NCBI GenBank assembly: GCA_040752695.1
Contig: JBFMGO010000003.1
Span: 47,407-111,406 of the forward strand
DNA length: 64,000 nucleotides
Source: a bacterium
GTDB taxonomy: Bacteria; SZUA-182; DTGQ01
Reading direction: 5' to 3'
In this document: positions 1 through 64,000 of the stretch, piece after piece
How the letters are laid out: the number at the start of each line of letters is the position of its first letter
Position numbering within the stretch: position 1 is the stretch's first letter
Translations under genes and position numbers: made by a program
Notes under the pieces: generated by a model
The model's input: only the letters and a program-made list of their open reading frames with translations
Database searches by the model: none
What the model was told of the DNA's origin: nothing

Positions 1-2
1 CC

Positions 3-122
3 GTGAAATTTGCTCCGGTTCTGACCGGTCACCACCAGTGGGTTGACATCGACACCCCAAAAGATCTGCACCGGGCCTTGCAGATGTTTTCTGCCGGATC
101 AAAGCTGATTGAAATAAAGTAA
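3..122 (+). CDS. 3' end of a nucleotidyltransferase (sugar/choline-phosphate cytidylyltransferase-like), partial
   Basis: Frame 3 reads VKFAPVLTGHHQWVDIDTPKDLHRALQMF...IK-stop; WxDIDTxxDL is the typical C-terminal motif of NTP-transferases. Confidence 0.65.
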   Translation: MKFAPVLTGHHQWVDIDTPKDLHRALQMFSAGSKLIEIK

Positions 123-352
123 CCGTATCAAAGCTGATTGAAATATGCTCACTCATATTCGATAGCCACTACGTTAATCCTTTTAAAAGGTGTGTTGTTC
201 GATGTATACAAGCAAATAAAGTAAGATGCCGTGGAAGGTTTTGATCACTATCGAGGACCGTCTTCTGGTTCCTGACTTCCGACCTCCAACCGCCGGCTTC
301 GACTTATAGATACTTATATAATATTATATAAGAGAATAGGTAGATACCCTTT

Positions 353-2308
353 ATGTGTGGTATTTGCGGACAGATAAACTTTGACCTGAAAAAGCAGATA
401 GATCCTGATCTTTTGCGCCGCATGACCCGTATCCTGCAGCACCGCGGGCCGGATGACGAGGGTGTATGGGTGCGGCAGAATGTCGGCCTGGGGCACCGGA
501 GGCTCAGCATCGCAGGTCCCGGCCCCATCGGGCATCAGCCCATGGCTAACGAGGATCAATCCTGCTGGATCGTTTTCGATGGAGAGATTTACAATTACCA
601 GGAACTTCGAGAAGACATGGAGTTGTTGGACCACCGCTTCCGGACGGCCACGGATACGGAGGTAATCCTGCACCTCTACGAGGAATTCGGCGTTAATTGT
701 GTCTGCCGCCTGCGGGGGATGTTCGCCTTTGCCCTTTGGGACAGCCGCGAGCAGCGTCTTTTACTGGCCAGGGACAGGATAGGCAGGAAACCTCTGTTTT
801 TTTCCCTGACCAATGATCGGATTCTCTTTGCTTCTGAAATAAAATCGATCCTCCAGGATAAACATTTCCCGAAAGAAGTGGATCTTGAATCCGTCCATCA
901 CTTTTTGACCTACGGCTACATTCCGACTCCCCGGTCAATCTTCCGGCGTATCGTCAAACTGCCTGCCGGTCACATTCTGGTCTGGCAAAGGGAAGAGGCA
1001 CGGGTCCGCCGCTACTGGGATCTGGACTATCGGACCAAATTGATTTTACCGAATCATCAGGCTTATGAAGAGCACTTCCTGAAGGTTTTTGAGGAAACCG
1101 TACGGATCAGGCTTCGAGGCGATGTACCCGCAGGAGCCCTGCTGAGCGGCAGCCTTGAATCCAGTGCTACGGCGGCCATGATGTGCCGTCTACTCAGTCA
1201 GCCGGTTCGAACCTTTTCCATCAGCTTTCAAGAAAGCGGATGGAATGGACTGCTCAAGGCACGAGCTGTTGCGCACTTCTTCCATACGGAACACCATGAA
1301 CTTGTCGTTCGACCGAAAGCGGCCGAGGTTCTGCCCAAACTGGTCTGGCACTTCAATGAGCCTTTTGCCGATTACTCGGCCATAGCCATTTTCCATCTGG
1401 CCCAATTCGCCAGCCAGGAGATTTCGGTTGTGCTGAGCGGGGATGGAGGGGATGAGTCCTTTGCCGGAAATGAACGCTACCTGGCAGAGCGCCTGATCGC
1501 TTCAACGGCTTTTTTCCCAAAGTACATCTCTCGTAATGTCTGGCCGCGAACTGACCGCTCTGTGCCAGACAGGATCGAGCACAAGAGCTTTGTCCACAGG
1601 CTGAAGCGCTTTATGGCTGCCGCTGGTGATACTCCGGAGCGAAGGTATGTACGATGGATCTGTCTTTTCGATAATGAGAGCAAAGAGTCACTGTACTCGG
1701 AAGACTGGAGGCAAAAATTCCAAAGCCTGGACTCCGGCGACCTCTTGACAACAGCGTACCACAGGGCCAAAGGGGATAACCATCTGGACCGGACGCTCTA
1801 TCTTGATATGCATTCCTGCCTGCCTGATGATTTGATGGTCAAGATGGATACAGGTACGATGTCCAATTCCCTGGAAGTCAGGTCTCCCTTTCTCGATCAT
1901 AAGCTGATTGAATTTGCCGCCTCCCTGCCCGTCAATCTGAAGTTGAGGGTGCTCAAGACCAAGTTCCTGCTGAGGAAAGCCTTACGGGGCCTCCTCCCGA
2001 AGGAGATTCTCTATCACCCCGCTATGGAATTCGGTGTGCCGATTGCCCGGTGGCTGCGGAAGGATCTGCGGGAGATGGCCTATGACCTTCTTTTGGATTC
2101 ACGATGCATTCAGCGAGGCTACTTCAACCGGACGGCAGTAAATCGCCTCCTGGACAGCCATATGTTCGGCAGGAATGATCACAGCCACCGCATCTGGGCT
2201 CTTCTGATTCTGGAGCTGTGGCACAGGATGTTCATTGATGAAAGTATATCTGAGGAAATCAAGGCACCAGCCTATGCTCCGTCTGACACACTGATGGCCA
2301 GCGGGTAG
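353..2308 (+). CDS. asnB: Asparagine synthase (glutamine-hydrolysing) family protein with several degenerate catalytic motifs
   Basis: N-terminal MCGICG, HRGPD, LRGMFAFA, SGDGGDE, EVRSPFLD; PP-loop reads SGSLESS. Confidence 0.9.
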   Translation: MCGICGQINFDLKKQIDPDLLRRMTRILQHRGPDDEGVWVRQNVGLGHRRLSIAGPGPIGHQPMANEDQSCWIVFDGEIYNYQELREDMELLDHRFRTATDTEVILHLYEEFGVNCVCRLRGMFAFALWDSREQRLLLARDRIGRKPLFFSLTNDRILFASEIKSILQDKHFPKEVDLESVHHFLTYGYIPTPRSIFRRIVKLPAGHILVWQREEARVRRYWDLDYRTKLILPNHQAYEEHFLKVFEETVRIRLRGDVPAGALLSGSLESSATAAMMCRLLSQPVRTFSISFQESGWNGLLKARAVAHFFHTEHHELVVRPKAAEVLPKLVWHFNEPFADYSAIAIFHLAQFASQEISVVLSGDGGDESFAGNERYLAERLIASTAFFPKYISRNVWPRTDRSVPDRIEHKSFVHRLKRFMAAAGDTPERRYVRWICLFDNESKESLYSEDWRQKFQSLDSGDLLTTAYHRAKGDNHLDRTLYLDMHSCLPDDLMVKMDTGTMSNSLEVRSPFLDHKLIEFAASLPVNLKLRVLKTKFLLRKALRGLLPKEILYHPAMEFGVPIARWLRKDLREMAYDLLLDSRCIQRGYFNRTAVNRLLDSHMFGRNDHSHRIWALLILELWHRMFIDESISEEIKAPAYAPSDTLMASG

Positions 2309-2416
2309 AGGCATTAGAGTGCAGGAGATTGATATTATTATATATAATAAAGATAATATATATAATAAATAAAGATAACGATTGATACTACGGACGAGGT
2401 ATGAGATTAACCGGAG

Positions 2417-3727
2417 GTGACTATGTCTACTGAAGTAGTGATCCTTGGGGCGGGTCTGACCGGACTGAGTGCCGCCTACCATCTGAAGCAATCGTATGAA
2501 ATATTCGAGAAAGAAAAGCAGGTCGGCGGGCTGTGCCGCTCCCTCTTCCATGACGGATTTACCTTTGACTTCGCTGGCCATCTGCTTCACTTCAACGATT
2601 GCCGGATCAAGGATCTGATCGAGGCTGTCTGCCGTGTCCCCTGGGTTTCACATCGACGAAGAGCCAGTATCTATGCCCAAAAAACGTATCTCCCCTACCC
2701 GTTCCAGGCCCATCTCCATGGCCTGCCGCAGAAAATTGCCTGTGAATGCCTGCTGGGGCTTTTGCGCGCTCATCAGCAATATCCTATTACCCGGCCTGCG
2801 GAAAACTTCGAAGACTGGGTGATCCAAAATTTCGGCCCGGGGCTGGCAAAACATTTCCTTTTGCCTTACAACCGCAAGATATGGCGCGTAGCTCCATCGG
2901 AGATGACCTCTGAATGGGCTGCTTCCCTGATCCCTCTCCCCAATCTCGAAGGCGTAGTGCGGGGCTGCTTTAACCAGAACCATCAGGAATACGGCCAGTC
3001 ATTCTACTATCCTGTCGAGGGAGGGATCGAAGTTTTCGGGCGGGCTTTTTTGCCTCTGATCGGCAAGGTCAGTACAGGCATGGAAGCGGTTAAAATCGAC
3101 ACCCATAAGAAAAGGGTCTGGTTTCAGGATGGCCAATCGGTCTCTTACCGGCAATTGATTTCCTCCATCCCCCTGCCGGAGGTAGTCAAAATAATAGCCG
3201 ATGCACCGCCGGAAATACAATCCATAGCCGGAAACCTGCGCTATGCTTCGGTCTTTTGCCTTAACCTGGGAGTGGACCGGCAGAAGATCTCGGACCAGCA
3301 CTGGATCTATTTCCCGGAAAATCGGTACCCCTTCTACAGAGTGGGCTTTCCCTCGAATTTTGCCTCAGGTGCCGCCCCTGAGGGAACAAGTTCGCTATAC
3401 GTGGAGATTTCCCACCTGCCCACAGAAAGGATCAATTCCGACAAGATGCTGCGGCTGGTCCAGTCCAGATTGACTGAGTGCGGTCTGCTCAGGAAGAACG
3501 ACCGGATTATCTCACACTCTTCTTTCGATATCCCTTATGCCTATGTTACCTTTGATCTTCACCGCCAGAAGGCCCTGCCCGTTATTCAGCACTATCTGAG
3601 GGATCAGGATATTTTCTCGGTCGGCAGGTACGGCGCCTGGAAGTATTCCCTCATGGGACATGCCCTTATGGACGGAATAGAAGCGGCAGGAAAAGTGAAT
3701 GCTCTGCCGGCTACACCCTTTCCCTGA
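2417..3727 (+). CDS. FAD-dependent oxidoreductase (protoporphyrinogen oxidase / UDP-galactopyranose mutase-like)
   Basis: GAGLTG Rossmann motif, GGLCRS, FDFAGH, C-terminal GRYGAWKY. Confidence 0.8.
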   Translation: MTMSTEVVILGAGLTGLSAAYHLKQSYEIFEKEKQVGGLCRSLFHDGFTFDFAGHLLHFNDCRIKDLIEAVCRVPWVSHRRRASIYAQKTYLPYPFQAHLHGLPQKIACECLLGLLRAHQQYPITRPAENFEDWVIQNFGPGLAKHFLLPYNRKIWRVAPSEMTSEWAASLIPLPNLEGVVRGCFNQNHQEYGQSFYYPVEGGIEVFGRAFLPLIGKVSTGMEAVKIDTHKKRVWFQDGQSVSYRQLISSIPLPEVVKIIADAPPEIQSIAGNLRYASVFCLNLGVDRQKISDQHWIYFPENRYPFYRVGFPSNFASGAAPEGTSSLYVEISHLPTERINSDKMLRLVQSRLTECGLLRKNDRIISHSSFDIPYAYVTFDLHRQKALPVIQHYLRDQDIFSVGRYGAWKYSLMGHALMDGIEAAGKVNALPATPFP

Positions 3728-3747
3728 TCTTTATAACGGTTTTCCGG

Positions 3748-3771
3748 ACTCCCCCTTTCGTAAAGGGGGAG
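3748..3771. repeat. CCCCCTTT..AAAGGGGG palindrome between convergent genes (terminator/REP-like); related copy near 60683-60722
   Basis: ctccccctttcgtaaagggggag stem-loop. Confidence 0.55.
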
Positions 3772-3854
3772 CGGGGATTTTCTATCTCAAAGAAAAGACA
3801 TTGAGAGAATCCGCCCTCCGAGCATGACGTGCCTTTTTACCTTACCTTGGGTTT

Positions 3855-6650
3855 TCAGGCTCTTATCGGCGCAAGACTTCCCCTCCCTCCCGCCATAACC
3901 TCATTCAACACCCTGCTGAGTTCTTCAACCTCATAGGGCTTGACAACCATCCCACTGAAGCCATAGGTCTTATATTCGGACATAATCGGATCATAGGAAT
4001 ATCCGCTGGATACGATCGCTTTTACCTCCGGGTCGATCTCCAGCATCTTTTGAACAGCCTCTCTTCCTCCCGTCCCGCCAGGTACGGTTAAATCCAATAT
4101 AACAACATCAAAGTTCCGGCCTGATTCCCTTTCTTTTCTATAGAGTTCAACGGCTTCATCACCTTCTCTGGCAAGCACAACCTCATATCCGAGATAAACG
4201 AGCATTTCCCCAACCATGTCTCTGAGGCTCTCCTGATCATCCATGAATAAAATTTTTCCACTGCCTCCGGTAAGGCTCTTTTCCTCAACGATATCTTCCA
4301 CTCCAAAAATTTCCTTCTCGCAGGCAGGAAGGTAGAGATAAAAAGTTGTTCCATCTCCAGACTCTGACTCTGCTGTTATATATCCTTCATGTTTTTTTAC
4401 GATTGAGTAACTGATAGCCAGCCCCAGGCCGCTTCCTGTTTTCTTGGTAGTGAAATACGGATCGAATATCCTCGACAGATACTCCTTGGGTATGCCCATC
4501 CCCTGGTCCTTTATGGATACCTTGACGTATTTTCCTTCTTTCAGCGGCAAAATATCCTGGGTCCCCAGAGTGATATTTTCAGCACCCAATCTGATCGTCC
4601 CTCCCCTGGGCATGGCCTGGCAGGCGTTGATAATCAGGTTATTGATAACCTGACTTATCTGACCCTCATCAATCTCAACCGGCCAGAGGGCATCTGCCAG
4701 AGCAAAATCACACCTTATGTTCGAACCTCTGAGAGAGAAGTTCACTGCCTCCTGCATCAATTCCGCGATGGACGCGATTTTCTTTATCGGAGTTCCGCCC
4801 CTGGAAAAGGTAAGTAATTGATGGGTTAATCCTTTTGTCCGGTAGCACGCTTTTTGGGCATTCCCTAAGGCATGAAAAATAGAGGTTCCCGATTTTGCAT
4901 ACTTCTCTACAAGGGACAGGTTCCCGATGATTCCAGCCAAGAGATTATTAAAGTCATGAGCGATGCCGCCCGCCAGGACGCTGAGGGATTCGAGCTTTTG
5001 AGCCTTTTGTAATTCTTCTTCAACCCTCCTGCGCTCGGTCGTTTCCTGCTGAAGTCGTTCATTCGCGGATTGTAATTCTGAAGTACGCTCCCTCACCAGT
5101 TCTTCGAGATGAGAACGGTATTTCCTTAACTCCTCCTCCGAACGCTTGCAGCCGGTGATATCCCTTCCGTATAAATTGGCATAATCAGTACCGGATACTG
5201 GCGCAATCACGAATGAAAAGACCTTCTTGTCCGAAAAGGTAAATTCCTCGATTATGTTTCGATTGGAATCCATGGCCTCCATAATCATCCGGTAACAGGT
5301 ATCCGGCATCAACTCTCCAATTCCGCTGTTCCATTCAGCGAGCAGCGGCAAGCTGACGCCATTGGCATACAAAACCCTGCCATCCCTGGCAACACGCAGT
5401 ACTGGGAACGGATTTTCCGAAGGGAACCTGGCCAGGTTCTTGATTTTTTCCTCCGCTCTTTTCTGTTCAGTGAATTCTCCCAACCGGCCGGCAATAATTT
5501 TAATCAGGTGCTGCTCTTCTGTCAGGAATGGCCCCTCATCGCTTTGCGGTCTTTCTTCCCGGTAAAAGACCTCCAGGGTGCCGATTTTGTCACCATAGGC
5601 CATAATATCAGAGTCTTGCTTCCAGACAGTCTCCTGGAAATCGTCCGATGTAAAGATCCGGTCTTCCAGAATCACCCGACTACAGGCGATTTCCGGGTAC
5701 TGCCAGGCAGAAGGAATAATCATGACAATACTCTGGAATATTCCCTCCAGCGAAGCATCCTGCCTGTCCATGAGCCGAGAAATGGCATAAAGACAATCAA
5801 GCTTCTTGACCCGGTCATCAAGGTCGTACGTCCGTTTTTGCAGCGCCTCCGTCACCCGCTTTTGCTCGAAGGCCATGGTTACATACCAGTGAACCACTAA
5901 CCATAGTGATAGTGTGTAAGCTCCCAGACGAAGCAGATGCCAGGCCCACCATTCTCCATTCCAGAGCATAGAAGGGAAAAACGATAGACTGGCCAGACCA
6001 AAAAACACGCTCAGACAGGCAAATAAGTAAGATTCCATACTACATGAACGGTAAAAATCACGAATAAAATACAATCCTGCAGAGAGAAAAAACACGAATG
6101 CTGAAAGATTAACCAGGATAGCGGTTGTAGTAAACATGCCCCTATTAAGCATATTAGGCAGATGTTCGGGAAATATGGATGCAAAAATTCCCAACAACAG
6201 GGATAAGGTAACCGTCAGCCAGATACATTTCTTTTTTTGGGGAATATACCGGTCGTATACAGAGCCGGGCAGCCAGATGAGAGAGGAGAAAAGACCACCG
6301 CTCAAACCTGCCATACTGCGAAAAAATACAAACATGTTTCCCGGCTGGGAAATCGCGTGGAAAGTGTCGAGAATACCCATACTGATAAATCCCAGAACAA
6401 TAAAGACAAATCTTCCCCTGCTCCCGTGCTGTTCTCGCTGAAGCAGCACCAGTGCCATTAAGATGGCCGATAGTGCTCCAAAAATTTCCAGAGCAGCGTG
6501 TAATGCTTCATGTTCCCAGTGCCAATTTTTCAAGAAGGTAATATGCGAGTAATTCAATGTGATACTGATCAACATCAGAACGAGAAACAGAATAATGAGT
6601 CGCTTTTTTCTCTTATCCTTAGATTCACTTTCCATATTTTTAAGCCTCAA
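3855..6650 (-). CDS. Membrane-bound hybrid sensor histidine kinase / response regulator (MASE3-like TM region, PAS-like, HisKA, HATPase, REC)
   Basis: LAGGIAHDFNNLL H-box, NLIINA N-box, DQGMG, FDPYFTTK, GSGLGL, receiver FMDD...ILDLT...KP. Confidence 0.93.
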   Translation of the reverse strand: MRLKNMESESKDKRKKRLIILFLVLMLISITLNYSHITFLKNWHWEHEALHAALEIFGALSAILMALVLLQREQHGSRGRFVFIVLGFISMGILDTFHAISQPGNMFVFFRSMAGLSGGLFSSLIWLPGSVYDRYIPQKKKCIWLTVTLSLLLGIFASIFPEHLPNMLNRGMFTTTAILVNLSAFVFFLSAGLYFIRDFYRSCSMESYLFACLSVFFGLASLSFFPSMLWNGEWWAWHLLRLGAYTLSLWLVVHWYVTMAFEQKRVTEALQKRTYDLDDRVKKLDCLYAISRLMDRQDASLEGIFQSIVMIIPSAWQYPEIACSRVILEDRIFTSDDFQETVWKQDSDIMAYGDKIGTLEVFYREERPQSDEGPFLTEEQHLIKIIAGRLGEFTEQKRAEEKIKNLARFPSENPFPVLRVARDGRVLYANGVSLPLLAEWNSGIGELMPDTCYRMIMEAMDSNRNIIEEFTFSDKKVFSFVIAPVSGTDYANLYGRDITGCKRSEEELRKYRSHLEELVRERTSELQSANERLQQETTERRRVEEELQKAQKLESLSVLAGGIAHDFNNLLAGIIGNLSLVEKYAKSGTSIFHALGNAQKACYRTKGLTHQLLTFSRGGTPIKKIASIAELMQEAVNFSLRGSNIRCDFALADALWPVEIDEGQISQVINNLIINACQAMPRGGTIRLGAENITLGTQDILPLKEGKYVKVSIKDQGMGIPKEYLSRIFDPYFTTKKTGSGLGLAISYSIVKKHEGYITAESESGDGTTFYLYLPACEKEIFGVEDIVEEKSLTGGSGKILFMDDQESLRDMVGEMLVYLGYEVVLAREGDEAVELYRKERESGRNFDVVILDLTVPGGTGGREAVQKMLEIDPEVKAIVSSGYSYDPIMSEYKTYGFSGMVVKPYEVEELSRVLNEVMAGGRGSLAPIRA

Positions 6651-6984
6651 GAAATGTTCCTTGCATATATAACTTTAATAAATTACATTTTTTATTAAAG
6701 TTAAATTTATAGATTTTAACTCTAGCTAATTATAGCAATAACTAACTATGCCATCAACAACAAAAAAGATGCTTTGATCCTCAAAAAGGAATATGAGAAA
6801 TTATCAGAAAGGGAAGTTGATATAATAATATGGTATCATTGCTTATGGGCAGTAGCTGTAGTAAAATTAAAAAATGGATTATTTTACCGTTTTGCACTTC
6901 CATGTGAGGGAAAGACTCTCAGTAAGAAGGTGAAAACCAAAACGCACCAGTTGCCTGCGCCACGGTGTACAAGGAGGGCGGATC

Positions 6985-7281
6985 ATGTCATCGGAAAAAA
7001 TGGAACAAGCCTTTCATGATTTCCATGTATCAGTGCAGAACAATGAAATTCTGGAACCCAAAACAACACGCCTGCTTTTTCTTGCCACAGCGATGGCACT
7101 CGGCTGTTCCCACTGAATCGAACACCTTCTTGGCGTGGCCAGGAAAGAGGGAATAACCGATGATGAAATAAGCGCAGTGCAATCTATCGTGATGGCAGTC
7201 TCTGCCGGCAGGGTTGGTGCGCAGGTCCGGGATGCCCGCATCAAAAACAAAAAGGCGGATAAAGAAGCAAAGGGGTCCTGA
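6985..7281 (+). CDS. AhpD/carboxymuconolactone decarboxylase-family selenoprotein (CxxU), 98 aa with in-frame TGA at 7114-7116
   Basis: RBS aggagg 6972-6977; reads MSSEKMEQAF...EILEPKTTRLLFLATAMALGCSH-U-IEHLLGVARKEGITDDEISAVQSIVMAVSAG...; family pattern continues on both sides of TGA. Confidence 0.85.
7117..7147 (+). promoter_or_regulatory. Putative bacterial SECIS element
   Basis: Stem ttcttggc (7127-7134) / gccaggaa (7138-7145), G-starting loop gtg beginning 18 nt after the UGA. Confidence 0.7.
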
Positions 7282-7368
7282 TCCCCTTTTTGCAGCTACG
7301 GCAATAATCGTATGAGCCATGGTCATCATCTTATCAGCCATGGTAAAAAGTATGGAGGCAGAGGTCAT

Positions 7369-7875
7369 ATGTATGTAAAAAGCTATTCCGATTTGTCATT
7401 AAAAATTCCAGAGTGCCATACCGGCAGCCAGCAGTGGGTTGCGAAATTCCGGCTGGATACAGATGTCTCCGAATTATTTCCTTACATCAATGCAGTCATA
7501 CGTCAAAGATCGGATTCCCATCCCTTTAAGAACGTTCGATATTTCGATAAGCCGCACTACATTATATTTTTACTGGATGGATACCATTGTGCCCTCTATC
7601 CGGATCGTGCCATAACAGCCCCTTTTCATGACCGTGATGAGGCAGTAGGTTTCATTCAGAAACTGATGGACTTCCTCAATGACCTCTTTGTGAAAAAGGA
7701 TTCGATTGAGCCTGATTATACGAAATATCAGCCTCCACCCGTCCTGGAAATTTACAAGCAGCTTCCCAGGACGAATTGCAGGGAATGTGGTTTTGCGTCC
7801 TGCATGGCCTTTGCCGCTGCCTTGAGCAGCGGCCAGACTGATTATAACGCCTGCCCGGCCATGGCGGAGCGGTAA
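7369..7875 (+). CDS. (Fe-S)-binding protein with C-terminal putative Fe-S domain
   Basis: C-terminal LPRTNCRECGFASCMAFA...CP; ATG at 7369 follows ggagg/gagg RBS-like sequence. Confidence 0.8.
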   Translation: MYVKSYSDLSLKIPECHTGSQQWVAKFRLDTDVSELFPYINAVIRQRSDSHPFKNVRYFDKPHYIIFLLDGYHCALYPDRAITAPFHDRDEAVGFIQKLMDFLNDLFVKKDSIEPDYTKYQPPPVLEIYKQLPRTNCRECGFASCMAFAAALSSGQTDYNACPAMAER

Positions 7876-7967
7876 GATTGAACAATAACTTATCTGTGAT
7901 AATTAGCAACCGACCTCCTTTTTGCACTTCGATTAGTGAGCATGCAACCGGCCAGGCCGGATGCGGC

Positions 7968-8708
7968 TTATCGCACCAGGATGGCAGTGATATTCAAGAT
8001 ATATTTTTCGGGGCTGAGGGATGGGGGGCGATCGATTTTTAACCTCTTTTCGCAATAACCGGCTAAATCCGAAAAGAGCTGAAGGCGTACAGGGATGGAC
8101 AACTCCTCCCTCCGCAGGCAGATCGTAATCAGTGTTTCCCGCTCCTCCAGGTTTATTTGACTTCGAATCTTCCCGGCAAGATAAGGATCATCCAGAAAGC
8201 TGTTGTACCTTTGGGATTCGGGCAAAATGACTTCCGGCCTTGGCCTTTTTTCCTCTTTGATGACCAGGGTGCCTGCGGCCAGGTCTCCCAGGCGCTGAAG
8301 CTGGGGAGAAAGAAACGAACTGACAAAAGCGACCAGATAGAAAACAGGCATGCTGTCGATAATGCGCAAAAGGTTTCTGATCATGCTTTGAAACAGGGTA
8401 ATCTTCGACCCATTGTTCTGGATAACCCGAAGATGGAAGAGCTTTTTCCCTGGTGACTGTCCGCCGGTTTTCCATTCCCAAAAAACAAAGTATCCCCAAT
8501 TTATGAGAAAGAAGGCAGCCAGGGCCAAAGCGGAAGAGACTCCCTGACCGATGGGAATCAGCACATTCGCCAGGTAGCTGACAGCCAGGATAAGGGTGGC
8601 GATGAATAACAGGTCGATGATCCAGGAAAGTAGCCTGCTGCCATAGCCGGCAATGAGAAAGGAGAAGTCGACATTTTCCGGTGTCGTGATGGTATACAGG
8701 TTATTCAC
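7968..8708 (-). CDS. RDD family membrane protein
   Basis: TPENV, SRLLSWIID, GQSPGK, RNLLRIID, QRLGDLAAGT. Confidence 0.9.
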   Translation of the reverse strand: MNNLYTITTPENVDFSFLIAGYGSRLLSWIIDLLFIATLILAVSYLANVLIPIGQGVSSALALAAFFLINWGYFVFWEWKTGGQSPGKKLFHLRVIQNNGSKITLFQSMIRNLLRIIDSMPVFYLVAFVSSFLSPQLQRLGDLAAGTLVIKEEKRPRPEVILPESQRYNSFLDDPYLAGKIRSQINLEERETLITICLRREELSIPVRLQLFSDLAGYCEKRLKIDRPPSLSPEKYILNITAILVR

Positions 8709-8757
8709 GGGGATATGTCCTTTCTGCTGTTCACGCTATTCACGGGCTTCTTCCCCT

Positions 8758-9729
8758 TTAGAACCGGTAAAAACACAAATAATAAAAGAGGATCAGGCCA
8801 ATAGCCAGAGCAAAGAGCAGTTTCATTGAATAGGGGATGTATGGTTCGTGAATCTGGCTGACGGTTCCTTCGATCATTCCGGCTGTGATAAAGAGGGGAA
8901 TTAAACCGAGAATCAACTTGACCGCGCACCCTGCCTCCCTCCACAGGGCCAGCCTCCACGAAGATCTGCCTGGTGCCAGAAGTCCTCTGGCCAGAATAAG
9001 TCCGGCTCCACCGGCAATAGCCATGCAGGTAATTTCTATTACTCCATGAGGCAGTATCCAGGCCCAGAAAAAGAGAGAGACGCCGTCGATGGAATAGGCA
9101 GCGGCCAGGGAGCCGATCATCAGGCCATTGAGAAACAGGATGACCAAAGTGCCCAGACCGCAGGTGATTCCCAGAGCGAAAGCCATGAACGACACCTCCA
9201 GGTTGTGGGTGAAAAGGAAGCTGGAGAAAGCGGCACTCTGATCAGCCTCAGGGATTTGTTTTCTCTCTTCGATATCTCTCACCCGCTGGCCGGGGACGAT
9301 CTCCTGATGCTGTCTGGGAATGAGGTATACGCTGGCGGACGGGTCCAGAAGCAGGGCACTGAATCCGAATAAAAATCCGATCAACAGGGTAAGAAGAGCC
9401 AGGCAAACCATTGACCAGTTTTTTCTGACCAGATTGGGGAAAGTCTCCAGATAGAAAAGAACGATATCCCGGAAACGAAAAGTGCTGCCCTCATGGATAT
9501 GTCCGTAAGATCTGGCTACCAGACTATTGAGGTAGTGGAGGATCTCGTAATTGGCCGTAATATGGCGCGCCTGAATCAGATCCGAGGAAGTAGACCGGTA
9601 CAGGCGGCCAAAATGCCGGGCTTCATCGAGAGTTAAAGAGGAGATCCCGGCCCGCTCGATCTTGAGAAGCATTCTCTCCAGTTCCTCCCACCTGGTCTTA
9701 CGCTCCTGAATGAAACGGTTCAGGTCCAT
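8758..9729 (-). CDS. Stage II sporulation protein M (DUF95) family membrane protein
   Basis: RWEELE, LYRSTSSDL, YLNSLV, ILPHGVIE, IEGTVS; start placed at ATG 9729 after gggag. Confidence 0.88.
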   Translation of the reverse strand: MDLNRFIQERKTRWEELERMLLKIERAGISSLTLDEARHFGRLYRSTSSDLIQARHITANYEILHYLNSLVARSYGHIHEGSTFRFRDIVLFYLETFPNLVRKNWSMVCLALLTLLIGFLFGFSALLLDPSASVYLIPRQHQEIVPGQRVRDIEERKQIPEADQSAAFSSFLFTHNLEVSFMAFALGITCGLGTLVILFLNGLMIGSLAAAYSIDGVSLFFWAWILPHGVIEITCMAIAGGAGLILARGLLAPGRSSWRLALWREAGCAVKLILGLIPLFITAGMIEGTVSQIHEPYIPYSMKLLFALAIGLILFYYLCFYRF

Positions 9730-9841
9730 TGTTTTCTCCCTAACTGGTTCAATCCTATTGACTTCAAGCACCCCATTGACTTCTCCTTAGAGTGGTTTCA
9801 GTGCCGTTGTTTTTTTCCTCGAACTCCCGAGCAGCATCTTC

Positions 9842-9972
9842 CTATAACATTCCTTTTTTCTTGAAGCATTTTCCTACTCTGCCGACAATTTATGTAGTTC
9901 CTGAGCAGTTTCATTTACTATAGCATTCCTTTTTTCTTGAAGCATTTTCCTACAGCATTCCTTTTCTCTTGA
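9842..9972 (-). repeat. Degenerate tandem copies of the DUF58 gene 3' end
   Basis: cattccttttttcttgaagcattttcctac occurs twice (about 9848-9877 and 9924-9953) and resembles the terminal codons at 9950-9972. Confidence 0.75.
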
Positions 9973-11263
9973 TTTCCAGGTACCGGCTCACCGTGGCTGC
10001 GGACAGATCCTCAGGCAGGGCTTCCAGCACCTGAATTCCTTCCCTCTGCAGGTATTGGAGGAGGACTTTGCGTTCATTCAGTGCTTCGCTGGCAGCCAGG
10101 ATGCAGTACAGATCGGAAACATCCCTGGGGTATTTTTCCTGAAGTGCCACCACCTCACAGTCGCGAATGGTCACGATCAGAGGCAGGTGTCTGGTACGCA
10201 GGATTCTGATCCCATCGAGCAGCCCCTGGCAGTTTTCATGATCCAGAAAGTCGGTAAATATGACCATGAGAGAGCGCCTTTCCTTTTTGAGTAAAAACTG
10301 GCGGAAGAACTCGCGGTAATCGACAAACGTGGAACTGGGATTAACCCCGTTCAGTCGCCTCAGGCAATAGCCAAACTGGGCCTTTCCTTTTTTGGCGGGC
10401 AGGAAAATATCCAGACCGCTGCTGAATGCGGCCATACCCACCCGGTCGTCCTGCCGAATGGCCAGGTGAGCCAGAATAAGGGCGGCCTTCAGTGCGCAAT
10501 CGAACTTCGACCCATCAAAGATGCGGGTAGCCATCATCCTGCCGGCATCAAGGCACAGATAAATGGTCTGGCTGCGCTCGGTTTCGTGGACCCTGGTAAT
10601 GGGCTTTTGCTTTCTGGCCGTAGCCTTCCAGTCTATATCCCGGAAAGGATCATCCGGCAGGTATTCTCTCAGCTTCTGGAACTCGCGGCCTTCCCCTTCC
10701 CTGCGCAAAAGATGAAGTCCTTCATTGGCGAAAGAGTGGGGGTAGCGGGCGAGCAATCGAAACCTTCTTAAGTCCTGGAGCACGGGGTAGGCGGTGATTT
10801 TGGTCCTGCTCTCTTTTTTCCCCTGATAGAAGGAAAGTCCCAAGGGGCCGATCAGCCGGAAATGGATATCTCCGAATTCGTAATTCCCTCTCTGGCCGGG
10901 ATAGACCCGGTAGCGGATACGCTCATGCCGGAAAGGAGGGAGGGAGATCTGCAGGTCCTGAAAATCGGTTCCGCATGCGGGGGGAAAATCGTCACGCACC
11001 TGAAGCCGAAGTGTGCGCTGGCTGCGGTTTTCAATATGCAGGGCCACCACATTCGGCTGGCCGAGGGTAAGTGTATGAGGAAGATCGCGCGAGAGGTTGT
11101 ACCCTTTGCGGGATCTGGCCATCAGATAGTCAATCAGGCCGAGAAAGATAATCAGAAAATCGTAAAGAGCGATGGCCGGGACCAGACTGGGACGAAACCC
11201 TGCAAAAAGAAGCGGAATGAGGCCAATACTCAGGAAAAGCAAGGTCCTTGGAGTAGGCAGCAT
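9950..11263 (-). CDS. DUF58 domain protein (MoxR-associated, VWA-like)
   Basis: EFQKLREYLPDD..RDIDWKATAR, LDAGRMM, DRVG, IFTD. Confidence 0.92.
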   Translation of the reverse strand: MLPTPRTLLFLSIGLIPLLFAGFRPSLVPAIALYDFLIIFLGLIDYLMARSRKGYNLSRDLPHTLTLGQPNVVALHIENRSQRTLRLQVRDDFPPACGTDFQDLQISLPPFRHERIRYRVYPGQRGNYEFGDIHFRLIGPLGLSFYQGKKESRTKITAYPVLQDLRRFRLLARYPHSFANEGLHLLRREGEGREFQKLREYLPDDPFRDIDWKATARKQKPITRVHETERSQTIYLCLDAGRMMATRIFDGSKFDCALKAALILAHLAIRQDDRVGMAAFSSGLDIFLPAKKGKAQFGYCLRRLNGVNPSSTFVDYREFFRQFLLKKERRSLMVIFTDFLDHENCQGLLDGIRILRTRHLPLIVTIRDCEVVALQEKYPRDVSDLYCILAASEALNERKVLLQYLQREGIQVLEALPEDLSAATVSRYLEIKRKGML

Positions 11264-11315
11264 ACTTAACTGTACACCTCTTATCTGTAAACCCGCTTAA
11301 TAAGCGGGTTCATAA

Positions 11316-11352
11316 GTCCCTGGTAAAATTTATCAGGGACTTTATCAGGGAC
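11316..11352. repeat. Putative integrase arm-type binding sites
   Basis: tttatcagggac twice in tandem (11329-11340, 11341-11352) plus an inverted 11/12 copy gtccctggtaaa (11316-11327), next to the left direct repeat. Confidence 0.6.
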
Positions 11353-11381
11353 TTGAATTGATTTTGAAAAAATTCTCCCTT

Positions 11382-12323
11382 TCATATCTCGCATTCCTTC
11401 TCTTCTTTTTCTACTATCATCAAATTACTCTCTTCCTCAAATATCTCCATAGCGGCCCGCTCGGCCTCCCCAATGCTGTGCAGATAAATCTCCGTCGTCC
11501 TTGGGCTCTCATGGCCTATAGTGATTTGCAGTCGTATGTACTACACGTAATCTGCTGTCGTTGCTGGTTCAGTGGCAGTGATTGTAGTCCGCTTAAGTGA
11601 AAACCGCTATAAGATCCGCTGAATGGCTCCTATACTTACCTTGCTGCTGTTGCCCATGATTGAGGCCCTCAAGTGCCGGAGAGCATGAAACCCAAATTCT
11701 TTTACTTCTGCCTCCCGGCAAAGAACTTTCATAATTCTCCACCTGCGATTGTATGGACCGCGTTTCTTCTCCCCTGTTCGATCCCAGTACTCGTGCCAGA
11801 ATATCCAGGGCATGGTTTTGTCTCGTTCCTTCCATTTACGAAGAAGGATCTCATACAGCCTTTTTGTAAAAGGAGGCTTTTGTTTTTCCCCCAATTGTAA
11901 AGTGCTCTCAGGTGGGTAATTTCCCTATTGCCAGCATGGATGCTTACCGCTTTTGCTCGTTCCTGGACATATTGGCTTATCTCAACCTGGGTAACTTTAT
12001 CAGCAGGCAGATCATGCCATCGTGCTACCCATCTGCGGGCCATATATCGAATTTGCTGGAAGTGTTTTTCGGCGCACCAGACCTGCAAAATAGGCAAGCC
12101 GCCTGTTCACAAGCTCAAAGAAGGTTAAAGAGGTCTTTTCGGTAATCTGGGGGGTCGTCAGTTCCGCCCGTTTTTTGTCCTCTGCTTCTTTGGCTTCGGT
12201 CTTGGTTTTGAAGTCTGGACTTTGGTACCTTTTCCCTTTTAGCTGGAAGTCGTACCTCCAGACCTTTACCTTTTTTACCTGCCCCTTTATTTTCTTTTTG
12301 ATCTGAATGGGAAATACGGTCAT
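11382..12323 (-). pseudogene. Tyrosine recombinase / phage integrase pseudogene
   Basis: Arm-binding-like WRYDFQLKGKRY, core NREITHLRALYNWG, FHALRH, and QRIL|GHESPRTTEIY across several frames; box I Arg region appears deleted. Confidence 0.88.
11519..11609. mobile_element. 91 bp MITE with TA target duplication inside the integrase
   Basis: TA at 11517-11518 and 11610-11611; imperfect terminal IRs TAGTGATTTGCAGT / TAGCGGTTTTCACT; removal restores CAG CGG ATC TTA GGC CAT (QRILGH). Confidence 0.8.
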
Positions 12324-12406
12324 ACAGCTCTTTCTTGTAAGGATTTTAGGTGTTATCTGAATTTTTTGAGCTATATTATCCATATCTATCTAATTTGTCA
12401 AATCAA

Positions 12407-12627
12407 CTGACGCGCCTTCTGGCCGTGCTTCCTACAGGCTGCGGGAAAAGACCATTATCTTTTCCGAATTAGCCCGTAGATCGAGGCGTAAGACCTTGAT
12501 CCTGGCGCACAGGGACGAACTGATTCGCCAGGCTGCGGATAAGGTCCGGATGGTTTGGCCGGACGCGGTCGTGGGCATGGTGAGGGGACGAGAGAATGAT
12601 TTTCACCTAAAGAAGGTGGTCTGCGCT
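12407..12627 (+). pseudogene. SF2 (DEAD/DEAH, type III Res-like) helicase N-terminal fragment
   Basis: LAVLPTGCGK / KTIIFSELA Walker A broken by a frameshift, followed by TLILAHRDELIRQAADK (motif Ia). Confidence 0.8.
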
Positions 12628-12939
12628 GTGGAGCCGGTCATTGGCATCATCAAGGAAGTGTTAGGCTTCCGGCAGTTTTCCCTGCGAGGCCTGGTGGCAG
12701 TCTCAGGTGAGTGGTGCCTGGTATGTTTAGCCTATAACCTCAAGCGGTTGCATGTGCTGATCTATAAAACTACGGCTTGTTGCTATGCACTTCTAAGCGG
12801 GAAAAGGGTGGTTTATTTTGCTCCAAAATCGCCTTTGCTTATAAAAGTTGCATCACTGATACCAGTATCACTATGGGCAAAAATCACGTATTGGGTCTGC
12901 GCAGAGATGAATATCATTCCCTCTCCGACAGCCTCCTAG
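12628..12939 (+). mobile_element. IS transposase 3' remnant, IS1182-like, with right end
   Basis: VEPVIGIIKEVLGFRQFSLRG...EWCLVCLAYNLKRL DDE C-terminal motif; ends tctccgacagcctc followed by ctag. Confidence 0.78.
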
Positions 12940-12964
12940 GAGAAGATAATGGTAAATAGCATAC

Positions 12965-13927
12965 TTAACGGGGCACCTCTATGCTCTGGATGATTCGCGT
13001 AAGAATGTCCTCAACGGATACGCCTTCCATCTCCACCTCAGGCCCGAGCACCAGCCTGTGGCGGAGAACCGGATACAGCATGGACTGAATGTCATCCGGA
13101 GTGACAAAGGTGCGATCCGACAGGAGGGCCTTTCCCTTGGCTGCCAAAAGCAGGGCGATTGAAGCCCGGGGCCCTGCGCCGAAAAGGAATTCTGCATGAT
13201 TTCGCGTGGCCCTCACCAGGTCCCTGATATAATGGATCAGGGAATATTCAATCGTGATCCGGTTCAGGGCATCTTTCGCCAGCTCGAAGTCTTCCAGCCT
13301 GAGCCTTGGTCTGATCAGGTTCTCCACCTGCTCGGGGCGAAAGCCCTGGTGATATTTCACGAGTATGGCAGATTCGGATTCCGGATCGGGATAATCGATT
13401 TTGACTTTGAAAAAAAACCGGTCCAATTGTGCTTCAGGAAGCGGGTAGGTACCCTCGAATTCAATCGGGTTCTGGGTGGCGAAAACCGTAAAGAAAGGCG
13501 AGAGCGGATAGGTGGTTCCATCGATAGAAACCTTTTTTTCTTCCATAGCTTCCAAAAGCGCGGCCTGGGTTTTGGCAGGAGCCCGGTTGATTTCATCGGC
13601 CAGGAGAAAGTCGGTAAAAATCGGCCCCCGTGAAAAATAAAACTGATTGGATCTCAGGTCAAAAATATTATTACCAGTAATATCCGAAGGCATAAGATCA
13701 GGAGTAAACTGAATGCGTTTGAAACTGCCCTGAATGATTCTGGCCAGGATTCTGACCATCAGGGTCTTGGCTGTACCGGGTACCCCTTCAAGCAGCATGT
13801 TCCCCCGGCAAAGAAGGCAGATGAGTATCTGATCCAGTATTTCTCTTTGCCCGATGATAACCTTGGACATCTCCCCCTCAATGGCCTGTTTAAGACTGGC
13901 CATGTGACTGACGATGTGCTCTTCCAT
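12965..13927 (-). CDS. moxR: MoxR family AAA+ ATPase
   Basis: EGVPGTAKT, RIQFTPDLMPSD, LADEINRAPAKTQAALLEAM, ATQNPIE, PLPEAQLDRF. Confidence 0.96.
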   Translation of the reverse strand: MEEHIVSHMASLKQAIEGEMSKVIIGQREILDQILICLLCRGNMLLEGVPGTAKTLMVRILARIIQGSFKRIQFTPDLMPSDITGNNIFDLRSNQFYFSRGPIFTDFLLADEINRAPAKTQAALLEAMEEKKVSIDGTTYPLSPFFTVFATQNPIEFEGTYPLPEAQLDRFFFKVKIDYPDPESESAILVKYHQGFRPEQVENLIRPRLRLEDFELAKDALNRITIEYSLIHYIRDLVRATRNHAEFLFGAGPRASIALLLAAKGKALLSDRTFVTPDDIQSMLYPVLRHRLVLGPEVEMEGVSVEDILTRIIQSIEVPR

Positions 13928-15143
13928 AGACTTCCTTTCTGTAGGTGACTAATTTTTGGGTAAATCGGACCGCCTCGGCAGCCTGAATTTTTCTCCCCCT
14001 TCCCTCTTTTTCTTCTTTGCAGGTGGTCAATTTCGTTTTTTCTCTCTCCAGTTCAAGATCCCTGAAAGCTTCCGGTTCGCCCTGTCTGCCGGCTCTGGCG
14101 GAAGAATCAGGCATCAGGTTGTCATAGAGCCATTGGATGGTTTCCGGAACCAGCCCTACCCTCTGGTAAACTCTGGCCATGGCCTTAATCGAATCGGAAG
14201 AAGGCCGCAGGCGGGGAGCCGTAATCGTGTTTATCTCTCCCCAGGACTTACGATGGAGATAGATCCAGCTTAAGACGATGAGGAGAAGCTGGCAGAGAAA
14301 AAACTGAAACGACCTTTTCCACAGATATCCGGGAATGGACAGATCGTGAGAAAATCCATGGTGATACTCGTCAAAGTAAAGATTTTCCGAGCCATACCTG
14401 TTCAGAAGCCGGGAGAGAAAGATCAGGTTGTCACCCTTTGTCAGATTCTGATTCCCAAAGAACTGCGGATCTCCAAGAACGATCAGATTGCCCTGGCCGT
14501 AGCGGACCATGACCATAAGCGGCCCTTTGCGGTCTTCGAACAGCGAGAGAAAATTTCTTCCCTTTTTAGTGGGTGTACTATTCCCTGTACCTCTTTTTTG
14601 CCGAAAGTGCATACTGGCTGGCCCAAAATCGAGGGACAGTCCGCCTGTAAGCTGGTTGAGCCTGCCAGGTACCTGGTAAGCACCTCCTCCCGGCCTTGAG
14701 AAGGGCTCCAATTCAGGATAAAGCAAGGGGTCAGGGTACGAATTGGGATCATCACGGGACCTGTTCCTTACGAAAGAGAGGGAAAAGACGTTCATGAGGG
14801 GGTGCTCGGAATCTGTGGCCAAAACATAGGTACCGCCCTGATGAATCCAGGCCAGGGTGTTCAGCTTCTCTTTTTGCGAAAATCCATGCGGATTGAGGGA
14901 AAAGCAAAGACCCGGATTCAGGGTCTGATCGACCGGCTGGGTAATTCTTTCGGGCGCATATCCGGTTTCCTGGCTGAAGAGGAAAAGCGCTTTACTCCCC
15001 TTTGGATCGCTGCGAAACGTAGAACAGGGAGAGGAAAACTGGCTCCTTGAGACAAGGTCAGGAAAGAAAAGAATGACCAGAATCGCAGGCATAAGGAGAA
15101 GAAAAAAAAACCCCCAGAATAATCCATACCTTGGCTCAGACAT
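13890..15143 (-). CDS. DUF4350 domain membrane protein
   Basis: N-terminal TM, STFRSDPKGSKAL, GQGNLIVL, FDEYHHG, second TM; MoxR operon context. Confidence 0.8.
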   Translation of the reverse strand: MSEPRYGLFWGFFFLLLMPAILVILFFPDLVSRSQFSSPCSTFRSDPKGSKALFLFSQETGYAPERITQPVDQTLNPGLCFSLNPHGFSQKEKLNTLAWIHQGGTYVLATDSEHPLMNVFSLSFVRNRSRDDPNSYPDPLLYPELEPFSRPGGGAYQVPGRLNQLTGGLSLDFGPASMHFRQKRGTGNSTPTKKGRNFLSLFEDRKGPLMVMVRYGQGNLIVLGDPQFFGNQNLTKGDNLIFLSRLLNRYGSENLYFDEYHHGFSHDLSIPGYLWKRSFQFFLCQLLLIVLSWIYLHRKSWGEINTITAPRLRPSSDSIKAMARVYQRVGLVPETIQWLYDNLMPDSSARAGRQGEPEAFRDLELEREKTKLTTCKEEKEGRGRKIQAAEAVRFTQKLVTYRKEVYGRAHRQSHGQS

Positions 15144-16176
15144 TCAAGACTCCTCTGACCGCTTGCCGGTACCTTTGATAGTCAGCCTGAGGCAGAGGAT
15201 GACGGCCATACCAGACCAGATCGAAACTGTGAGTCAACTCCCGAAAGAGGACTTTGGCCTTTTGCTCTCCCCGAAACTGAATCAAATAGTTCCAGTTGGT
15301 CCGACAGCGATGAAAATCGATATAGTTAAGGCGATGGAAACCCACCAGGAGGGCCAGATAGAGACTGCGGAATGCCTCTCGGGTTTTTCCCTGCGACATG
15401 AAAAGGTCCGCCTGCCCGGCCCAGTATCCGGGCGATTCTCTCAGGGAGTCGGGCAGATTGAGAGCCGCATGCTGAGGAGGCAGTACCTCGCCTTCTTCCT
15501 GGTTGCAGATGAGGGACTGGCCGAACTTGGCCAGAATAATCAGCATGGCAATGGCCAGAGCAGCCATCAGTGCATAGACACTCCACGGGTTGGAAACCCA
15601 GGACAACAGCCCTGGACGGACCGTCGATGTTCTGAACCAGTTCCCCATGGTGTTAAAGATCTTCGCTGTAAACCTGACCATCTTTTTGAACAACCAGAAA
15701 ACCCAGTTCAGGAATCGGACTGGCCACTGCACCGGGTCTTTCTTGATCTGATTATACTGAAATTCCGGCCTGGACAAAATGGTCTGCAAAACCTGACGTT
15801 CCTTTTTTCCTTCTTCGGCATAGAGGGAAGGAGCGGAGTCTCTTTCAAGAATCAACGGGATTTTTGGCTGAATCCGAAGGCGGTCGGATCTTTTGAGCTG
15901 ATCCTCCCGGCTGAGAGAGCAAAGATTTTGCCACTCCAGTGTCGGGGAGTGAAACCAAAAAGATATAAAGGCACAGCGGGAATTATGCTGCATGGTCAAG
16001 GGATTTTTCTGCATCTTGGTACCCGTTTGGAATGATGAAATGAGAAATAGTAATGAAACCATACAGATACAGATACACAGAGGGAATGAAACCCTCGTTC
16101 TCTCCGTGCCTTGCGTGCTTCTCTTTAAGGTCTTTTTCTTCTCCCTCAGGCTGCTCGTCCGGCTCAATGGATTCAT
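15136..16176 (-). CDS. DUF4129 domain membrane protein
   Basis: ILSRPEF, REAFRSLYLALL, RTNWNY, FDLVWYG. Confidence 0.8.
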   Translation of the reverse strand: MNPLSRTSSLREKKKTLKRSTQGTERTRVSFPLCICICMVSLLFLISSFQTGTKMQKNPLTMQHNSRCAFISFWFHSPTLEWQNLCSLSREDQLKRSDRLRIQPKIPLILERDSAPSLYAEEGKKERQVLQTILSRPEFQYNQIKKDPVQWPVRFLNWVFWLFKKMVRFTAKIFNTMGNWFRTSTVRPGLLSWVSNPWSVYALMAALAIAMLIILAKFGQSLICNQEEGEVLPPQHAALNLPDSLRESPGYWAGQADLFMSQGKTREAFRSLYLALLVGFHRLNYIDFHRCRTNWNYLIQFRGEQKAKVLFRELTHSFDLVWYGRHPLPQADYQRYRQAVRGVLNV

Positions 16177-17030
16177 TGGTCACACCTTTTTTTTATCAGG
16201 CGGTCTGCCATCTGCCGAAGGTCATAGCCCTCTTTGCGTACTTTACAGTCGTGGTACAACAGCCAGCCGGAAGCAGCCCGCAAAGGCTCGGTGAGCAGAA
16301 AACTGACGCCCAGGACAAGATAAAGATAGGTCTGGTTGGAAAAGCTGAAAAAATTCTGCCAATAACTGATATTCACATCAAACACCGAATGGAGCATACT
16401 GAGTATAAAGTACAGGCCAATCAGAATATTAGCGGCTATCATTCCCCAGAGCACGAAGATGATAAGATGAATGCCGAGGCAGCGCCGGAAAAACCCCGGC
16501 ATGCGGCTTCGAACGGCCTTCAGTGCATGCAGGGGAGGCAGCCCCTCCAGAGTAACCAGGGAAAGAGCAGGAGAAAATCCTCCTCCCAGCACAAGGTAAG
16601 GGATAAAGAGGAGGAAGGCCGAGAGGACGAAAAAAGAGCCCCAGGTTGCTGCAAAGGCGCACAGGGATATCCCCTTTTTTAAAGCCTCAAGAAGCGAGGT
16701 TCCTACGGGTGCGGGCCGGCCGGTAAATATCCGGTCAAGCGCGACCGTTTGGGCTCCCAGGAGGACGGTCCGCCAGAAAAAGAGCACCGTGAGACAGAAA
16801 GACCAGATCGAGATGGATTGGAAAGGCCCCCTGCTTGTCAGTGCCAGTGGCGAAAATTTAAGTACGGCAAAAAAATAGTAGAAAGAAAGAAAGGTCAGGA
16901 CGAAAGGCAGACTCCCCAAAAGGACCAGCGGCCAGATCTGCCCTGGAGCCTGCCGATAAAGACCGAATCCCCAGTCCAGGATATCTGCGGTCTGCATAGA
17001 CTCAGGATACCGATAGGCAGTAATGTTCAC
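16173..17030 (-). CDS. Multi-pass membrane protein of the MoxR/DUF58 operon
   Basis: DILDWGFGLYR, multiple TMs, LYHDCKVRKEGYDL C-terminal motif; start uncertain (GTG 17030 chosen to avoid overlap with the upstream gene). Confidence 0.75.
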   Translation of the reverse strand: MNITAYRYPESMQTADILDWGFGLYRQAPGQIWPLVLLGSLPFVLTFLSFYYFFAVLKFSPLALTSRGPFQSISIWSFCLTVLFFWRTVLLGAQTVALDRIFTGRPAPVGTSLLEALKKGISLCAFAATWGSFFVLSAFLLFIPYLVLGGGFSPALSLVTLEGLPPLHALKAVRSRMPGFFRRCLGIHLIIFVLWGMIAANILIGLYFILSMLHSVFDVNISYWQNFFSFSNQTYLYLVLGVSFLLTEPLRAASGWLLYHDCKVRKEGYDLRQMADRLIKKRCDQ

Positions 17031-17044
17031 TGTTTCTGAAGCAA

Positions 17045-17338
17045 TCAGAGGCGAATCCATAGAGCTCCCAAAAGATAGAAGGTCCCCCAGATTAAAAGCC
17101 CCCCTGCAAGGATCAGAAAAAGATTGGATAGAGAAAGCTGCCGGTAATGCCGGGGAACTTGATTTGACTGAAGCCGGTGAAGGGTGGACAGGCAATTCTG
17201 GCAGTAATTGATTCCATCTACCCTGGTGGAGCATTCACTGCACATGGAAGTACGGCACTGAACACACAGGCCAATAGCCTTGCGTTGAGGATGCAAAGAG
17301 CAGCTATGAGGTAAAAACGAACGATCATTGATTGCCAT
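17045..17338 (-). CDS. Small B-box-type zinc-finger protein with C-terminal TM
   Basis: CSLHP...CVQC...CSEC...CQNC followed by a hydrophobic segment. Confidence 0.75.
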   Translation of the reverse strand: MAINDRSFLPHSCSLHPQRKAIGLCVQCRTSMCSECSTRVDGINYCQNCLSTLHRLQSNQVPRHYRQLSLSNLFLILAGGLLIWGTFYLLGALWIRL

Positions 17339-17341
17339 ATA

Positions 17342-18217
17342 TTACCTTATATGCATCATCATCCCTATCGCGACGGCCAAAAGAGCCGCGGCTATGCCGA
17401 TGAGAGAGGGAACAAGAATAAAGGCCAGCATGGTCCGGCCTGTGGAAAGCCTGTGCAGCCGCTTCAATCCGCTGAAGATAATGAACACATTCAGGGTTCC
17501 CGCCAGCAGGCTGATTATGAAAGCATTCATGACGGGAATCGCTCCCAGCACCTGAGTGGCGCTCGCATAGCCAACGATTCGAAAGGTTTGATGAAAGTCT
17601 CTCTTTTTAAACTGCAACCGTATCCCCAAATGAATAGATGCTGCGCTCACAAAAAGGATAGCCGGAACGGCAATGAACCACAAGGGGACCAGAGCGATCA
17701 ATCCCAGGGTTCCTGTCATGAGTCCGGGCAAAGAAGGAAGCCAAGTTCCGGAAAAAAGGACGAGCACGATAGCATGGGCGAAGGACAGGTAGCTGAACGT
17801 CAGGGCCGACATTTTATCCGGTGTCCGGGGAAGCGTATCGAAGAACCCGTGAGAATGAAGAACAATCTCCCTCCAGGTAATCCAGAATCGCTTGTAAAAG
17901 AAGATGGATTTATCCTCCCATGCACAATAGTAGCTGGCATCTGCCACCCTTTCGCAGCAATCCCGGCAGTAGTGGCTTATCTCTCCGGTCGATGGATCAG
18001 TGTGGTAAAGCAGGCATCCGCTGCAGATAAACGTACCGCACCTTTTGCAGATCCCAACGGCTTCGGCCTCGGGATGATACGCGCAGACCGGATGAACACC
18101 TGTCCGCTCTCCGGCGGCAGCGCACTCGGCGCACAGGTGCCCCTCATCGCCGGTCATAAGCGGTTTCAGGCAATTGCAGCAAACGGCGTTTTCCATAGTA
18201 TCTGGTCCCTTCATCAT
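17342..18217 (-). CDS. Yip1-like membrane protein with N-terminal zinc-finger / B-box domains
   Basis: CCNC..CAEC, CAYHP..CKRC..CSGC..CRDC, AWED, TFRIVGYA, several TMs. Confidence 0.78.
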   Translation of the reverse strand: MMKGPDTMENAVCCNCLKPLMTGDEGHLCAECAAAGERTGVHPVCAYHPEAEAVGICKRCGTFICSGCLLYHTDPSTGEISHYCRDCCERVADASYYCAWEDKSIFFYKRFWITWREIVLHSHGFFDTLPRTPDKMSALTFSYLSFAHAIVLVLFSGTWLPSLPGLMTGTLGLIALVPLWFIAVPAILFVSAASIHLGIRLQFKKRDFHQTFRIVGYASATQVLGAIPVMNAFIISLLAGTLNVFIIFSGLKRLHRLSTGRTMLAFILVPSLIGIAAALLAVAIGMMMHIR

Positions 18218-18467
18218 GGTTTTTTTCCAATCCTATCAGATAACCATATCATAAAAAGAGGTTTTCCGTCAAATTAGGAAATTATGATCAACGGATTGAA
18301 GTGCAAGGCGAAGAGCGGGGGGGAGGGGGCAAAGCTGTGGCCCGCCAGGATCTATCGGGCAGTGAAAAAGGGAGTAAAAAAGATTGCAGACAGCACATCG
18401 CAGAACTGACGGGCGCATTACCCCACCTACTCTGGCACCGGATAACTATCCGAACAGATGTTTCCTC

Positions 18468-18496
18468 TTGATTTAATCCTGGGTAGCCAATATAAT
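18468..18496 (+). promoter_or_regulatory. Sigma70-type promoter of HEPN-MNT
   Basis: TTGATT-17bp-TATAAT. Confidence 0.6.
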
Positions 18497-18522
18497 GAAA
18501 TTAATTCCAGGGAGAATGCCTT

Positions 18523-18933
18523 ATGAGCAGCAATGAAAAGAACGGCTTGGATATTCAAAGGATTAGGAACTATTGGATAGAGGAAGCATCAGAAGCGCTC
18601 CAGGTAGCCTGGCATCTGTATGAGAAGAAAGATTATTCCTATTCTCTTTTCTTTGGACACCTTGCTCTAGAGAAGCTTCTAAAAGCCATTTACATAATCA
18701 AAAAAGGCGAACATGCACCTTACATTCATAATCTGCAAAGACTTGCAGAGCTGTCAGGCATTGATTTATCGGATAGACGAAGAGACGATCTTATAAAGAT
18801 TACAACCTTTAATCTTGAGTCAAGATATCCTGATGAGGAAAGAAGTTTCAGAAAAAAATGCACTAATGAATTTACAAAAAAGGAACTGGACCAGATAGAG
18901 GATGTCTTCAGATGGTTAAGGTCAACGATGTAA
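18523..18933 (+). CDS. HEPN domain protein
   Basis: FFGHLALEKLLKA, HNL, ESRYPD. Confidence 0.9.
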   Translation: MSSNEKNGLDIQRIRNYWIEEASEALQVAWHLYEKKDYSYSLFFGHLALEKLLKAIYIIKKGEHAPYIHNLQRLAELSGIDLSDRRRDDLIKITTFNLESRYPDEERSFRKKCTNEFTKKELDQIEDVFRWLRSTM

Positions 18934-19232
18934 TAATAGATAAGGTTAAAAGATTCCTTACTACGTTAAAGGAAAAGGGAATTAGGGTTGAATTCGCTTA
19001 CCTTTTTGGTTCATACGCCAGATGCGCTGAAAATACATGGAGCGATATTGATGTAGCTATTGTCTCTTCTGATTTAACTGGTGATCGCTTTCATGAGCGC
19101 ATCCGCCTGACTAAAATAGCTCAGGAGATCGATAGCCGCATAGAGCCGGTTCCATTTCGCCCTAATACCTTTATTGAAGAAGATCCACTGGTGTGGGAAA
19201 TAAAGAGGAAAGGAATATTTTTCAAACCTTGA
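18912..19232 (+). CDS. Minimal nucleotidyltransferase (MNT)
   Basis: LFGSYAR...SDIDVAIVS. Confidence 0.9.
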   Translation: MVKVNDVIIDKVKRFLTTLKEKGIRVEFAYLFGSYARCAENTWSDIDVAIVSSDLTGDRFHERIRLTKIAQEIDSRIEPVPFRPNTFIEEDPLVWEIKRKGIFFKP

Positions 19233-19393
19233 ATGCCATAAACGTTACATAACATTTCGTAGATAGATGCTCACCATATACACCTTTTTAACAACTCCTT
19301 GAGATCAAAACATAGATCACAGCATTTGCAGACTCTTCGGTAATTGGATCTGTCCGAGAAAAAGGGACCCTGGAAACTGACTCAATTTTATAA

Positions 19394-19421
19394 TTGACTT
19401 ATAGCTGATAAAGCATATAAT
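19394..19421 (+). promoter_or_regulatory. Sigma70-type promoter upstream of the oxidative-stress operon
   Basis: TTGACT-16bp-TATAAT. Confidence 0.55.
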
Positions 19422-19599
19422 ATTTTTATTCCTCTAAAAAGCAATAAGCTCCTGTCAAGATGAACAAACACCGGTAATTCCGGAAAAACCATTCCCGGTT
19501 TACCGAAGGAACATTTTCCCATGCTTCGGGCCAGGGGTTTCCCTGGCTTTTATTCGAATTGCACATCGGATTATAAAATTATTGCCGGGAGGTTAAACG

Positions 19600-20448
19600 A
19601 TGAAATTCAGGTGCAGGATATGCGGCTATATCTACGATGAAGAAAAAGAAGGCCAAAAATGGGGTGAGCTTCCCGGAAACTGGGTATGCCCTGAATGTGG
19701 TGCTCCGAAGGAGCAATTTGAAGAACTGAATGAAAGCCGGTTCATGAGCAGCATCCTGGGCATCAAGGACGAGACTCCTGACGTAAAGACATTCCGCATA
19801 GAGAAGCCAAAGGATTTCAGTTTCATTTCAGGCCAGTTTTGTTTAGTGTCTTTTGTCAACAACGCCGGTTATCCCGGCGGTGCAAAGCCTTTCACTTTCA
19901 GTAACTCTCCGACTGACGGATACCTTGAGCTTACCATCAAGGAAATGGGCATTTTTACCAAGGCGTTGTTTTCGCTTGCGGCCGGTGACAAACTTTGGAT
20001 CGACGGCCCGAGGGGAAATGCGCATACGTTTGATGAATCGGTGAAGAAGAATGTCGTTTTTGTCGCCGGCGGGTCAGGGATAACCCCCTTCATGAGTGCT
20101 CTTCGATATGCGGTAGTGAAAAAGCTTGCCAACAGGTTTACCTTATTTTTCGGAAACCAGAGCGTGAAAGACATCATCTATAAAGAAGAAATGGACCGGA
20201 TGGTAGAAAATAACGGGAACATCAAAATCATCCATTGTATTTCACGCGATGATCCGCAATGGCATGGAGAACATGGGTATATTGACAAGGGAAAGATATT
20301 GAAGTACATCCATGGACCTGAAGATAAGCTCTGGTATTTATGCGGCCCGCCTCCCATGACCAGATCGATAAGGAGTATTCTGGCCGAAATTGGCATCGAA
20401 GAAGGCAATATCAGATTTGACAAGTGGGAAATACCTGGTAAAAGTTGA
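19600..20448 (+). CDS. Rubredoxin fused to FNR-like FAD/NAD(P)-binding oxidoreductase
   Basis: CRICGYIYD...WVCPECGAPK; then GQF, GPRG, FVAGGSGITPF, YLCGPPPM. Confidence 0.9.
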   Translation: MKFRCRICGYIYDEEKEGQKWGELPGNWVCPECGAPKEQFEELNESRFMSSILGIKDETPDVKTFRIEKPKDFSFISGQFCLVSFVNNAGYPGGAKPFTFSNSPTDGYLELTIKEMGIFTKALFSLAAGDKLWIDGPRGNAHTFDESVKKNVVFVAGGSGITPFMSALRYAVVKKLANRFTLFFGNQSVKDIIYKEEMDRMVENNGNIKIIHCISRDDPQWHGEHGYIDKGKILKYIHGPEDKLWYLCGPPPMTRSIRSILAEIGIEEGNIRFDKWEIPGKS

Positions 20449-20503
20449 TTACCTATAAAAGTCGAATACCCATCATCGGGCATTCCTTAAGGAGGATAGA
20501 AAA

Positions 20504-21019
20504 ATGATAAAACTTTGGAGATGTAGTATCTGTGCAGATCCTTATATAGGTGAAGAACCGCCTTCAAGATGCCCTTTTTGCGGCGCACAGAGTAAATACA
20601 TCAAAGAGGCGAAAAGTGTCAGGGCCGACTTTGATGTCGAACTGAATGAGAAAGACAGGGCAAATGCAGAGTACGCATTGCAGGTTGAAATAAGCAATTC
20701 TGCATTCTATTTCTGTGCTGCCAGAAAAACTGATGACTCCGAAGGAAGGCTTCTTTTCAAGGCGCTGGGCAAAGTCGAAGCCGAGCATGCAAGTGTATGG
20801 AAAAAGATACTGAAAATTGACACTATTCCTCAGGCAAACGATTCTTGTCACACACTGAATAAGGAAAACCTTGAAGAATCGCATGCACGGGAAACACGAG
20901 CTATCGAGTTTTATAAAAAGGCAGCGGCAGAGTCTGAAAATCAGAGAGTTAAACAGATTTTTGAGGCATTCACAGAAGTGGAAACCGACCACTTGAGGCT
21001 TTCAGAAGACAGGCTGTAA
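20504..21019 (+). CDS. Rubredoxin-like domain + ferritin-like di-iron domain (reverse-rubrerythrin-like)
   Basis: WRCSIC...CPFCG; EAEH and ETDH ExxH ligands. Confidence 0.85.
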   Translation: MIKLWRCSICADPYIGEEPPSRCPFCGAQSKYIKEAKSVRADFDVELNEKDRANAEYALQVEISNSAFYFCAARKTDDSEGRLLFKALGKVEAEHASVWKKILKIDTIPQANDSCHTLNKENLEESHARETRAIEFYKKAAAESENQRVKQIFEAFTEVETDHLRLSEDRL

Positions 21020-21036
21020 AAAGGAGGGGTTAGGAA

Positions 21037-21420
21037 ATGGCCAAGGTAAACGGGATTTATAAATGCATGATCTGTGGAAATGTCGTTTCTGTTATCGAGG
21101 CAGGTAAGGGGGAACTGGTCTGCTGCGGCAAGCCCATGGTTCTTTTTGAAGAGAAGACAAGAGAGCAGGAAGGCAGGGAGAAGCATGTTCCTGTGCTGGA
21201 AGCGATCGAGGGCGGTATCAGGGTCAAGGTGGGCTCCGTTTCTCATCCGATGGAAGAAAAACACTATATCGAAATGATCCAGCTTGTGAAGGATGGTGAA
21301 ATTGTGATGGGAAAAAGGCTGAAACCCGGTGCAGAACCGGTTGCCGAGTTCTGCCTTGCGAATACTGATGGTTTGAAGGCAAGGGCTTTGTGCAATGTTC
21401 ACGGGCTGTGGAAAAACTGA
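21037..21420 (+). CDS. dfx: Desulfoferrodoxin (2Fe superoxide reductase)
   Basis: YKCMICGN...LVCCGKPM, EKHVP, HPMEEKHYI, CNVHGLW. Confidence 0.95.
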   Translation: MAKVNGIYKCMICGNVVSVIEAGKGELVCCGKPMVLFEEKTREQEGREKHVPVLEAIEGGIRVKVGSVSHPMEEKHYIEMIQLVKDGEIVMGKRLKPGAEPVAEFCLANTDGLKARALCNVHGLWKN

Positions 21421-21472
21421 CCCCTGACCATTTCATCCTGAGGATCACATATTAAAGGTACTTCAGGTACTT

Positions 21473-22330
21473 ATGATACATTTCAGAAAATACGGTAAGG
21501 CACCCTTTGATGTCGCTGTCGTTCACGGGGGGCCAGGTGCATGGGGAGAGATGGCGCAGGTTGCGAAAAACCTCTCATCTGTCCATGGTGTTTTGGAACC
21601 GCTTCAAACAGCGGATTCCCTCCAAGGACAGGTGGAAGAGCTCAGGACAGTCCTGCAAGAGAGCAGCGACCTGCCTGTAACCCTGACTGGTTATTCCTTT
21701 GGGGCGTGGCTCAGCTTTCTGGTTGCCGCTCACTATCCGTCGCTCGTCGGCAAACTCGTTCTCATCGCAAGCGGTCCTTTTGAAGAAAAATATGTGGCCA
21801 GGCTCCAGGAGACACGGTTAAGACGCCTCAGCGAGGAGGAAAGAAGAGAGTACCAATCCCTTATCCGGATTCTGGAGGCCCCGGCAGCTCAAGACAAGGG
21901 GCGGTTTCTGGCAAGGCTTGGCGCATTAGCGGCAAAGGCCGACGCCTACGATCCAGTCGACGACTATGATCCGGTCGGCGCCTGTGGTCCGGTCATGGAC
22001 GAGTCTACGGAATCCGGCGCTGGTGGTGATATTCAGGGGAATATCTTTCAAAAGGTGTGGGAGGATGCCGCGCAGTTGAGAAGGAGTGGAAATCTCCTCA
22101 AATTGGGAACACGTATCCACTGCCCTGTAGTGGCGATTCATGGTGATTATGATCCCCATCCGGCTGAAGGGGTCAGAAATCCCCTTGCCGCCATTTTAAA
22201 GGATTTTCGCCTCATCCTGCTCAGAAATTGCGGGCATAAACCCTGGCTCGAACAGCAGGCAAAGGATGATTTCTATAGAGTCCTCGTCCAGGAACTGCCG
22301 GGATTCGATAGCTCACAAGATTGGGGATAG
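21473..22330 (+). CDS. Alpha/beta hydrolase
   Basis: HGGPG, GYSFG nucleophile elbow, HGDYD, CGH. Confidence 0.9.
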   Translation: MIHFRKYGKAPFDVAVVHGGPGAWGEMAQVAKNLSSVHGVLEPLQTADSLQGQVEELRTVLQESSDLPVTLTGYSFGAWLSFLVAAHYPSLVGKLVLIASGPFEEKYVARLQETRLRRLSEEERREYQSLIRILEAPAAQDKGRFLARLGALAAKADAYDPVDDYDPVGACGPVMDESTESGAGGDIQGNIFQKVWEDAAQLRRSGNLLKLGTRIHCPVVAIHGDYDPHPAEGVRNPLAAILKDFRLILLRNCGHKPWLEQQAKDDFYRVLVQELPGFDSSQDWG

Positions 22331-22531
22331 CGCGGATACCCGACCGAATATACATCCTTAGAGACTGCCATGAATGAGGAAAAGGTATGAGGACTGCCAC
22401 GGTATCACGGCGTTAAGCTGCCCCACACCTTGGTGTCCAAAAACATTTCTTCAAATGAAGCAGCAACCTGTAAAGCGAAGGCTTGGCAATATCATTCTTC
22501 GCCTTACAGGTTAAAATCACGGGCAGTGTTT

Positions 22532-22855
22532 TCAGGATTCCAGAAATGGGCGTATTTTATCTTCAATAAAACTTTTGGGGACATTACCAACGATCTGCTC
22601 CTTTTTCTCCCCTTTTTGAAAGACCACCAATGTTGGAATGCTCATGATCTGATACGTTGCCGTCGTTTTGGGATTGATATCGATATTGAGTTTGCCCACC
22701 TTCAGCCTTCCCGCGTACTCCTCCGCAAGTTCCGATACTGTGGAGGCAATGGCTCGACAGGGCATGCACCACTCAGCCCAAAAATCCACCAGAACCGGTA
22801 TTTCCGACTCCAGGACTTCTTTCCCGAAATTCTCGTCATTCAATTGTATTTCCAT
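22532..22855 (-). CDS. trxA: Thioredoxin
   Basis: VDFWAEWCMPC, SIPT. Confidence 0.95.
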   Translation of the reverse strand: MEIQLNDENFGKEVLESEIPVLVDFWAEWCMPCRAIASTVSELAEEYAGRLKVGKLNIDINPKTTATYQIMSIPTLVVFQKGEKKEQIVGNVPKSFIEDKIRPFLES

Positions 22856-23119
22856 GGTATCGTTCCCCTTTCCTTAGAATAAATTCCCTTTATGCTATCC
22901 TTGGAAAACCAAGCAAACCTGAATAAATCTTCCGTACGATAACTGAGCAAAGCTATCCACCTCTTGCACGAATTGCACGAATCTCATGAACGGCAAGGCA
23001 AGAGCAGTACATAAATAACGAGCCTCCTGTTCAGGAGATCTATTTCAAGTCCTCTTTTTCTCTTCGATAGTATGTTCGTCAACCTTGGGAATTTTTTATG
23101 ATTTACTACGAAGACTTTG

Positions 23120-25186
23120 TCAATAGATGAATATGCCTTTTTGAAAAGGAGTACTCGTAATAGTCGGCCACAGGAGGCCGAAGTTATATGCGATATATGG
23201 CGAATAAAGTATATCATATATGTTGTTTGTTGTCTGGCTGCTGCCCGGGGTGATGAACGGCATTTGCTGCGAATAGGTCAAGGTGCTGCTTGCTCCGGCA
23301 GCGGGAGCAAAAGAATTGCCTGAAGAAAGAACAAATTCAGGGAAGGAATAATTCGCTGCTGCCAGCCGGGCAGATGGATCAGACAAGGTTTGATTCAAGG
23401 TTCCATACGATAGTAAACCGTTGCCTGCCAGAGCGGCAAGAAAATTCTGACTGCCACTGAGCCGCACGCCCGCCCCGCTCAAGCTTGCCTGTTGTATGCC
23501 GCCGATAATGGAGGAGGGATAATAGCCATTCGAGCCTCCGGCGATAAGGCTGCCGGTATTGATGATTGAAGCGAGACTGTTGGCGGTCCTGTTGGTCGAA
23601 GCATTCCTGCTGATAGAAGCGGTCCTGTTGATAGAAGCGCCAGCTATGGCATTGATCAGAGGGATATTGATATCGTTGATGAAAGGGATCGCGATACCGG
23701 TGATTAAAGGGGCGGCGATACCGGTGTAAGCCGATGATGCCATGCCGATTCCTGCGGGGTAGAGCGCCTGTGACCAGAGGGAAGCAGGCTGGAAGGCCAT
23801 TGAAAAGGGGGAAAGAAATCCCTGGGTTACGGCCAGTGGCGGACTGAGGAGAGCATCCACGGCCAGTAAGGCTTCATAAGGGTTGAGCACTCCAGATCCA
23901 TAATACGGGTCCCATCCCGGAGTGCCCATGTCAATGCTTGTGTTTTCCATTATTTGTCTGGTCTGGGCCGCCGAAAGCTTTCCGCCGCCTCTTGATAAAA
24001 CCAGTGCCGCCACCCCTGTTGCATAAGCGCAGGCACTGGAAGTTCCTTCAGCATAATAAAAATCAAACCTCCGGAAGTTCCTTCCATCATGAGTCTGCTG
24101 ATAAATGCCATCCGGATTTCCATCCCCGTCAAGATCCAGTGAAAGGTCCCCGCCCGGCGCGGCCAGATCGACATCAGGTCCATAATTCGAATAGACGGAT
24201 GCAAACTGGTTATCATACCCTACGGCTGTTACGGATATGGCGCTTGGATAGGAAGACGGATAATGAGGCAGTTCGGTGGCCTCGTTGCCTGCCGAGCAGA
24301 TAACCAATACCCCATGATCCACGGCGTAATTGATGGCCTCTTCCTCAGTAGCCGAAGGATCGACAATTGACCCATAGCTCATATTGATAATCTGAGCGCC
24401 GTTATTGACCGCATAATAGATACCGTCAACGATGGTGGCAACATCCCCTGAGCCCGTATCGTCCAGCACCTTGATGGGCATGAGAGAGCATTGAAAGGCA
24501 ACTCCTGCTCCGCCAGTGAGATTATTGGTGGATTGAGCGATAATACCGGCGATATGGGTGCCATGGCGGTTATCATCGTTCGGATGGGAATCATTATTGA
24601 CAAAGTCCCAGCCGGGGATGAAATATGTGTTGGCCAGATCCGGGGCCTGAGCGAATTTTGAGTAGTTTTCATAGGCAATACCCGTATCGAGTACAGCTAC
24701 GATAACGTTTTGTCCGGTGGACAGATCCCAGGCCAGGGGAAGGCCATTGGCATGCAAATGCCACTGGAGACCATAGAGCGGGTCATTGGGAATGAACTCC
24801 TCAGTCCTCCTGATAAAATTCGCTTCTGCAAAGGCAACGCCAGGCTCCTGCCGCAGTGCCTGGACCAGGTCACCGGCGACCGTAGCCGTAACCCGCTGCA
24901 GGCCGCTGTAAGGACTGCTGGAGACCTGCCTCAGAGCATATCGCTGACTGAGACCGGCTATGAGAGCAGGTGGCGTCCCCGCTTTGAATTTAATCAGGAT
25001 CTCTCCGGGTCGGCAGTTCGGAGCGGGAAGTGAAGGAAACGGGAAGAATCCCGCCAGAGGATAAAGAGCACCCTCGGCCGGATTATGAAACAGAAGACTT
25101 AAAATTGTTAAAAAAAAATACGTGGCAGTAATAACCTTGAGCAATAAAGGCGGGTGCGTAGCCTGCATGAACATTCCTTTCCACAA
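23120..25186 (-). CDS. Secreted S8 (subtilisin) serine peptidase with long low-complexity C-terminal tail
   Basis: Signal peptide, pro-domain, VAVLDTG, HGTHIAG, SAGN, GTSSA. Confidence 0.92.
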   Translation of the reverse strand: MWKGMFMQATHPPLLLKVITATYFFLTILSLLFHNPAEGALYPLAGFFPFPSLPAPNCRPGEILIKFKAGTPPALIAGLSQRYALRQVSSSPYSGLQRVTATVAGDLVQALRQEPGVAFAEANFIRRTEEFIPNDPLYGLQWHLHANGLPLAWDLSTGQNVIVAVLDTGIAYENYSKFAQAPDLANTYFIPGWDFVNNDSHPNDDNRHGTHIAGIIAQSTNNLTGGAGVAFQCSLMPIKVLDDTGSGDVATIVDGIYYAVNNGAQIINMSYGSIVDPSATEEEAINYAVDHGVLVICSAGNEATELPHYPSSYPSAISVTAVGYDNQFASVYSNYGPDVDLAAPGGDLSLDLDGDGNPDGIYQQTHDGRNFRRFDFYYAEGTSSACAYATGVAALVLSRGGGKLSAAQTRQIMENTSIDMGTPGWDPYYGSGVLNPYEALLAVDALLSPPLAVTQGFLSPFSMAFQPASLWSQALYPAGIGMASSAYTGIAAPLITGIAIPFINDINIPLINAIAGASINRTASISRNASTNRTANSLASIINTGSLIAGGSNGYYPSSIIGGIQQASLSGAGVRLSGSQNFLAALAGNGLLSYGTLNQTLSDPSARLAAANYSFPEFVLSSGNSFAPAAGASSTLTYSQQMPFITPGSSQTTNNIYDILYSPYIAYNFGLLWPTITSTPFQKGIFIY

Positions 25187-25325
25187 GAGAATTTGCTAAC
25201 CAAAACATGATCCTTGGAGTAAACACCTCTCTATCGCTCTCTTTCTCAACCATTGTAGATTTACTAAATACAGATGTAGATTTACCAAATACAGATTATA
25301 GAGATTTACAGTATTCCTGTAAGAA

Positions 25326-25340
25326 GCAAAAAGTGTGCCT
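25326..25340 (-). promoter_or_regulatory. Putative sigma54 promoter of the S8 peptidase
   Basis: AGGCACACTTTTTGC (GG-N10-GC). Confidence 0.55.
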
Positions 25341-25445
25341 GCTTTTACAGGCACACGAAGGGATGGCAGGCTGGTTTACTGATTAAGGCGAGGTATTAAA
25401 AAAACTGCTATTCTCTAATATGCAAAAAGCCCTTAACCGACAAGG

Positions 25446-27017
25446 TTAAAAAGTATAATTGACCAACAAGGATAAAGCGCTTTCATCAAGGAGCCGGTAT
25501 TCTGCAGTTAACTTGATATTTTCTCTCCAGTTATAACCGGTGCCGAGCCGGCATCCGAATTGGTTTTTTTCATCGAAATCCGCTGTTACATCAGGATTCG
25601 ACAGTTTAAGACTTCCTGAAGATTTGGCGTATAAAAGACCCAGATAAGGAGAAAACTTGCTGAATCCCTGATAGACAGTATCTGCCGCCAGATGATATTC
25701 CGTTACTTCGGCAGTGGCGGAAACGTTATTACCCGAATTGTTACCTTCACCCTTGGAAGAGTAGCTCAAAAAATCCATGTTGATGGTGAGTCCCAGGGGA
25801 GCTTGAGGGAGATTATAAATACTCGAAGAGACTCCGATACCGTAAGCAAATGCAGCGGCTTTTTCAAACTTAACAGCCGGACCCATGTCTATGTTATCAT
25901 CGAATCCCATGCTTACCGAGCCAAGGTTGAGATAGACTTGCGTGTTGTTCAAGAATCCGGGCACATATCCAACCTGAACAACGGATCGCTTGGAAGTCAT
26001 GGTATTATCACCAGCGTTATTGGAAAAGGCCACCTTTTTCTGGGTAACCAGCTTATTGTTAAGGCATAGACGGAAATTTTTCGCTCTGCTGTCAGCTCTT
26101 GCCGTATCGACAGTTTCTGACTCTTCAGAGGATCCTCCGATCGAGTTATAGAGCTTTTTGGGGTAGGAAATGAGCTTGGCTAATGAAGACCTGAAGATGC
26201 CCGGCTTGCCCTCCTCCGGTGCGGCAGGCTCAGAGGGCTTTGCCGCTTTGGATCCTTCCTGATCAGCCTTTTGGGCAACCTTTTCCCCTTCTTTCTCAGC
26301 GGTGAGTATGGCCAGATTCTTCTTGGCAGTTTCCTGGTCAGGGGCTATTTTTAAAACCTTCTGGTATTCGTTTTTGGCCTCAGCATCCATATTCAGGCGT
26401 TCGTAAAGAGCAGCCAGTTGCAAATATGCATCCACCATCCGGGGATCAAGCTGGCAGGCCTTCTGGTATTCGGGGATAGCTTTACTCGCCTTGCCTCTCA
26501 GATCGTAACAAAGCGCCATATTGTAATGCAGTTCCGGATCATCAGGAAAAATGTTCAAAGCCTCCTGGTAACGCTCCATGGCCAGATCATATTTTCTTTG
26601 AAGGCTATAGACAACCGCCAGGTTAAAAACCGCCCCGTAGGATTCGGGATTGATTTTGAGGGCCGCACGATAGCCCTCCACAGCGTCATCGAGGTGACCC
26701 ATCCTTTGTTCAGCCAGGGCAAGGTAATAATAGGCGTCTGCGCTTCGCGGATCCAGGATCAATGCCTTTTTGAACTCCATAATAGCATCCTCATCGGCAT
26801 GGTCTTGCAGTTTCGCAATTCCTGCCTGAAGGTGAGATTTCGCATCGTTTTCCCAGGCCGCCCCTTGCTGCGGGCCGCTCTCCTTTTGCTTGACATTCTG
26901 GCCTGCGGCAGTTTCAGCAGGACTCGTTTTCTCGGGATGTAAAAGTCTTTTCCCCAATGAGCAGGAAACAAAGAAGATTAAAGTCAGGAACAATGGAACC
27001 AGTTTTAGCCTTTTCAT
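25446..27017 (-). CDS. Lipoprotein with TPR repeats fused to a C-terminal outer-membrane beta-barrel-like domain
   Basis: Lipobox FVSC, about 5 TPRs, linker, amphipathic strands ending VNYTF. Confidence 0.78.
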   Translation of the reverse strand: MKRLKLVPLFLTLIFFVSCSLGKRLLHPEKTSPAETAAGQNVKQKESGPQQGAAWENDAKSHLQAGIAKLQDHADEDAIMEFKKALILDPRSADAYYYLALAEQRMGHLDDAVEGYRAALKINPESYGAVFNLAVVYSLQRKYDLAMERYQEALNIFPDDPELHYNMALCYDLRGKASKAIPEYQKACQLDPRMVDAYLQLAALYERLNMDAEAKNEYQKVLKIAPDQETAKKNLAILTAEKEGEKVAQKADQEGSKAAKPSEPAAPEEGKPGIFRSSLAKLISYPKKLYNSIGGSSEESETVDTARADSRAKNFRLCLNNKLVTQKKVAFSNNAGDNTMTSKRSVVQVGYVPGFLNNTQVYLNLGSVSMGFDDNIDMGPAVKFEKAAAFAYGIGVSSSIYNLPQAPLGLTINMDFLSYSSKGEGNNSGNNVSATAEVTEYHLAADTVYQGFSKFSPYLGLLYAKSSGSLKLSNPDVTADFDEKNQFGCRLGTGYNWRENIKLTAEYRLLDESALSLLVNYTF

Positions 27018-27242
27018 AAAAACCCCCTGAAGGATGCAGCAATAATCGCGACTTAAGGCGATGATGTGTTAAGATCAGTAAAGATATTATACAAACATGG
27101 ATGGTTTTCCATTTTATTACCTTCTGGATTTTTTATCAAGGAAAAAATTTCAAAAGCTCCATTGCCTGAACCCGCTGATGAAAGACGGGAATATCTGACA
27201 AAAAAGGAATAGATAGGGGTTGACTTTTTCCGGAATTCCAGT

Positions 27243-27267
27243 AATAATGAATTATATATTCATTATT
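27243..27267. promoter_or_regulatory. Putative TetR operator overlapping the tetR promoter
   Basis: AATAATGAAT-TATAT-ATTCATTATT palindrome downstream of TTGACT (27220). Confidence 0.7.
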
Positions 27268-27380
27268 CATGACTCATTAATCATTATTCGTGTCTGACCA
27301 GGAAGTCATTTTGTCTATGGCCCTGTTCTAAGGAGCTATTCCGGCTATGATACATGTTCAAAGGAGTCGTCCCGGCTATT

Positions 27381-27998
27381 ATGGTCCAGATCCTGAAGGA
27401 TGAGATTAAAGACGCGATTACCGCAGCGGCTTTAAAAATCTTTTTAAAAATGGGATTCAAGAAGGCAACCATTGCCAAGATCGCTCAGGAGGCTGATATT
27501 TCCACGGGGAACATTTACCGGTATTTTAAAAATAAAAATGACCTCTTCTCCTCGATCATATCTCCCGACTTTGTACACAATCTAAGAACGCTTCTGAAAT
27601 CGAGGATGGAAGCTGTGAGTGGGGTTTCGGATATCAATACCCTCAAGAAAGATGCTGCTTACTTTAAAATTTCAGATGAACTTTTAGCCCTCTGTTTAAG
27701 GAATAAGGAAAAAACTATCATCCTTTTTGATAGATCACAGGGGACCCAGTATGAGGGATTTTCCATGGAAACGGTAAGCATGATGGTGGAGCTGGCAGTA
27801 AAACATGCCAAAAGTGTCAACAGCAACTTTGTCTTAACAGAAGAAAAAAGAGCTGTTTTATTATTAATATATAAATCCTTCCTGAGAAATATCATAGAAA
27901 TATTGGCTACGTATGAGGATACTGACAAGATCACATCAATCTTGAGCAATTATACTGCTTACCACCTGGCAGGGCTTAAAAGGTATTTTTCCGGGTAA
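27381..27998 (+). CDS. TetR/AcrR family transcriptional regulator
   Basis: GFKKATIAKIAQEADISTGNIYRYFKNK HTH; start placed at ATG 27381. Confidence 0.92.
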   Translation: MVQILKDEIKDAITAAALKIFLKMGFKKATIAKIAQEADISTGNIYRYFKNKNDLFSSIISPDFVHNLRTLLKSRMEAVSGVSDINTLKKDAAYFKISDELLALCLRNKEKTIILFDRSQGTQYEGFSMETVSMMVELAVKHAKSVNSNFVLTEEKRAVLLLIYKSFLRNIIEILATYEDTDKITSILSNYTAYHLAGLKRYFSG

Positions 27999-28015
27999 AT
28001 TTTTTTTGCTTTAAA

Positions 28016-28034
28016 AATGAATATATAATTCATT
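28016..28034. promoter_or_regulatory. Second copy of the putative TetR operator
   Basis: aatgaatatataattcatt, the exact reverse complement of 27246-27264. Confidence 0.7.
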
Positions 28035-28084
28035 AATGGATTCATTCTTACTGCTCTTTCTTTTTACTATCGGAGGGAAAAACC

Positions 28085-28957
28085 ATGAAGAAAACCATGC
28101 GAGAAACTATGAAAGAAGCTGTGCAAGAAACCAGACAAGAAACTATGAAAAAAACCATGAGCGATCCAATGGAAGCGACGCCAATTACCCAAGTTGTCAA
28201 CTACCTGCAATGCCCTCAAACAGCGAGTGAGCTGAGTATCAGGGGTAATCATCTTGAGAACCTGCGGGGAGATACGTATCCGGTAAGCGACGGAATTATC
28301 GATTTCATTGGAGACGATGGGCAAACGGTGGATGACTCCTACGATGAGATTTCAGAAGAAAAGTATAATAACTGGGTCAGGAGCAAGTTCATCATGAGAT
28401 TGGTCTGGGGAGTTAATCTCGATAAAATTCCTAAAATCAAAGACGAAGTTTCAGGTTTTACCCGTGACGTTCTTCTCGATATCCCCTGTGGAACAGGCAT
28501 CATGAGCGTGGAAGCTTACAAGGCCTTACCAGACAGCATATTTTTAGCAATTGATTATTCCCGTTCGATGCTGGACATTACCAGGCGTCTTTGCAAAAGG
28601 CTGAAAATCGGAAATGTCGTATTTATCCGGGCAGATGTAGCTTCTTTGCCAATAAAAGACAATACCGTTTCGGCCTGCATATCGCTGAACGGTTTTCATG
28701 CTTTTGCATCTCCCCGCATAGCAGCAAAAGAGCTGGGCCGCTGCACGAGGAAGAGAGGAAAGCTTCTGATGGTTGTCTCCTGCACAGGAGAAAGATTCAT
28801 TTCGGATTTCATGATAAAACACTTTATGATTCCGAGGGGATACTTCCACAACGCCCTCCCCTCTTCTCACTACGAGGAGTATTTGCACATGGCTGGCTTT
28901 TCCGAAATCTCGTCTGAAATGATGGGAGCATCGATGATTGCGAGGTGTTATAAATGA
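28085..28957 (+). CDS. Class I SAM-dependent methyltransferase
   Basis: LLDIPCGTG, AIDYS, RADVASLP; N-terminal 12-bp tandem repeat. Confidence 0.88.
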   Translation: MKKTMRETMKEAVQETRQETMKKTMSDPMEATPITQVVNYLQCPQTASELSIRGNHLENLRGDTYPVSDGIIDFIGDDGQTVDDSYDEISEEKYNNWVRSKFIMRLVWGVNLDKIPKIKDEVSGFTRDVLLDIPCGTGIMSVEAYKALPDSIFLAIDYSRSMLDITRRLCKRLKIGNVVFIRADVASLPIKDNTVSACISLNGFHAFASPRIAAKELGRCTRKRGKLLMVVSCTGERFISDFMIKHFMIPRGYFHNALPSSHYEEYLHMAGFSEISSEMMGASMIARCYK

Positions 28958-29141
28958 AGCCGCTTCTGTTTTCTCATAACAGCTAACAGCGCACGGGAAC
29001 TGCCCGGGAGCCAGTTTGCCCTGCTCTGAATCCTCTCCCCCGTCACCTCACACAGCCCTCTCTCTTAAAAATGGGGCGAGGGCTTGAGGTAAGGGACCTT
29101 TTCGGACAGACTGAATAATGAGCAGCCTGATGTCTTTGGAG

Positions 29142-30629
29142 TTAAATCAGTTCCACGCCTTGGCGTTCGATCAGTTCCACGCTCTGGTGTTCGATCAGTT
29201 CTTCGCTGTCCAGGGTTCCGAAACCCAGATCGGCTCCCTGCATGATCAGTACATCCTGAATATCCAGGATAGGGACCTCTCTGGTAGACCTGCCGGTGCG
29301 GGCAGCGAGTGCGGCACACACACCTGCGGCCTGGCCGGTGGCGATGGCAATGGGCATGACACGATAGGAGGAGTGAGCTTCATGGGTTCCGGAAATACAA
29401 CGTCCGGCAAGCAGCAGATTCTCCGCTCCCTTGGCAAGAAGGCTGCGCAGAGGGATATCGTATGCTTCTCCAGGAGCCACATGCCTCAAGGTGGTCCCGC
29501 TTCCTTTCGGGTTATGGATGTCCATCGGATAAGAGCCGCGGGCAATGACGTCATTGAATTTTCTGGCTTTCAGGATATCTTCTGGTGTAAGCTGATAATC
29601 TCCTATGATTCTCCTTGTTTCCCTCACGCCGATATGTGATCCGCTCTGGGCGATATAAGCATTTTCAAACCCGGGTACATAGCGGCGCAGGAAGGCGGCA
29701 ATCCGGCCCATCTGCCTGCGGCCTTCACATTCTGCCAAGGACAGGTCCCAGACGTTCGTACCCAATACACCGAGCACCCGCGTGCTGTTGACACAAACCT
29801 CGCGTTCATGGGGTGTACCAAAAAACAGGATATCTTCCCGTGACAGTTCAAGGTCTTCGGCATCGGTCGCCTTGCGGATAAGATCCCTTAAGCCGTGCAC
29901 ACCGTGCCATTGATCAGGATGCCGTCTCACATAGTTCTCAAAAGCGTATCTGTTAAATTCGCCCATGTGAAACATCAGGGTCATAGGCTGCACCGATCCA
30001 TCATTTTCCCGCCCGATCTCGAACGGGACCCCGGCTCTCTCAGCGATATCCCCATCACCTGTACAGTCTATGACGGTTTTGGCCTTAATGACAAGAGGTC
30101 CGGACTTGGTCTCGAAAACAACGCCTTCCACCCTCTGATCGCCGATAACATCGCTGGCTACCGCGTGAAACAGAAAGTGAACACCGGCCTCACCGAGTAA
30201 TTCCATGGCAACCAGTTTCATTATTTCCGGGTCAAACGGCACAACAAAACCCGTACGGGGAGATGGGGGAATAGCCCCGCCCCGCTCGACCATGCGGTTT
30301 ACCAGGATATCAAGCACACCGCCAATAACGGGTTCTCCCCCACCGTGATCAGTAGGAAAGAGCGTGGTTGCCCCGCGTCTCTCCGGCCTTGGCCTCTGGG
30401 TATAATAAGACATAAAAATCGTGACCAGAGCGGCAGTTGCGCTGCCGCCAAGAAAGCCATACCGCTCAGCCAGAATCACTTTGGCGCCGGTCATGGCTGC
30501 ACCAAGGGCCGCACCGATCCCGGCAGGTCCTCCGCCGACTACCAGTACGTCGGTTTCTGCTGCGACTTTAGCTCGCCGGGGTGGCAAAATAAGGGTATCT
30601 GGATTTTCAGGCCTTGGAAGAGAAGACAT
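29142..30629 (-). CDS. FAD-dependent oxidoreductase (FAD_oxidored family)
   Basis: VVGGGPAG, IDCTGDGD, GVRETRRI, AGRCIS, RVM...GQAAG. Confidence 0.9.
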   Translation of the reverse strand: MSSLPRPENPDTLILPPRRAKVAAETDVLVVGGGPAGIGAALGAAMTGAKVILAERYGFLGGSATAALVTIFMSYYTQRPRPERRGATTLFPTDHGGGEPVIGGVLDILVNRMVERGGAIPPSPRTGFVVPFDPEIMKLVAMELLGEAGVHFLFHAVASDVIGDQRVEGVVFETKSGPLVIKAKTVIDCTGDGDIAERAGVPFEIGRENDGSVQPMTLMFHMGEFNRYAFENYVRRHPDQWHGVHGLRDLIRKATDAEDLELSREDILFFGTPHEREVCVNSTRVLGVLGTNVWDLSLAECEGRRQMGRIAAFLRRYVPGFENAYIAQSGSHIGVRETRRIIGDYQLTPEDILKARKFNDVIARGSYPMDIHNPKGSGTTLRHVAPGEAYDIPLRSLLAKGAENLLLAGRCISGTHEAHSSYRVMPIAIATGQAAGVCAALAARTGRSTREVPILDIQDVLIMQGADLGFGTLDSEELIEHQSVELIERQGVELI

Positions 30630-30705
30630 GTTTATTTTCCCCCTGTCAGAAAGAGCTCTTTTGGGATTTTCTCCTTAATCACCAAGAGCTCTTTCCGATT
30701 CGTTT

Positions 30706-30810
30706 TTTCAAGATCTTTTCGAAACTCCGTCAGATCTTTTCGAGACCTTTTTGAAACCTCGTCAGATCGTTTCGAAACTTCGTCAGATTTTTTTTAAATC
30801 TCGTTAGTCT
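30706..30810. repeat. Degenerate 21-bp tandem repeat, intergenic
   Basis: Units like tcagatcttttcgaaactccg repeated about 4-5 times. Confidence 0.7.
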
Positions 30811-31114
30811 TTCATACTAACTTTTAAAATCTTATTATACCACTTTGTTCTCATAAATGGAGTAAAATTTACATACTTTTTTACCTAAAATAAGTATTAT
30901 CTTCATTATATTACTTATTTATAACGAGATCAGGATCACTTGACAATTTCTCATTGACATTTGCAAAGTCCGTCGAATAGAATGAAAGAGTAGGCTATGG
31001 GAAAGAGTAAGCTGTATGAATGGTTAACCGCCCACTGCTTATAAGCGGAACATTCAGTGGAGTGGTTGAAGGAAACAGGACAAAGAGGGTACTTAGGAGA
31101 TAAGGGGGGAAGGT

Positions 31115-31597
31115 ATGGAATTCCTGACGGTTACACTATCCATTCCAGAAGGATGCAATCTTATTTTCGGGCAGACGCACTTTATCAAAAGCGTGGAGGA
31201 TTTATTCGAAACGATGCGCACCGCCTGCCCTCAGGCGAAATTCGGTCTTGCTTTCAGCGAGGCTTCCGGTGATTGCCTGATCCGGTTCGAGGGGAATGAC
31301 CAGCAGTTGCTGGAGGCTGCCTGCGGCAACCTGGAGAAAATTGCAGCAGGCCACGTATTTTTGATTTTCCTTAAAGATGCCTTTCCGATCAATGTGCTCA
31401 ACGCCATCAAAGCCTGTCCCGAAGTGTGCTCGATCTTTTGCGCTACTGCCAATCCTGTCGAAGTGATCATTGCAAAGACCAGCCAGGGCCGGGGAGTGAT
31501 GGGGATTATCGACGGCTATCAGCCAAAGGGGATTGAGCAGGAGAAAGACCGGCAGGCCAGGAAGGATCTTCTGCGAAAGCTGTCATATAAACTATGA
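31115..31597 (+). CDS. Adenosine-specific kinase family protein (DUF355)
   Basis: GQTHFIKSVED, FSEASG, AGH, FPINVLN, CATANP, GRG...DG. Confidence 0.9.
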   Translation: MEFLTVTLSIPEGCNLIFGQTHFIKSVEDLFETMRTACPQAKFGLAFSEASGDCLIRFEGNDQQLLEAACGNLEKIAAGHVFLIFLKDAFPINVLNAIKACPEVCSIFCATANPVEVIIAKTSQGRGVMGIIDGYQPKGIEQEKDRQARKDLLRKLSYKL

Positions 31598-31739
31598 CCA
31601 GACCTGCATAAAGATCCTTGTCCATCCGAAATGCTCATGAAGGCTGCAAAATGCTCATTACAGCATAAGGATCATTACAGCAAAAGAGCCATAGTGCGTG
31701 ATTTCTTCCACGCTTTAGGGGACTTACAGAAAAAAAACA

Positions 31740-32906
31740 ATGCAGGCTCTCATTCATGCGAAAATCATTACTCCCCTTGAGGAAATCGAAAACGGCACTC
31801 TCCTGATCAGGGACAGGAAAATCCAGGCGATCGGCCAGGAGCACGAGGTCTTTATCCCTAAAAAGGCAGAGATTTTCGATGCAGGGGGAAAGATTGTCTG
31901 TCCGGGCTTTATTGACATCCATCTTCATGGCGCCAGGGGATATGATTTTGCCGAAGCAACGAAAGAGGCGATACAGGAAATCATCGGTTTTCATCTTGCA
32001 CACGGGACTACCTCATTTCTCCCTACGCTGATTTCTCTGCCCGATCAGGAACTGGCCAGGGTCTTGGAGGAGTTGCCAAAGGCATGGTCAGAGACGGACT
32101 ATGCATCCTCTTTTTTAGGGATACATCTGGAAGGCCCTTTTCTGAACCCTGCCTGCAAGGGCGTACATAATGCCCATTATTTATGCTCTCCTTCGATCGA
32201 GAAGGCTGAATCTTTCCTTATCGCTTCTGCCGGAGCGGTGCGGATGATCACCCTGGCACCGGAATTGCCTCATTCATTGGAGATAATTCAGTACTTAAGC
32301 CAGAGGAAGGTAATCGTCTCTCTCGGGCATTCCAATGCCACCTATCGGCAGGTCGAGCTGGCGGTCAGGCAAGGTCTCGTTCACGTTACCCACACTTTCA
32401 ACGCTATGGCCGGACTGCATCACCGGGAACCGGGGGCTGTTGGGGCAGCATTGGATATCAACGAGTTATCAGCCGATATTATTGCAGATACAAAACATGT
32501 GCATCCTGCGGCTTTACGGCTGCTCTGGCGGCAAAAGGGGGAAGATATGGTGATCCTCATTACTGATGCCAGTCCTGTCGCGGGGCTGCCTTCGGGAACA
32601 TACCCGCTCTGGGGCCGGGATGTCCGGCTGGATAGTGATTCGGTAATCACTACGGATTCGGCCCAACTGGCAGGCAGTGCCACAACGATGGACAATTCGC
32701 TCAGGCGATTTCAGGCAGCGACCGGCTGCACGTACAAGCAGGCTATACAGCTTGCAACCTATAATCCTGCTGCCCTTCTGGGGATTGATCGCCAAAAGGG
32801 TCTTTTGGCCAAAGGGAGTGATGCGGATCTGGTCGTCATGGATGAGGACTTTCGGATTGAGGCAGTGATTGTCTGCGGGAAATTTCTTAAAAGGAGGCAG
32901 GTATGA
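31740..32906 (+). CDS. nagA: N-acetylglucosamine-6-phosphate deacetylase
   Basis: PGFIDIHLHG, HLEGPF, TLAPE, GHSNA, THTFNAM, ITDA, LAGS. Confidence 0.95.
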   Translation: MQALIHAKIITPLEEIENGTLLIRDRKIQAIGQEHEVFIPKKAEIFDAGGKIVCPGFIDIHLHGARGYDFAEATKEAIQEIIGFHLAHGTTSFLPTLISLPDQELARVLEELPKAWSETDYASSFLGIHLEGPFLNPACKGVHNAHYLCSPSIEKAESFLIASAGAVRMITLAPELPHSLEIIQYLSQRKVIVSLGHSNATYRQVELAVRQGLVHVTHTFNAMAGLHHREPGAVGAALDINELSADIIADTKHVHPAALRLLWRQKGEDMVILITDASPVAGLPSGTYPLWGRDVRLDSDSVITTDSAQLAGSATTMDNSLRRFQAATGCTYKQAIQLATYNPAALLGIDRQKGLLAKGSDADLVVMDEDFRIEAVIVCGKFLKRRQV

Positions 32907-35182
32907 GCAACAGGAGAGCATTCCTTTATCTGACATATATCTGGGTGATTCTGCTGTCGTTTCTGTGCCAGCGCAATGGGTATTCCGCTCAGCAACGCAA
33001 GGCTGGTGCAGACAGGGGAAAGCAACGCATCAGCAGGCCCCGCTCCGCTTTTTCCTTGAAAAGCGAATCCATGAAGGCATCCACTCCTCCTTCGAACAAT
33101 TTCTGTAATGGTGTCAATGAATATCACCGGGGCAGCTATGCGAAGGCCAGTGACTATCTGAAGGCAGCCCGGTCCGATTCCCATGATCTTTCGGACTATG
33201 TCCTTTACTATCTTGGACGGTCTTTGGAAGAGCTTGGCGAGCAGCAGCAGGCGATTTCCATCTTTCAGGAACTCCTTGCGCAGTACCCGCAAAGCAGGTT
33301 TACTCCGAAGGCAACCGTAAAGGTGGCTGATCTTTTCTTCTTGCTGAAAAAATATGATAGTGCCAGGGAGTATTACCAAAAAAGCCTGGACCACGTGCCG
33401 GACAGGAAAGATTACATCCTCTTTCAGACTGCACTCTCCTTCATGGACGAAAAAAAGTGGAGAGAGGCACGCTCCGTTCTCAAAAAAATCCTTACTCAAT
33501 TTCCTTGCAGTCAGTATGCCAAGCTGAGTACCCTGTGCAATCAGGAACTGGAAAAAGAATACCACCTTGAACCGTTGAGCTTTTCCGAAGAAGAACAAAT
33601 GGACATAATCCAGTCAAGTATCAGTGATGGTGAATATAAGCAGGCGATGGAGAAGATCGAACAGTTGAGGAAGCGGCCTTCTTTATCTTCCGGCTGCAAA
33701 TCACATCTTCTCTACCAGGAAGCCAAGTGCTATTCAAAATTGGGTCAAAAGGACAAGACACTGGAAACCCTGCGCAAGCTGGTCAGCCTCTACCCGGCTT
33801 CGGACGACGTCGATAGCTCCCTGCTCCTGATGGGCTACATCCTGTGGAACCAGGACCGGGATGCCGAGGCTCTTGAAATCTATAGCGAGGTCACTAAAAA
33901 GTTCGGCAAAAGGCCTGACGTTGCAGATAAGGCGTGGTATCATATGGGCCGTATCCATGAGCAGGGCGGAAATTACCAAAAGGCCATTTCCTGTTTCGGG
34001 AACCTGACCCGGACTTTTTCCAGGAGCGATCACTATCCGGAGGCCCTCTGGAGAATTGGCTGGGATTATTATCAGCAGGGGAAATTCCAGGAGGCCAGAG
34101 TGCACTTCAAGAATGGTCTGACCAAGGTTGACGACCCTTCAGACAGGCACCAGTTTTTATACTGGCAGGCCAGGTCAGCCGAAAAGAGTCACGATTCAGA
34201 AGGTGCTCTTGAGCTTTACCGCACTCTTGTCAGCGATACCAGTTTTTCGTATTATAGCTGGCTGGCACGGCAGCGCATTGAGGACTGGACCGCTCCTCCC
34301 CTTAAGACATCATTTCCGGGCAAGGTTGGCGTCACCAGGGTGAGTTATTCATCCGAGGTCTACTTTCATCTGGGCAGGGCCAAAAAACTGCTGGAATACC
34401 GGCTGAAGGATGAGGCAAAAGGAGAAGTCAAAGTCCTGATGGACCTGCGGGAGTCAGATCCCTGGTACTGGTATAACCTGAGTAAACTGGCACAGGAGGC
34501 AGGGCTGCACCGTGAGGCGGTTTTAGCCGGCTGGCGCTGCCAGCGGTCGCTTGCCAGGCAGGGCAAATCGGAAACGTACTCAGATGTATTGGAACTTTTA
34601 TATCCCCTGCATTATTGGGAGCATATTCAAAAATACACAGACGAGTACAACCTTGATCCCTTGATCGTTTGCTCTCTCATGCGCCAGGAAAGCATGTTCG
34701 ATCCCCAGAGTCTGTCCAGAGCGCGCGCCTATGGACTGATGCAGATCATCCCGAGTACGGCCAGAATGATCGCCTCACGGCTCAAAGCCTATGGAGGCAG
34801 GCATTTTAACGTTGAAAGACTCTACGATCCCGAGACCAATATCGCCTTTGGCTGCTGGTACCTGGCCGATTTGCTGCAAAGACTCGAAGGCAATGTGATC
34901 TACGCCCTCATATCCTATAATGCCGGAGAGGATGCACTCAAAAAATGGCGCGATCAGTACGCAACGGCAACCCTCGATGAATTCGTCGAAATGATCTCCT
35001 ACAAGGAGACGCGAGACTATGTCAAGAAAGTGATCAGGAATTATGGCCACTACTCATGGTTGTACAGTAATCAGGCAACTTCCTCAAATCAGGCAATTTC
35101 CTCCTCACCCGGACAGATGAAGGGGCAGGGCAGTCAGGTAGAAGGAAAATCCGACCGAGAGAACCGGGAGAGTGAGGGGTAA
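32903..35182 (+). CDS. slt: Soluble lytic murein transglycosylase with TPR repeats
   Basis: TPRs; MRQES, AYGLMQIIPST, SYNAG, ETRDYVKKV. Confidence 0.9.
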   Translation: MSNRRAFLYLTYIWVILLSFLCQRNGYSAQQRKAGADRGKQRISRPRSAFSLKSESMKASTPPSNNFCNGVNEYHRGSYAKASDYLKAARSDSHDLSDYVLYYLGRSLEELGEQQQAISIFQELLAQYPQSRFTPKATVKVADLFFLLKKYDSAREYYQKSLDHVPDRKDYILFQTALSFMDEKKWREARSVLKKILTQFPCSQYAKLSTLCNQELEKEYHLEPLSFSEEEQMDIIQSSISDGEYKQAMEKIEQLRKRPSLSSGCKSHLLYQEAKCYSKLGQKDKTLETLRKLVSLYPASDDVDSSLLLMGYILWNQDRDAEALEIYSEVTKKFGKRPDVADKAWYHMGRIHEQGGNYQKAISCFGNLTRTFSRSDHYPEALWRIGWDYYQQGKFQEARVHFKNGLTKVDDPSDRHQFLYWQARSAEKSHDSEGALELYRTLVSDTSFSYYSWLARQRIEDWTAPPLKTSFPGKVGVTRVSYSSEVYFHLGRAKKLLEYRLKDEAKGEVKVLMDLRESDPWYWYNLSKLAQEAGLHREAVLAGWRCQRSLARQGKSETYSDVLELLYPLHYWEHIQKYTDEYNLDPLIVCSLMRQESMFDPQSLSRARAYGLMQIIPSTARMIASRLKAYGGRHFNVERLYDPETNIAFGCWYLADLLQRLEGNVIYALISYNAGEDALKKWRDQYATATLDEFVEMISYKETRDYVKKVIRNYGHYSWLYSNQATSSNQAISSSPGQMKGQGSQVEGKSDRENRESEG

Positions 35183-35243
35183 AAATTCGTACACTGGTAA
35201 CCAGGGGGAGGGAGGGATGAAGAATTGGTGTCATTATTGCCTG

Positions 35244-35292
35244 TCCTGAGACTTCAAAACGATAGGTAATCCTGAGACTTCAAAACGATAGG
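35244..35292. repeat. 23-bp direct repeat pair
   Basis: tcctgagacttcaaaacgatagg at 35244-35266 and 35270-35292. Confidence 0.85.
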
Positions 35293-35373
35293 CGGGACAT
35301 TTCTGTCCCGCCCTACTCGTCCTGTATGATACGTGAGGGGGAATTGGGAGATTTTTCCCCCTCCCTCATCCAG

Positions 35374-37737
35374 TTAATCCAGGCAGGAAGGCTTCCCTAG
35401 AAATTTCCGGAAAATGCAAAGAGCATCGAGTGGGGTAACTTTGCCATTATCATCCACATCAGCGCAATCGGAGCAGGAGCCGGAGCCAAGATAGCACCTG
35501 AAAGCGATCAGAGCATCCCCAGGAGTGACACTGCCATCTTCGTTAAGATCCTCATCGCACTTGATGCAGAAGCATCCTCCTGTTGAGGAAAATTCAACCA
35601 GATGATCCTCCAGATTCTCCAATTGCAAAGGATAGCAGCTATTATTTTGACCACCTATTACCATGAACTTCAACCACACCAGGCGGCCGCTTGCACCTCT
35701 AGGGATTTGATGCTCGTCGGTATATCCTCCCACTCTCAGTCTGTTCCAATCGATCGGGTGAACCTCAACCGTTTCAAAAGAGCTTGTCAGGTCTCCCCGC
35801 TCTACCTCTATGTATTCCAGAACAGCCGGATCATACGTCACTTCAAAGCCAAAGCTATTAACCTCATTGGATGCGGATTGAATTCTTACGGGAATTGTAA
35901 CCTCTTGGCCGATTCTCCCATTACTCCGTTCGATATCCAATGTCCCTAGGTCATTTTCCTCACAGCCATCGTCTGGACCTACAGAATTATACTCATAGGC
36001 TCCTATATCAGTAACAGCCACACCGTCACTGTCACCATCCTGGGGCCTTGGCGTTCCATCCAGATCCGCATCCGGTGCACCCTCATGAGTACCTGCGTCG
36101 ATACAGGGTGAACCAGGGTTAAGGTGATAGTCGTCAGCAGAAGGGTTAACGAATGAAGGATCGGCATCGATGTTAGCCGTGCCATCCCATCCGCCTTCGA
36201 TATCGGAGTAGGTGATATTGAATGCGCCGCTGTATTCAAGTAATTGACCTCCGGTATTTCCCCGGATAATGCAATTGGTTATATCAGCATAGCCAGCCAG
36301 AGCTATGCCGCCTCCATTCTCCGATGGGGCATGATTCTCGCAAATAGTAGAGTTGATAATCAGGGCATGACTGCTATCGGTGATCTGAATCCCGCCGCCC
36401 GCTATCGTTCCGCCTGAATCGTTGGCTGTATTGTGAATGATCAGGCAATTCCTGACCATGGCTTCAGCCGCACTCATGGATATTCCGCCTCCATCGTCCT
36501 GGGCTTCGTTACCACGAATGACGCTGTTTTCTATGGTAACAGGCGTGTCGTTGCCTGCCATGCCAAAGTGAATTCCTCCACCGAATATCGCAGCGGTATT
36601 CTCTGCAATGGTGCAGCCGGTGATAGTCGGCGAGGAATACTCCGTATAAATCCCGCCGCCATAGCTTTCAGAAGAATTATGAATAATAGTGCAATTGACG
36701 ATACTTGCCAAAGAAGAGCCGTAGCAGGTAATTCCACCACCCCAGGAAGCTGAATTTTCCTGAATGGTGCAGTTTTCGATACGCGGGGAGGAGAAACAGC
36801 GAATCCCGCCACCATAGGCAGCCGAATTCCCCTGAATGGTGCAATCGGAGATAATTGGTGAGGGGTTGGACTCGCAACTGATTCCTCCCCCATCGTGGGA
36901 GGCCGAATTCATACTGAAAGTGCAATGAGTAATGGTCAGGGAGGAATCGGGAGGGAAATCGGCAGATACGCACTGGATTCCGCCGCCGTCATCGGTGGCT
37001 GAATTTTCCGTAAAGGTGCAGCCGGTGATGATTGGCGAGGAGTTATTGCTATAGATTCCGCCGCCGTAATCGGCGGCATTTTGATAAAAGGTGCAGTCGG
37101 TAATGGCTGGTGAACAGAGGTCAAAGCAGGTAATTCCACCACCGTAGCTGCCTTGATTCGCACTTATGGTACAGTTGGCGATGGTTGGCGATGACGAGGA
37201 TAGACAGCGAATTCCGCCACCCCAGTCAGCTGTATTTCCGGTAATCGTACAATGAGTGATAGTTGGGGAAGAGGAAACGCAACTGATTCCGCCACCTTCG
37301 CCTGCATGACCATTTTGCACGGTAAATCCAGCCAGGATAGAGTCGCTGCCCTCACCGCTTTCGAACGTGATCACGGTCGCTTCCAGATTACTGCCATCGA
37401 TAATGGTAGCGGCCACTACATTCGGATCATCAGGATTGGTACTCGTGAGCGTTATTGCCTTACCCTGAAAGGAAATGCGCTCATAATACACGCCGGGGTC
37501 CACGACAATCACATCGCCATCTGCGGCAGCATCGATGGCTACCATAATACTCTCGCCATCATGAACATGTACCTCTGCTGCTTCCACTCTGGGCGCATGA
37601 ACTGTCAATACTCCAAGCGTACTGAGCATGCCCAGCAAACCCAGGATGCCCAGCCTACTCAGTATATTCAGTCTATCCAATTTATTCAGCATATCCATTA
37701 ATCTAAAAACAATACCTGACGGTATTCTTTTTCCCAT
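35374..37737 (-). CDS. Secreted right-handed beta-helix repeat protein with C-terminal cohesin and dockerin-like domains
   Basis: Repeated NxAxxGGGI.C...SPxIxxC; DYHL..GSPCIDAG; DIGAYE; VTIPVRI...FGFEVTYD; two D-x-N/D-x-D/N-G-x-V-T-P-x-D-A-L repeats; start placed at ATG 37737 after aggag. Confidence 0.87.
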   Translation of the reverse strand: MGKRIPSGIVFRLMDMLNKLDRLNILSRLGILGLLGMLSTLGVLTVHAPRVEAAEVHVHDGESIMVAIDAAADGDVIVVDPGVYYERISFQGKAITLTSTNPDDPNVVAATIIDGSNLEATVITFESGEGSDSILAGFTVQNGHAGEGGGISCVSSSPTITHCTITGNTADWGGGIRCLSSSSPTIANCTISANQGSYGGGITCFDLCSPAITDCTFYQNAADYGGGIYSNNSSPIITGCTFTENSATDDGGGIQCVSADFPPDSSLTITHCTFSMNSASHDGGGISCESNPSPIISDCTIQGNSAAYGGGIRCFSSPRIENCTIQENSASWGGGITCYGSSLASIVNCTIIHNSSESYGGGIYTEYSSPTITGCTIAENTAAIFGGGIHFGMAGNDTPVTIENSVIRGNEAQDDGGGISMSAAEAMVRNCLIIHNTANDSGGTIAGGGIQITDSSHALIINSTICENHAPSENGGGIALAGYADITNCIIRGNTGGQLLEYSGAFNITYSDIEGGWDGTANIDADPSFVNPSADDYHLNPGSPCIDAGTHEGAPDADLDGTPRPQDGDSDGVAVTDIGAYEYNSVGPDDGCEENDLGTLDIERSNGRIGQEVTIPVRIQSASNEVNSFGFEVTYDPAVLEYIEVERGDLTSSFETVEVHPIDWNRLRVGGYTDEHQIPRGASGRLVWLKFMVIGGQNNSCYPLQLENLEDHLVEFSSTGGCFCIKCDEDLNEDGSVTPGDALIAFRCYLGSGSCSDCADVDDNGKVTPLDALCIFRKFLGKPSCLD

Positions 37738-38218
37738 GATTTTCTTCTCTCCTCGTATGGGCAAAAGTACAGATACTATAGAAATAACCAATCCGATAGC
37801 TAAAAAACATTTATGCGCTTAGGCGCTTAGCGAGTTCACATGGGTTCTTAACTGCCTGCCTTCGGTTACCATAGGCAGTCAGTTGGTCTGTCCTGAAGAA
37901 GCTTCTTCAGGAGGGGGGGGCAAGTAAAGCCTCATTGTAGTAACAGGCTGCAAGCATTCATACTTTTTCTCCCTCCTTTCCTATAAGTTAGCTTATTAAT
38001 TGGTGATTATTTCATGTGGGTAATTATTATAAATATTGATAATCAATATAATGTAAATATAATATTAATTTAACATGTTGTAGATGACTTGTCAAAAAAA
38101 ACAGATTTTTCAGAAGCGGTTAGAGTCATCATATAAAGCCATTGATTTTAGACCTATACTTGCAAGTAACTTCAACCTTTGATATATTACCACCTAATAT
38201 TTAATACATTGACCTTGA

Positions 38219-38251
38219 GTACACTGGCCGGGGAATTCCCGGCCAGTGTAC
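38219..38251. other. Perfect 14-bp-stem hairpin upstream of the D-aminoacylase gene
   Basis: gtacactggccggg / cccggccagtgtac. Confidence 0.6.
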
Positions 38252-38316
38252 CTGGCATTTTATGAAGGTGCAGAGTGAGCACTTAGCTTGACAATGAATA
38301 CTCATGGAAAGAGACC

Positions 38317-39948
38317 ATGCCTATGTATGACCTTCTGATTCGACAGGCCCAAATTGTCGATGGTATAGGTCAGCCTTCTTACGTGGCAGACATTGGGATT
38401 GCAGGAGAGCGAATAGCCTGGATCGGAGCCGCTGACACAGGGCGAGCGCCCAAAGAGGGTAGTGCCACAAGGCGAGCGCCAAACGGGAAGAGAATTATCG
38501 ACGCGAAAGGGCTTGTTCTTGCACCCGGTTTTGTGGATATGCACAGCCATTCCGATTATACTCTCCTTATCGATAACCGGGCCGAGAGTAAGCTCAGGCA
38601 GGGAGTCACTACCGAAGTGGTGGGAAACTGCGGGTACTCTGCCGCTCCCGTATACTCTCCCCTGCTTGAGGAGAGAAGGTCGGAATACGAAGGGCTTTAC
38701 GGCCTTCGGCTCGATTGGCGCACGTTTCCCGAATACCTCGAACGGGTTGAGGCTTCCTCTCCTTCCATCAACGCTGTTTTTCTCGTCGGGCACAACACGA
38801 TCCGCGCATCAGCCATGGGATTCGGTGATCTTCCGCCCTCCCGGGAGCACATGACCCGCATGGAAAGCCTGGTAGATGAAGCTCTCGACTGTGGCGCTTT
38901 TGGGTTATCTACCGGCCTTTTTTACGCTCCTGCCTGTTTTGCCCGGAAGGAGGAATTGATTCAACTGGCTAAAAGGGTCTCAAGGCGCGGGGGCATCCTG
39001 ACTTCCCATATCCGCAGTGAAGGAAAGTATCTTATCGAGGCTCTGGAAGAGATCCTGGCCATTGCCAAAGGTGCTGAAGTTCCTCTTGAAATTTCCCACC
39101 TTAAGACTTTTGGCAGGGAGAATTGGCGGAAACTGGACCAGGCCCTTGAAATGATTGAGTCAGCGCGGCATCAGGGTCTTGAGGTCACGTTCGATCGCTA
39201 CCCTTATCTGGCGGCTTCGACCAGCCTCCAATCCCTCCTGCCGGATTGGGCCCAGGCCGGCGGCCCCAGGGCCATTGTGCACAGAATCATGGATCCTTCG
39301 ACCCGGCGTAAGCTTGTTCATTATCTGCTCACCGAATACCGGGACGAGGATTACTGGGCATCGATTTTTATTTCCCTGGTAGCAGACGATGCGCATAAAG
39401 AGTGGGAAGGGCTGAATCTCACCCAACTGGCTCAGATTCAGGGGACATCTTCAGCCGAAGCTGCCCTTGATCTTCTTGTACAGGAGAGGACCCAGGTTGA
39501 GATCGTCCAGTTTGCCATGAGTGAGGAAAATCTGGCCAGGATCATCCGGCATCCTCTGGCCATGATCGGCTCGGACTCGAGTTCCAGATCCGCCGATGGC
39601 CCTTTAAGGATAGGAAAGCCACACCCCAGGGCTTTTGGCACTTTTGCACGAGTCATCCGGGAATTTTGTCTCGATAAGCGGATACTCTCCCTCGAAGAGG
39701 GAGTGCGAAAAATGACCGCCCTCCCCTGCCAGAAACTCGGCCTCAAGGATCGCGGCCAGATCAGGGAAGGGATGATTGCAGACCTTTTGCTTTTCGATCC
39801 GGAGAGTATCTTTGATCAGGCCACCTATCAAAATCCGTTCCAGTACCCTCCGGGCATACGACTGGTCATGGTGAATGGCCGGATCTGTATTGAGGAGGAT
39901 TCTTCCCTTCGTCCGGGACAGGGGAAAATCCTGCTGCGGGGACAATGA
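38317..39948 (+). CDS. N-acyl-D-amino-acid deacylase (D-aminoacylase) family amidohydrolase
   Basis: PGFVDMHSHSD, GNCG, SHIRSE, ISHLK, GSD, PHPRAFGTF. Confidence 0.92.
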   Translation: MPMYDLLIRQAQIVDGIGQPSYVADIGIAGERIAWIGAADTGRAPKEGSATRRAPNGKRIIDAKGLVLAPGFVDMHSHSDYTLLIDNRAESKLRQGVTTEVVGNCGYSAAPVYSPLLEERRSEYEGLYGLRLDWRTFPEYLERVEASSPSINAVFLVGHNTIRASAMGFGDLPPSREHMTRMESLVDEALDCGAFGLSTGLFYAPACFARKEELIQLAKRVSRRGGILTSHIRSEGKYLIEALEEILAIAKGAEVPLEISHLKTFGRENWRKLDQALEMIESARHQGLEVTFDRYPYLAASTSLQSLLPDWAQAGGPRAIVHRIMDPSTRRKLVHYLLTEYRDEDYWASIFISLVADDAHKEWEGLNLTQLAQIQGTSSAEAALDLLVQERTQVEIVQFAMSEENLARIIRHPLAMIGSDSSSRSADGPLRIGKPHPRAFGTFARVIREFCLDKRILSLEEGVRKMTALPCQKLGLKDRGQIREGMIADLLLFDPESIFDQATYQNPFQYPPGIRLVMVNGRICIEEDSSLRPGQGKILLRGQ

Positions 39949-40090
39949 CACCATCAATGGAGAAAATTGATAAACAATTGGTCACCATTGTTCGAAATTT
40001 CTACTCGTCCTGACAAGGGTCAAAAAATCATAAACTAGATATTTCAACTGGTTAGCGACAAAAATCATTTTCATTGTCAAGGGAAATTCC

Positions 40091-40105
40091 TGGCATCCAG
40101 TTTGC
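40091..40105 (+). promoter_or_regulatory. Putative sigma54 promoter of the response regulator
   Basis: TGGCATCCAGTTTGC (GG-N10-GC). Confidence 0.65.
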
Positions 40106-40186
40106 TTTTTAGTAAGCACGATACCAAAAAGCGCGATGTCCACCAATTACACCTGTTTTTATTTAACATAAAGGGGATGAACTTTT

Positions 40187-40588
40187 ATGGATGCCAAGCG
40201 AATTTTAATCGTTGATGATGAAGCCAACATGTGCAGCATTATGCAGGACATCCTGGTTGATGAGGGATATGAGGTGATGGTGGCTGAGAATGGAAGTGAA
40301 GCTCTGCAAGTCGTTCGGGATATTACCCCTGACCTGATTATTACCGATATCAATATGCCCTGCATGGGAGGGCTGGACCTGTTGCGTGAGGTAAAAAGCC
40401 TTCATCCGGATGTTCAGTTTATCATCATGACCGGCTTTGGCGAATTGGAAACGTACCTCAAGGCCATGCATAACGGGGCGTTCGATTATGTTACCAAACC
40501 ACTGAATATAGAAATGCTGAAACTCATGGTAGCCAAGGTTCTCGGTCAAAACCGGTTCTTTGCTTCCGCCTCGTTTCAGGGAAATTAG
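40187..40588 (+). CDS. Single-domain response regulator
   Basis: ILIVDDE, ITDINMP, MTG, TKP. Confidence 0.93.
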   Translation: MDAKRILIVDDEANMCSIMQDILVDEGYEVMVAENGSEALQVVRDITPDLIITDINMPCMGGLDLLREVKSLHPDVQFIIMTGFGELETYLKAMHNGAFDYVTKPLNIEMLKLMVAKVLGQNRFFASASFQGN

Positions 40589-40638
40589 AAGGCAGGAGGC
40601 GGAATTTAAGAATATCGTTACAGAGAATACTTACCTTG

Positions 40639-40680
40639 TCAGTGGTTGGCAGCCAATTATCAGTGGTTGGCAGCCAATTA
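40639..40680. repeat. Perfect 21-bp tandem duplication
   Basis: tcagtggttggcagccaatta twice. Confidence 0.85.
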
Positions 40681-40947
40681 GCGGTAGAGCCGCAGGCATA
40701 GAGCCTGCGGAGCGACCCTTTAAGGCAGTGAGGAATAGAAGGGCAATTACACGTGCGTGCAGATGGAAGATTTCCTATCCCTTATTGTTCTTGAATAATC
40801 CTTTATAGTCAGTTGCTTATCCAACCAACGGTATTCTATACTTTTATCACCAAAAAATATAATATTAATACTTGACAATCCCTCGATACCAGTTGTAAAA
40901 TCGATTGCTTTAAATTTCACAGCTTTTTTAACCGATACAGAGATTCA

Positions 40948-42039
40948 ATGAAAAAAATCGATATTAAAAAACTTTTACGAGTTGATCCAGGCCAGGCGCC
41001 TGCCTATGAAATCCCTGTTTTTCCGGAAGCGATTAAACTGGATGCCAATGAAAATCCGTATGAAATTCCAGTTGATCTTCTGGCGGAAGTCCTTCAAAAC
41101 ATCGGTCAGGTTCTTTTGAACCGGTATCCCGATCCGGGCTACGGGAAGGTGCGGCGTATTCTGTCCGGAATGTGGGGATGGCCTTATGACCGGATTATCC
41201 TGGGAAATGGATCGGATGAGTTGATTCAGGTCATCATGATCGCTTTTGGCGGGCCGGGGAAAAAGGTTTTTATTCCGACCCCCTCATTTGCCATGTATCG
41301 GATCATTGCCCGGTCTTTCGGTGACACGGTGGAGGAGATCCCTCTGTCGGAAGATTTTGACCTGGTCCTGTCAGATGCCCTTCGGGATCGTATGTATGAT
41401 CCGAGCCGGACCGGCAATCTCATTTTCCTGGCTGTACCGAACAATCCCACAGGAAATTGCTTTTCAAGATCAGTCGTTCAGGAAATCGTCGAAAATTTCC
41501 AGGGGATTGTCTGCATTGACGAAGCTTATACTGATTTTAGCGATACCAACTTTCTTGATCTTTTATCCGAACACCCTAACCTGATCATTCTCAGAACCCT
41601 TTCCAAGATCGGTTTAGCCGCGATTCGAATGGGTTTTTTACTGGCTGACGAGGCCATTATTCAAAATATCCAAAGGATAAAGCTTCCCTACAATATTAAC
41701 AGCCTGGCCGAAGCCGCAGCCAGTGTTGTTCTGTCTAAAAGAGAGGTCATCGAGGCCAGCATCTCCCAGGTCAAGAAGAACCGGACCTGGCTGCATGAAC
41801 AGATGATGCGGATTGAAGGCATCAGGGTCTACCCCTCCCGTGCTAATTTCATCCTCTTTCAGGTAAACTCGGATGCTGCGGCCCCAAAGCTGCTTGAACA
41901 ACTCCTGTCAGAGGGTATCCTGATAAGAGGCTTTGGCGATGAAGGAAGACTGAAAGGCCATTTCCGGGTAACCGTTGGCACTCAGGAAGAGTGCTCCCGT
42001 TTTGTGGAAGGGCTGAGAAAAATTCTGCGATCTCATTGA
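40948..42039 (+). CDS. hisC: Histidinol-phosphate aminotransferase
   Basis: KLDANENP, NRYPD, GNGSDE, PNNPTG, DEAY, RTLSK. Confidence 0.95.
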   Translation: MKKIDIKKLLRVDPGQAPAYEIPVFPEAIKLDANENPYEIPVDLLAEVLQNIGQVLLNRYPDPGYGKVRRILSGMWGWPYDRIILGNGSDELIQVIMIAFGGPGKKVFIPTPSFAMYRIIARSFGDTVEEIPLSEDFDLVLSDALRDRMYDPSRTGNLIFLAVPNNPTGNCFSRSVVQEIVENFQGIVCIDEAYTDFSDTNFLDLLSEHPNLIILRTLSKIGLAAIRMGFLLADEAIIQNIQRIKLPYNINSLAEAAASVVLSKREVIEASISQVKKNRTWLHEQMMRIEGIRVYPSRANFILFQVNSDAAAPKLLEQLLSEGILIRGFGDEGRLKGHFRVTVGTQEECSRFVEGLRKILRSH

Positions 42040-42148
42040 TCAAAGAGCAGGGAGTTTTGATCAATGGTATGTATACATGACAATTTAATTCAGAGCAATT
42101 TTATTATATAATATTGTTATTCATGACAATAATGAAGGTGTATAGAGT

Positions 42149-42733
42149 ATGAGCCGAAATACAACGGTTGAAAGAAAGACTACGGAAACGCAGGTTTCTC
42201 TGGAATTGAATCTTGACGGGAAAGGGGTATACGAGATCGATACCTCTATTCCTTTTATGGACCATATGCTTTCTTTGATGTGCAAGCACAGTTTTTTTAA
42301 TTTAAAACTCCAGGCCAGTGGAGATATCGAAGTCGATTACCACCACCTGGTGGAGGATCTTGGCATTACCATCGGCACTGCTTTTCGGCAGTTGCTCGAA
42401 GATAAGAGGCAGATTAGACGCTATGGAGCGGCCACGCTGCCCATGGATGAGTCACTGGCCACCGTTGCCCTTGATATTTGTTCCCGCTCCGTATTGGTTT
42501 ATAATGTAGATGTATGCGGAAAGATCGGGGATTTTGATATAGACCTGGTGGAGGAATTTTTCCGGGCTTTTGTCAGCAACAGCATGATTACCCTGCATAT
42601 CAACCTCTTTTATGGAAACAATCTGCACCATATTGCCGAAGCCATATTCAAGGCTTTCGGCCGGGCTTTAAGTCAGGCCACCCGTATTGATCCGTCTATG
42701 GAAGGGGTCCTTTCCACGAAAGGAAAGCTCTAA
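42149..42733 (+). CDS. hisB: Imidazoleglycerol-phosphate dehydratase
   Basis: DHML, DYHHLVED, PMDE, HHIAEAIFKA, STKG. Confidence 0.97.
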   Translation: MSRNTTVERKTTETQVSLELNLDGKGVYEIDTSIPFMDHMLSLMCKHSFFNLKLQASGDIEVDYHHLVEDLGITIGTAFRQLLEDKRQIRRYGAATLPMDESLATVALDICSRSVLVYNVDVCGKIGDFDIDLVEEFFRAFVSNSMITLHINLFYGNNLHHIAEAIFKAFGRALSQATRIDPSMEGVLSTKGKL

Positions 42734-42861
42734 AGAATCACAGAGCCAGACAAGAGGAAAGAGCCTGAAGAGGGAAAAGAACCAGGTGAGGGAAAAGAAC
42801 CAGACGATGAAACCACACTTGAAGGGTGAGGAATGATTCTCATCCTGGATGAGGTTGCAAA

Positions 42862-43461
42862 ATGATTGCTATCCTGGATTTTGATATGGGGAATCTGCGG
42901 AGCATCCAAAAAGGTTTCGAGCAGGTTGGTGCCTCGGCAGTGATTACTCGCGACCAGGCGAAGGTCCACTCAGCCCATAAGCTGATTCTTCCCGGAGTCG
43001 GAGCATTCCGGGACGGGATGAAGAATCTCGCTCATTACAATCTGATTCCCCTGATCCAGGAGGCCGTTGCAGAGGGGAAACCGGTCCTTGGAATATGCCT
43101 GGGAATGCAACTGCTTTTTACCGAGAGCGAAGAATTCGGCCTGACTCAGGGGCTCAATATCGTGCCCGGCAAGGTGAAGCGTTTCACGGTGAATCTGAAA
43201 ATTCCTCATATGGGCTGGAACTCGATCGAGATAAAAAATCAAGTTCCTCTTTTTCAGAATTCCAGTAACGGAGAATACTTTTATTTCGTCCATTCTTACT
43301 ACGTTGAGCCGGAAAACCCGGACTGCATCGCAGCCACAACTGAATATGGAATTCCGTTTACTTCAGCCATTTGTCAGGGTACACTGTTTGCCACTCAATT
43401 TCATCCTGAAAAAAGTCAGTCCAGCGGATTAAAGATCCTGAAGGCTTTTGCCGGGCTGTAG
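42862..43461 (+). CDS. hisH: Imidazole glycerol phosphate synthase glutaminase subunit
   Basis: LPGVGAF, GICLGMQ, PHMGWN, YFVHSY, QFHPEKS. Confidence 0.97.
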   Translation: MIAILDFDMGNLRSIQKGFEQVGASAVITRDQAKVHSAHKLILPGVGAFRDGMKNLAHYNLIPLIQEAVAEGKPVLGICLGMQLLFTESEEFGLTQGLNIVPGKVKRFTVNLKIPHMGWNSIEIKNQVPLFQNSSNGEYFYFVHSYYVEPENPDCIAATTEYGIPFTSAICQGTLFATQFHPEKSQSSGLKILKAFAGL

Positions 43462-43579
43462 CAGTCTCCCGTAGAAGAAAGTACTCTATTTACATTATGA
43501 AACAGTATTATCGTATATCATTAGTCTGTGTATCTGTATTATTGCCCATGCATCGAAGGGCATTTTCGGGGGGATAAAA

Positions 43580-44326
43580 ATGCTTATTATACCGGCCATT
43601 GACCTTATAAATGGGGAATGTGTTCGTTTATTTCAAGGGAGAGAGGAGGAAAAAACGGTATTTTCTTCCTCTCCGCTGGAAATAGCCAGAGACTGGCAGG
43701 AGCGGGGTGCAGAGCTCATCCATATCGTAGATCTGGACGGAGCTTTTTCCGGAAGCCCGCAGAATCTTTCGACCATCATGCGGATCGTTCAGGAATTGGA
43801 CATTCCGATCGAGGTGGGTGGTGGAATCCGGACTTCGGCCATGGCCAGAACTATTTTGGATTCCGGAGTTGAGCGGGTCGTCCTCGGGACCATCGCTTTC
43901 ATAGAGCCCATGCAGGTCAAGATTCTGTGTCAGGAGTATCCCGGACGTATTTCACTGGGAATCGATACCAAAGACGGCAAGGTAGCCATTCACGGATGGA
44001 AGGACACAACCCATGCCCAGGCACTCGAATTCTGCCAGCAGATTGCGGACTGGGGTGTCCGGAATATCATTTTTACTGACATCCGAACTGACGGGACCTT
44101 GCAGGGACCCAATATCGAAGCCATCAAGACTATGGTTGAAAATGTCGATATTCCACTCATTGCCTCTGGGGGCGTATCCGGTATGGATGATTTAAGGAAC
44201 CTGTCTGAACTGGAACCCCTGGGTCTTGAAGGGGTCATCATTGGCAAGGCGATTTATACAGGCGGTGTTAACCTGCGAGAGGCGATCAGGTTGTATCAAG
44301 CCCACAGACCAAGCCAGGTGCATTGA
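43580..44326 (+). CDS. hisA: ProFAR isomerase
   Basis: IIPAIDL, HIVDLDGA, VGGGIR, TDIRTDG, IASGG. Confidence 0.97.
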   Translation: MLIIPAIDLINGECVRLFQGREEEKTVFSSSPLEIARDWQERGAELIHIVDLDGAFSGSPQNLSTIMRIVQELDIPIEVGGGIRTSAMARTILDSGVERVVLGTIAFIEPMQVKILCQEYPGRISLGIDTKDGKVAIHGWKDTTHAQALEFCQQIADWGVRNIIFTDIRTDGTLQGPNIEAIKTMVENVDIPLIASGGVSGMDDLRNLSELEPLGLEGVIIGKAIYTGGVNLREAIRLYQAHRPSQVH

Positions 44327-44347
44327 AATTAAAATGGTGACTCGACT

Positions 44348-45106
44348 ATGTTAGCCAAAAGAATTATTCCCTGTCTGGATATCAAAGATGGCCGGGTAGT
44401 AAAGGGAGTCAGCTTTATCAACCTCCGGGATGCAGGAGACCCGGTTGATGTAGCCAGGATTTACGAGTCGGAGCAGGCGGATGAGATTGTATTCCTTGAC
44501 ATCACCGCCTCACACGAAAAGCGGGACATCATTCTTGAGGTAGCCAGGAGGACTTCCGAAATGGTATTTATGCCTCTCACCATCGGCGGAGGTATTCGGA
44601 CTCTCAAGGATATAGAGCGACTTTTAAAGGCCGGAGCGGATAAGGTCTCCATCAATACCTCGGCGGTTGAAAACCCGCAACTGGTCCGCCTGTCTGCCGA
44701 ATACTTCGGCAGCCAGTGTATTGTCGTGGCTATCGATGCCAAGAAAAACGGTCCATCCTCATGGGAAGTATTTACGCACGGCGGCAGGACTCCGAAGGGA
44801 ATCGATGCTCTGGCCTGGGCCAAAGAGGTCGAGTCCCTGGGCGCCGGAGAAATCCTTTTGACCAGCATGGATCAGGACGGCCAGCAGAACGGCTATGATC
44901 TTGCCATGGTACGGACCATTTCCGAAGGCGTCCAGATCCCGGTCATCGCTTCGGGCGGAGCAGGCACTCTTGAGCATCTTTACCAGGCATTTACCGAAGG
45001 AAAAGCGGATGCTGTTCTGGCAGCATCGATCTTCCACTACCGCACCTTTACCATTTCCCAGGCCAAAGCCTACTTGAAAGAGCGGAACATCCCTGTTCGA
45101 ATGTGA
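44348..45106 (+). CDS. hisF: Imidazole glycerol phosphate synthase cyclase subunit
   Basis: [40 protein letters not shown]. Confidence 0.97.
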
Positions 45107-45424
45107 CCGGCATGTGATCGGAAGGAGTACAGGGAAAAAGGACGGCGCTTTAAGAGCAGGCAGCTCGCATGTACTGCATTGAGCAAAGATCAAGTCATAA
45201 CATCATATATCATAACATTACAGTATACAGCAGGGGACACCAGCCTATGGAGCATTAACCGATGGAACATAACCATTGGAGACGGCCATCCTTTCGGTCT
45301 CCCGATGCCTCCCTATAAAGAATGGGCGCCCGCCCTGGGCGCCCGTTTCTATTACTCCGCGTTTACTATTACTCCGCTCGCGTACTACTATCCTTCTTTC
45401 TTATCTTTCCTCTCTTATCGGGCC

Positions 45425-46345
45425 TTACACAACTGGTGTTGCCAAGGTCACCTCAAAAGATCCTGTCTCGAGGATAGTAAAAGGATTCTTCGTCAACGTA
45501 TAATTACCAGCTCCCTCAGTCGGCGAGAGGACAGTGCCGACAATTTCAAGATCAATCGGCTGACCGCCAAGACCAGTGGCGGTGCCGTTGAGAATCACTT
45601 GATTATTGAGCCGCTGACCGCTTACTTCAACCAGGGTCGGAAGTGTGGCATTACCTACCAGCTGAACATAACCGTAAAGCAGGGTAGGTGTAATGGGATC
45701 CTCAATCAGGTTGATGGTTATAATGCCGCTTGCCACACCACTCGACCAGACTCCTTCCCATGTACCCGCTTGCTCGGTTAACCCATTCGTTAATCCGCCA
45801 AGGCTTGCTCCGTACAGCCCGCCAAAGAGGCTGCTGTATAAGCTACTATAAAGGCTGCTGCCATATAAACCACCATACAGCCCGCCGCCGCCATACAATC
45901 CACCGTATCCACCGTAGAGACCGCCGCCCAATAATCCACTATAGAGCCCGCCTAAGAGGCTGCTGCCGTATAGGCCGCCCAGGAGGCTGCTGCCATATAG
46001 GCCGCCCAGGAGGCTGCTGCCGTATAAACCGCCATACAGCCCGCCGCCCCCATACAATCCACCATATCCACCGTAGAGACCGCCGCCCAATAATCCACCA
46101 TACAGTCCGCTATAGAGGCTGCTGCCGTATAGGCCGCCCAGGAGGCTGCTGCCGTATAAACCGCCATACAGCCCGCCGCCCCCATACAATCCACCATATC
46201 CACCGTAAAGACTGCCGCCCAATAATCCGCCGCCATAACTATAGTAGGCACGTGCAGTTCCATGGGACATCATCATGAGAGCAAAGAGCAGGAAAAAGGA
46301 AAAGACAAGAAGAGTATGACGGGCATGTTGGGTAGAAGAATTCAT
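45425..46345 (-). CDS. Secreted Gly/Tyr/Leu/Ser-rich repeat protein with a C-terminal beta-rich domain
   Basis: Signal peptide ending ARA; about 150 aa of GGLYG / GSSLL repeats; C-terminal EQAGTWEGVW domain; RBS aaggag upstream. Confidence 0.8.
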   Translation of the reverse strand: MNSSTQHARHTLLVFSFFLLFALMMMSHGTARAYYSYGGGLLGGSLYGGYGGLYGGGGLYGGLYGSSLLGGLYGSSLYSGLYGGLLGGGLYGGYGGLYGGGGLYGGLYGSSLLGGLYGSSLLGGLYGSSLLGGLYSGLLGGGLYGGYGGLYGGGGLYGGLYGSSLYSSLYSSLFGGLYGASLGGLTNGLTEQAGTWEGVWSSGVASGIITINLIEDPITPTLLYGYVQLVGNATLPTLVEVSGQRLNNQVILNGTATGLGGQPIDLEIVGTVLSPTEGAGNYTLTKNPFTILETGSFEVTLATPVV

Positions 46346-46616
46346 CAGATAATCTCCTTATTACAGAGCGCAGAGAACTTTATCACTGAGCACAGGAACC
46401 CGAGAAAGCACATGAACCTCATTACAGAACACAGGAACTTCATCACAGAGAGCAAGAGAACCTAAAGGAAAAACAATCGTACCGCCTGTCCCCCATTAAC
46501 CTGACACTACATCTTCCAACCACTCACCACTCTCGGATGCTGTACACCTCCTTCAAGCATTTCAAGGGGCTTGATCCTTAATCGATTTACCGTTAGCTTC
46601 ATACTGGTCTTTTCAA

Positions 46617-46631
46617 GCAATATCGATACCA
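46617..46631 (-). promoter_or_regulatory. Putative sigma54 promoter of the Gly/Tyr-rich protein
   Basis: TGGTATCGATATTGC (GG-N10-GC). Confidence 0.6.
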
Positions 46632-46903
46632 GGGGCGGGGAGGCAATTCGTAAGGCAGATAATCCGATATCTTTTCACTGTTTTGATCGGAGAGACCCCT
46701 CAGGTGTTTTTACCCTGGCAGGGCTGTCATAAAAGCTGTAATTTCTGTGTATAATATTTATAAGTAACCTCCTTCACTCTCCCGCAAGGCGCCTTGAGGG
46801 AAGGAGAATGAGCTGCTCAAACACAACCGATTGCTCTGCGCCGCGCTTATCCCTGTGTCTTTGAGTGCCTGGTATGGCTGCTTTTGTATTATCGCTTACG
46901 GTT

Positions 46904-49015
46904 TCATTGCATCGTTAGTGAGTTGACGATCGACCGCACTGATTCGGCCTGTGGGTGATAAGGATTAAGGCGCAGAACCTCACGGTAGTGCTCCACTGCT
47001 TTTGGGTAATCCTGAAGGCGGTAGAAGAGTCCGGCAAGGCTGAAGTGGATATCCGCAGGATGAATCGGGGATTGTGGCACTTCCCCGGTCAGGCGGAGAG
47101 CTTCCTGGTAATTGACAAGGGCACTTTTAAAGTCTCCCAGGAGCTCGCTGGCAATGGCCAGATAGAAATAGCCTCGCGGGTCTTTGGGTGAAATTCCGGT
47201 GACCCGGCTATATTGCTCTTTTGCCATCCGGTAGCCTTCCAGAGTGCCATAGCAAAGGTAAACCTTGCCCAGGGAGAAATAGGCAGGTGCAAAGGACGGC
47301 TCCTGTTTGATGATAGAAGAAAACGTTTCTTCCGCAGCCTTTAGCTGGTTGGTCTGGGCATAGGCGACTCCCAGATTATGCTCGATCCTGAGCGACTGGT
47401 CCTGCTCGTTACTCCACATTCTGGCCTGATACAGGTAGACGATGGCTTGCTGGGGATTTCCCTCATCGAGCAAAACGCTGCCCATTCCAAGCAGTGCCGG
47501 AGCAAACTGAGCTTCCAGCCGGATCGCCTGTAAAAAGAGTTCCCTGGCCTTTTGCAGGCTCTCTTCCCGCTCTTGCGGACCGGGTGTTTTTTGGGCCTCG
47601 ATCATATAGGTATTGGCCAAAAAGGTAGCAGCCCAGTGGTTATTGGGGTCTTGAGCCAGGGCATCTTCCCATAAAGAGCGGTCATCACGCCAGACACGGT
47701 TTCTGGCCAGGGTCAGGGAGCAGTACGACACAATAACTCCGGCCAAAAGAAGTATACAGACAGCCTGAAGCAGCCCCCTGCTTTCCCTCGATCGCGCCCA
47801 CCTGATGCAGGCGAAGGCAATGAGCCCAAAAGCCAGCCCGTATCCCACAGAGGGCAGGTACATATACCGGTCCGCCATCTGGGTGCTGGTAGGAACCAGA
47901 TTGGCCACCGGCAAAAGAGTGATCAAAAACCAGATGCCGGGAAAAGCCAGATGTCTCTTCCCCCTCCACCACAAAAGGACCAATCCGCCCAGAAAGAGCA
48001 AAAGCAAAAGCGCATACACAAAATAGGAAGGGGTGATGAGGTCGGAACTCTTGAGCACCCGGAATACATAACGGCTGGACAGACCAAGGGGAAGGATCAG
48101 TTTCCCAAGGTAGAGAACCAGAACCTTTACGGTTAAAAGGAGTGAGAGCAGGAAAGAGTCTCCCACATAATGCATAACCTGAGCGGTCTGGGCCCGGTAG
48201 GTAGCTGCTGCCAAAAGACCGGCGAGAAGAAAAAAGGGAATAATCGCCTTCCACCGGAGCGGGTCCTCCTTTTCATGAAAGCAGAACTCCAGCAGCACAA
48301 GAATCAGGGGCAGCGTTACCGTCACCGGCTTGGCGAGTAAAGCCAGGCCAGCCCCCCCTACAGAACAGGCATACCAGGGCCAGTGCCAGGACCGGCGCTG
48401 ACTTGTCTTCTTTCGGAATCGGCTGTACGCATACAGTGAGAGGAAGAAGAAAAAGGCCGAGAGAACATCTTTTCGCTGTGAGATCCAGACCACGGACTCC
48501 ACGTGAATCGTATGTACCGCGAAAATGGCTCCTGCCGCAAGGGCAACCCCATAGATCCGGTACCACTCGAAGATAAGGAGAAAGACCAGAATACTGTTGA
48601 GAATATGCAGCAGGATGTTTACCATCCTGTAGCCTTCAGGCCGGAATTTCCAGAAGTGATAATCCACCTGGTAGGAAAGGATATGGAGCGGAGCATAATT
48701 CTTGAAATAGGAACGGGTGAAGAGGGTCTTCAGATTGGACCAGGAGAAGGAACGGATATAAGGATTATCCTGAACATACAACTGGTCATCCCACTGGAGG
48801 AGAGAGTTTTTAACCGAATTGGAAAAGCAGATGCTGCAAAGAAACGCCAAAAGCACAACGGCCAGTATGAGCCGGCCAGTCGAAATCCGGGAAACACTGA
48901 CAGAAGGATTGATATATGGCAGCGAAGATGGTGATAAAACTGGATGAGACGATTTCATCCGCACGACCTCCCCTTTTTCCCTCATCCCCTTCAATGTGAA
49001 GCGCATATTTTTCAC
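46904..49015 (-). CDS. TMTC-like GT-C membrane glycosyltransferase with C-terminal TPRs
   Basis: WDD, YAPL, NILLH, HVESVVWISQRKD, ADRYMYLPS, RNRVW, then TPRs. Confidence 0.85.
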   Translation of the reverse strand: MKNMRFTLKGMREKGEVVRMKSSHPVLSPSSLPYINPSVSVSRISTGRLILAVVLLAFLCSICFSNSVKNSLLQWDDQLYVQDNPYIRSFSWSNLKTLFTRSYFKNYAPLHILSYQVDYHFWKFRPEGYRMVNILLHILNSILVFLLIFEWYRIYGVALAAGAIFAVHTIHVESVVWISQRKDVLSAFFFFLSLYAYSRFRKKTSQRRSWHWPWYACSVGGAGLALLAKPVTVTLPLILVLLEFCFHEKEDPLRWKAIIPFFLLAGLLAAATYRAQTAQVMHYVGDSFLLSLLLTVKVLVLYLGKLILPLGLSSRYVFRVLKSSDLITPSYFVYALLLLLFLGGLVLLWWRGKRHLAFPGIWFLITLLPVANLVPTSTQMADRYMYLPSVGYGLAFGLIAFACIRWARSRESRGLLQAVCILLLAGVIVSYCSLTLARNRVWRDDRSLWEDALAQDPNNHWAATFLANTYMIEAQKTPGPQEREESLQKARELFLQAIRLEAQFAPALLGMGSVLLDEGNPQQAIVYLYQARMWSNEQDQSLRIEHNLGVAYAQTNQLKAAEETFSSIIKQEPSFAPAYFSLGKVYLCYGTLEGYRMAKEQYSRVTGISPKDPRGYFYLAIASELLGDFKSALVNYQEALRLTGEVPQSPIHPADIHFSLAGLFYRLQDYPKAVEHYREVLRLNPYHPQAESVRSIVNSLTMQ

Positions 49016-49187
49016 ACTATGAAATAGCTTATCAGATTTTTCTTTTTTTCGCCAATAGTTCTCGATCCAAAAAATCAGTATCGATCTGTAAACAATGTTT
49101 ACTTTCGATATACCGAGTTTACGCTCGTATCTACCCTCCGTGAGACGTAAAAATATTAGAACTAATTGAAATAGTCAAGTATTTACA

Positions 49188-49228
49188 AGATCAAGGCAGG
49201 GAGATCGAAAATCTCCCTGCCTTGATCT
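49188..49228. other. Perfect 18-bp-stem hairpin between divergent genes
   Basis: agatcaaggcagggagat-cgaaa-atctccctgccttgatct. Confidence 0.65.
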
Positions 49229-49303
49229 CCACTTGTGGTTTCGCCTGTATTTCATGGGTATTGTATTGGTATCTTATTTGTATCCCCTCCTGTTTATGCC
49301 AAC

Positions 49304-49318
49304 TGGCATATGGTATGC
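49304..49318 (+). promoter_or_regulatory. Putative sigma54 promoter of the VWA/cohesin protein
   Basis: TGGCATATGGTATGC (GG-N10-GC). Confidence 0.5.
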
Positions 49319-49574
49319 AAGAAGTAATCATGAAACCTTGTGGATCTGGCTTGATCAAACACCCGTCTCCTTTGCCTTTGAAAAAGCTTACAGGACGCTG
49401 GCGCATATCCGGTCCTGGCTTGTTCCTCTCGCCCTGTTCTCTCTCCCTCTCTCATTCTCTCGTCCTCTCGTCCTCATCGTTCCCCAAGGAAGAGCGTAAA
49501 TATTAATTTATGGTACATATAACGTATTCTTACACTTTACTATTATAACCCCATAAAACGAGAGGGAGGAAAAA

Positions 49575-52500
49575 ATGTCCAGAAAGATTGCCGTAAGCCT
49601 GATACTTCTTTCATTTTTCTTTGTGCAGTATGCCCATGCCCTGAGTGTGGGATCGGATGGAGGGATTACCGTAAGCTTATCGTACAGCGGTGATCTTGAC
49701 CATGATCTGGTTACGGATAACGACGGCAACCCGATCACCGACAGCTCCGGTCATCAATGGCTGGCCAAGGATAAACTGGAACACGATCTTGAGTTATTTG
49801 CCCGGCATGTCTTCGAAATGTCAGAGGAAAAGCACTATATACGACAGGTGCTTATCAGCAATGAGCAAAGGGCCTGGGCCAATGCTGATATCAGGTGGGA
49901 TATGGGGCCGGGGTCGTCTTCCGCCGCTTTAAACGGATGGTCCAACAGCTCGGCACATCTGAACATCAGAAGGGGCTGGAGAACCACTATTCACGATGTG
50001 TCTTCCCATGAATTCGGGCACTACTTTTATGGATTGTCGGATGAATATGCGAAAAATTATGGGTATTATTACGGACATTTTCCAGGCAGTGATGTCCACT
50101 TTGGAGTTAAGGTAACCATTGCAGATCCGATTACGGTCATGAATGCGAACACTCCGCATCAATTCTGCGATACGACAGATCATTCGATTACCATCGAATA
50201 TACCAATCCTTCCACCTCAACCCTGGTGACGCAAAGCCTGACTACCGCTGTAATCGACGATGGGAATCCCAATAACGACGGCCCTCTCAATGACTGGATC
50301 AATCAGTTGTTCGCGATTGACGGCTGGTCAGTCGCCTGCATCAACCAAACCGACCTGATCGGGCACCATACCGAAGGGGTGAGGCCGGTCATCGATTTTT
50401 CAGCCATGCCCGAGCTGCAACTGCATTATGTAGAGCAGGACGGCATTGCACCGGGCCGGATACTGCTCCTCGACAGGTCAGGCAGCATGGGGCATGAAGA
50501 GTATGGAATCAAGGCGAGCCAGTATGTCCAGGAGGCCGGCCTTTTCCTGTACCACAGCTCGGAAGAGACCGATTATATCGGTGCCTTCACCTACAATGAC
50601 CATGTTGACAAGCTCTTCGATTACGACCAGTACAATAGCGCCAGTACCCTGGCCAGTTTTCTCGATCCCACGGGACTGACCGATATTTCGCTGGCTCTTG
50701 AAACAGCGCTCGACTCATTCATCGATGTGCACGGAGAGGCACACGTAGCAGGAGCGGAAATATTCCTCATGTCAGACGGGAAACAGACCACGGGGGCTGA
50801 CCTTTGGATACAGGTGGATAGAGCCAGAGATCTCGGAGTAAACATTCATACCTTTTCCTATGGCGATGCGGACGAGACCACCATGCAGCAGATAGCCACC
50901 GAGACCAGCGGAGACAATCTCATTATGTCAGAAAACGATTCTGATCTGATGAACTTAAAAATGGGCATGGTGAAATCCATGGCCAGAAAACAGGGGTGGA
51001 CCTCGGTCTATAATTACTACGGCACGCTCGAGTGGAAAGCGATCAGTGACTTAATCATGTATTCGACCCTGAACTTCAAGGTTCCCGACAATTCGAAGGA
51101 TGTCAAGTTTTACCTCTTTCCTGAAGGTGCCAGCATCGCGAGCTATTCCTTTAGCATGGCGAATCCTTCTGCAACGAGCACATTTACCAGCAGCCTCGAC
51201 AATACCCAGCAAAAAGGGCGGTTTTTAGGAAAAAAGGTAAAGGGGCCTGATTCAGGCACATGGTCTGTAAATATCCTGGGAAACCGAAGACCAGCAACCT
51301 TCGCTTCTGTTGCCTTACCCGATACCCAAAGTCTGACCCAGGCCAAAGTGCATCTTCTGGCCTTTATCGATAATAAGGATATCGATGCCCGGGTATGGGT
51401 CGATGACTCTTTGATCGCCATTTCCCAGGGATATCCGAAAGTGCCTGTTTATGCTTCTATTTCAAACAAATACCTCTTAACCAAGGCAGGTGTGGTATCC
51501 CGCATTTATGCACCGGATGGCACGCTGGTGGCCGGCGTCGAGATGTCGGACAATGGAAAGAACGGGGACAGGATTGCCGAGGATGGCATCTATACCGGCC
51601 TCCTGGATGCCGCACTTCTGGCACCCAAGCCGTCATTCGCCGCCATTACCTATGTCCCGCGAATAGTGACCAGGTTTAATATCAAAGCATATTTTACCGT
51701 CACCGAATCGTCGGTTCCCGCTCCTTCCGCTGAATACGAGTATGGGACAGATTACAAATCGATTCTGAAAAGTTTCAGGCCATCCACATTTGAAGCCTAT
51801 GCGGAAACAGGAGTGGGTCTGACCCAGAATCAGAACAAACCGTACCTCGAAACCAAGGGGTTTGAAAAAATCAGGTTAGAGCGGGGGAAAATCTATCAGG
51901 AATGGATAAGCATCGCAAATGCGACACCAGGCACCGAGAGTATAAGGGTTAATCTGGGCCAGGGAGTAATCGTGCGGAAAATCGAGAGCAGCCGGGAGAG
52001 GGCCGGGAATTATCTGATTGAATTCGAAGTTGCTCAAGACGCAAGCCCAGGTAAGAAAGATCTTTTTATTCAGTTTGGCAATGAAGTTTTAACCAAAACC
52101 GGTTATGGAGAAATTGCAGCGAGTGCCGAGACTTGTGATGGCAGGGACAACGACGGTGACGGCCTGGTGGACGAAAATCTTACAAGGTCCTGTTCGACCG
52201 ACTGCGGCACGGGCAGAGAAACCTGCCAGAGGGGCCAGTGGGTTGGCTGCACCGCTCCGGCCCCGGCAGCCGAAGTCTGTGATGGCAGGGACAATGACTG
52301 TGATGGCAAAATAGATGAGGACCTCACTCAGCCCTGCCCCAATGGAGGAGGAGTGCTGACCTGTCAAAACGGTCAATGGGCTGGCTGTTTCGGGCCGCAG
52401 GAATGTAAGGAGGATGATTCAGGAAAACTGGACATCGTCGGTGTTGAGGGAAAAACAGGAGATGAAATAAAGATTCCAGTAAGGATTCAATCCGCTCCCG

Positions 52501-53009
52501 CTCAGGTCGAGGCATTCGGTTTTGAATTAACTTACGATGCAGATGTCCTTGAATATACCGGCTTTGAGCGCGGGAGTCTGGTGCAGGCTTTTCCGATGTT
52601 CGATGTCAACACCGTCGGGCCTGCCAGGCTCGTAGTGGGAGGATTAACCATCAGCGATGGTATCCCCAAAGGAGCCAGCGGCTATCTGGTATGGCTGAAA
52701 TTCAAGGTGATCGCTGGACAGGAAAACAGTCAGGAAAAGGAGTGCTTTCCTCTGGAAATTGTGGACACGACCGATGATGTGGTCAATTTTTCCGCAACCG
52801 GGGGATGCTTCTGCCTCAGCACCTGCAATGGAGACCTGAACCAGGATGGGAAAATCACTCCGTCGGATGCTCTCATTGCCTTCAAGTGTTACCTCGGATC
52901 AGGCACATGCCCTGCCTGTGCCGATGTAAACCAGGACGGAAAGGTTTCTCCGGCAGATGCTCTGTGCCTGTTTAAAAAATATCTGGGACAGGCTTCCTGT
53001 CTGGATTAG
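49575..53009 (+). CDS. Secreted CLCA-like protein: zincin domain, VWA, Ca-binding segment, Cys-rich repeats, cohesin, dockerin-like domain
   Basis: HEFGHYFYGLSDEY; LLDRSGSM MIDAS; DNGKNGDRIAEDGIYT; ExCDGRDNDxDGxxDE twice; cohesin; two dockerin-type repeats. Confidence 0.87.
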   Translation: MSRKIAVSLILLSFFFVQYAHALSVGSDGGITVSLSYSGDLDHDLVTDNDGNPITDSSGHQWLAKDKLEHDLELFARHVFEMSEEKHYIRQVLISNEQRAWANADIRWDMGPGSSSAALNGWSNSSAHLNIRRGWRTTIHDVSSHEFGHYFYGLSDEYAKNYGYYYGHFPGSDVHFGVKVTIADPITVMNANTPHQFCDTTDHSITIEYTNPSTSTLVTQSLTTAVIDDGNPNNDGPLNDWINQLFAIDGWSVACINQTDLIGHHTEGVRPVIDFSAMPELQLHYVEQDGIAPGRILLLDRSGSMGHEEYGIKASQYVQEAGLFLYHSSEETDYIGAFTYNDHVDKLFDYDQYNSASTLASFLDPTGLTDISLALETALDSFIDVHGEAHVAGAEIFLMSDGKQTTGADLWIQVDRARDLGVNIHTFSYGDADETTMQQIATETSGDNLIMSENDSDLMNLKMGMVKSMARKQGWTSVYNYYGTLEWKAISDLIMYSTLNFKVPDNSKDVKFYLFPEGASIASYSFSMANPSATSTFTSSLDNTQQKGRFLGKKVKGPDSGTWSVNILGNRRPATFASVALPDTQSLTQAKVHLLAFIDNKDIDARVWVDDSLIAISQGYPKVPVYASISNKYLLTKAGVVSRIYAPDGTLVAGVEMSDNGKNGDRIAEDGIYTGLLDAALLAPKPSFAAITYVPRIVTRFNIKAYFTVTESSVPAPSAEYEYGTDYKSILKSFRPSTFEAYAETGVGLTQNQNKPYLETKGFEKIRLERGKIYQEWISIANATPGTESIRVNLGQGVIVRKIESSRERAGNYLIEFEVAQDASPGKKDLFIQFGNEVLTKTGYGEIAASAETCDGRDNDGDGLVDENLTRSCSTDCGTGRETCQRGQWVGCTAPAPAAEVCDGRDNDCDGKIDEDLTQPCPNGGGVLTCQNGQWAGCFGPQECKEDDSGKLDIVGVEGKTGDEIKIPVRIQSAPAQVEAFGFELTYDADVLEYTGFERGSLVQAFPMFDVNTVGPARLVVGGLTISDGIPKGASGYLVWLKFKVIAGQENSQEKECFPLEIVDTTDDVVNFSATGGCFCLSTCNGDLNQDGKITPSDALIAFKCYLGSGTCPACADVNQDGKVSPADALCLFKKYLGQASCLD

Positions 53010-53105
53010 TTGGAATTGGATTAGAGAGGGTTGAATTTTCATTGGAATCTGACCCGTTATCATTGGAACCTGATCTGTTGAAAACAGATCATATCTGAAA
53101 AAATT

Positions 53106-53142
53106 ACCCGGCTGGTGCCATTGCATTGGCCGGGTTTTTTAT
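53106..53142 (+). terminator. Rho-independent terminator
   Basis: acccggctggtgc / gcattggccgggt stem followed by a T-run. Confidence 0.7.
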
Positions 53143-53357
53143 TTCAGTCTGCCCAAGATGCCGGAACTGCTTGATTATGTAGTTGCATGGAGGCAACTGC
53201 ACCGATTGACATGCATGTCAGGCTAAATAATATATAATATAAGCTAAATATAATTTCAGTATTTGTAGAAATTAATACAATATGTATCATATTATTATTT
53301 GTATTCTACGAATAATAATATAAAACGGTATATAATAACAGTAAAAGGCATACAAAT

Positions 53358-54719
53358 ATGAAAAAAATAGCATATCAAATCACATTATTTTTAATCGCTA
53401 TCATCCAGCTTGCAGTTGGGGGTATAGCAAAAGCTGAAACAAAACAACCAAAGGATCTCCGCATAGCGATAGTGGGAGCCGGAGTTGCCGGGCTGTCTGC
53501 GGCATATTTTCTGAAAGATGCAGGTTACGAAAATGTTACTGTTTATGAAAAGGAGCCTCAGGTTGGAGGCAAGGTCCATTCCTTTACATACGATGGTCAT
53601 ACTCATGAACTCGGAGCCATGTGGATCGAAGACTACTATCTTATCATTTACGGATTAGCCGCCAAATATGGTATCGATTTGCAACTGGAAGAAGCTGATT
53701 TCATTATTCGCGATCCCAATAACATGAATTATAAAAATGCACAGGACTATATTGTTGCAAAGTATGGTTTAGCTAAAACCCAATTAGCATTAGCCAATTT
53801 CCAAAAAGTTCAATGGAAATTTAAAAGCCTCAATAATACAGGTTTCGCAGGAGCAGATCCGGAACTTTTCATGACCTTTGATAAATTTGCCGTGAAGTAT
53901 CAGATCGAGCCGATTGCCTATGGCTTTAAAACAATGTGGACAAACGGCGGATTCGGTTATTATCATGAAGTGCCCTCTCTGTACGTTCTCAAGTACCTGA
54001 TGCTTACTATGAGAGATCCAGGCACTTTTGTCGTTACGTTCCAAAGGGTTCCGGACGGTTACCAAAGGTTATGGGAGAAGATTGCGGATGACCTGGACGA
54101 TGTTCGTCTCAATCATACCGTAGAAAAAGTAAAGCGGCATAGCGACGGCAATTCAGTGTCGATCGAAGTAACCGCCAATGGAGTTACAGAGACTTTCGAT
54201 CGCATCATTATTACCTGTGACCTTAAAGAATCTTTAAAATTCCTCGATGCTACCAAAGATGAACAGGAACTTTTTTCCCAGGTGAAAAGCTATAACTTTG
54301 ATGTCCATTTTTTTCACGCTCATGGCATAAGCTATAGTAATGGAAACCTGGTGGTACTTGCGGCCAACAATGTGCCGGAAAAAAATGGACATGTTTTAGC
54401 CCTTCTCAATCGAGAAGAATCTCCAGGAATCTGGAAATCGTACCAAATGGCTCCCTGGGGAACTCCTTCTGACGAGCTCATAAGATTCGTTGAAGAAGAT
54501 GTGAAGCAATTAGGCGGACAGGTTGAAAGCATAATTATACAAAAACAGTGGAGCTTCTTCCCGCATGTCAAGACCCAGACTCTGTATAATGGATTCTACG
54601 ACAGAATAGAGGCTTCCCAGGGGGAAAATGGTACCTACTATGCAGGAGGAATCATGTGCCTCGAAGGTACTGAAAGAGTATGCCGATATTCTGAAAAGCT
54701 CATAAGAACATACTTCTAA
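53358..54719 (+). CDS. Secreted flavin amine-oxidase-fold protein, PAI (polyunsaturated fatty acid isomerase)-like, paralog 1
   Basis: Signal peptide; RIAIVGAGVAG, GGKVHS, ELGA, WSFFPHV, QGENGTYYAG. Confidence 0.8.
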   Translation: MKKIAYQITLFLIAIIQLAVGGIAKAETKQPKDLRIAIVGAGVAGLSAAYFLKDAGYENVTVYEKEPQVGGKVHSFTYDGHTHELGAMWIEDYYLIIYGLAAKYGIDLQLEEADFIIRDPNNMNYKNAQDYIVAKYGLAKTQLALANFQKVQWKFKSLNNTGFAGADPELFMTFDKFAVKYQIEPIAYGFKTMWTNGGFGYYHEVPSLYVLKYLMLTMRDPGTFVVTFQRVPDGYQRLWEKIADDLDDVRLNHTVEKVKRHSDGNSVSIEVTANGVTETFDRIIITCDLKESLKFLDATKDEQELFSQVKSYNFDVHFFHAHGISYSNGNLVVLAANNVPEKNGHVLALLNREESPGIWKSYQMAPWGTPSDELIRFVEEDVKQLGGQVESIIIQKQWSFFPHVKTQTLYNGFYDRIEASQGENGTYYAGGIMCLEGTERVCRYSEKLIRTYF

Positions 54720-54809
54720 CTACTTTTCAGGGGCTCTCTGACCTGGATTGTTTGGAAAGGATGGAGATCAATAGTAATGGAGATCAATAGTAAATGAAAG
54801 GCGTATAAT

Positions 54810-56177
54810 ATGAGAAAAATACTCAATACAGCCATGTTACTTTTCATTATTACCATCATGCTTGCAGGCAGGGGCGGAGCGAAAGCTGAAGCAAAGCAGT
54901 CCAGAGACTTACGCATAGCGATTATCGGAGCCGGAGCTTCCGGGCTGACGGCGGCCTATTACTTAAAAAATGCAGGCTACGAAAATATTACCGTTTATGA
55001 AAAAGAGCCCCGGGTTGGAGGAAAGGTCTACTCCTATACCTATGATGATCATACCTTTGAACTGGGGGCTTTATGGGTTGAAGAATACTATCGTATCGTT
55101 TACGGACTGGCCTTCAAATACGGTATCGATTTGCAGCCGGAAGAGGCTGATATCGTTATTCGCGATTCCAATAATACGAATTATGCAAGTCCTCTGGCAT
55201 ACGTTTCAGCAAGATATGATTCATCCGAGATCGAATCAGCTTACATCAATTACGAAAAAGTACAATTGAAATTTAAAAGTCTCAACAAGCCAGGTTTCGA
55301 AGGAGCAGATCCGGAACTTTTTATGACCTTTGATAAATTTGCCGAAAAGTATCAGATCGAGCCGATTGCCTATGGCTTTGCCACCTTTTGGACAAATGCC
55401 GGATATGGTTATTATCATGAAGTCCCGGCACTTTATGTGCTCAAGCTCATGCTGCCGAACCTGAAAGGCCCTGGACCTTATGTCGACACCCTCGGAAGGG
55501 CTCCAGATGGCTTACAGAGACTATGGGAAAAAGTCGCGGCAGATCTGGAAGATGTTCGCCTCAACCATACCGTGGAAAAAGTGAAGCGAAATGACAGCGG
55601 CAATTCAGCATCCATCGAGGTAACCGCCAACGGCCTTACAGAAACCTTTGACCGCATCATCATATCCAGTGACCTCAAAGAGTCCTTAAACTTCATCGAT
55701 GCTTCCGAAGAGGAACAGGAACTATTTTCCCAGGTCCAAAGCAATAACTATAACGTTCATATCGTTCGCGCTGATGGTATACCCTATCAAGTCGGAACCA
55801 TGGTATTACTAGCAAAAAATACTGTGCCAGAATCAATTGGACATATCATGGCCATTGTCGGCAGAGAAACTTCTCCGGGAGTCTGGACATCGTACCAACT
55901 GGCTCCCTGGGGAACATCCTCCGACGATATCGCAAACCTCCTTCAAGAGGACGTAAAGCAGTTAGGGGGACATGTTGAAAGCATAATCATACAAAAACGA
56001 TGGAGTTACTTCCCTCATGTCAAAAGCCAAAGCCTGTACGATGGATTCTATGACCGGATGGAAGCTCTCCAGGGGAAAAATGGCACCTATTATATAGGAG
56101 GGATAATGAATTTCGAAGCAGTTGAAAATACCTGCGAGTATGCTGAAAAAATCGTAGCGACATATTTTTTAAGATAA
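54810..56177 (+). CDS. Secreted flavin amine-oxidase-fold protein, PAI-like, paralog 2
   Basis: Colinear with and highly similar to 53358-54719; WSYFPHV, QGKNGTYYIGG. Confidence 0.8.
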   Translation: MRKILNTAMLLFIITIMLAGRGGAKAEAKQSRDLRIAIIGAGASGLTAAYYLKNAGYENITVYEKEPRVGGKVYSYTYDDHTFELGALWVEEYYRIVYGLAFKYGIDLQPEEADIVIRDSNNTNYASPLAYVSARYDSSEIESAYINYEKVQLKFKSLNKPGFEGADPELFMTFDKFAEKYQIEPIAYGFATFWTNAGYGYYHEVPALYVLKLMLPNLKGPGPYVDTLGRAPDGLQRLWEKVAADLEDVRLNHTVEKVKRNDSGNSASIEVTANGLTETFDRIIISSDLKESLNFIDASEEEQELFSQVQSNNYNVHIVRADGIPYQVGTMVLLAKNTVPESIGHIMAIVGRETSPGVWTSYQLAPWGTSSDDIANLLQEDVKQLGGHVESIIIQKRWSYFPHVKSQSLYDGFYDRMEALQGKNGTYYIGGIMNFEAVENTCEYAEKIVATYFLR

Positions 56178-56286
56178 TTATTTCAAGGCTCTCCACCGGG
56201 AAAAACAGGCATCCCTTAAAACGGGTTTGAGGCAGGTCCTCAAGCGGGAGACACAAAAAGAGCGAGGCACACAAACAAGAAGGCCC

Positions 56287-57069
56287 TTACCCGAAGAGGC
56301 GCTGAAAAAACGATTGCTTCGGTTTTTCCGGCTCCACGAAGTCGGGAATATCCCTGCCCTCGATAATGGCCTGAGGATTTGCGGTAACAAGAGCCAGGGC
56401 ATCGGTTTCTCCGACGATTCTGCAGGCTTCCTCCGCAGCAGGAGAAAGCAGGGGAGGACGAACCTTGGAAGAGTGGGCATCCGATGCTATGACATGGACA
56501 AGGTTATATTTGAGCAGATTGCGGCAGCAGCTCTCGGCCCGTGGCCCGAATTCCCCGATCAGGCTGAGGGTAGTGATCTGAATCAGCATTCCCTGCACTA
56601 CCAGTTCATAGAGCTGATTGATATCGTTTTGCAGCACCGCATTTCGTTCCGGATGGGTAAGGACGGGGGTAATACCCTCCAAGCTCAGCTCGAAAATGAG
56701 ATTTTTGAAATTCGGGGGTACGAACTGGTGGGGCAATTCCAAAAGAAGATAGCGATGATTATCATTGACCGTAGTGACTTGACCACGATCGATCAGCCCC
56801 AGAAGATCGGGATGAATATGCACGTCTGCACCCGGTAGAATCTCAAGAGAAATCTGCTCCTTGAGCAGCCGGGCATTCAACTCGCCTACGGCCTGCTTGA
56901 TGACCTGGGTTTCGTTGACATACACTCCATTCATGGTGTGGGGAGTGGCTACAATTTTCCCGACTCCATCCCCTTTTGCCATGGAACACATGCGCACAGA
57001 CTCTTCCATATCTGCTGCGCCGTCGTCCAGGCCGGGTAATATATGGCAATGCAAGTCTACCATCAGCAT
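56287..57069 (-). CDS. CpsB/CapC/YwqE-family PHP protein-tyrosine phosphatase
   Basis: DLHCHILPGLDDG, ATPH, THPERN, ASDAH. Confidence 0.93.
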   Translation of the reverse strand: MLMVDLHCHILPGLDDGAADMEESVRMCSMAKGDGVGKIVATPHTMNGVYVNETQVIKQAVGELNARLLKEQISLEILPGADVHIHPDLLGLIDRGQVTTVNDNHRYLLLELPHQFVPPNFKNLIFELSLEGITPVLTHPERNAVLQNDINQLYELVVQGMLIQITTLSLIGEFGPRAESCCRNLLKYNLVHVIASDAHSSKVRPPLLSPAAEEACRIVGETDALALVTANPQAIIEGRDIPDFVEPEKPKQSFFQRLFG

Positions 57070-57577
57070 TGAGAACCTACCATTAGCATCAAAATGATTT
57101 CCCCTTTCATCAGAAATATTCTCCTCTTATTGAAAACCTTCACTCATAGGCTAGGAGAAATTTTCCTTCTTTTACGACTTCAACAGTATGAGGTTATAGA
57201 AGTCATAGCAGCCATAGAATTCATAGAAGCTATAGAAGTTATAGAAGAGTTATGGCAATAGGTGTCATTATACATGCAAATATCAGATATGGCAAGGAAA
57301 GGAAAGCAATTTTTATTTTATAATTTCACCAGGCATATTATAGATATTTTTATAATATATTTACTTAAATTTATATCGAATAATAATTTAGGTATACAAT
57401 ATGTCACGGATAAGGATCCATGTCTTTTCGCCTTGCCCGGGCACTCGGGGGAGGCTTGAGGCTTGTTGAAATATAAGCGAAAAATTTTTTTTGAAAAGGT
57501 AAACTTTGTGGTATAGTAAGGTAAAATTCTTTATGAGAGAAAAAAGCATTACCTCAACCAAGAGGAGGGGGATATTT

Positions 57578-59050
57578 ATGAAGCAGCAAAGTAAGGCAGG
57601 AATCATTTTTTCAGGATTTTTATTTTTTTTTATCCTGTTGATGGGTTGTTACCCGGAAGCGGGGTATTCGAAAGGTTCGGCGATCCAGAGCACAATGGAA
57701 AACAGAACTTCACTGACGCTCACCATTTATAATCAGAACTACGGTCTGGTCCATGAAGAGCGGACTCTTTCCCTTTCACCTGCTGAAAGGCAGGAAATCC
57801 TGCTCATGGATGTTCCTGCACAGATCGAGCCGGACACGGTTTTTATAGAAACCGGCAAGCAGGAGATCAAAATTCTGGAGCAAAAGTTTGAGTATGATCT
57901 GATCACCCAGGAGAGCCTGCTGAAGCAGTACGTGGGAAAACAGCTCAAGATCATGGAAATAAATCCCGCCACAGGGGAGAAGAGCGTACTTGAGGCTGAG
58001 CTATTAAGCTTCAATAATAATCAGCCCATTTACCGGATCAAGGGAGAAATTTATCTCGGATACCCGCACGGGGTTATAATCCTGCCCCAGATTCCGGAGC
58101 AACTGGCTGTCCGACCCACTCTGCGATGGCTTCTGCACAATGCATCCCAAAAAGCACAGGAGAAATCTGTAGCCGTATCCTACCTGTCCCGTGGTTTGAA
58201 CTGGACGGCCAACTATGTTCTGCAATTAAATCAAAAAGGAACATCAGGGGATCTGTCAAGCTGGGTGGCCATCGAAAACCAGAGCGGGACCACCTTCCCC
58301 GAGGCCAGGATTAAACTGATGGCCGGCGAGGTCAAGCGGGAAGAGGTAGTCGCCTATGGTGTCCGGCGGATGAAGGTGGCAGCCGAAGGTCTTGACACCG
58401 AGGCTGGCCAGGCACCTTTTGCCGAGGAATCGCTTGCAGAATATCATCTCTATACGCTTGACAGGCCATCGACCCTGAAGGATCAGCAGACAACCCGGAT
58501 TTCCTTTATCGAGGCGTCCCGGATTCCCATTCAAAAGGAGTTTGTTTTCCAGGGCCAGGGAGTCTACCAGCGATCGTATCAGGAGTCCTTTGAAGTTCCA
58601 AAGCCGGTCCAGGTTTACCTGAAACTGGAGAACAAGAAGGAGCAGCACCTTGGCCTGCCCTTGCCGCAGGGAGCGATCAGGGTCTATCAGGCAGGTCAGA
58701 ACAGCGCTCAGGCCGAGTTCATCGGAGAGGATCGCTTAGGGCATACGCCCGTGGAAGAAACCATGCGCGTTCAAATCGGCAAAGCCTTCGATGTGACGGG
58801 AGTGCAAAAGCAAATGGAGTGGCAAAAGATCAGCACTCAGGTCTATGAGAGCAGTTGGCAGGTAACCTTGCGCAACCAGAAGGATGAAAAGATCGTGGTC
58901 CGGGTGATAGCGCCGATGCAGGGCGAATGGAAAGTCCTGAGCAGTTCTCATCCTTATGAGCGTCTGGAAGCATATAAAATCGGATTTGCCGTGACCATCC
59001 CCGCCAAAGGAGAGGAGACAGTTACCTATCGGGTTCGGATAAAATTTTAA
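57578..59050 (+). CDS. DUF4139 domain secreted protein
   Basis: LTIYNQN, VSYLSRGLNWTANY, EYHLY, LGLPLPQG, GEDRLGHTP; ATG 57578 after aggagg. Confidence 0.85.
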   Translation: MKQQSKAGIIFSGFLFFFILLMGCYPEAGYSKGSAIQSTMENRTSLTLTIYNQNYGLVHEERTLSLSPAERQEILLMDVPAQIEPDTVFIETGKQEIKILEQKFEYDLITQESLLKQYVGKQLKIMEINPATGEKSVLEAELLSFNNNQPIYRIKGEIYLGYPHGVIILPQIPEQLAVRPTLRWLLHNASQKAQEKSVAVSYLSRGLNWTANYVLQLNQKGTSGDLSSWVAIENQSGTTFPEARIKLMAGEVKREEVVAYGVRRMKVAAEGLDTEAGQAPFAEESLAEYHLYTLDRPSTLKDQQTTRISFIEASRIPIQKEFVFQGQGVYQRSYQESFEVPKPVQVYLKLENKKEQHLGLPLPQGAIRVYQAGQNSAQAEFIGEDRLGHTPVEETMRVQIGKAFDVTGVQKQMEWQKISTQVYESSWQVTLRNQKDEKIVVRVIAPMQGEWKVLSSSHPYERLEAYKIGFAVTIPAKGEETVTYRVRIKF

Positions 59051-59290
59051 TTTTTTCCCTTTCCAGCATAAGTACATAAGGCCAGTTAAGTACATAAGCC
59101 AAAGTACATAAACCAAACCAGCTAAGGCACATTCGAGGCACAGTGGAAAGGGGCACTCATGGCACAGTGAGGGGGAAAAGGGAGGGCATTTTTTTCCTCC
59201 TGTACCGTGAGTGCCTCAAGGTGCTTCAAGTTGTTACCCTGTTTTGTGAACTTGCATATTTAATCTTGCATACTTAATTCAAGGATATCT

Positions 59291-60559
59291 ATGGCGGTTA
59301 TTCGGAAAAACGCAAGGAGTTTTTGCATGATCAAAGGTAAAAAATTCGGAGCCAGGGCAATAATGCAGTGGGGAGTGCCCGGTTTGCTTTTTCTGCTGTC
59401 CTTTTTTCCTGTCCCAGAGTCCTGGGCAGTCGGCAATATACATTTTGGTCTTATGGAAATTCATCCCGGCATCCAGATAAAGCGAACTTACCGCCGCTTA
59501 GTTGACGAGGATGACAGTGATAGCGGAGACGATTGGGTTACTACTTACTCTCCTGGTCTTAAGGTACAGTGGCCAATCCGGCAGCATGCGCTCAAATGCG
59601 ACTGGCTGCTCCAGTACCCTCGATACGATAAGCACAGTAACTGGAACTATGATGGACAGCGGCTCTCCACGGTCGGTAATTTTCTATTCGGACTTGGTGG
59701 AAGACAAATCACCCTCGAACTTGGCCACCTTCAGGTGAAGACTGATGAGCCTGCCGACATTTCGGAGTCCCGCCGGAAATTCGAACAAAGCAGATTGTCT
59801 TCCAAGTTAGGGATTAATCTGAATAATAACCTCAGACTGGATTTTTCATACAGCCAGGAAAACTATGATTATCAAAACTCCGACCTGGATGACCAGAAGA
59901 TCTATCAGTATGCAGCATCTGTCAACGTTCGAATCAAACCCAAGACTGTCGCTTTTATTTCCGGCATCCATACTAAGCACGACTATAATGATGTCGTCAA
60001 TGATTCCGGTACCTGGACTATAGGGCCGGGATTACGCTGGGATGCTACGGCTAAACTCTCCGGTCAAATCAGCGGCGGGTACTCGTGGAAGGACTATGAA
60101 ACACAGGACAGCCTCAATACGTGGGTGATTAAGGTCGATCTCACCCATCGGCTCACCGATCACACCAATCTCTCGTTGGGAATCGATAAAGGCGAAAGGG
60201 ACCATTCCGTACTTAAGCGCGATGAAAACGGGAACATAAAGTATGATGCCAACGGGAACATGGAAGAAGATTTCGATAATTATGCTTTTCAGCAGGTGCG
60301 GATCTCTCTGGATCACCAACTGACCTACAAGGTGAAGGCCCTCAGCGGCTTTACCTATGAATATGACAAATATCATGGCATCTACCGTCAAGACACTGTC
60401 TTCTCCTGGCGCCTCGGCCTGCGATACCAGATTCAGGAATGGATGGTCACGGACGTCGAGTTCGAGAAAAGACACCGCGACAGTGCCGGGGAAGGATTCT
60501 ACGCAGCTTCGGGTTACGATAATAACATTTTCTCTCTTTCCCTGGGTTTGGCACTCTGA
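59291..60559 (+). CDS. Outer-membrane beta-barrel protein, polysaccharide-export-associated (BBP2/VpsM-like)
   Basis: Signal peptide, GNIHFGLMEIHP, amphipathic strands, YDNNIFSLSLGLAL end. Confidence 0.72.
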   Translation: MAVIRKNARSFCMIKGKKFGARAIMQWGVPGLLFLLSFFPVPESWAVGNIHFGLMEIHPGIQIKRTYRRLVDEDDSDSGDDWVTTYSPGLKVQWPIRQHALKCDWLLQYPRYDKHSNWNYDGQRLSTVGNFLFGLGGRQITLELGHLQVKTDEPADISESRRKFEQSRLSSKLGINLNNNLRLDFSYSQENYDYQNSDLDDQKIYQYAASVNVRIKPKTVAFISGIHTKHDYNDVVNDSGTWTIGPGLRWDATAKLSGQISGGYSWKDYETQDSLNTWVIKVDLTHRLTDHTNLSLGIDKGERDHSVLKRDENGNIKYDANGNMEEDFDNYAFQQVRISLDHQLTYKVKALSGFTYEYDKYHGIYRQDTVFSWRLGLRYQIQEWMVTDVEFEKRHRDSAGEGFYAASGYDNNIFSLSLGLAL

Positions 60560-60836
60560 TCCTGGACTGTACTGAGAGTACTGGCCTGCGAGTACTGGTA
60601 CTGCGAGCACTATACACATATCTTGAGGCTGTGCCAGGCACATCTTGAGGCTATTCCAAAAAACAGCATTCTCTGGTAAAAAACCCCTTCCGCCCCCTTT
60701 AGAAAAGGGGATGGAAGGGGTTTTAGGATTACGGGCCTGGGGGATCGGTTGATTGATCCTCCTTCTTGGCCGCCTATTTCATTGGCCACGTATTTAACCA
60801 CTTAGTGCGCAGTGTATCGGGGCAGCAGCAGGGCGA

Positions 60837-62060
60837 TCAGATTATTGGATTTTTGAGCATATCCCTTACGGATACAAAGCCGACCTGCTTTCCCTCCCTG
60901 GTTATGAGCAAATGGCGGATGCTGTGACTGGCCATGGTGCGATAGATTTCATAGACGGATGCCTTGATATCCACTGAAATCAGGGGAGCGCTCATAACCT
61001 GATCTACAGGCACGGAGCCAGGATCTTTACAGGCAGCCACGACCTTGTAGACTATATCCTTCTCGCTCAGAATGCCCAAGGCCTTGCCGGGTTCGCCAAC
61101 CAGAACACTACTTGAACCATGCTTTTGCATGACCTGAACAGCTTCAGCAACCGAGGCACCAGGATTGATCGTAGGCGGACCACCGGACATGCAGCGCCGA
61201 ATGGGCTCGAGTGCTGAGCGCCTCAGGTATACGAACCAATAGATAGCGGCAACAAACAGACTTCCTCCGATAATGTTGCCGATTGTGACGGGTATAAGGT
61301 TATAGATGAAAAATCCGGGTATGGTCAGTCTGGAGAGATCCAAAGGAGTGCTGCCGAGCAGGGCCTGTGCCTTGACCACTATCTGCGGGTTGTACTTAGT
61401 TAAAATACCCGCCGGAATGAAGTACATATTAGCCACGGAGTGCTCAAATCCCAAAGCGACGAAAGCCATGATAGGAAAGAGAATGGCAAGAATTTTATCG
61501 GTCACGGACCGTCCGCTGAAACAGAGCCACACAGCCAGACAAACCAGCATATTACAGAGAATCCCCCTGGAAATCGCCTGCATGAAGCTGAGATGCACCT
61601 TGTCGTTGGCGATTATCAGCGTTTTGGCTCCTACGGCAGCTCCGCCCGACATCCAGTGCCCGCTCAAAAAAATCAAAAGTACGATGGTCAATGAGCCGAT
61701 AAGGTTGCCGCTAAAAACAATACTCCAATTGCGCAGAAGCTGCTTCAGGCTGATCTTTCTGCTGACATAAGCCATCACCAGGAGATTATTTCCCGTGAAC
61801 AGCTCCGCACCGGCAACAATCACAAGAATCAGGCCGAGACAGAAGACCAGCCCGCCAATGAGTTTAGTGAGTCCTAAGCTCAAGGTGGAGTCATGGATCA
61901 CATAAATATAGAGGACAGCTCCGAAGCCAATAAAGGCACCAGCCATCTTGGCAAGGGCAAGCGTCGATAAAAAGTCCAGATTGCCTTTGGTAATTCCTGC
62001 CTTCTCCACACGTGCAGCCATTTGAGTCGGGGCATAAGCGTCAAAATCATTATTTTCCAT
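60837..62060 (-). CDS. focA: Formate/nitrite transporter fused to a CBS domain pair
   Basis: GAELFTGN, GILCNMLVCLAVW, GFEHSVANM, GNIIGG; C-terminal GILSEKDI...IRHLLI...GFVSVRD; start placed at ATG 62060. Confidence 0.88.
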   Translation of the reverse strand: MENNDFDAYAPTQMAARVEKAGITKGNLDFLSTLALAKMAGAFIGFGAVLYIYVIHDSTLSLGLTKLIGGLVFCLGLILVIVAGAELFTGNNLLVMAYVSRKISLKQLLRNWSIVFSGNLIGSLTIVLLIFLSGHWMSGGAAVGAKTLIIANDKVHLSFMQAISRGILCNMLVCLAVWLCFSGRSVTDKILAILFPIMAFVALGFEHSVANMYFIPAGILTKYNPQIVVKAQALLGSTPLDLSRLTIPGFFIYNLIPVTIGNIIGGSLFVAAIYWFVYLRRSALEPIRRCMSGGPPTINPGASVAEAVQVMQKHGSSSVLVGEPGKALGILSEKDIVYKVVAACKDPGSVPVDQVMSAPLISVDIKASVYEIYRTMASHSIRHLLITREGKQVGFVSVRDMLKNPII

Positions 62061-62175
62061 TGCCAATTCTCCATCTTCCTTGTTAACAGCCTCATTTGGT
62101 AGCTTTGACTCTTCTTCTCCATTATAACCCGTAACATGCAATTCTTAACTTCCATCCGTAACTCGTAATCGATAT

Positions 62176-62312
62176 CTCAAAAATATCCCGCACCCCGTGA
62201 ATCAAGTATACCTCGCAGCCCCTGCCTCAAGTATCCCGCAGCACGTGAATCAAGTATATCTCGCAGCCCCTGTCTCAAAAACCCCGCAGCACGTAAATCA
62301 AATATATGCCGC
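62176..62312. repeat. 48-bp-period tandem repeat, about 2.7 copies
   Basis: cccgca at 62187, 62235 and 62283 with conserved cgtgaatcaagtat...tcgcagcccctg. Confidence 0.8.
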
Positions 62313-62541
62313 GATTGGCAACCTGCAAGCCGTAATTCCTGCAAGCCGTAATTTACGTATCATTTATGATTTCGTAATTTATACCCCCGTCCATTATTCA
62401 AGTATAACCGGTAATTTGCACCTTGCAAGGGGGAACCTTCACCACTCGGCTAAAAATATATAATATGGAAAAAGTGGAAAAAAGGGGACAGACTTATTTC
62501 CTCTTGCATATCCCCAAGCCCGGCCTAAAGCCAACACAATA

Positions 62542-63878
62542 TCACCGCCAGTACTCCCGGTCCAGGCTGCGGTACTGGATGGCTTCGGCAACATGGTTGG
62601 ATCGAATCCCCTCCTCACCATCCAAATCGGCAATAGTTCGAGCCACTTTCAGAATGCGGTCATAAGCCCTGGCACTAAAGCCCAGATTATTGATAGCCAT
62701 TTCGATCAGCTTTGATGATTCTTCATCGAGAGCGCAATACTTCTTCATCTGCCTGCTGTTGAGCTGGGCATTACAAAAGATGCCGTCTCCTCCCGCTCCG
62801 ACATGGTAGCGGGCTTCCTGAATCTTCCTGGCCTGATTGACCCTTTTTCTGATCTCGGCTGAACCCTCCCCTTGAGCTTTCGCGATAAGGTCACGAGACT
62901 CCAGGGCAGGCACCTCGATATGAAGATCGATCCGGTCAAGCAGCGGCCCTGAGATACTGGAAAGATACTTTCGAATCTCCCAGGAGGTACAGCGGCACGG
63001 CTTGGTGGGATGTCCCAAAAAGCCGCACTTGCAGGAGTTCATGGAAGCGACCAAAAGGAAGCGGGCCGGGAACGTCAGGGACATCGTGGAGCGGGAAATC
63101 GTGACCGTGCCATCCTCAAGGGGCTGGCGCATGACTTCCAGAGTGCGGCGGTCGAACTCGGTCAGTTCATCCAGGAAAAGCACCCCGTTATGAGCCAGGG
63201 AGACTTCACCCGGCCTTGGAATATTCCCGCCGCCGATCAGCCCCGCGTTGGTAATGGTATGATGGGGAGCGCGGAAAGGCCGGGTAACTGCAAGGGCCTG
63301 GCCTTTGCCGAGCAGCCCGGCGATGCTATGAATCTTGGTTGCCTCGATCGCCTCCTCCAGGGTCATATCGGGAAGGATGGTCGATAAGCGCTTTGAAAGC
63401 ATGGTCTTTCCGGTTCCGGGAGGTCCGATGAGAAGTACGTTATGCCCGCCGGCAGCAGCAATCTCAAGCGCCCGCTTGACATGCTCCTGCCCCTTGACAT
63501 CGCTGAAATCAATTGAATCTATTCGATGATGAGAGGAGAAAATCTGCTCTATATCGACCTTGTGGGGTGGAATTTCCAACTGGCCGTTCAGGAAAGCATT
63601 CGCTTCGGTCAGGGATTTGACGGGAAAAATCCTGATTCCATCGACTACTGCGGCCTCGTTGGCATTGTCTACCGGCAGGATGAATCCATAAAGCCCCATC
63701 TGCCTGGCCAGCATGGCCATAGCCAGTGCTCCCTTAATGGGCCTGACTGCTCCATCGAGGGAAAGCTCTCCTGCTATCAGGTGCTTATCGAGAACTGTGG
63801 CTGGAATCAAGCCCTGTGCAGATAAAAGACCCAGGGCAATAGGCAGGTCATAAACCGTGCCTTCTTTCCTGATATCCG
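62542..63878 (-). pseudogene. comM: ComM/YifB Mg-chelatase-like AAA ATPase, 5'-truncated
   Basis: DIRKEGTVYDLPIA, GELSLDG, GPPGTGKT, PFRAPHH, GEVSLAHNG, GPLLDRID, ARTIADL; homology stops abruptly before DIRKEG. Confidence 0.85.
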
Positions 63879-64000
63879 TGCTTCCGCACCCCCGATAATA
63901 GTTTTTAGATTTTTTTACTTGACCAATAATCGCTGATTTCATACTGTGGTATAGTGCCATGTTGATGTATCATTTGCAACCAGCCATAAGGGGGGAAAGC

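Follow-up and report, generated by a model that had tools for sequence, protein, structure and literature searches.

Ruminococcus flavefaciens strains are each reported to encode 5-11 proteins that combine a single cohesin with a single dockerin (PMC4081043). The ScaH dockerin is described as symmetric and as binding its own cohesin (PMC5301203), and ScaH has been described as a variable-length spacer (PMC12484212). ANME proteins, according to the accounts that treat them, can carry as many as 5 cohesins besides a dockerin, their cargo is varied, and cellulose degradation is not involved (PMC9012536, PMC10553843). Single-chain tandems are on record in both groups (PMC4081043, PMC5301203, PMC9012536), and the premise of the initial annotation that cohesin and dockerin usually sit on different proteins is to that extent overstated. 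In two further groups, the family Nemodlikiaceae with its "planctosome" (PMC6461901) and Ca. Stygibacter of the Cloacimonadota (PMC8542988), the complexes are put forward as proposals.

The tandem described here ends two exported proteins encoded in a 64,000-nucleotide stretch of contig JBFMGO010000003.1 (the window) and recurs throughout the genome. It resembles ScaC, ScaF, ScaH and ScaI of R. flavefaciens in having one cohesin and one C-terminal dockerin per chain. As those sources present them, however, the R. flavefaciens adaptors mostly bear no cargo and belong to a cellulosome, with type III modules and a Gram-positive host, whereas here the tandem is the tail of 26 of the 44 dockerin-bearing cargoes, is type-I-like, holds up to ten Cys and belongs to a diderm in which GH5 and GH9 were not detected. 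With the systems of ANME, Archaeoglobus fulgidus and syntrophic sulfate reducers it shares a non-cellulosomal setting and varied cargo, and the A. fulgidus cohesin structure 2xdh is one of the best matches by fold (Z 17.1); a tandem that most cargoes have as their regular tail, and anchors of the lipoprotein or low-complexity kind, do not figure in the descriptions cited. The planctosome and Stygibacter proposals are similar in their diderm hosts, in peptidase cargoes (M12B, C25, S8), in HYR and lamin-tail domains and in an adaptor with dockerin and cohesin. Those models, as outlined, rely on one anchor or one large scaffoldin with dockerin-only enzymes, whereas here no chain has more than three cohesins of this type, the valency is spread over the cargoes, and redox cargoes are present. 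The clostridial type I pairs (C. thermocellum CipA/Xyn10B, A. cellulolyticus ScaB) have the same folds and the same duplicated Ca loops with invariant Asp at positions 1 and 12, but the proteins studied here have Pro and a variable residue at 10/11 in place of Ser/Thr, Phe at 17, Gly at two exposed positions of the cohesin face, and disulfides, and neither a CBM3 scaffoldin nor a cellulase cargo was found. The fused tandem appears to be a variant of known non-cellulosomal docking systems.

Two proteins with a common C-terminal module

The two genes have the following features (window coordinates).

35374..37737, minus strand: gene A, secreted right-handed beta-helix protein with a cohesin-dockerin end, 787 aa from ATG
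35986..37578 (limits approximate), minus strand: gene A cargo, beta-helix/polymorphic-membrane-protein repeats closing with a choice-of-anchor Q motif (PF13229, NF041518)
35563..35970, minus strand: gene A cohesin (PF00963 over cut-off, and alignments)
35377..35562, minus strand: gene A dockerin at the extreme C-terminus (PF00404 over cut-off)
49575..53009, plus strand: gene B, secreted CLCA-like protein of 1144 aa with a HExxH metalloprotease-like head, vWA domain, Cys-rich stalk and cohesin-dockerin end
50007..50021, plus strand: gene B, predicted HExxH zinc-binding motif at residue 145
50460..50945, plus strand: gene B vWA domain (PF00092, E 1e-13)
52266..52319, plus strand: gene B stalk, MopE-type Cys/Asp repeat ahead of the module (PF11617 over cut-off)
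52398..52817, plus strand: gene B cohesin, predicted nine-strand jelly-roll sandwich, type-I-like (model pLDDT 94.5; fold matches)
52818..53006, plus strand: gene B dockerin with two Ca-binding loops, two helices and six Cys (model pLDDT 95.7; fold matches)

The longest ORF of gene A, 35374-37791 (minus strand), begins with TTG at 37791; the start is probably the ATG at 37737, given a ribosome-binding-like purine run upstream. Its cargo matches PF13229 with E 6e-36 and is over cut-off for NF041518. A search of PDB sequences with the gene B cargo gave no match, and the CLCA model TIGR00868 matches weakly (E 2e-11, 42 bits, far under its cut-off of 901). Together with the vWA domain and the HExxH motif, this makes "CLCA-like" fair as a resemblance. 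Orthologs of gene B with the same tail in frame are present in both congeneric genomes (71% and 69% identical).

As first proposed, proteins with unrelated N-termini end in a common module of about 200 residues: BLASTP aligns the ends over 206 columns, of which 56% are identical (E 3e-69), and its three remaining pieces all have E > 1, so that significant similarity is confined to the last 200 residues or so, and the DNA of the two genes is 65% identical over 538 bases. The genes are on opposite strands, and the interval of about 11.8 kb that separates them encodes an amidohydrolase, his genes and a TPR membrane protein; on these grounds we rejected the possibility that genes A and B form an operon or cluster.

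Predicted folds and disulfides of the module

The assignment of the two domains as cohesin and dockerin is upheld by Pfam scores in both proteins (Cohesin 37.5 bits in gene A and 40.5 in gene B, cut-off 24.1; Dockerin_1 29.8 and 36.6 bits, cut-off 22.9) and by predicted folds. The gene B cohesin model matches 5nrm_A at Z 17.7 and 2xdh at Z 17.1 (rmsd 1.8); against type I cohesins generally it reaches Z 16-17.7 with rmsd of about 2, versus Z 11-14 for types II and III, and the model thus marks the cohesin as type-I-like. The dockerin model matches 4uyq_B (Z 9.2, rmsd 2.1 over 63 residues), and all 24 entries listed by the fold search are dockerins. Asp occupies positions 1 and 12 of both F-hand Ca loops in 44/44 dockerins, and in the model a helix follows each loop.

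The tree and the comparison of residue patterns bear out a distinct Cys-rich subfamily. Within the module Cys116 pairs with Cys139, at the linker, as judged from Cys co-occurrence and the model. Disulfide linking between chains was considered and rejected, since the pairs given by co-occurrence lie within domains, although 2 of the 5 were assigned by elimination only. The linker between cohesin and dockerin has 4-6 residues in 50 of 55 modules. The pTM of the module model, 0.79, does not decide whether the dockerin can reach its own cohesin in cis. The score of a complex prediction for two copies of the module (0.07, mark 0.42, controls not folded) weighs neither for nor against binding.

The family in the genome

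We found 50 ORFs of this family on 37 contigs of the genome, genes A and B among them, with a median module identity of 47%, and 34 and 44 matches in the two congeneric genomes. These numbers do not agree with a family of only two copies from one recent duplication. Contamination or misassembly was also rejected, given the 37 contigs, the presence of the family in both congeneric genomes and the gene B orthologs there. Both domains occur in a single chain, the trait of adaptor scaffoldins, in 26 of the 50 ORFs (22 in the order CD, 2 CCCD, 1 CCD and 1 CDCD, where C is cohesin and D dockerin), while 18 carry dockerins only and 6 cohesins only. A crude rule assigns signal peptides to 35/50 family ORFs versus 836/2595 background ORFs. 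The module is absent from many beta-helix and propeller paralogs in the genome and is therefore optional for these types of cargo. A pattern scan of named genomes returned only 5 weak dockerin matches, in Planctomycetota.

The cargoes comprise peptidases, adhesin-like folds and redox proteins, the last including a twin-arginine CO dehydrogenase, a diheme cytochrome and a multiheme cytochrome. The cohesin-only proteins, among which are a two-cohesin lipoprotein and others whose tails are aromatic and of low complexity, look like anchors from their sequences. Six anchor-type cohesins form one branch (support 97/94); the Cys116/Cys139 pair is missing from them, and their residue 125 is hydrophobic in 6/6. 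The two-cohesin lipoprotein, a cohesin with a Gly/Tyr/Ser tail and a gene trio of dockerin, two-cohesin and dockerin proteins are kept in 3/3 genomes of the genus, and eight anchor-type proteins of relatives gave no family in an NCBIfam search.

The genome, which is 96.6% complete, has 0 GH5 and 0 GH9 matches, and a genome search likewise found 0 SLH matches that could indicate SLH anchoring; the controls matched in both cases. Among the 50 ORFs no GH catalytic family exceeded its cut-off except a lambda-carrageenase propeller model, which matches two PQQ-type propellers, Pfam found no CBM family, and no ORF exceeds 3 cohesins of this type, so that none qualifies as a primary scaffoldin. A cellulosome is rejected on the lack of GH5/GH9 and of a CBM-bearing multi-cohesin scaffoldin, and as far as the GH5, GH9, GH family, CBM and scaffoldin searches reach, the initial view of a non-cellulosomal system stands: cognate-looking cohesins and dockerins are carried by predicted exported proteins of an apparently non-cellulolytic organism.

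Recognition residues and charge covariation

Known cohesins bind dockerins on the 8-3-6-5 face. Gly41 is found in 22/25 tandem cohesins, 5/6 anchor-type and 8/8 other free cohesins, and Asp126 in 21/25, 6/6 and 7/8, respectively. The face residues are also conserved in cohesins that no dockerin follows, and such cohesins can bind in trans only.

The 26 tandem and the 18 free dockerins agree with each other in both repeats, in their Ca ligands as well as at helix positions 10, 13, 14, 17 and 21, where Pro10, Ala13, Leu14, Phe17 and Leu21 are dominant; Phe17 is present in 22/26 tandem and 16/18 free dockerins in repeat 1, and in 24/26 and 16/18 in repeat 2. When the Ca loop is numbered, the Thr-Pro first placed at the recognition positions is shifted by one, with Thr at position 9 and Pro at position 10; the recognition pair 10/11 consists of Pro and a variable residue, for which Ala is the commonest choice. 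Matching recognition residues in both repeats suggest a dockerin with a dual binding mode, of which such symmetry is described as a mark (PMC5301203).

Covariation between the domains involves these residues of the gene B module.

52770..52772, plus strand: module residue 125, end of cohesin strand 8, charge covariation with dockerin residues 152 and 182
52851-52853 and 52941-52943, plus strand: dockerin residues 152 and 182, the same position (loop position 7) of the two loops

The strongest inter-domain covariation links cohesin residue 125 with dockerin residues 182 (z 6.0) and 152 (z 5.0), chosen after a scan of about 7,400 inter-domain pairs. A basic residue 125 accompanies an acidic residue 182 in 49/60 versus 22/102 across the set, and in 5/6 versus 3/18 inside this genome. 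When relatedness is controlled, changes in the same direction exceed those in the other at 152 (5.2 versus 0.4, median p 0.06) and at 182 (6.1 versus 0.7, p 0.07), the reverse-charge tests give p 0.2 and 0.6, and the covariation is then only suggestive. When charge contrasts were scanned over sister pairs as a background, no pair had enough changes, and mean covariation between face and recognition residues is barely raised (z 0.17 versus -0.10). Along strand 8, residue 125 is nine residues away from Cys116 and hence not at the domain junction. In the comparison with solved interfaces, the PDB alignments end before strand 8, and a half-cohesin profile gave 2 chance spectrin matches. Covariation inside one chain is also what pairs closed within one protein species would show.

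Exported proteins with a possible built-in adaptor

Dozens of exported proteins of the genus carry the cohesin-dockerin unit, and therefore they probably clip to each other and to surface anchors. The explanation that we favor, and hold to be somewhat on the probable side, is that exported cargo proteins have a built-in cohesin-dockerin adaptor able to chain on anchors in trans. Once the proteins are exported and, presumably, their disulfides formed, a dockerin would bind the cohesin of another protein. The cohesin-only proteins (the two-cohesin lipoprotein and those with aromatic low-complexity tails) would hold the assembly to the envelope or within a matrix, the 22 proteins with one cohesin and one dockerin would lengthen it, because each docked one offers a new socket, the four multi-cohesin proteins would be branch points and the 18 dockerin-only proteins caps. 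The outcome would be an anchored array in which peptidases, adhesin-like proteins and redox proteins are mixed. Binding, its Ca dependence, the trans geometry, chain length and location (the periplasm or, type II secretion being present, the outer surface) we infer. Judging by the geometry of type I complexes, a linker of 4-6 residues is too short to let a dockerin take up its usual pose on the cohesin of its own chain, which favors binding in trans, and so does the complete parts list of anchors, extenders, branchers and caps in one genome. The recognition pattern common to tandem and free dockerins, the face residues of cohesins that lack a dockerin, the anchors kept across the genus, the covariation of 125 with 152 and 182 and the precedent of ScaH speak for the same explanation; the optional use of the module among paralogs, and the only suggestive covariation once relatedness is controlled, speak against it. 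A more elaborate version, which we regard as possible but doubtful, is a scaffold-free network that extends itself, in which most cargoes bring their own socket, branched chains of one socket and one plug grow from lipoprotein and matrix anchors, a charge code of residue 125 and loop position 7 biases the choice of partners, and the redox proteins (CO dehydrogenase, diheme and multiheme cytochromes) act as caps.

What cohesins and dockerins do outside cellulosomes is an acknowledged open question, and experiments to establish which of them bind have been called for (PMC9012536). The genus is a compact test case: it has a single module of 200 residues, apparently a single specificity class, recognizable candidates for anchor, extender, branch point and cap, and a specific prediction about two residues. 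If the chaining is real, multi-enzyme surfaces can be built without a scaffoldin, and a cohesin-dockerin pair that is stapled by disulfides and probably orthogonal would be useful for designer scaffolds; if not, the module adds another family to the non-cellulosomal docking systems.

Alternative explanations

The module could instead be a tag for secretion, folding or retention, read by an export machine such as type II secretion, with domains that no longer dock. The genome has two GspD secretins over cut-off, and in 31/44 ORFs the C-terminus is no more than 10 residues from the last dockerin, but 13/44 dockerins are internal or N-terminal, and stand-alone cohesin anchors and conserved exposed face residues would be purposeless in a pure tag. 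These anchors and the dockerin-only clients weaken this reading, which is very improbable. Cell-to-cell adhesion, in which the modules mainly join the organism to neighbors of its own or a partner species, is molecularly compatible with chaining adaptors; related TP-type modules occur far beyond the genomes of this lineage, and a cohesin/dockerin link has been proposed for ANME and their sulfate-reducing partners, with high expression reported in both partners of ANME-2c/Seep-SRB2 (PMC10553843). We find it the least probable of the alternatives, as one genome encodes all the parts needed and there is no known partner organism here. Adaptors that switch specificity in the manner of ScaC are published (PMC4081043), and the separate branch of anchor-type cohesins, with its missing Cys pair and hydrophobic residue 125, would fit tandem dockerins that bind anchor-type cohesins only and tandem cohesins that bind dockerin-only clients only, in assemblies two or three proteins deep. 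This too is improbable, since tandem and free dockerins are indistinguishable at the recognition positions, so that no second specificity class is visible, and the covariation links the tandem dockerin with the tandem cohesin.

A dockerin that binds the cohesin of its own protein species, as a closed dimer, a small ring or a cis latch opened by an anchor, would yield no long mixed chains, and the tail would oligomerize or protect its cargo. The charge match of 125 with 152/182 within single polypeptides, also within one genome, speaks for such pairs, provided that there is self-preference, and the pTM of the module model suggests a partly fixed arrangement of the domains. The short linker, however, argues against cis, both symmetric loops covary, whereas a tethered dockerin presumably cannot flip, and the face residues are kept in the 14 cohesins that have no adjacent dockerin; we therefore consider closed self-pairs unlikely. 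A closed dimer formed in trans is compatible with the linker, the loops and the face residues.

A shared cohesin-dockerin module on two unrelated proteins

The initial annotation described two ORFs that end in the same Cys-rich cohesin-plus-dockerin tandem, and both are present:

35374..37737 (-), gene A, beta-helix protein
49575..53009 (+), gene B, CLCA-like protein

The two proteins are alike in their last ~200 residues only (56% identity, E 3e-69), and the DNA encoding this module is 65% identical over 538 bases. Both tails exceed the Pfam cut-offs for Cohesin and Dockerin_1. An AlphaFold2 model built from 55 modules (mean pLDDT 94.5, pTM 0.79) consists of a nine-strand sandwich and two helices. 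The sandwich is closest to type I cohesins (5nrm_A, Z 17.7; A. fulgidus 2xdh, Z 17.1, rmsd 1.8) and scores lower against types II and III (Z 11-14), and for the dockerin modelled alone (pLDDT 95.7) the 24 structure matches listed are all dockerins, the best being 4uyq_B (Z 9.2, 63 residues). The module is real, and as far as searched the system is not a cellulosome: no cellulase was found, as the 96.6% complete genome gave no GH5 or GH9 match while control searches were positive. The Thr-Pro placed earlier at the dockerin recognition positions is off by one, with Thr at loop position 9 and Pro at position 10.

The module family in the genome

The proposed genome count was carried out with iterated HMMs over every six-frame ORF of the 6.0 Mb assembly, and it yielded 50 ORFs on 37 contigs, which together hold 40 cohesins and 45 dockerins. 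With C for cohesin and D for dockerin, the architectures are 22 CD, 2 CCCD, 1 CCD, 1 CDCD, 18 dockerin-only, 4 C and 2 CC; one CD ORF ends at a contig edge, and another has a 115-residue insert separating its domains. Pfam is concordant (40 cohesin and 42 dockerin matches) and adds four cohesin-like and two dockerin-like divergent stretches that the family's own models do not match. These amount to a second, divergent set, located on contigs C39, C46, C59, C66 and C40. Because identity among 24 modules of this genome spans 26 to 65% (median 47%), the sequences mark the family as old and shuffled.

Judged by eye, most of the 50 ORFs have a signal-peptide-like start; a crude rule, which misses plain cases, passes 35/50 of them versus 836/2595 long ORFs. 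The cargoes include peptidases (C1, C25, M12-like), vWA domains, beta-helices, PQQ-type propellers, HYR and CARDB repeats, a squalene-cyclase-like toroid, alpha-2-macroglobulin, CotH and polysaccharide deacetylase. Redox proteins are also represented: a CO dehydrogenase above the TIGR01702 cut-off (L045, C47:20670-22958) combines a twin-arginine motif with a dockerin at its C-terminus, and a family dockerin also ends L049 (C64), a GEGP diheme protein, and L053 (C83), a multiheme cytochrome. In L036 (C130:7897-13539), a beta-helix and an internal dockerin precede a complete alpha-2-macroglobulin (MG, bait, TED and receptor-binding domains). A propeller protein that runs off the end of C78 duplicates there the start of a module-tailed ORF on C93, and the two are probably one gene split by assembly.

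Distribution in relatives and beyond

The count was likewise extended to relatives, and 14 of 20 genomes of the phylum match the module. The counts are 34 and 44 in the two congeners, 11 in a single genome from a different family, and 2-6 in each of the remaining ten. Six class-level relatives gave no matches, and beyond the phylum 1 of 21 genomes examined matched, weakly. The gene B orthologs of the two congeners (71% and 69% identity) carry the same tail, and family-level relatives keep a locus in which a small stand-alone cohesin gene lies directly 5' of a tandem-tailed C1 peptidase. A 50%-clustered protein library contains 424 matches at E 1e-30 and 3893 at 1e-10; its best 183 hits include 105 CD and 21 CCD proteins, and some have other endings, such as CDC or CDCC. 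The Atlas has ~200-residue cohesin-plus-dockerin clusters with members from Chloroflexota, Hydrogenedentota, Planctomycetota and Bacillota, on few taxon records. These matches thus indicate that the tandem as such is widespread, and that what marks out this organism's genus is the large expansion of the Cys-rich form.

Predicted docking surfaces and the probable choice of partner

In all 44 full dockerins, each of the two loops has Asp as its first and twelfth residue (positions 1 and 12). The residues Pro10, Ala13, Leu14, Phe17 and Leu21 prevail in both repeats, in tandem as in free dockerins. Cohesin residues Gly41, Gly81 and Asp126 are conserved across tandem, free and anchor types; by type I numbering we place them on the docking face, and small residues there would accommodate the dockerin Phe and Leu. 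Over 162 non-redundant modules, Cys co-occurrence pairs 116 with 139 (phi 0.76), 143 with 174 (0.64) and 190 with 201 (0.77, few informative rows), and 164-171 and 3-137 are assigned by elimination only.

The linker between cohesin and dockerin measures 4-6 residues in 50 of 55 modules, and the N-terminus of the dockerin is directed away from the cohesin in type I complexes of known structure; by analogy, docking in cis is therefore unlikely. Of natural interest for the question of cis binding are split modules such as L023 (C27:54634-56130), in which a DUF333 insert lies between cohesin and dockerin; similar forms occur in two other genomes (G001:C26, G002:C22).

A mutual-information scan finds sheet neighbours (25-99, 23-101, 43-79), and its inter-domain ranking places 125-182 first and 125-152 third, 152 and 182 being the equivalent position in the two dockerin loops. 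Residue 182 is acidic in 49/60 modules with a basic 125 versus 22/102 others (in this genome alone, 5/6 versus 3/18), and residue 152 in 39/60 versus 17/102. As a kinship control, we compared independent pairs on a tree made without columns 125, 152 and 182: the same way prevailed over the other by 6.1 to 0.7 for 182 (median p 0.07) and by 5.2 to 0.4 for 152 (median p 0.06). Reverse-charge tests gave a weaker signal (p 0.2 and 0.6); those control positions that were listed were flat. According to PMC5772552, Gly123 and Ala125 of strand 8 in a C. thermocellum cohesin touch the dockerin Ser/Thr motif; module residue 125 lies in the same general region. The charge covariation, in a pair selected post hoc, is suggestive.

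A proposed model of assembly

We lean modestly towards a model in which exported cargoes, stapled by disulfides, would dock onto one another in trans: anchors would begin the assembly, CD proteins lengthen it, multi-cohesin proteins branch it and dockerin-only proteins cap it. Closed self-pairs are a clearly less probable arrangement. The charge covariation fits these and open chains with some self-preference alike. Adaptors that switch specificity seem improbable, a role as a pure export tag is more doubtful still, and a function mainly in intercellular adhesion we consider very improbable.

The candidate anchors are:

lipobox protein with two cohesins
cohesin protein with a Thr/Pro linker, then a Gly/Tyr/Ser/Phe tail
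HYR protein with two cohesins and a Gln/Trp/Asn tail
small stand-alone cohesin protein

In a tree of 39 of the 40 cohesins (a truncated one was omitted), six from cohesin-only proteins, those of the four proteins above, form one branch (97/94). The first three proteins each occur in 3/3 genomes of the genus, as does the flanking of the HYR gene by two dockerin-only genes, and a neighbouring family has cohesin proteins with a terminal short Cys-Phe-Ile/Val motif or Tyr-rich tails. From these sequences we infer that the lipobox, the low-complexity tails and the end motifs may act as anchors.

Published work, taken together (PMC4081043, PMC5301203, PMC12484212, PMC9012536, PMC10553843, PMC6461901, PMC8542988, PMC11557425, PMC5772552, PMC2930009), describes cohesin-dockerin adaptors, ScaH self-binding and, with PMC6461901 and PMC8542988 among the sources, complexes with peptidases that have been proposed for uncultured diderm bacteria; the supplement of PMC9012536 may list ANME tandems like these. 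Topical searches of the open-access literature yielded no description of the Cys-rich subfamily, or of the tandem as what cargo proteins normally end in. The system most likely works through adaptors of the ScaH type that are fused to cargo and form a network, a variation on published docking systems.

Host envelope and neighbouring genes

The host is diderm, because its genome encodes three BamA, two GspD over the cut-off and seven secretins; the three BamA are paralogs, and the BamA and secretin genes are spread over several contigs. SLH domains have no match in this genome. A type IV pilin gene lies ~3.4 kb from the two-cohesin lipoprotein gene. Other genes of the window are:

40948-45106 (+), between genes A and B, presumably hisC, hisB, hisH, hisA and hisF-like genes
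45425-46345 (-), secreted protein containing long stretches of low complexity made of Gly/Tyr/Leu/Ser (GGLY repeats)
53358-54719 (+) and 54810-56177 (+), directly after gene B, two paralogous FAD-dependent oxidoreductases side by side, each with a signal-peptide-like start

The GGLY-repeat protein has no Pfam or NCBIfam match and is one of 69 such ORFs in the genome by a crude filter; proteins of this type possibly form a matrix or sheath. Tails akin to these stretches are found on anchor-type cohesins. Sixteen ORFs of the genome, all without a transmembrane helix, end in a short Cys-Phe-Ile-x-Ser-type tag after a Gly/Ser/Asp linker (for example C66:30832-31527, C1:9264-11990 and C112:8253-13502), which we take to resemble the CFI-box sorting motif, and one such tag is borne by a divergent cohesin-like protein.
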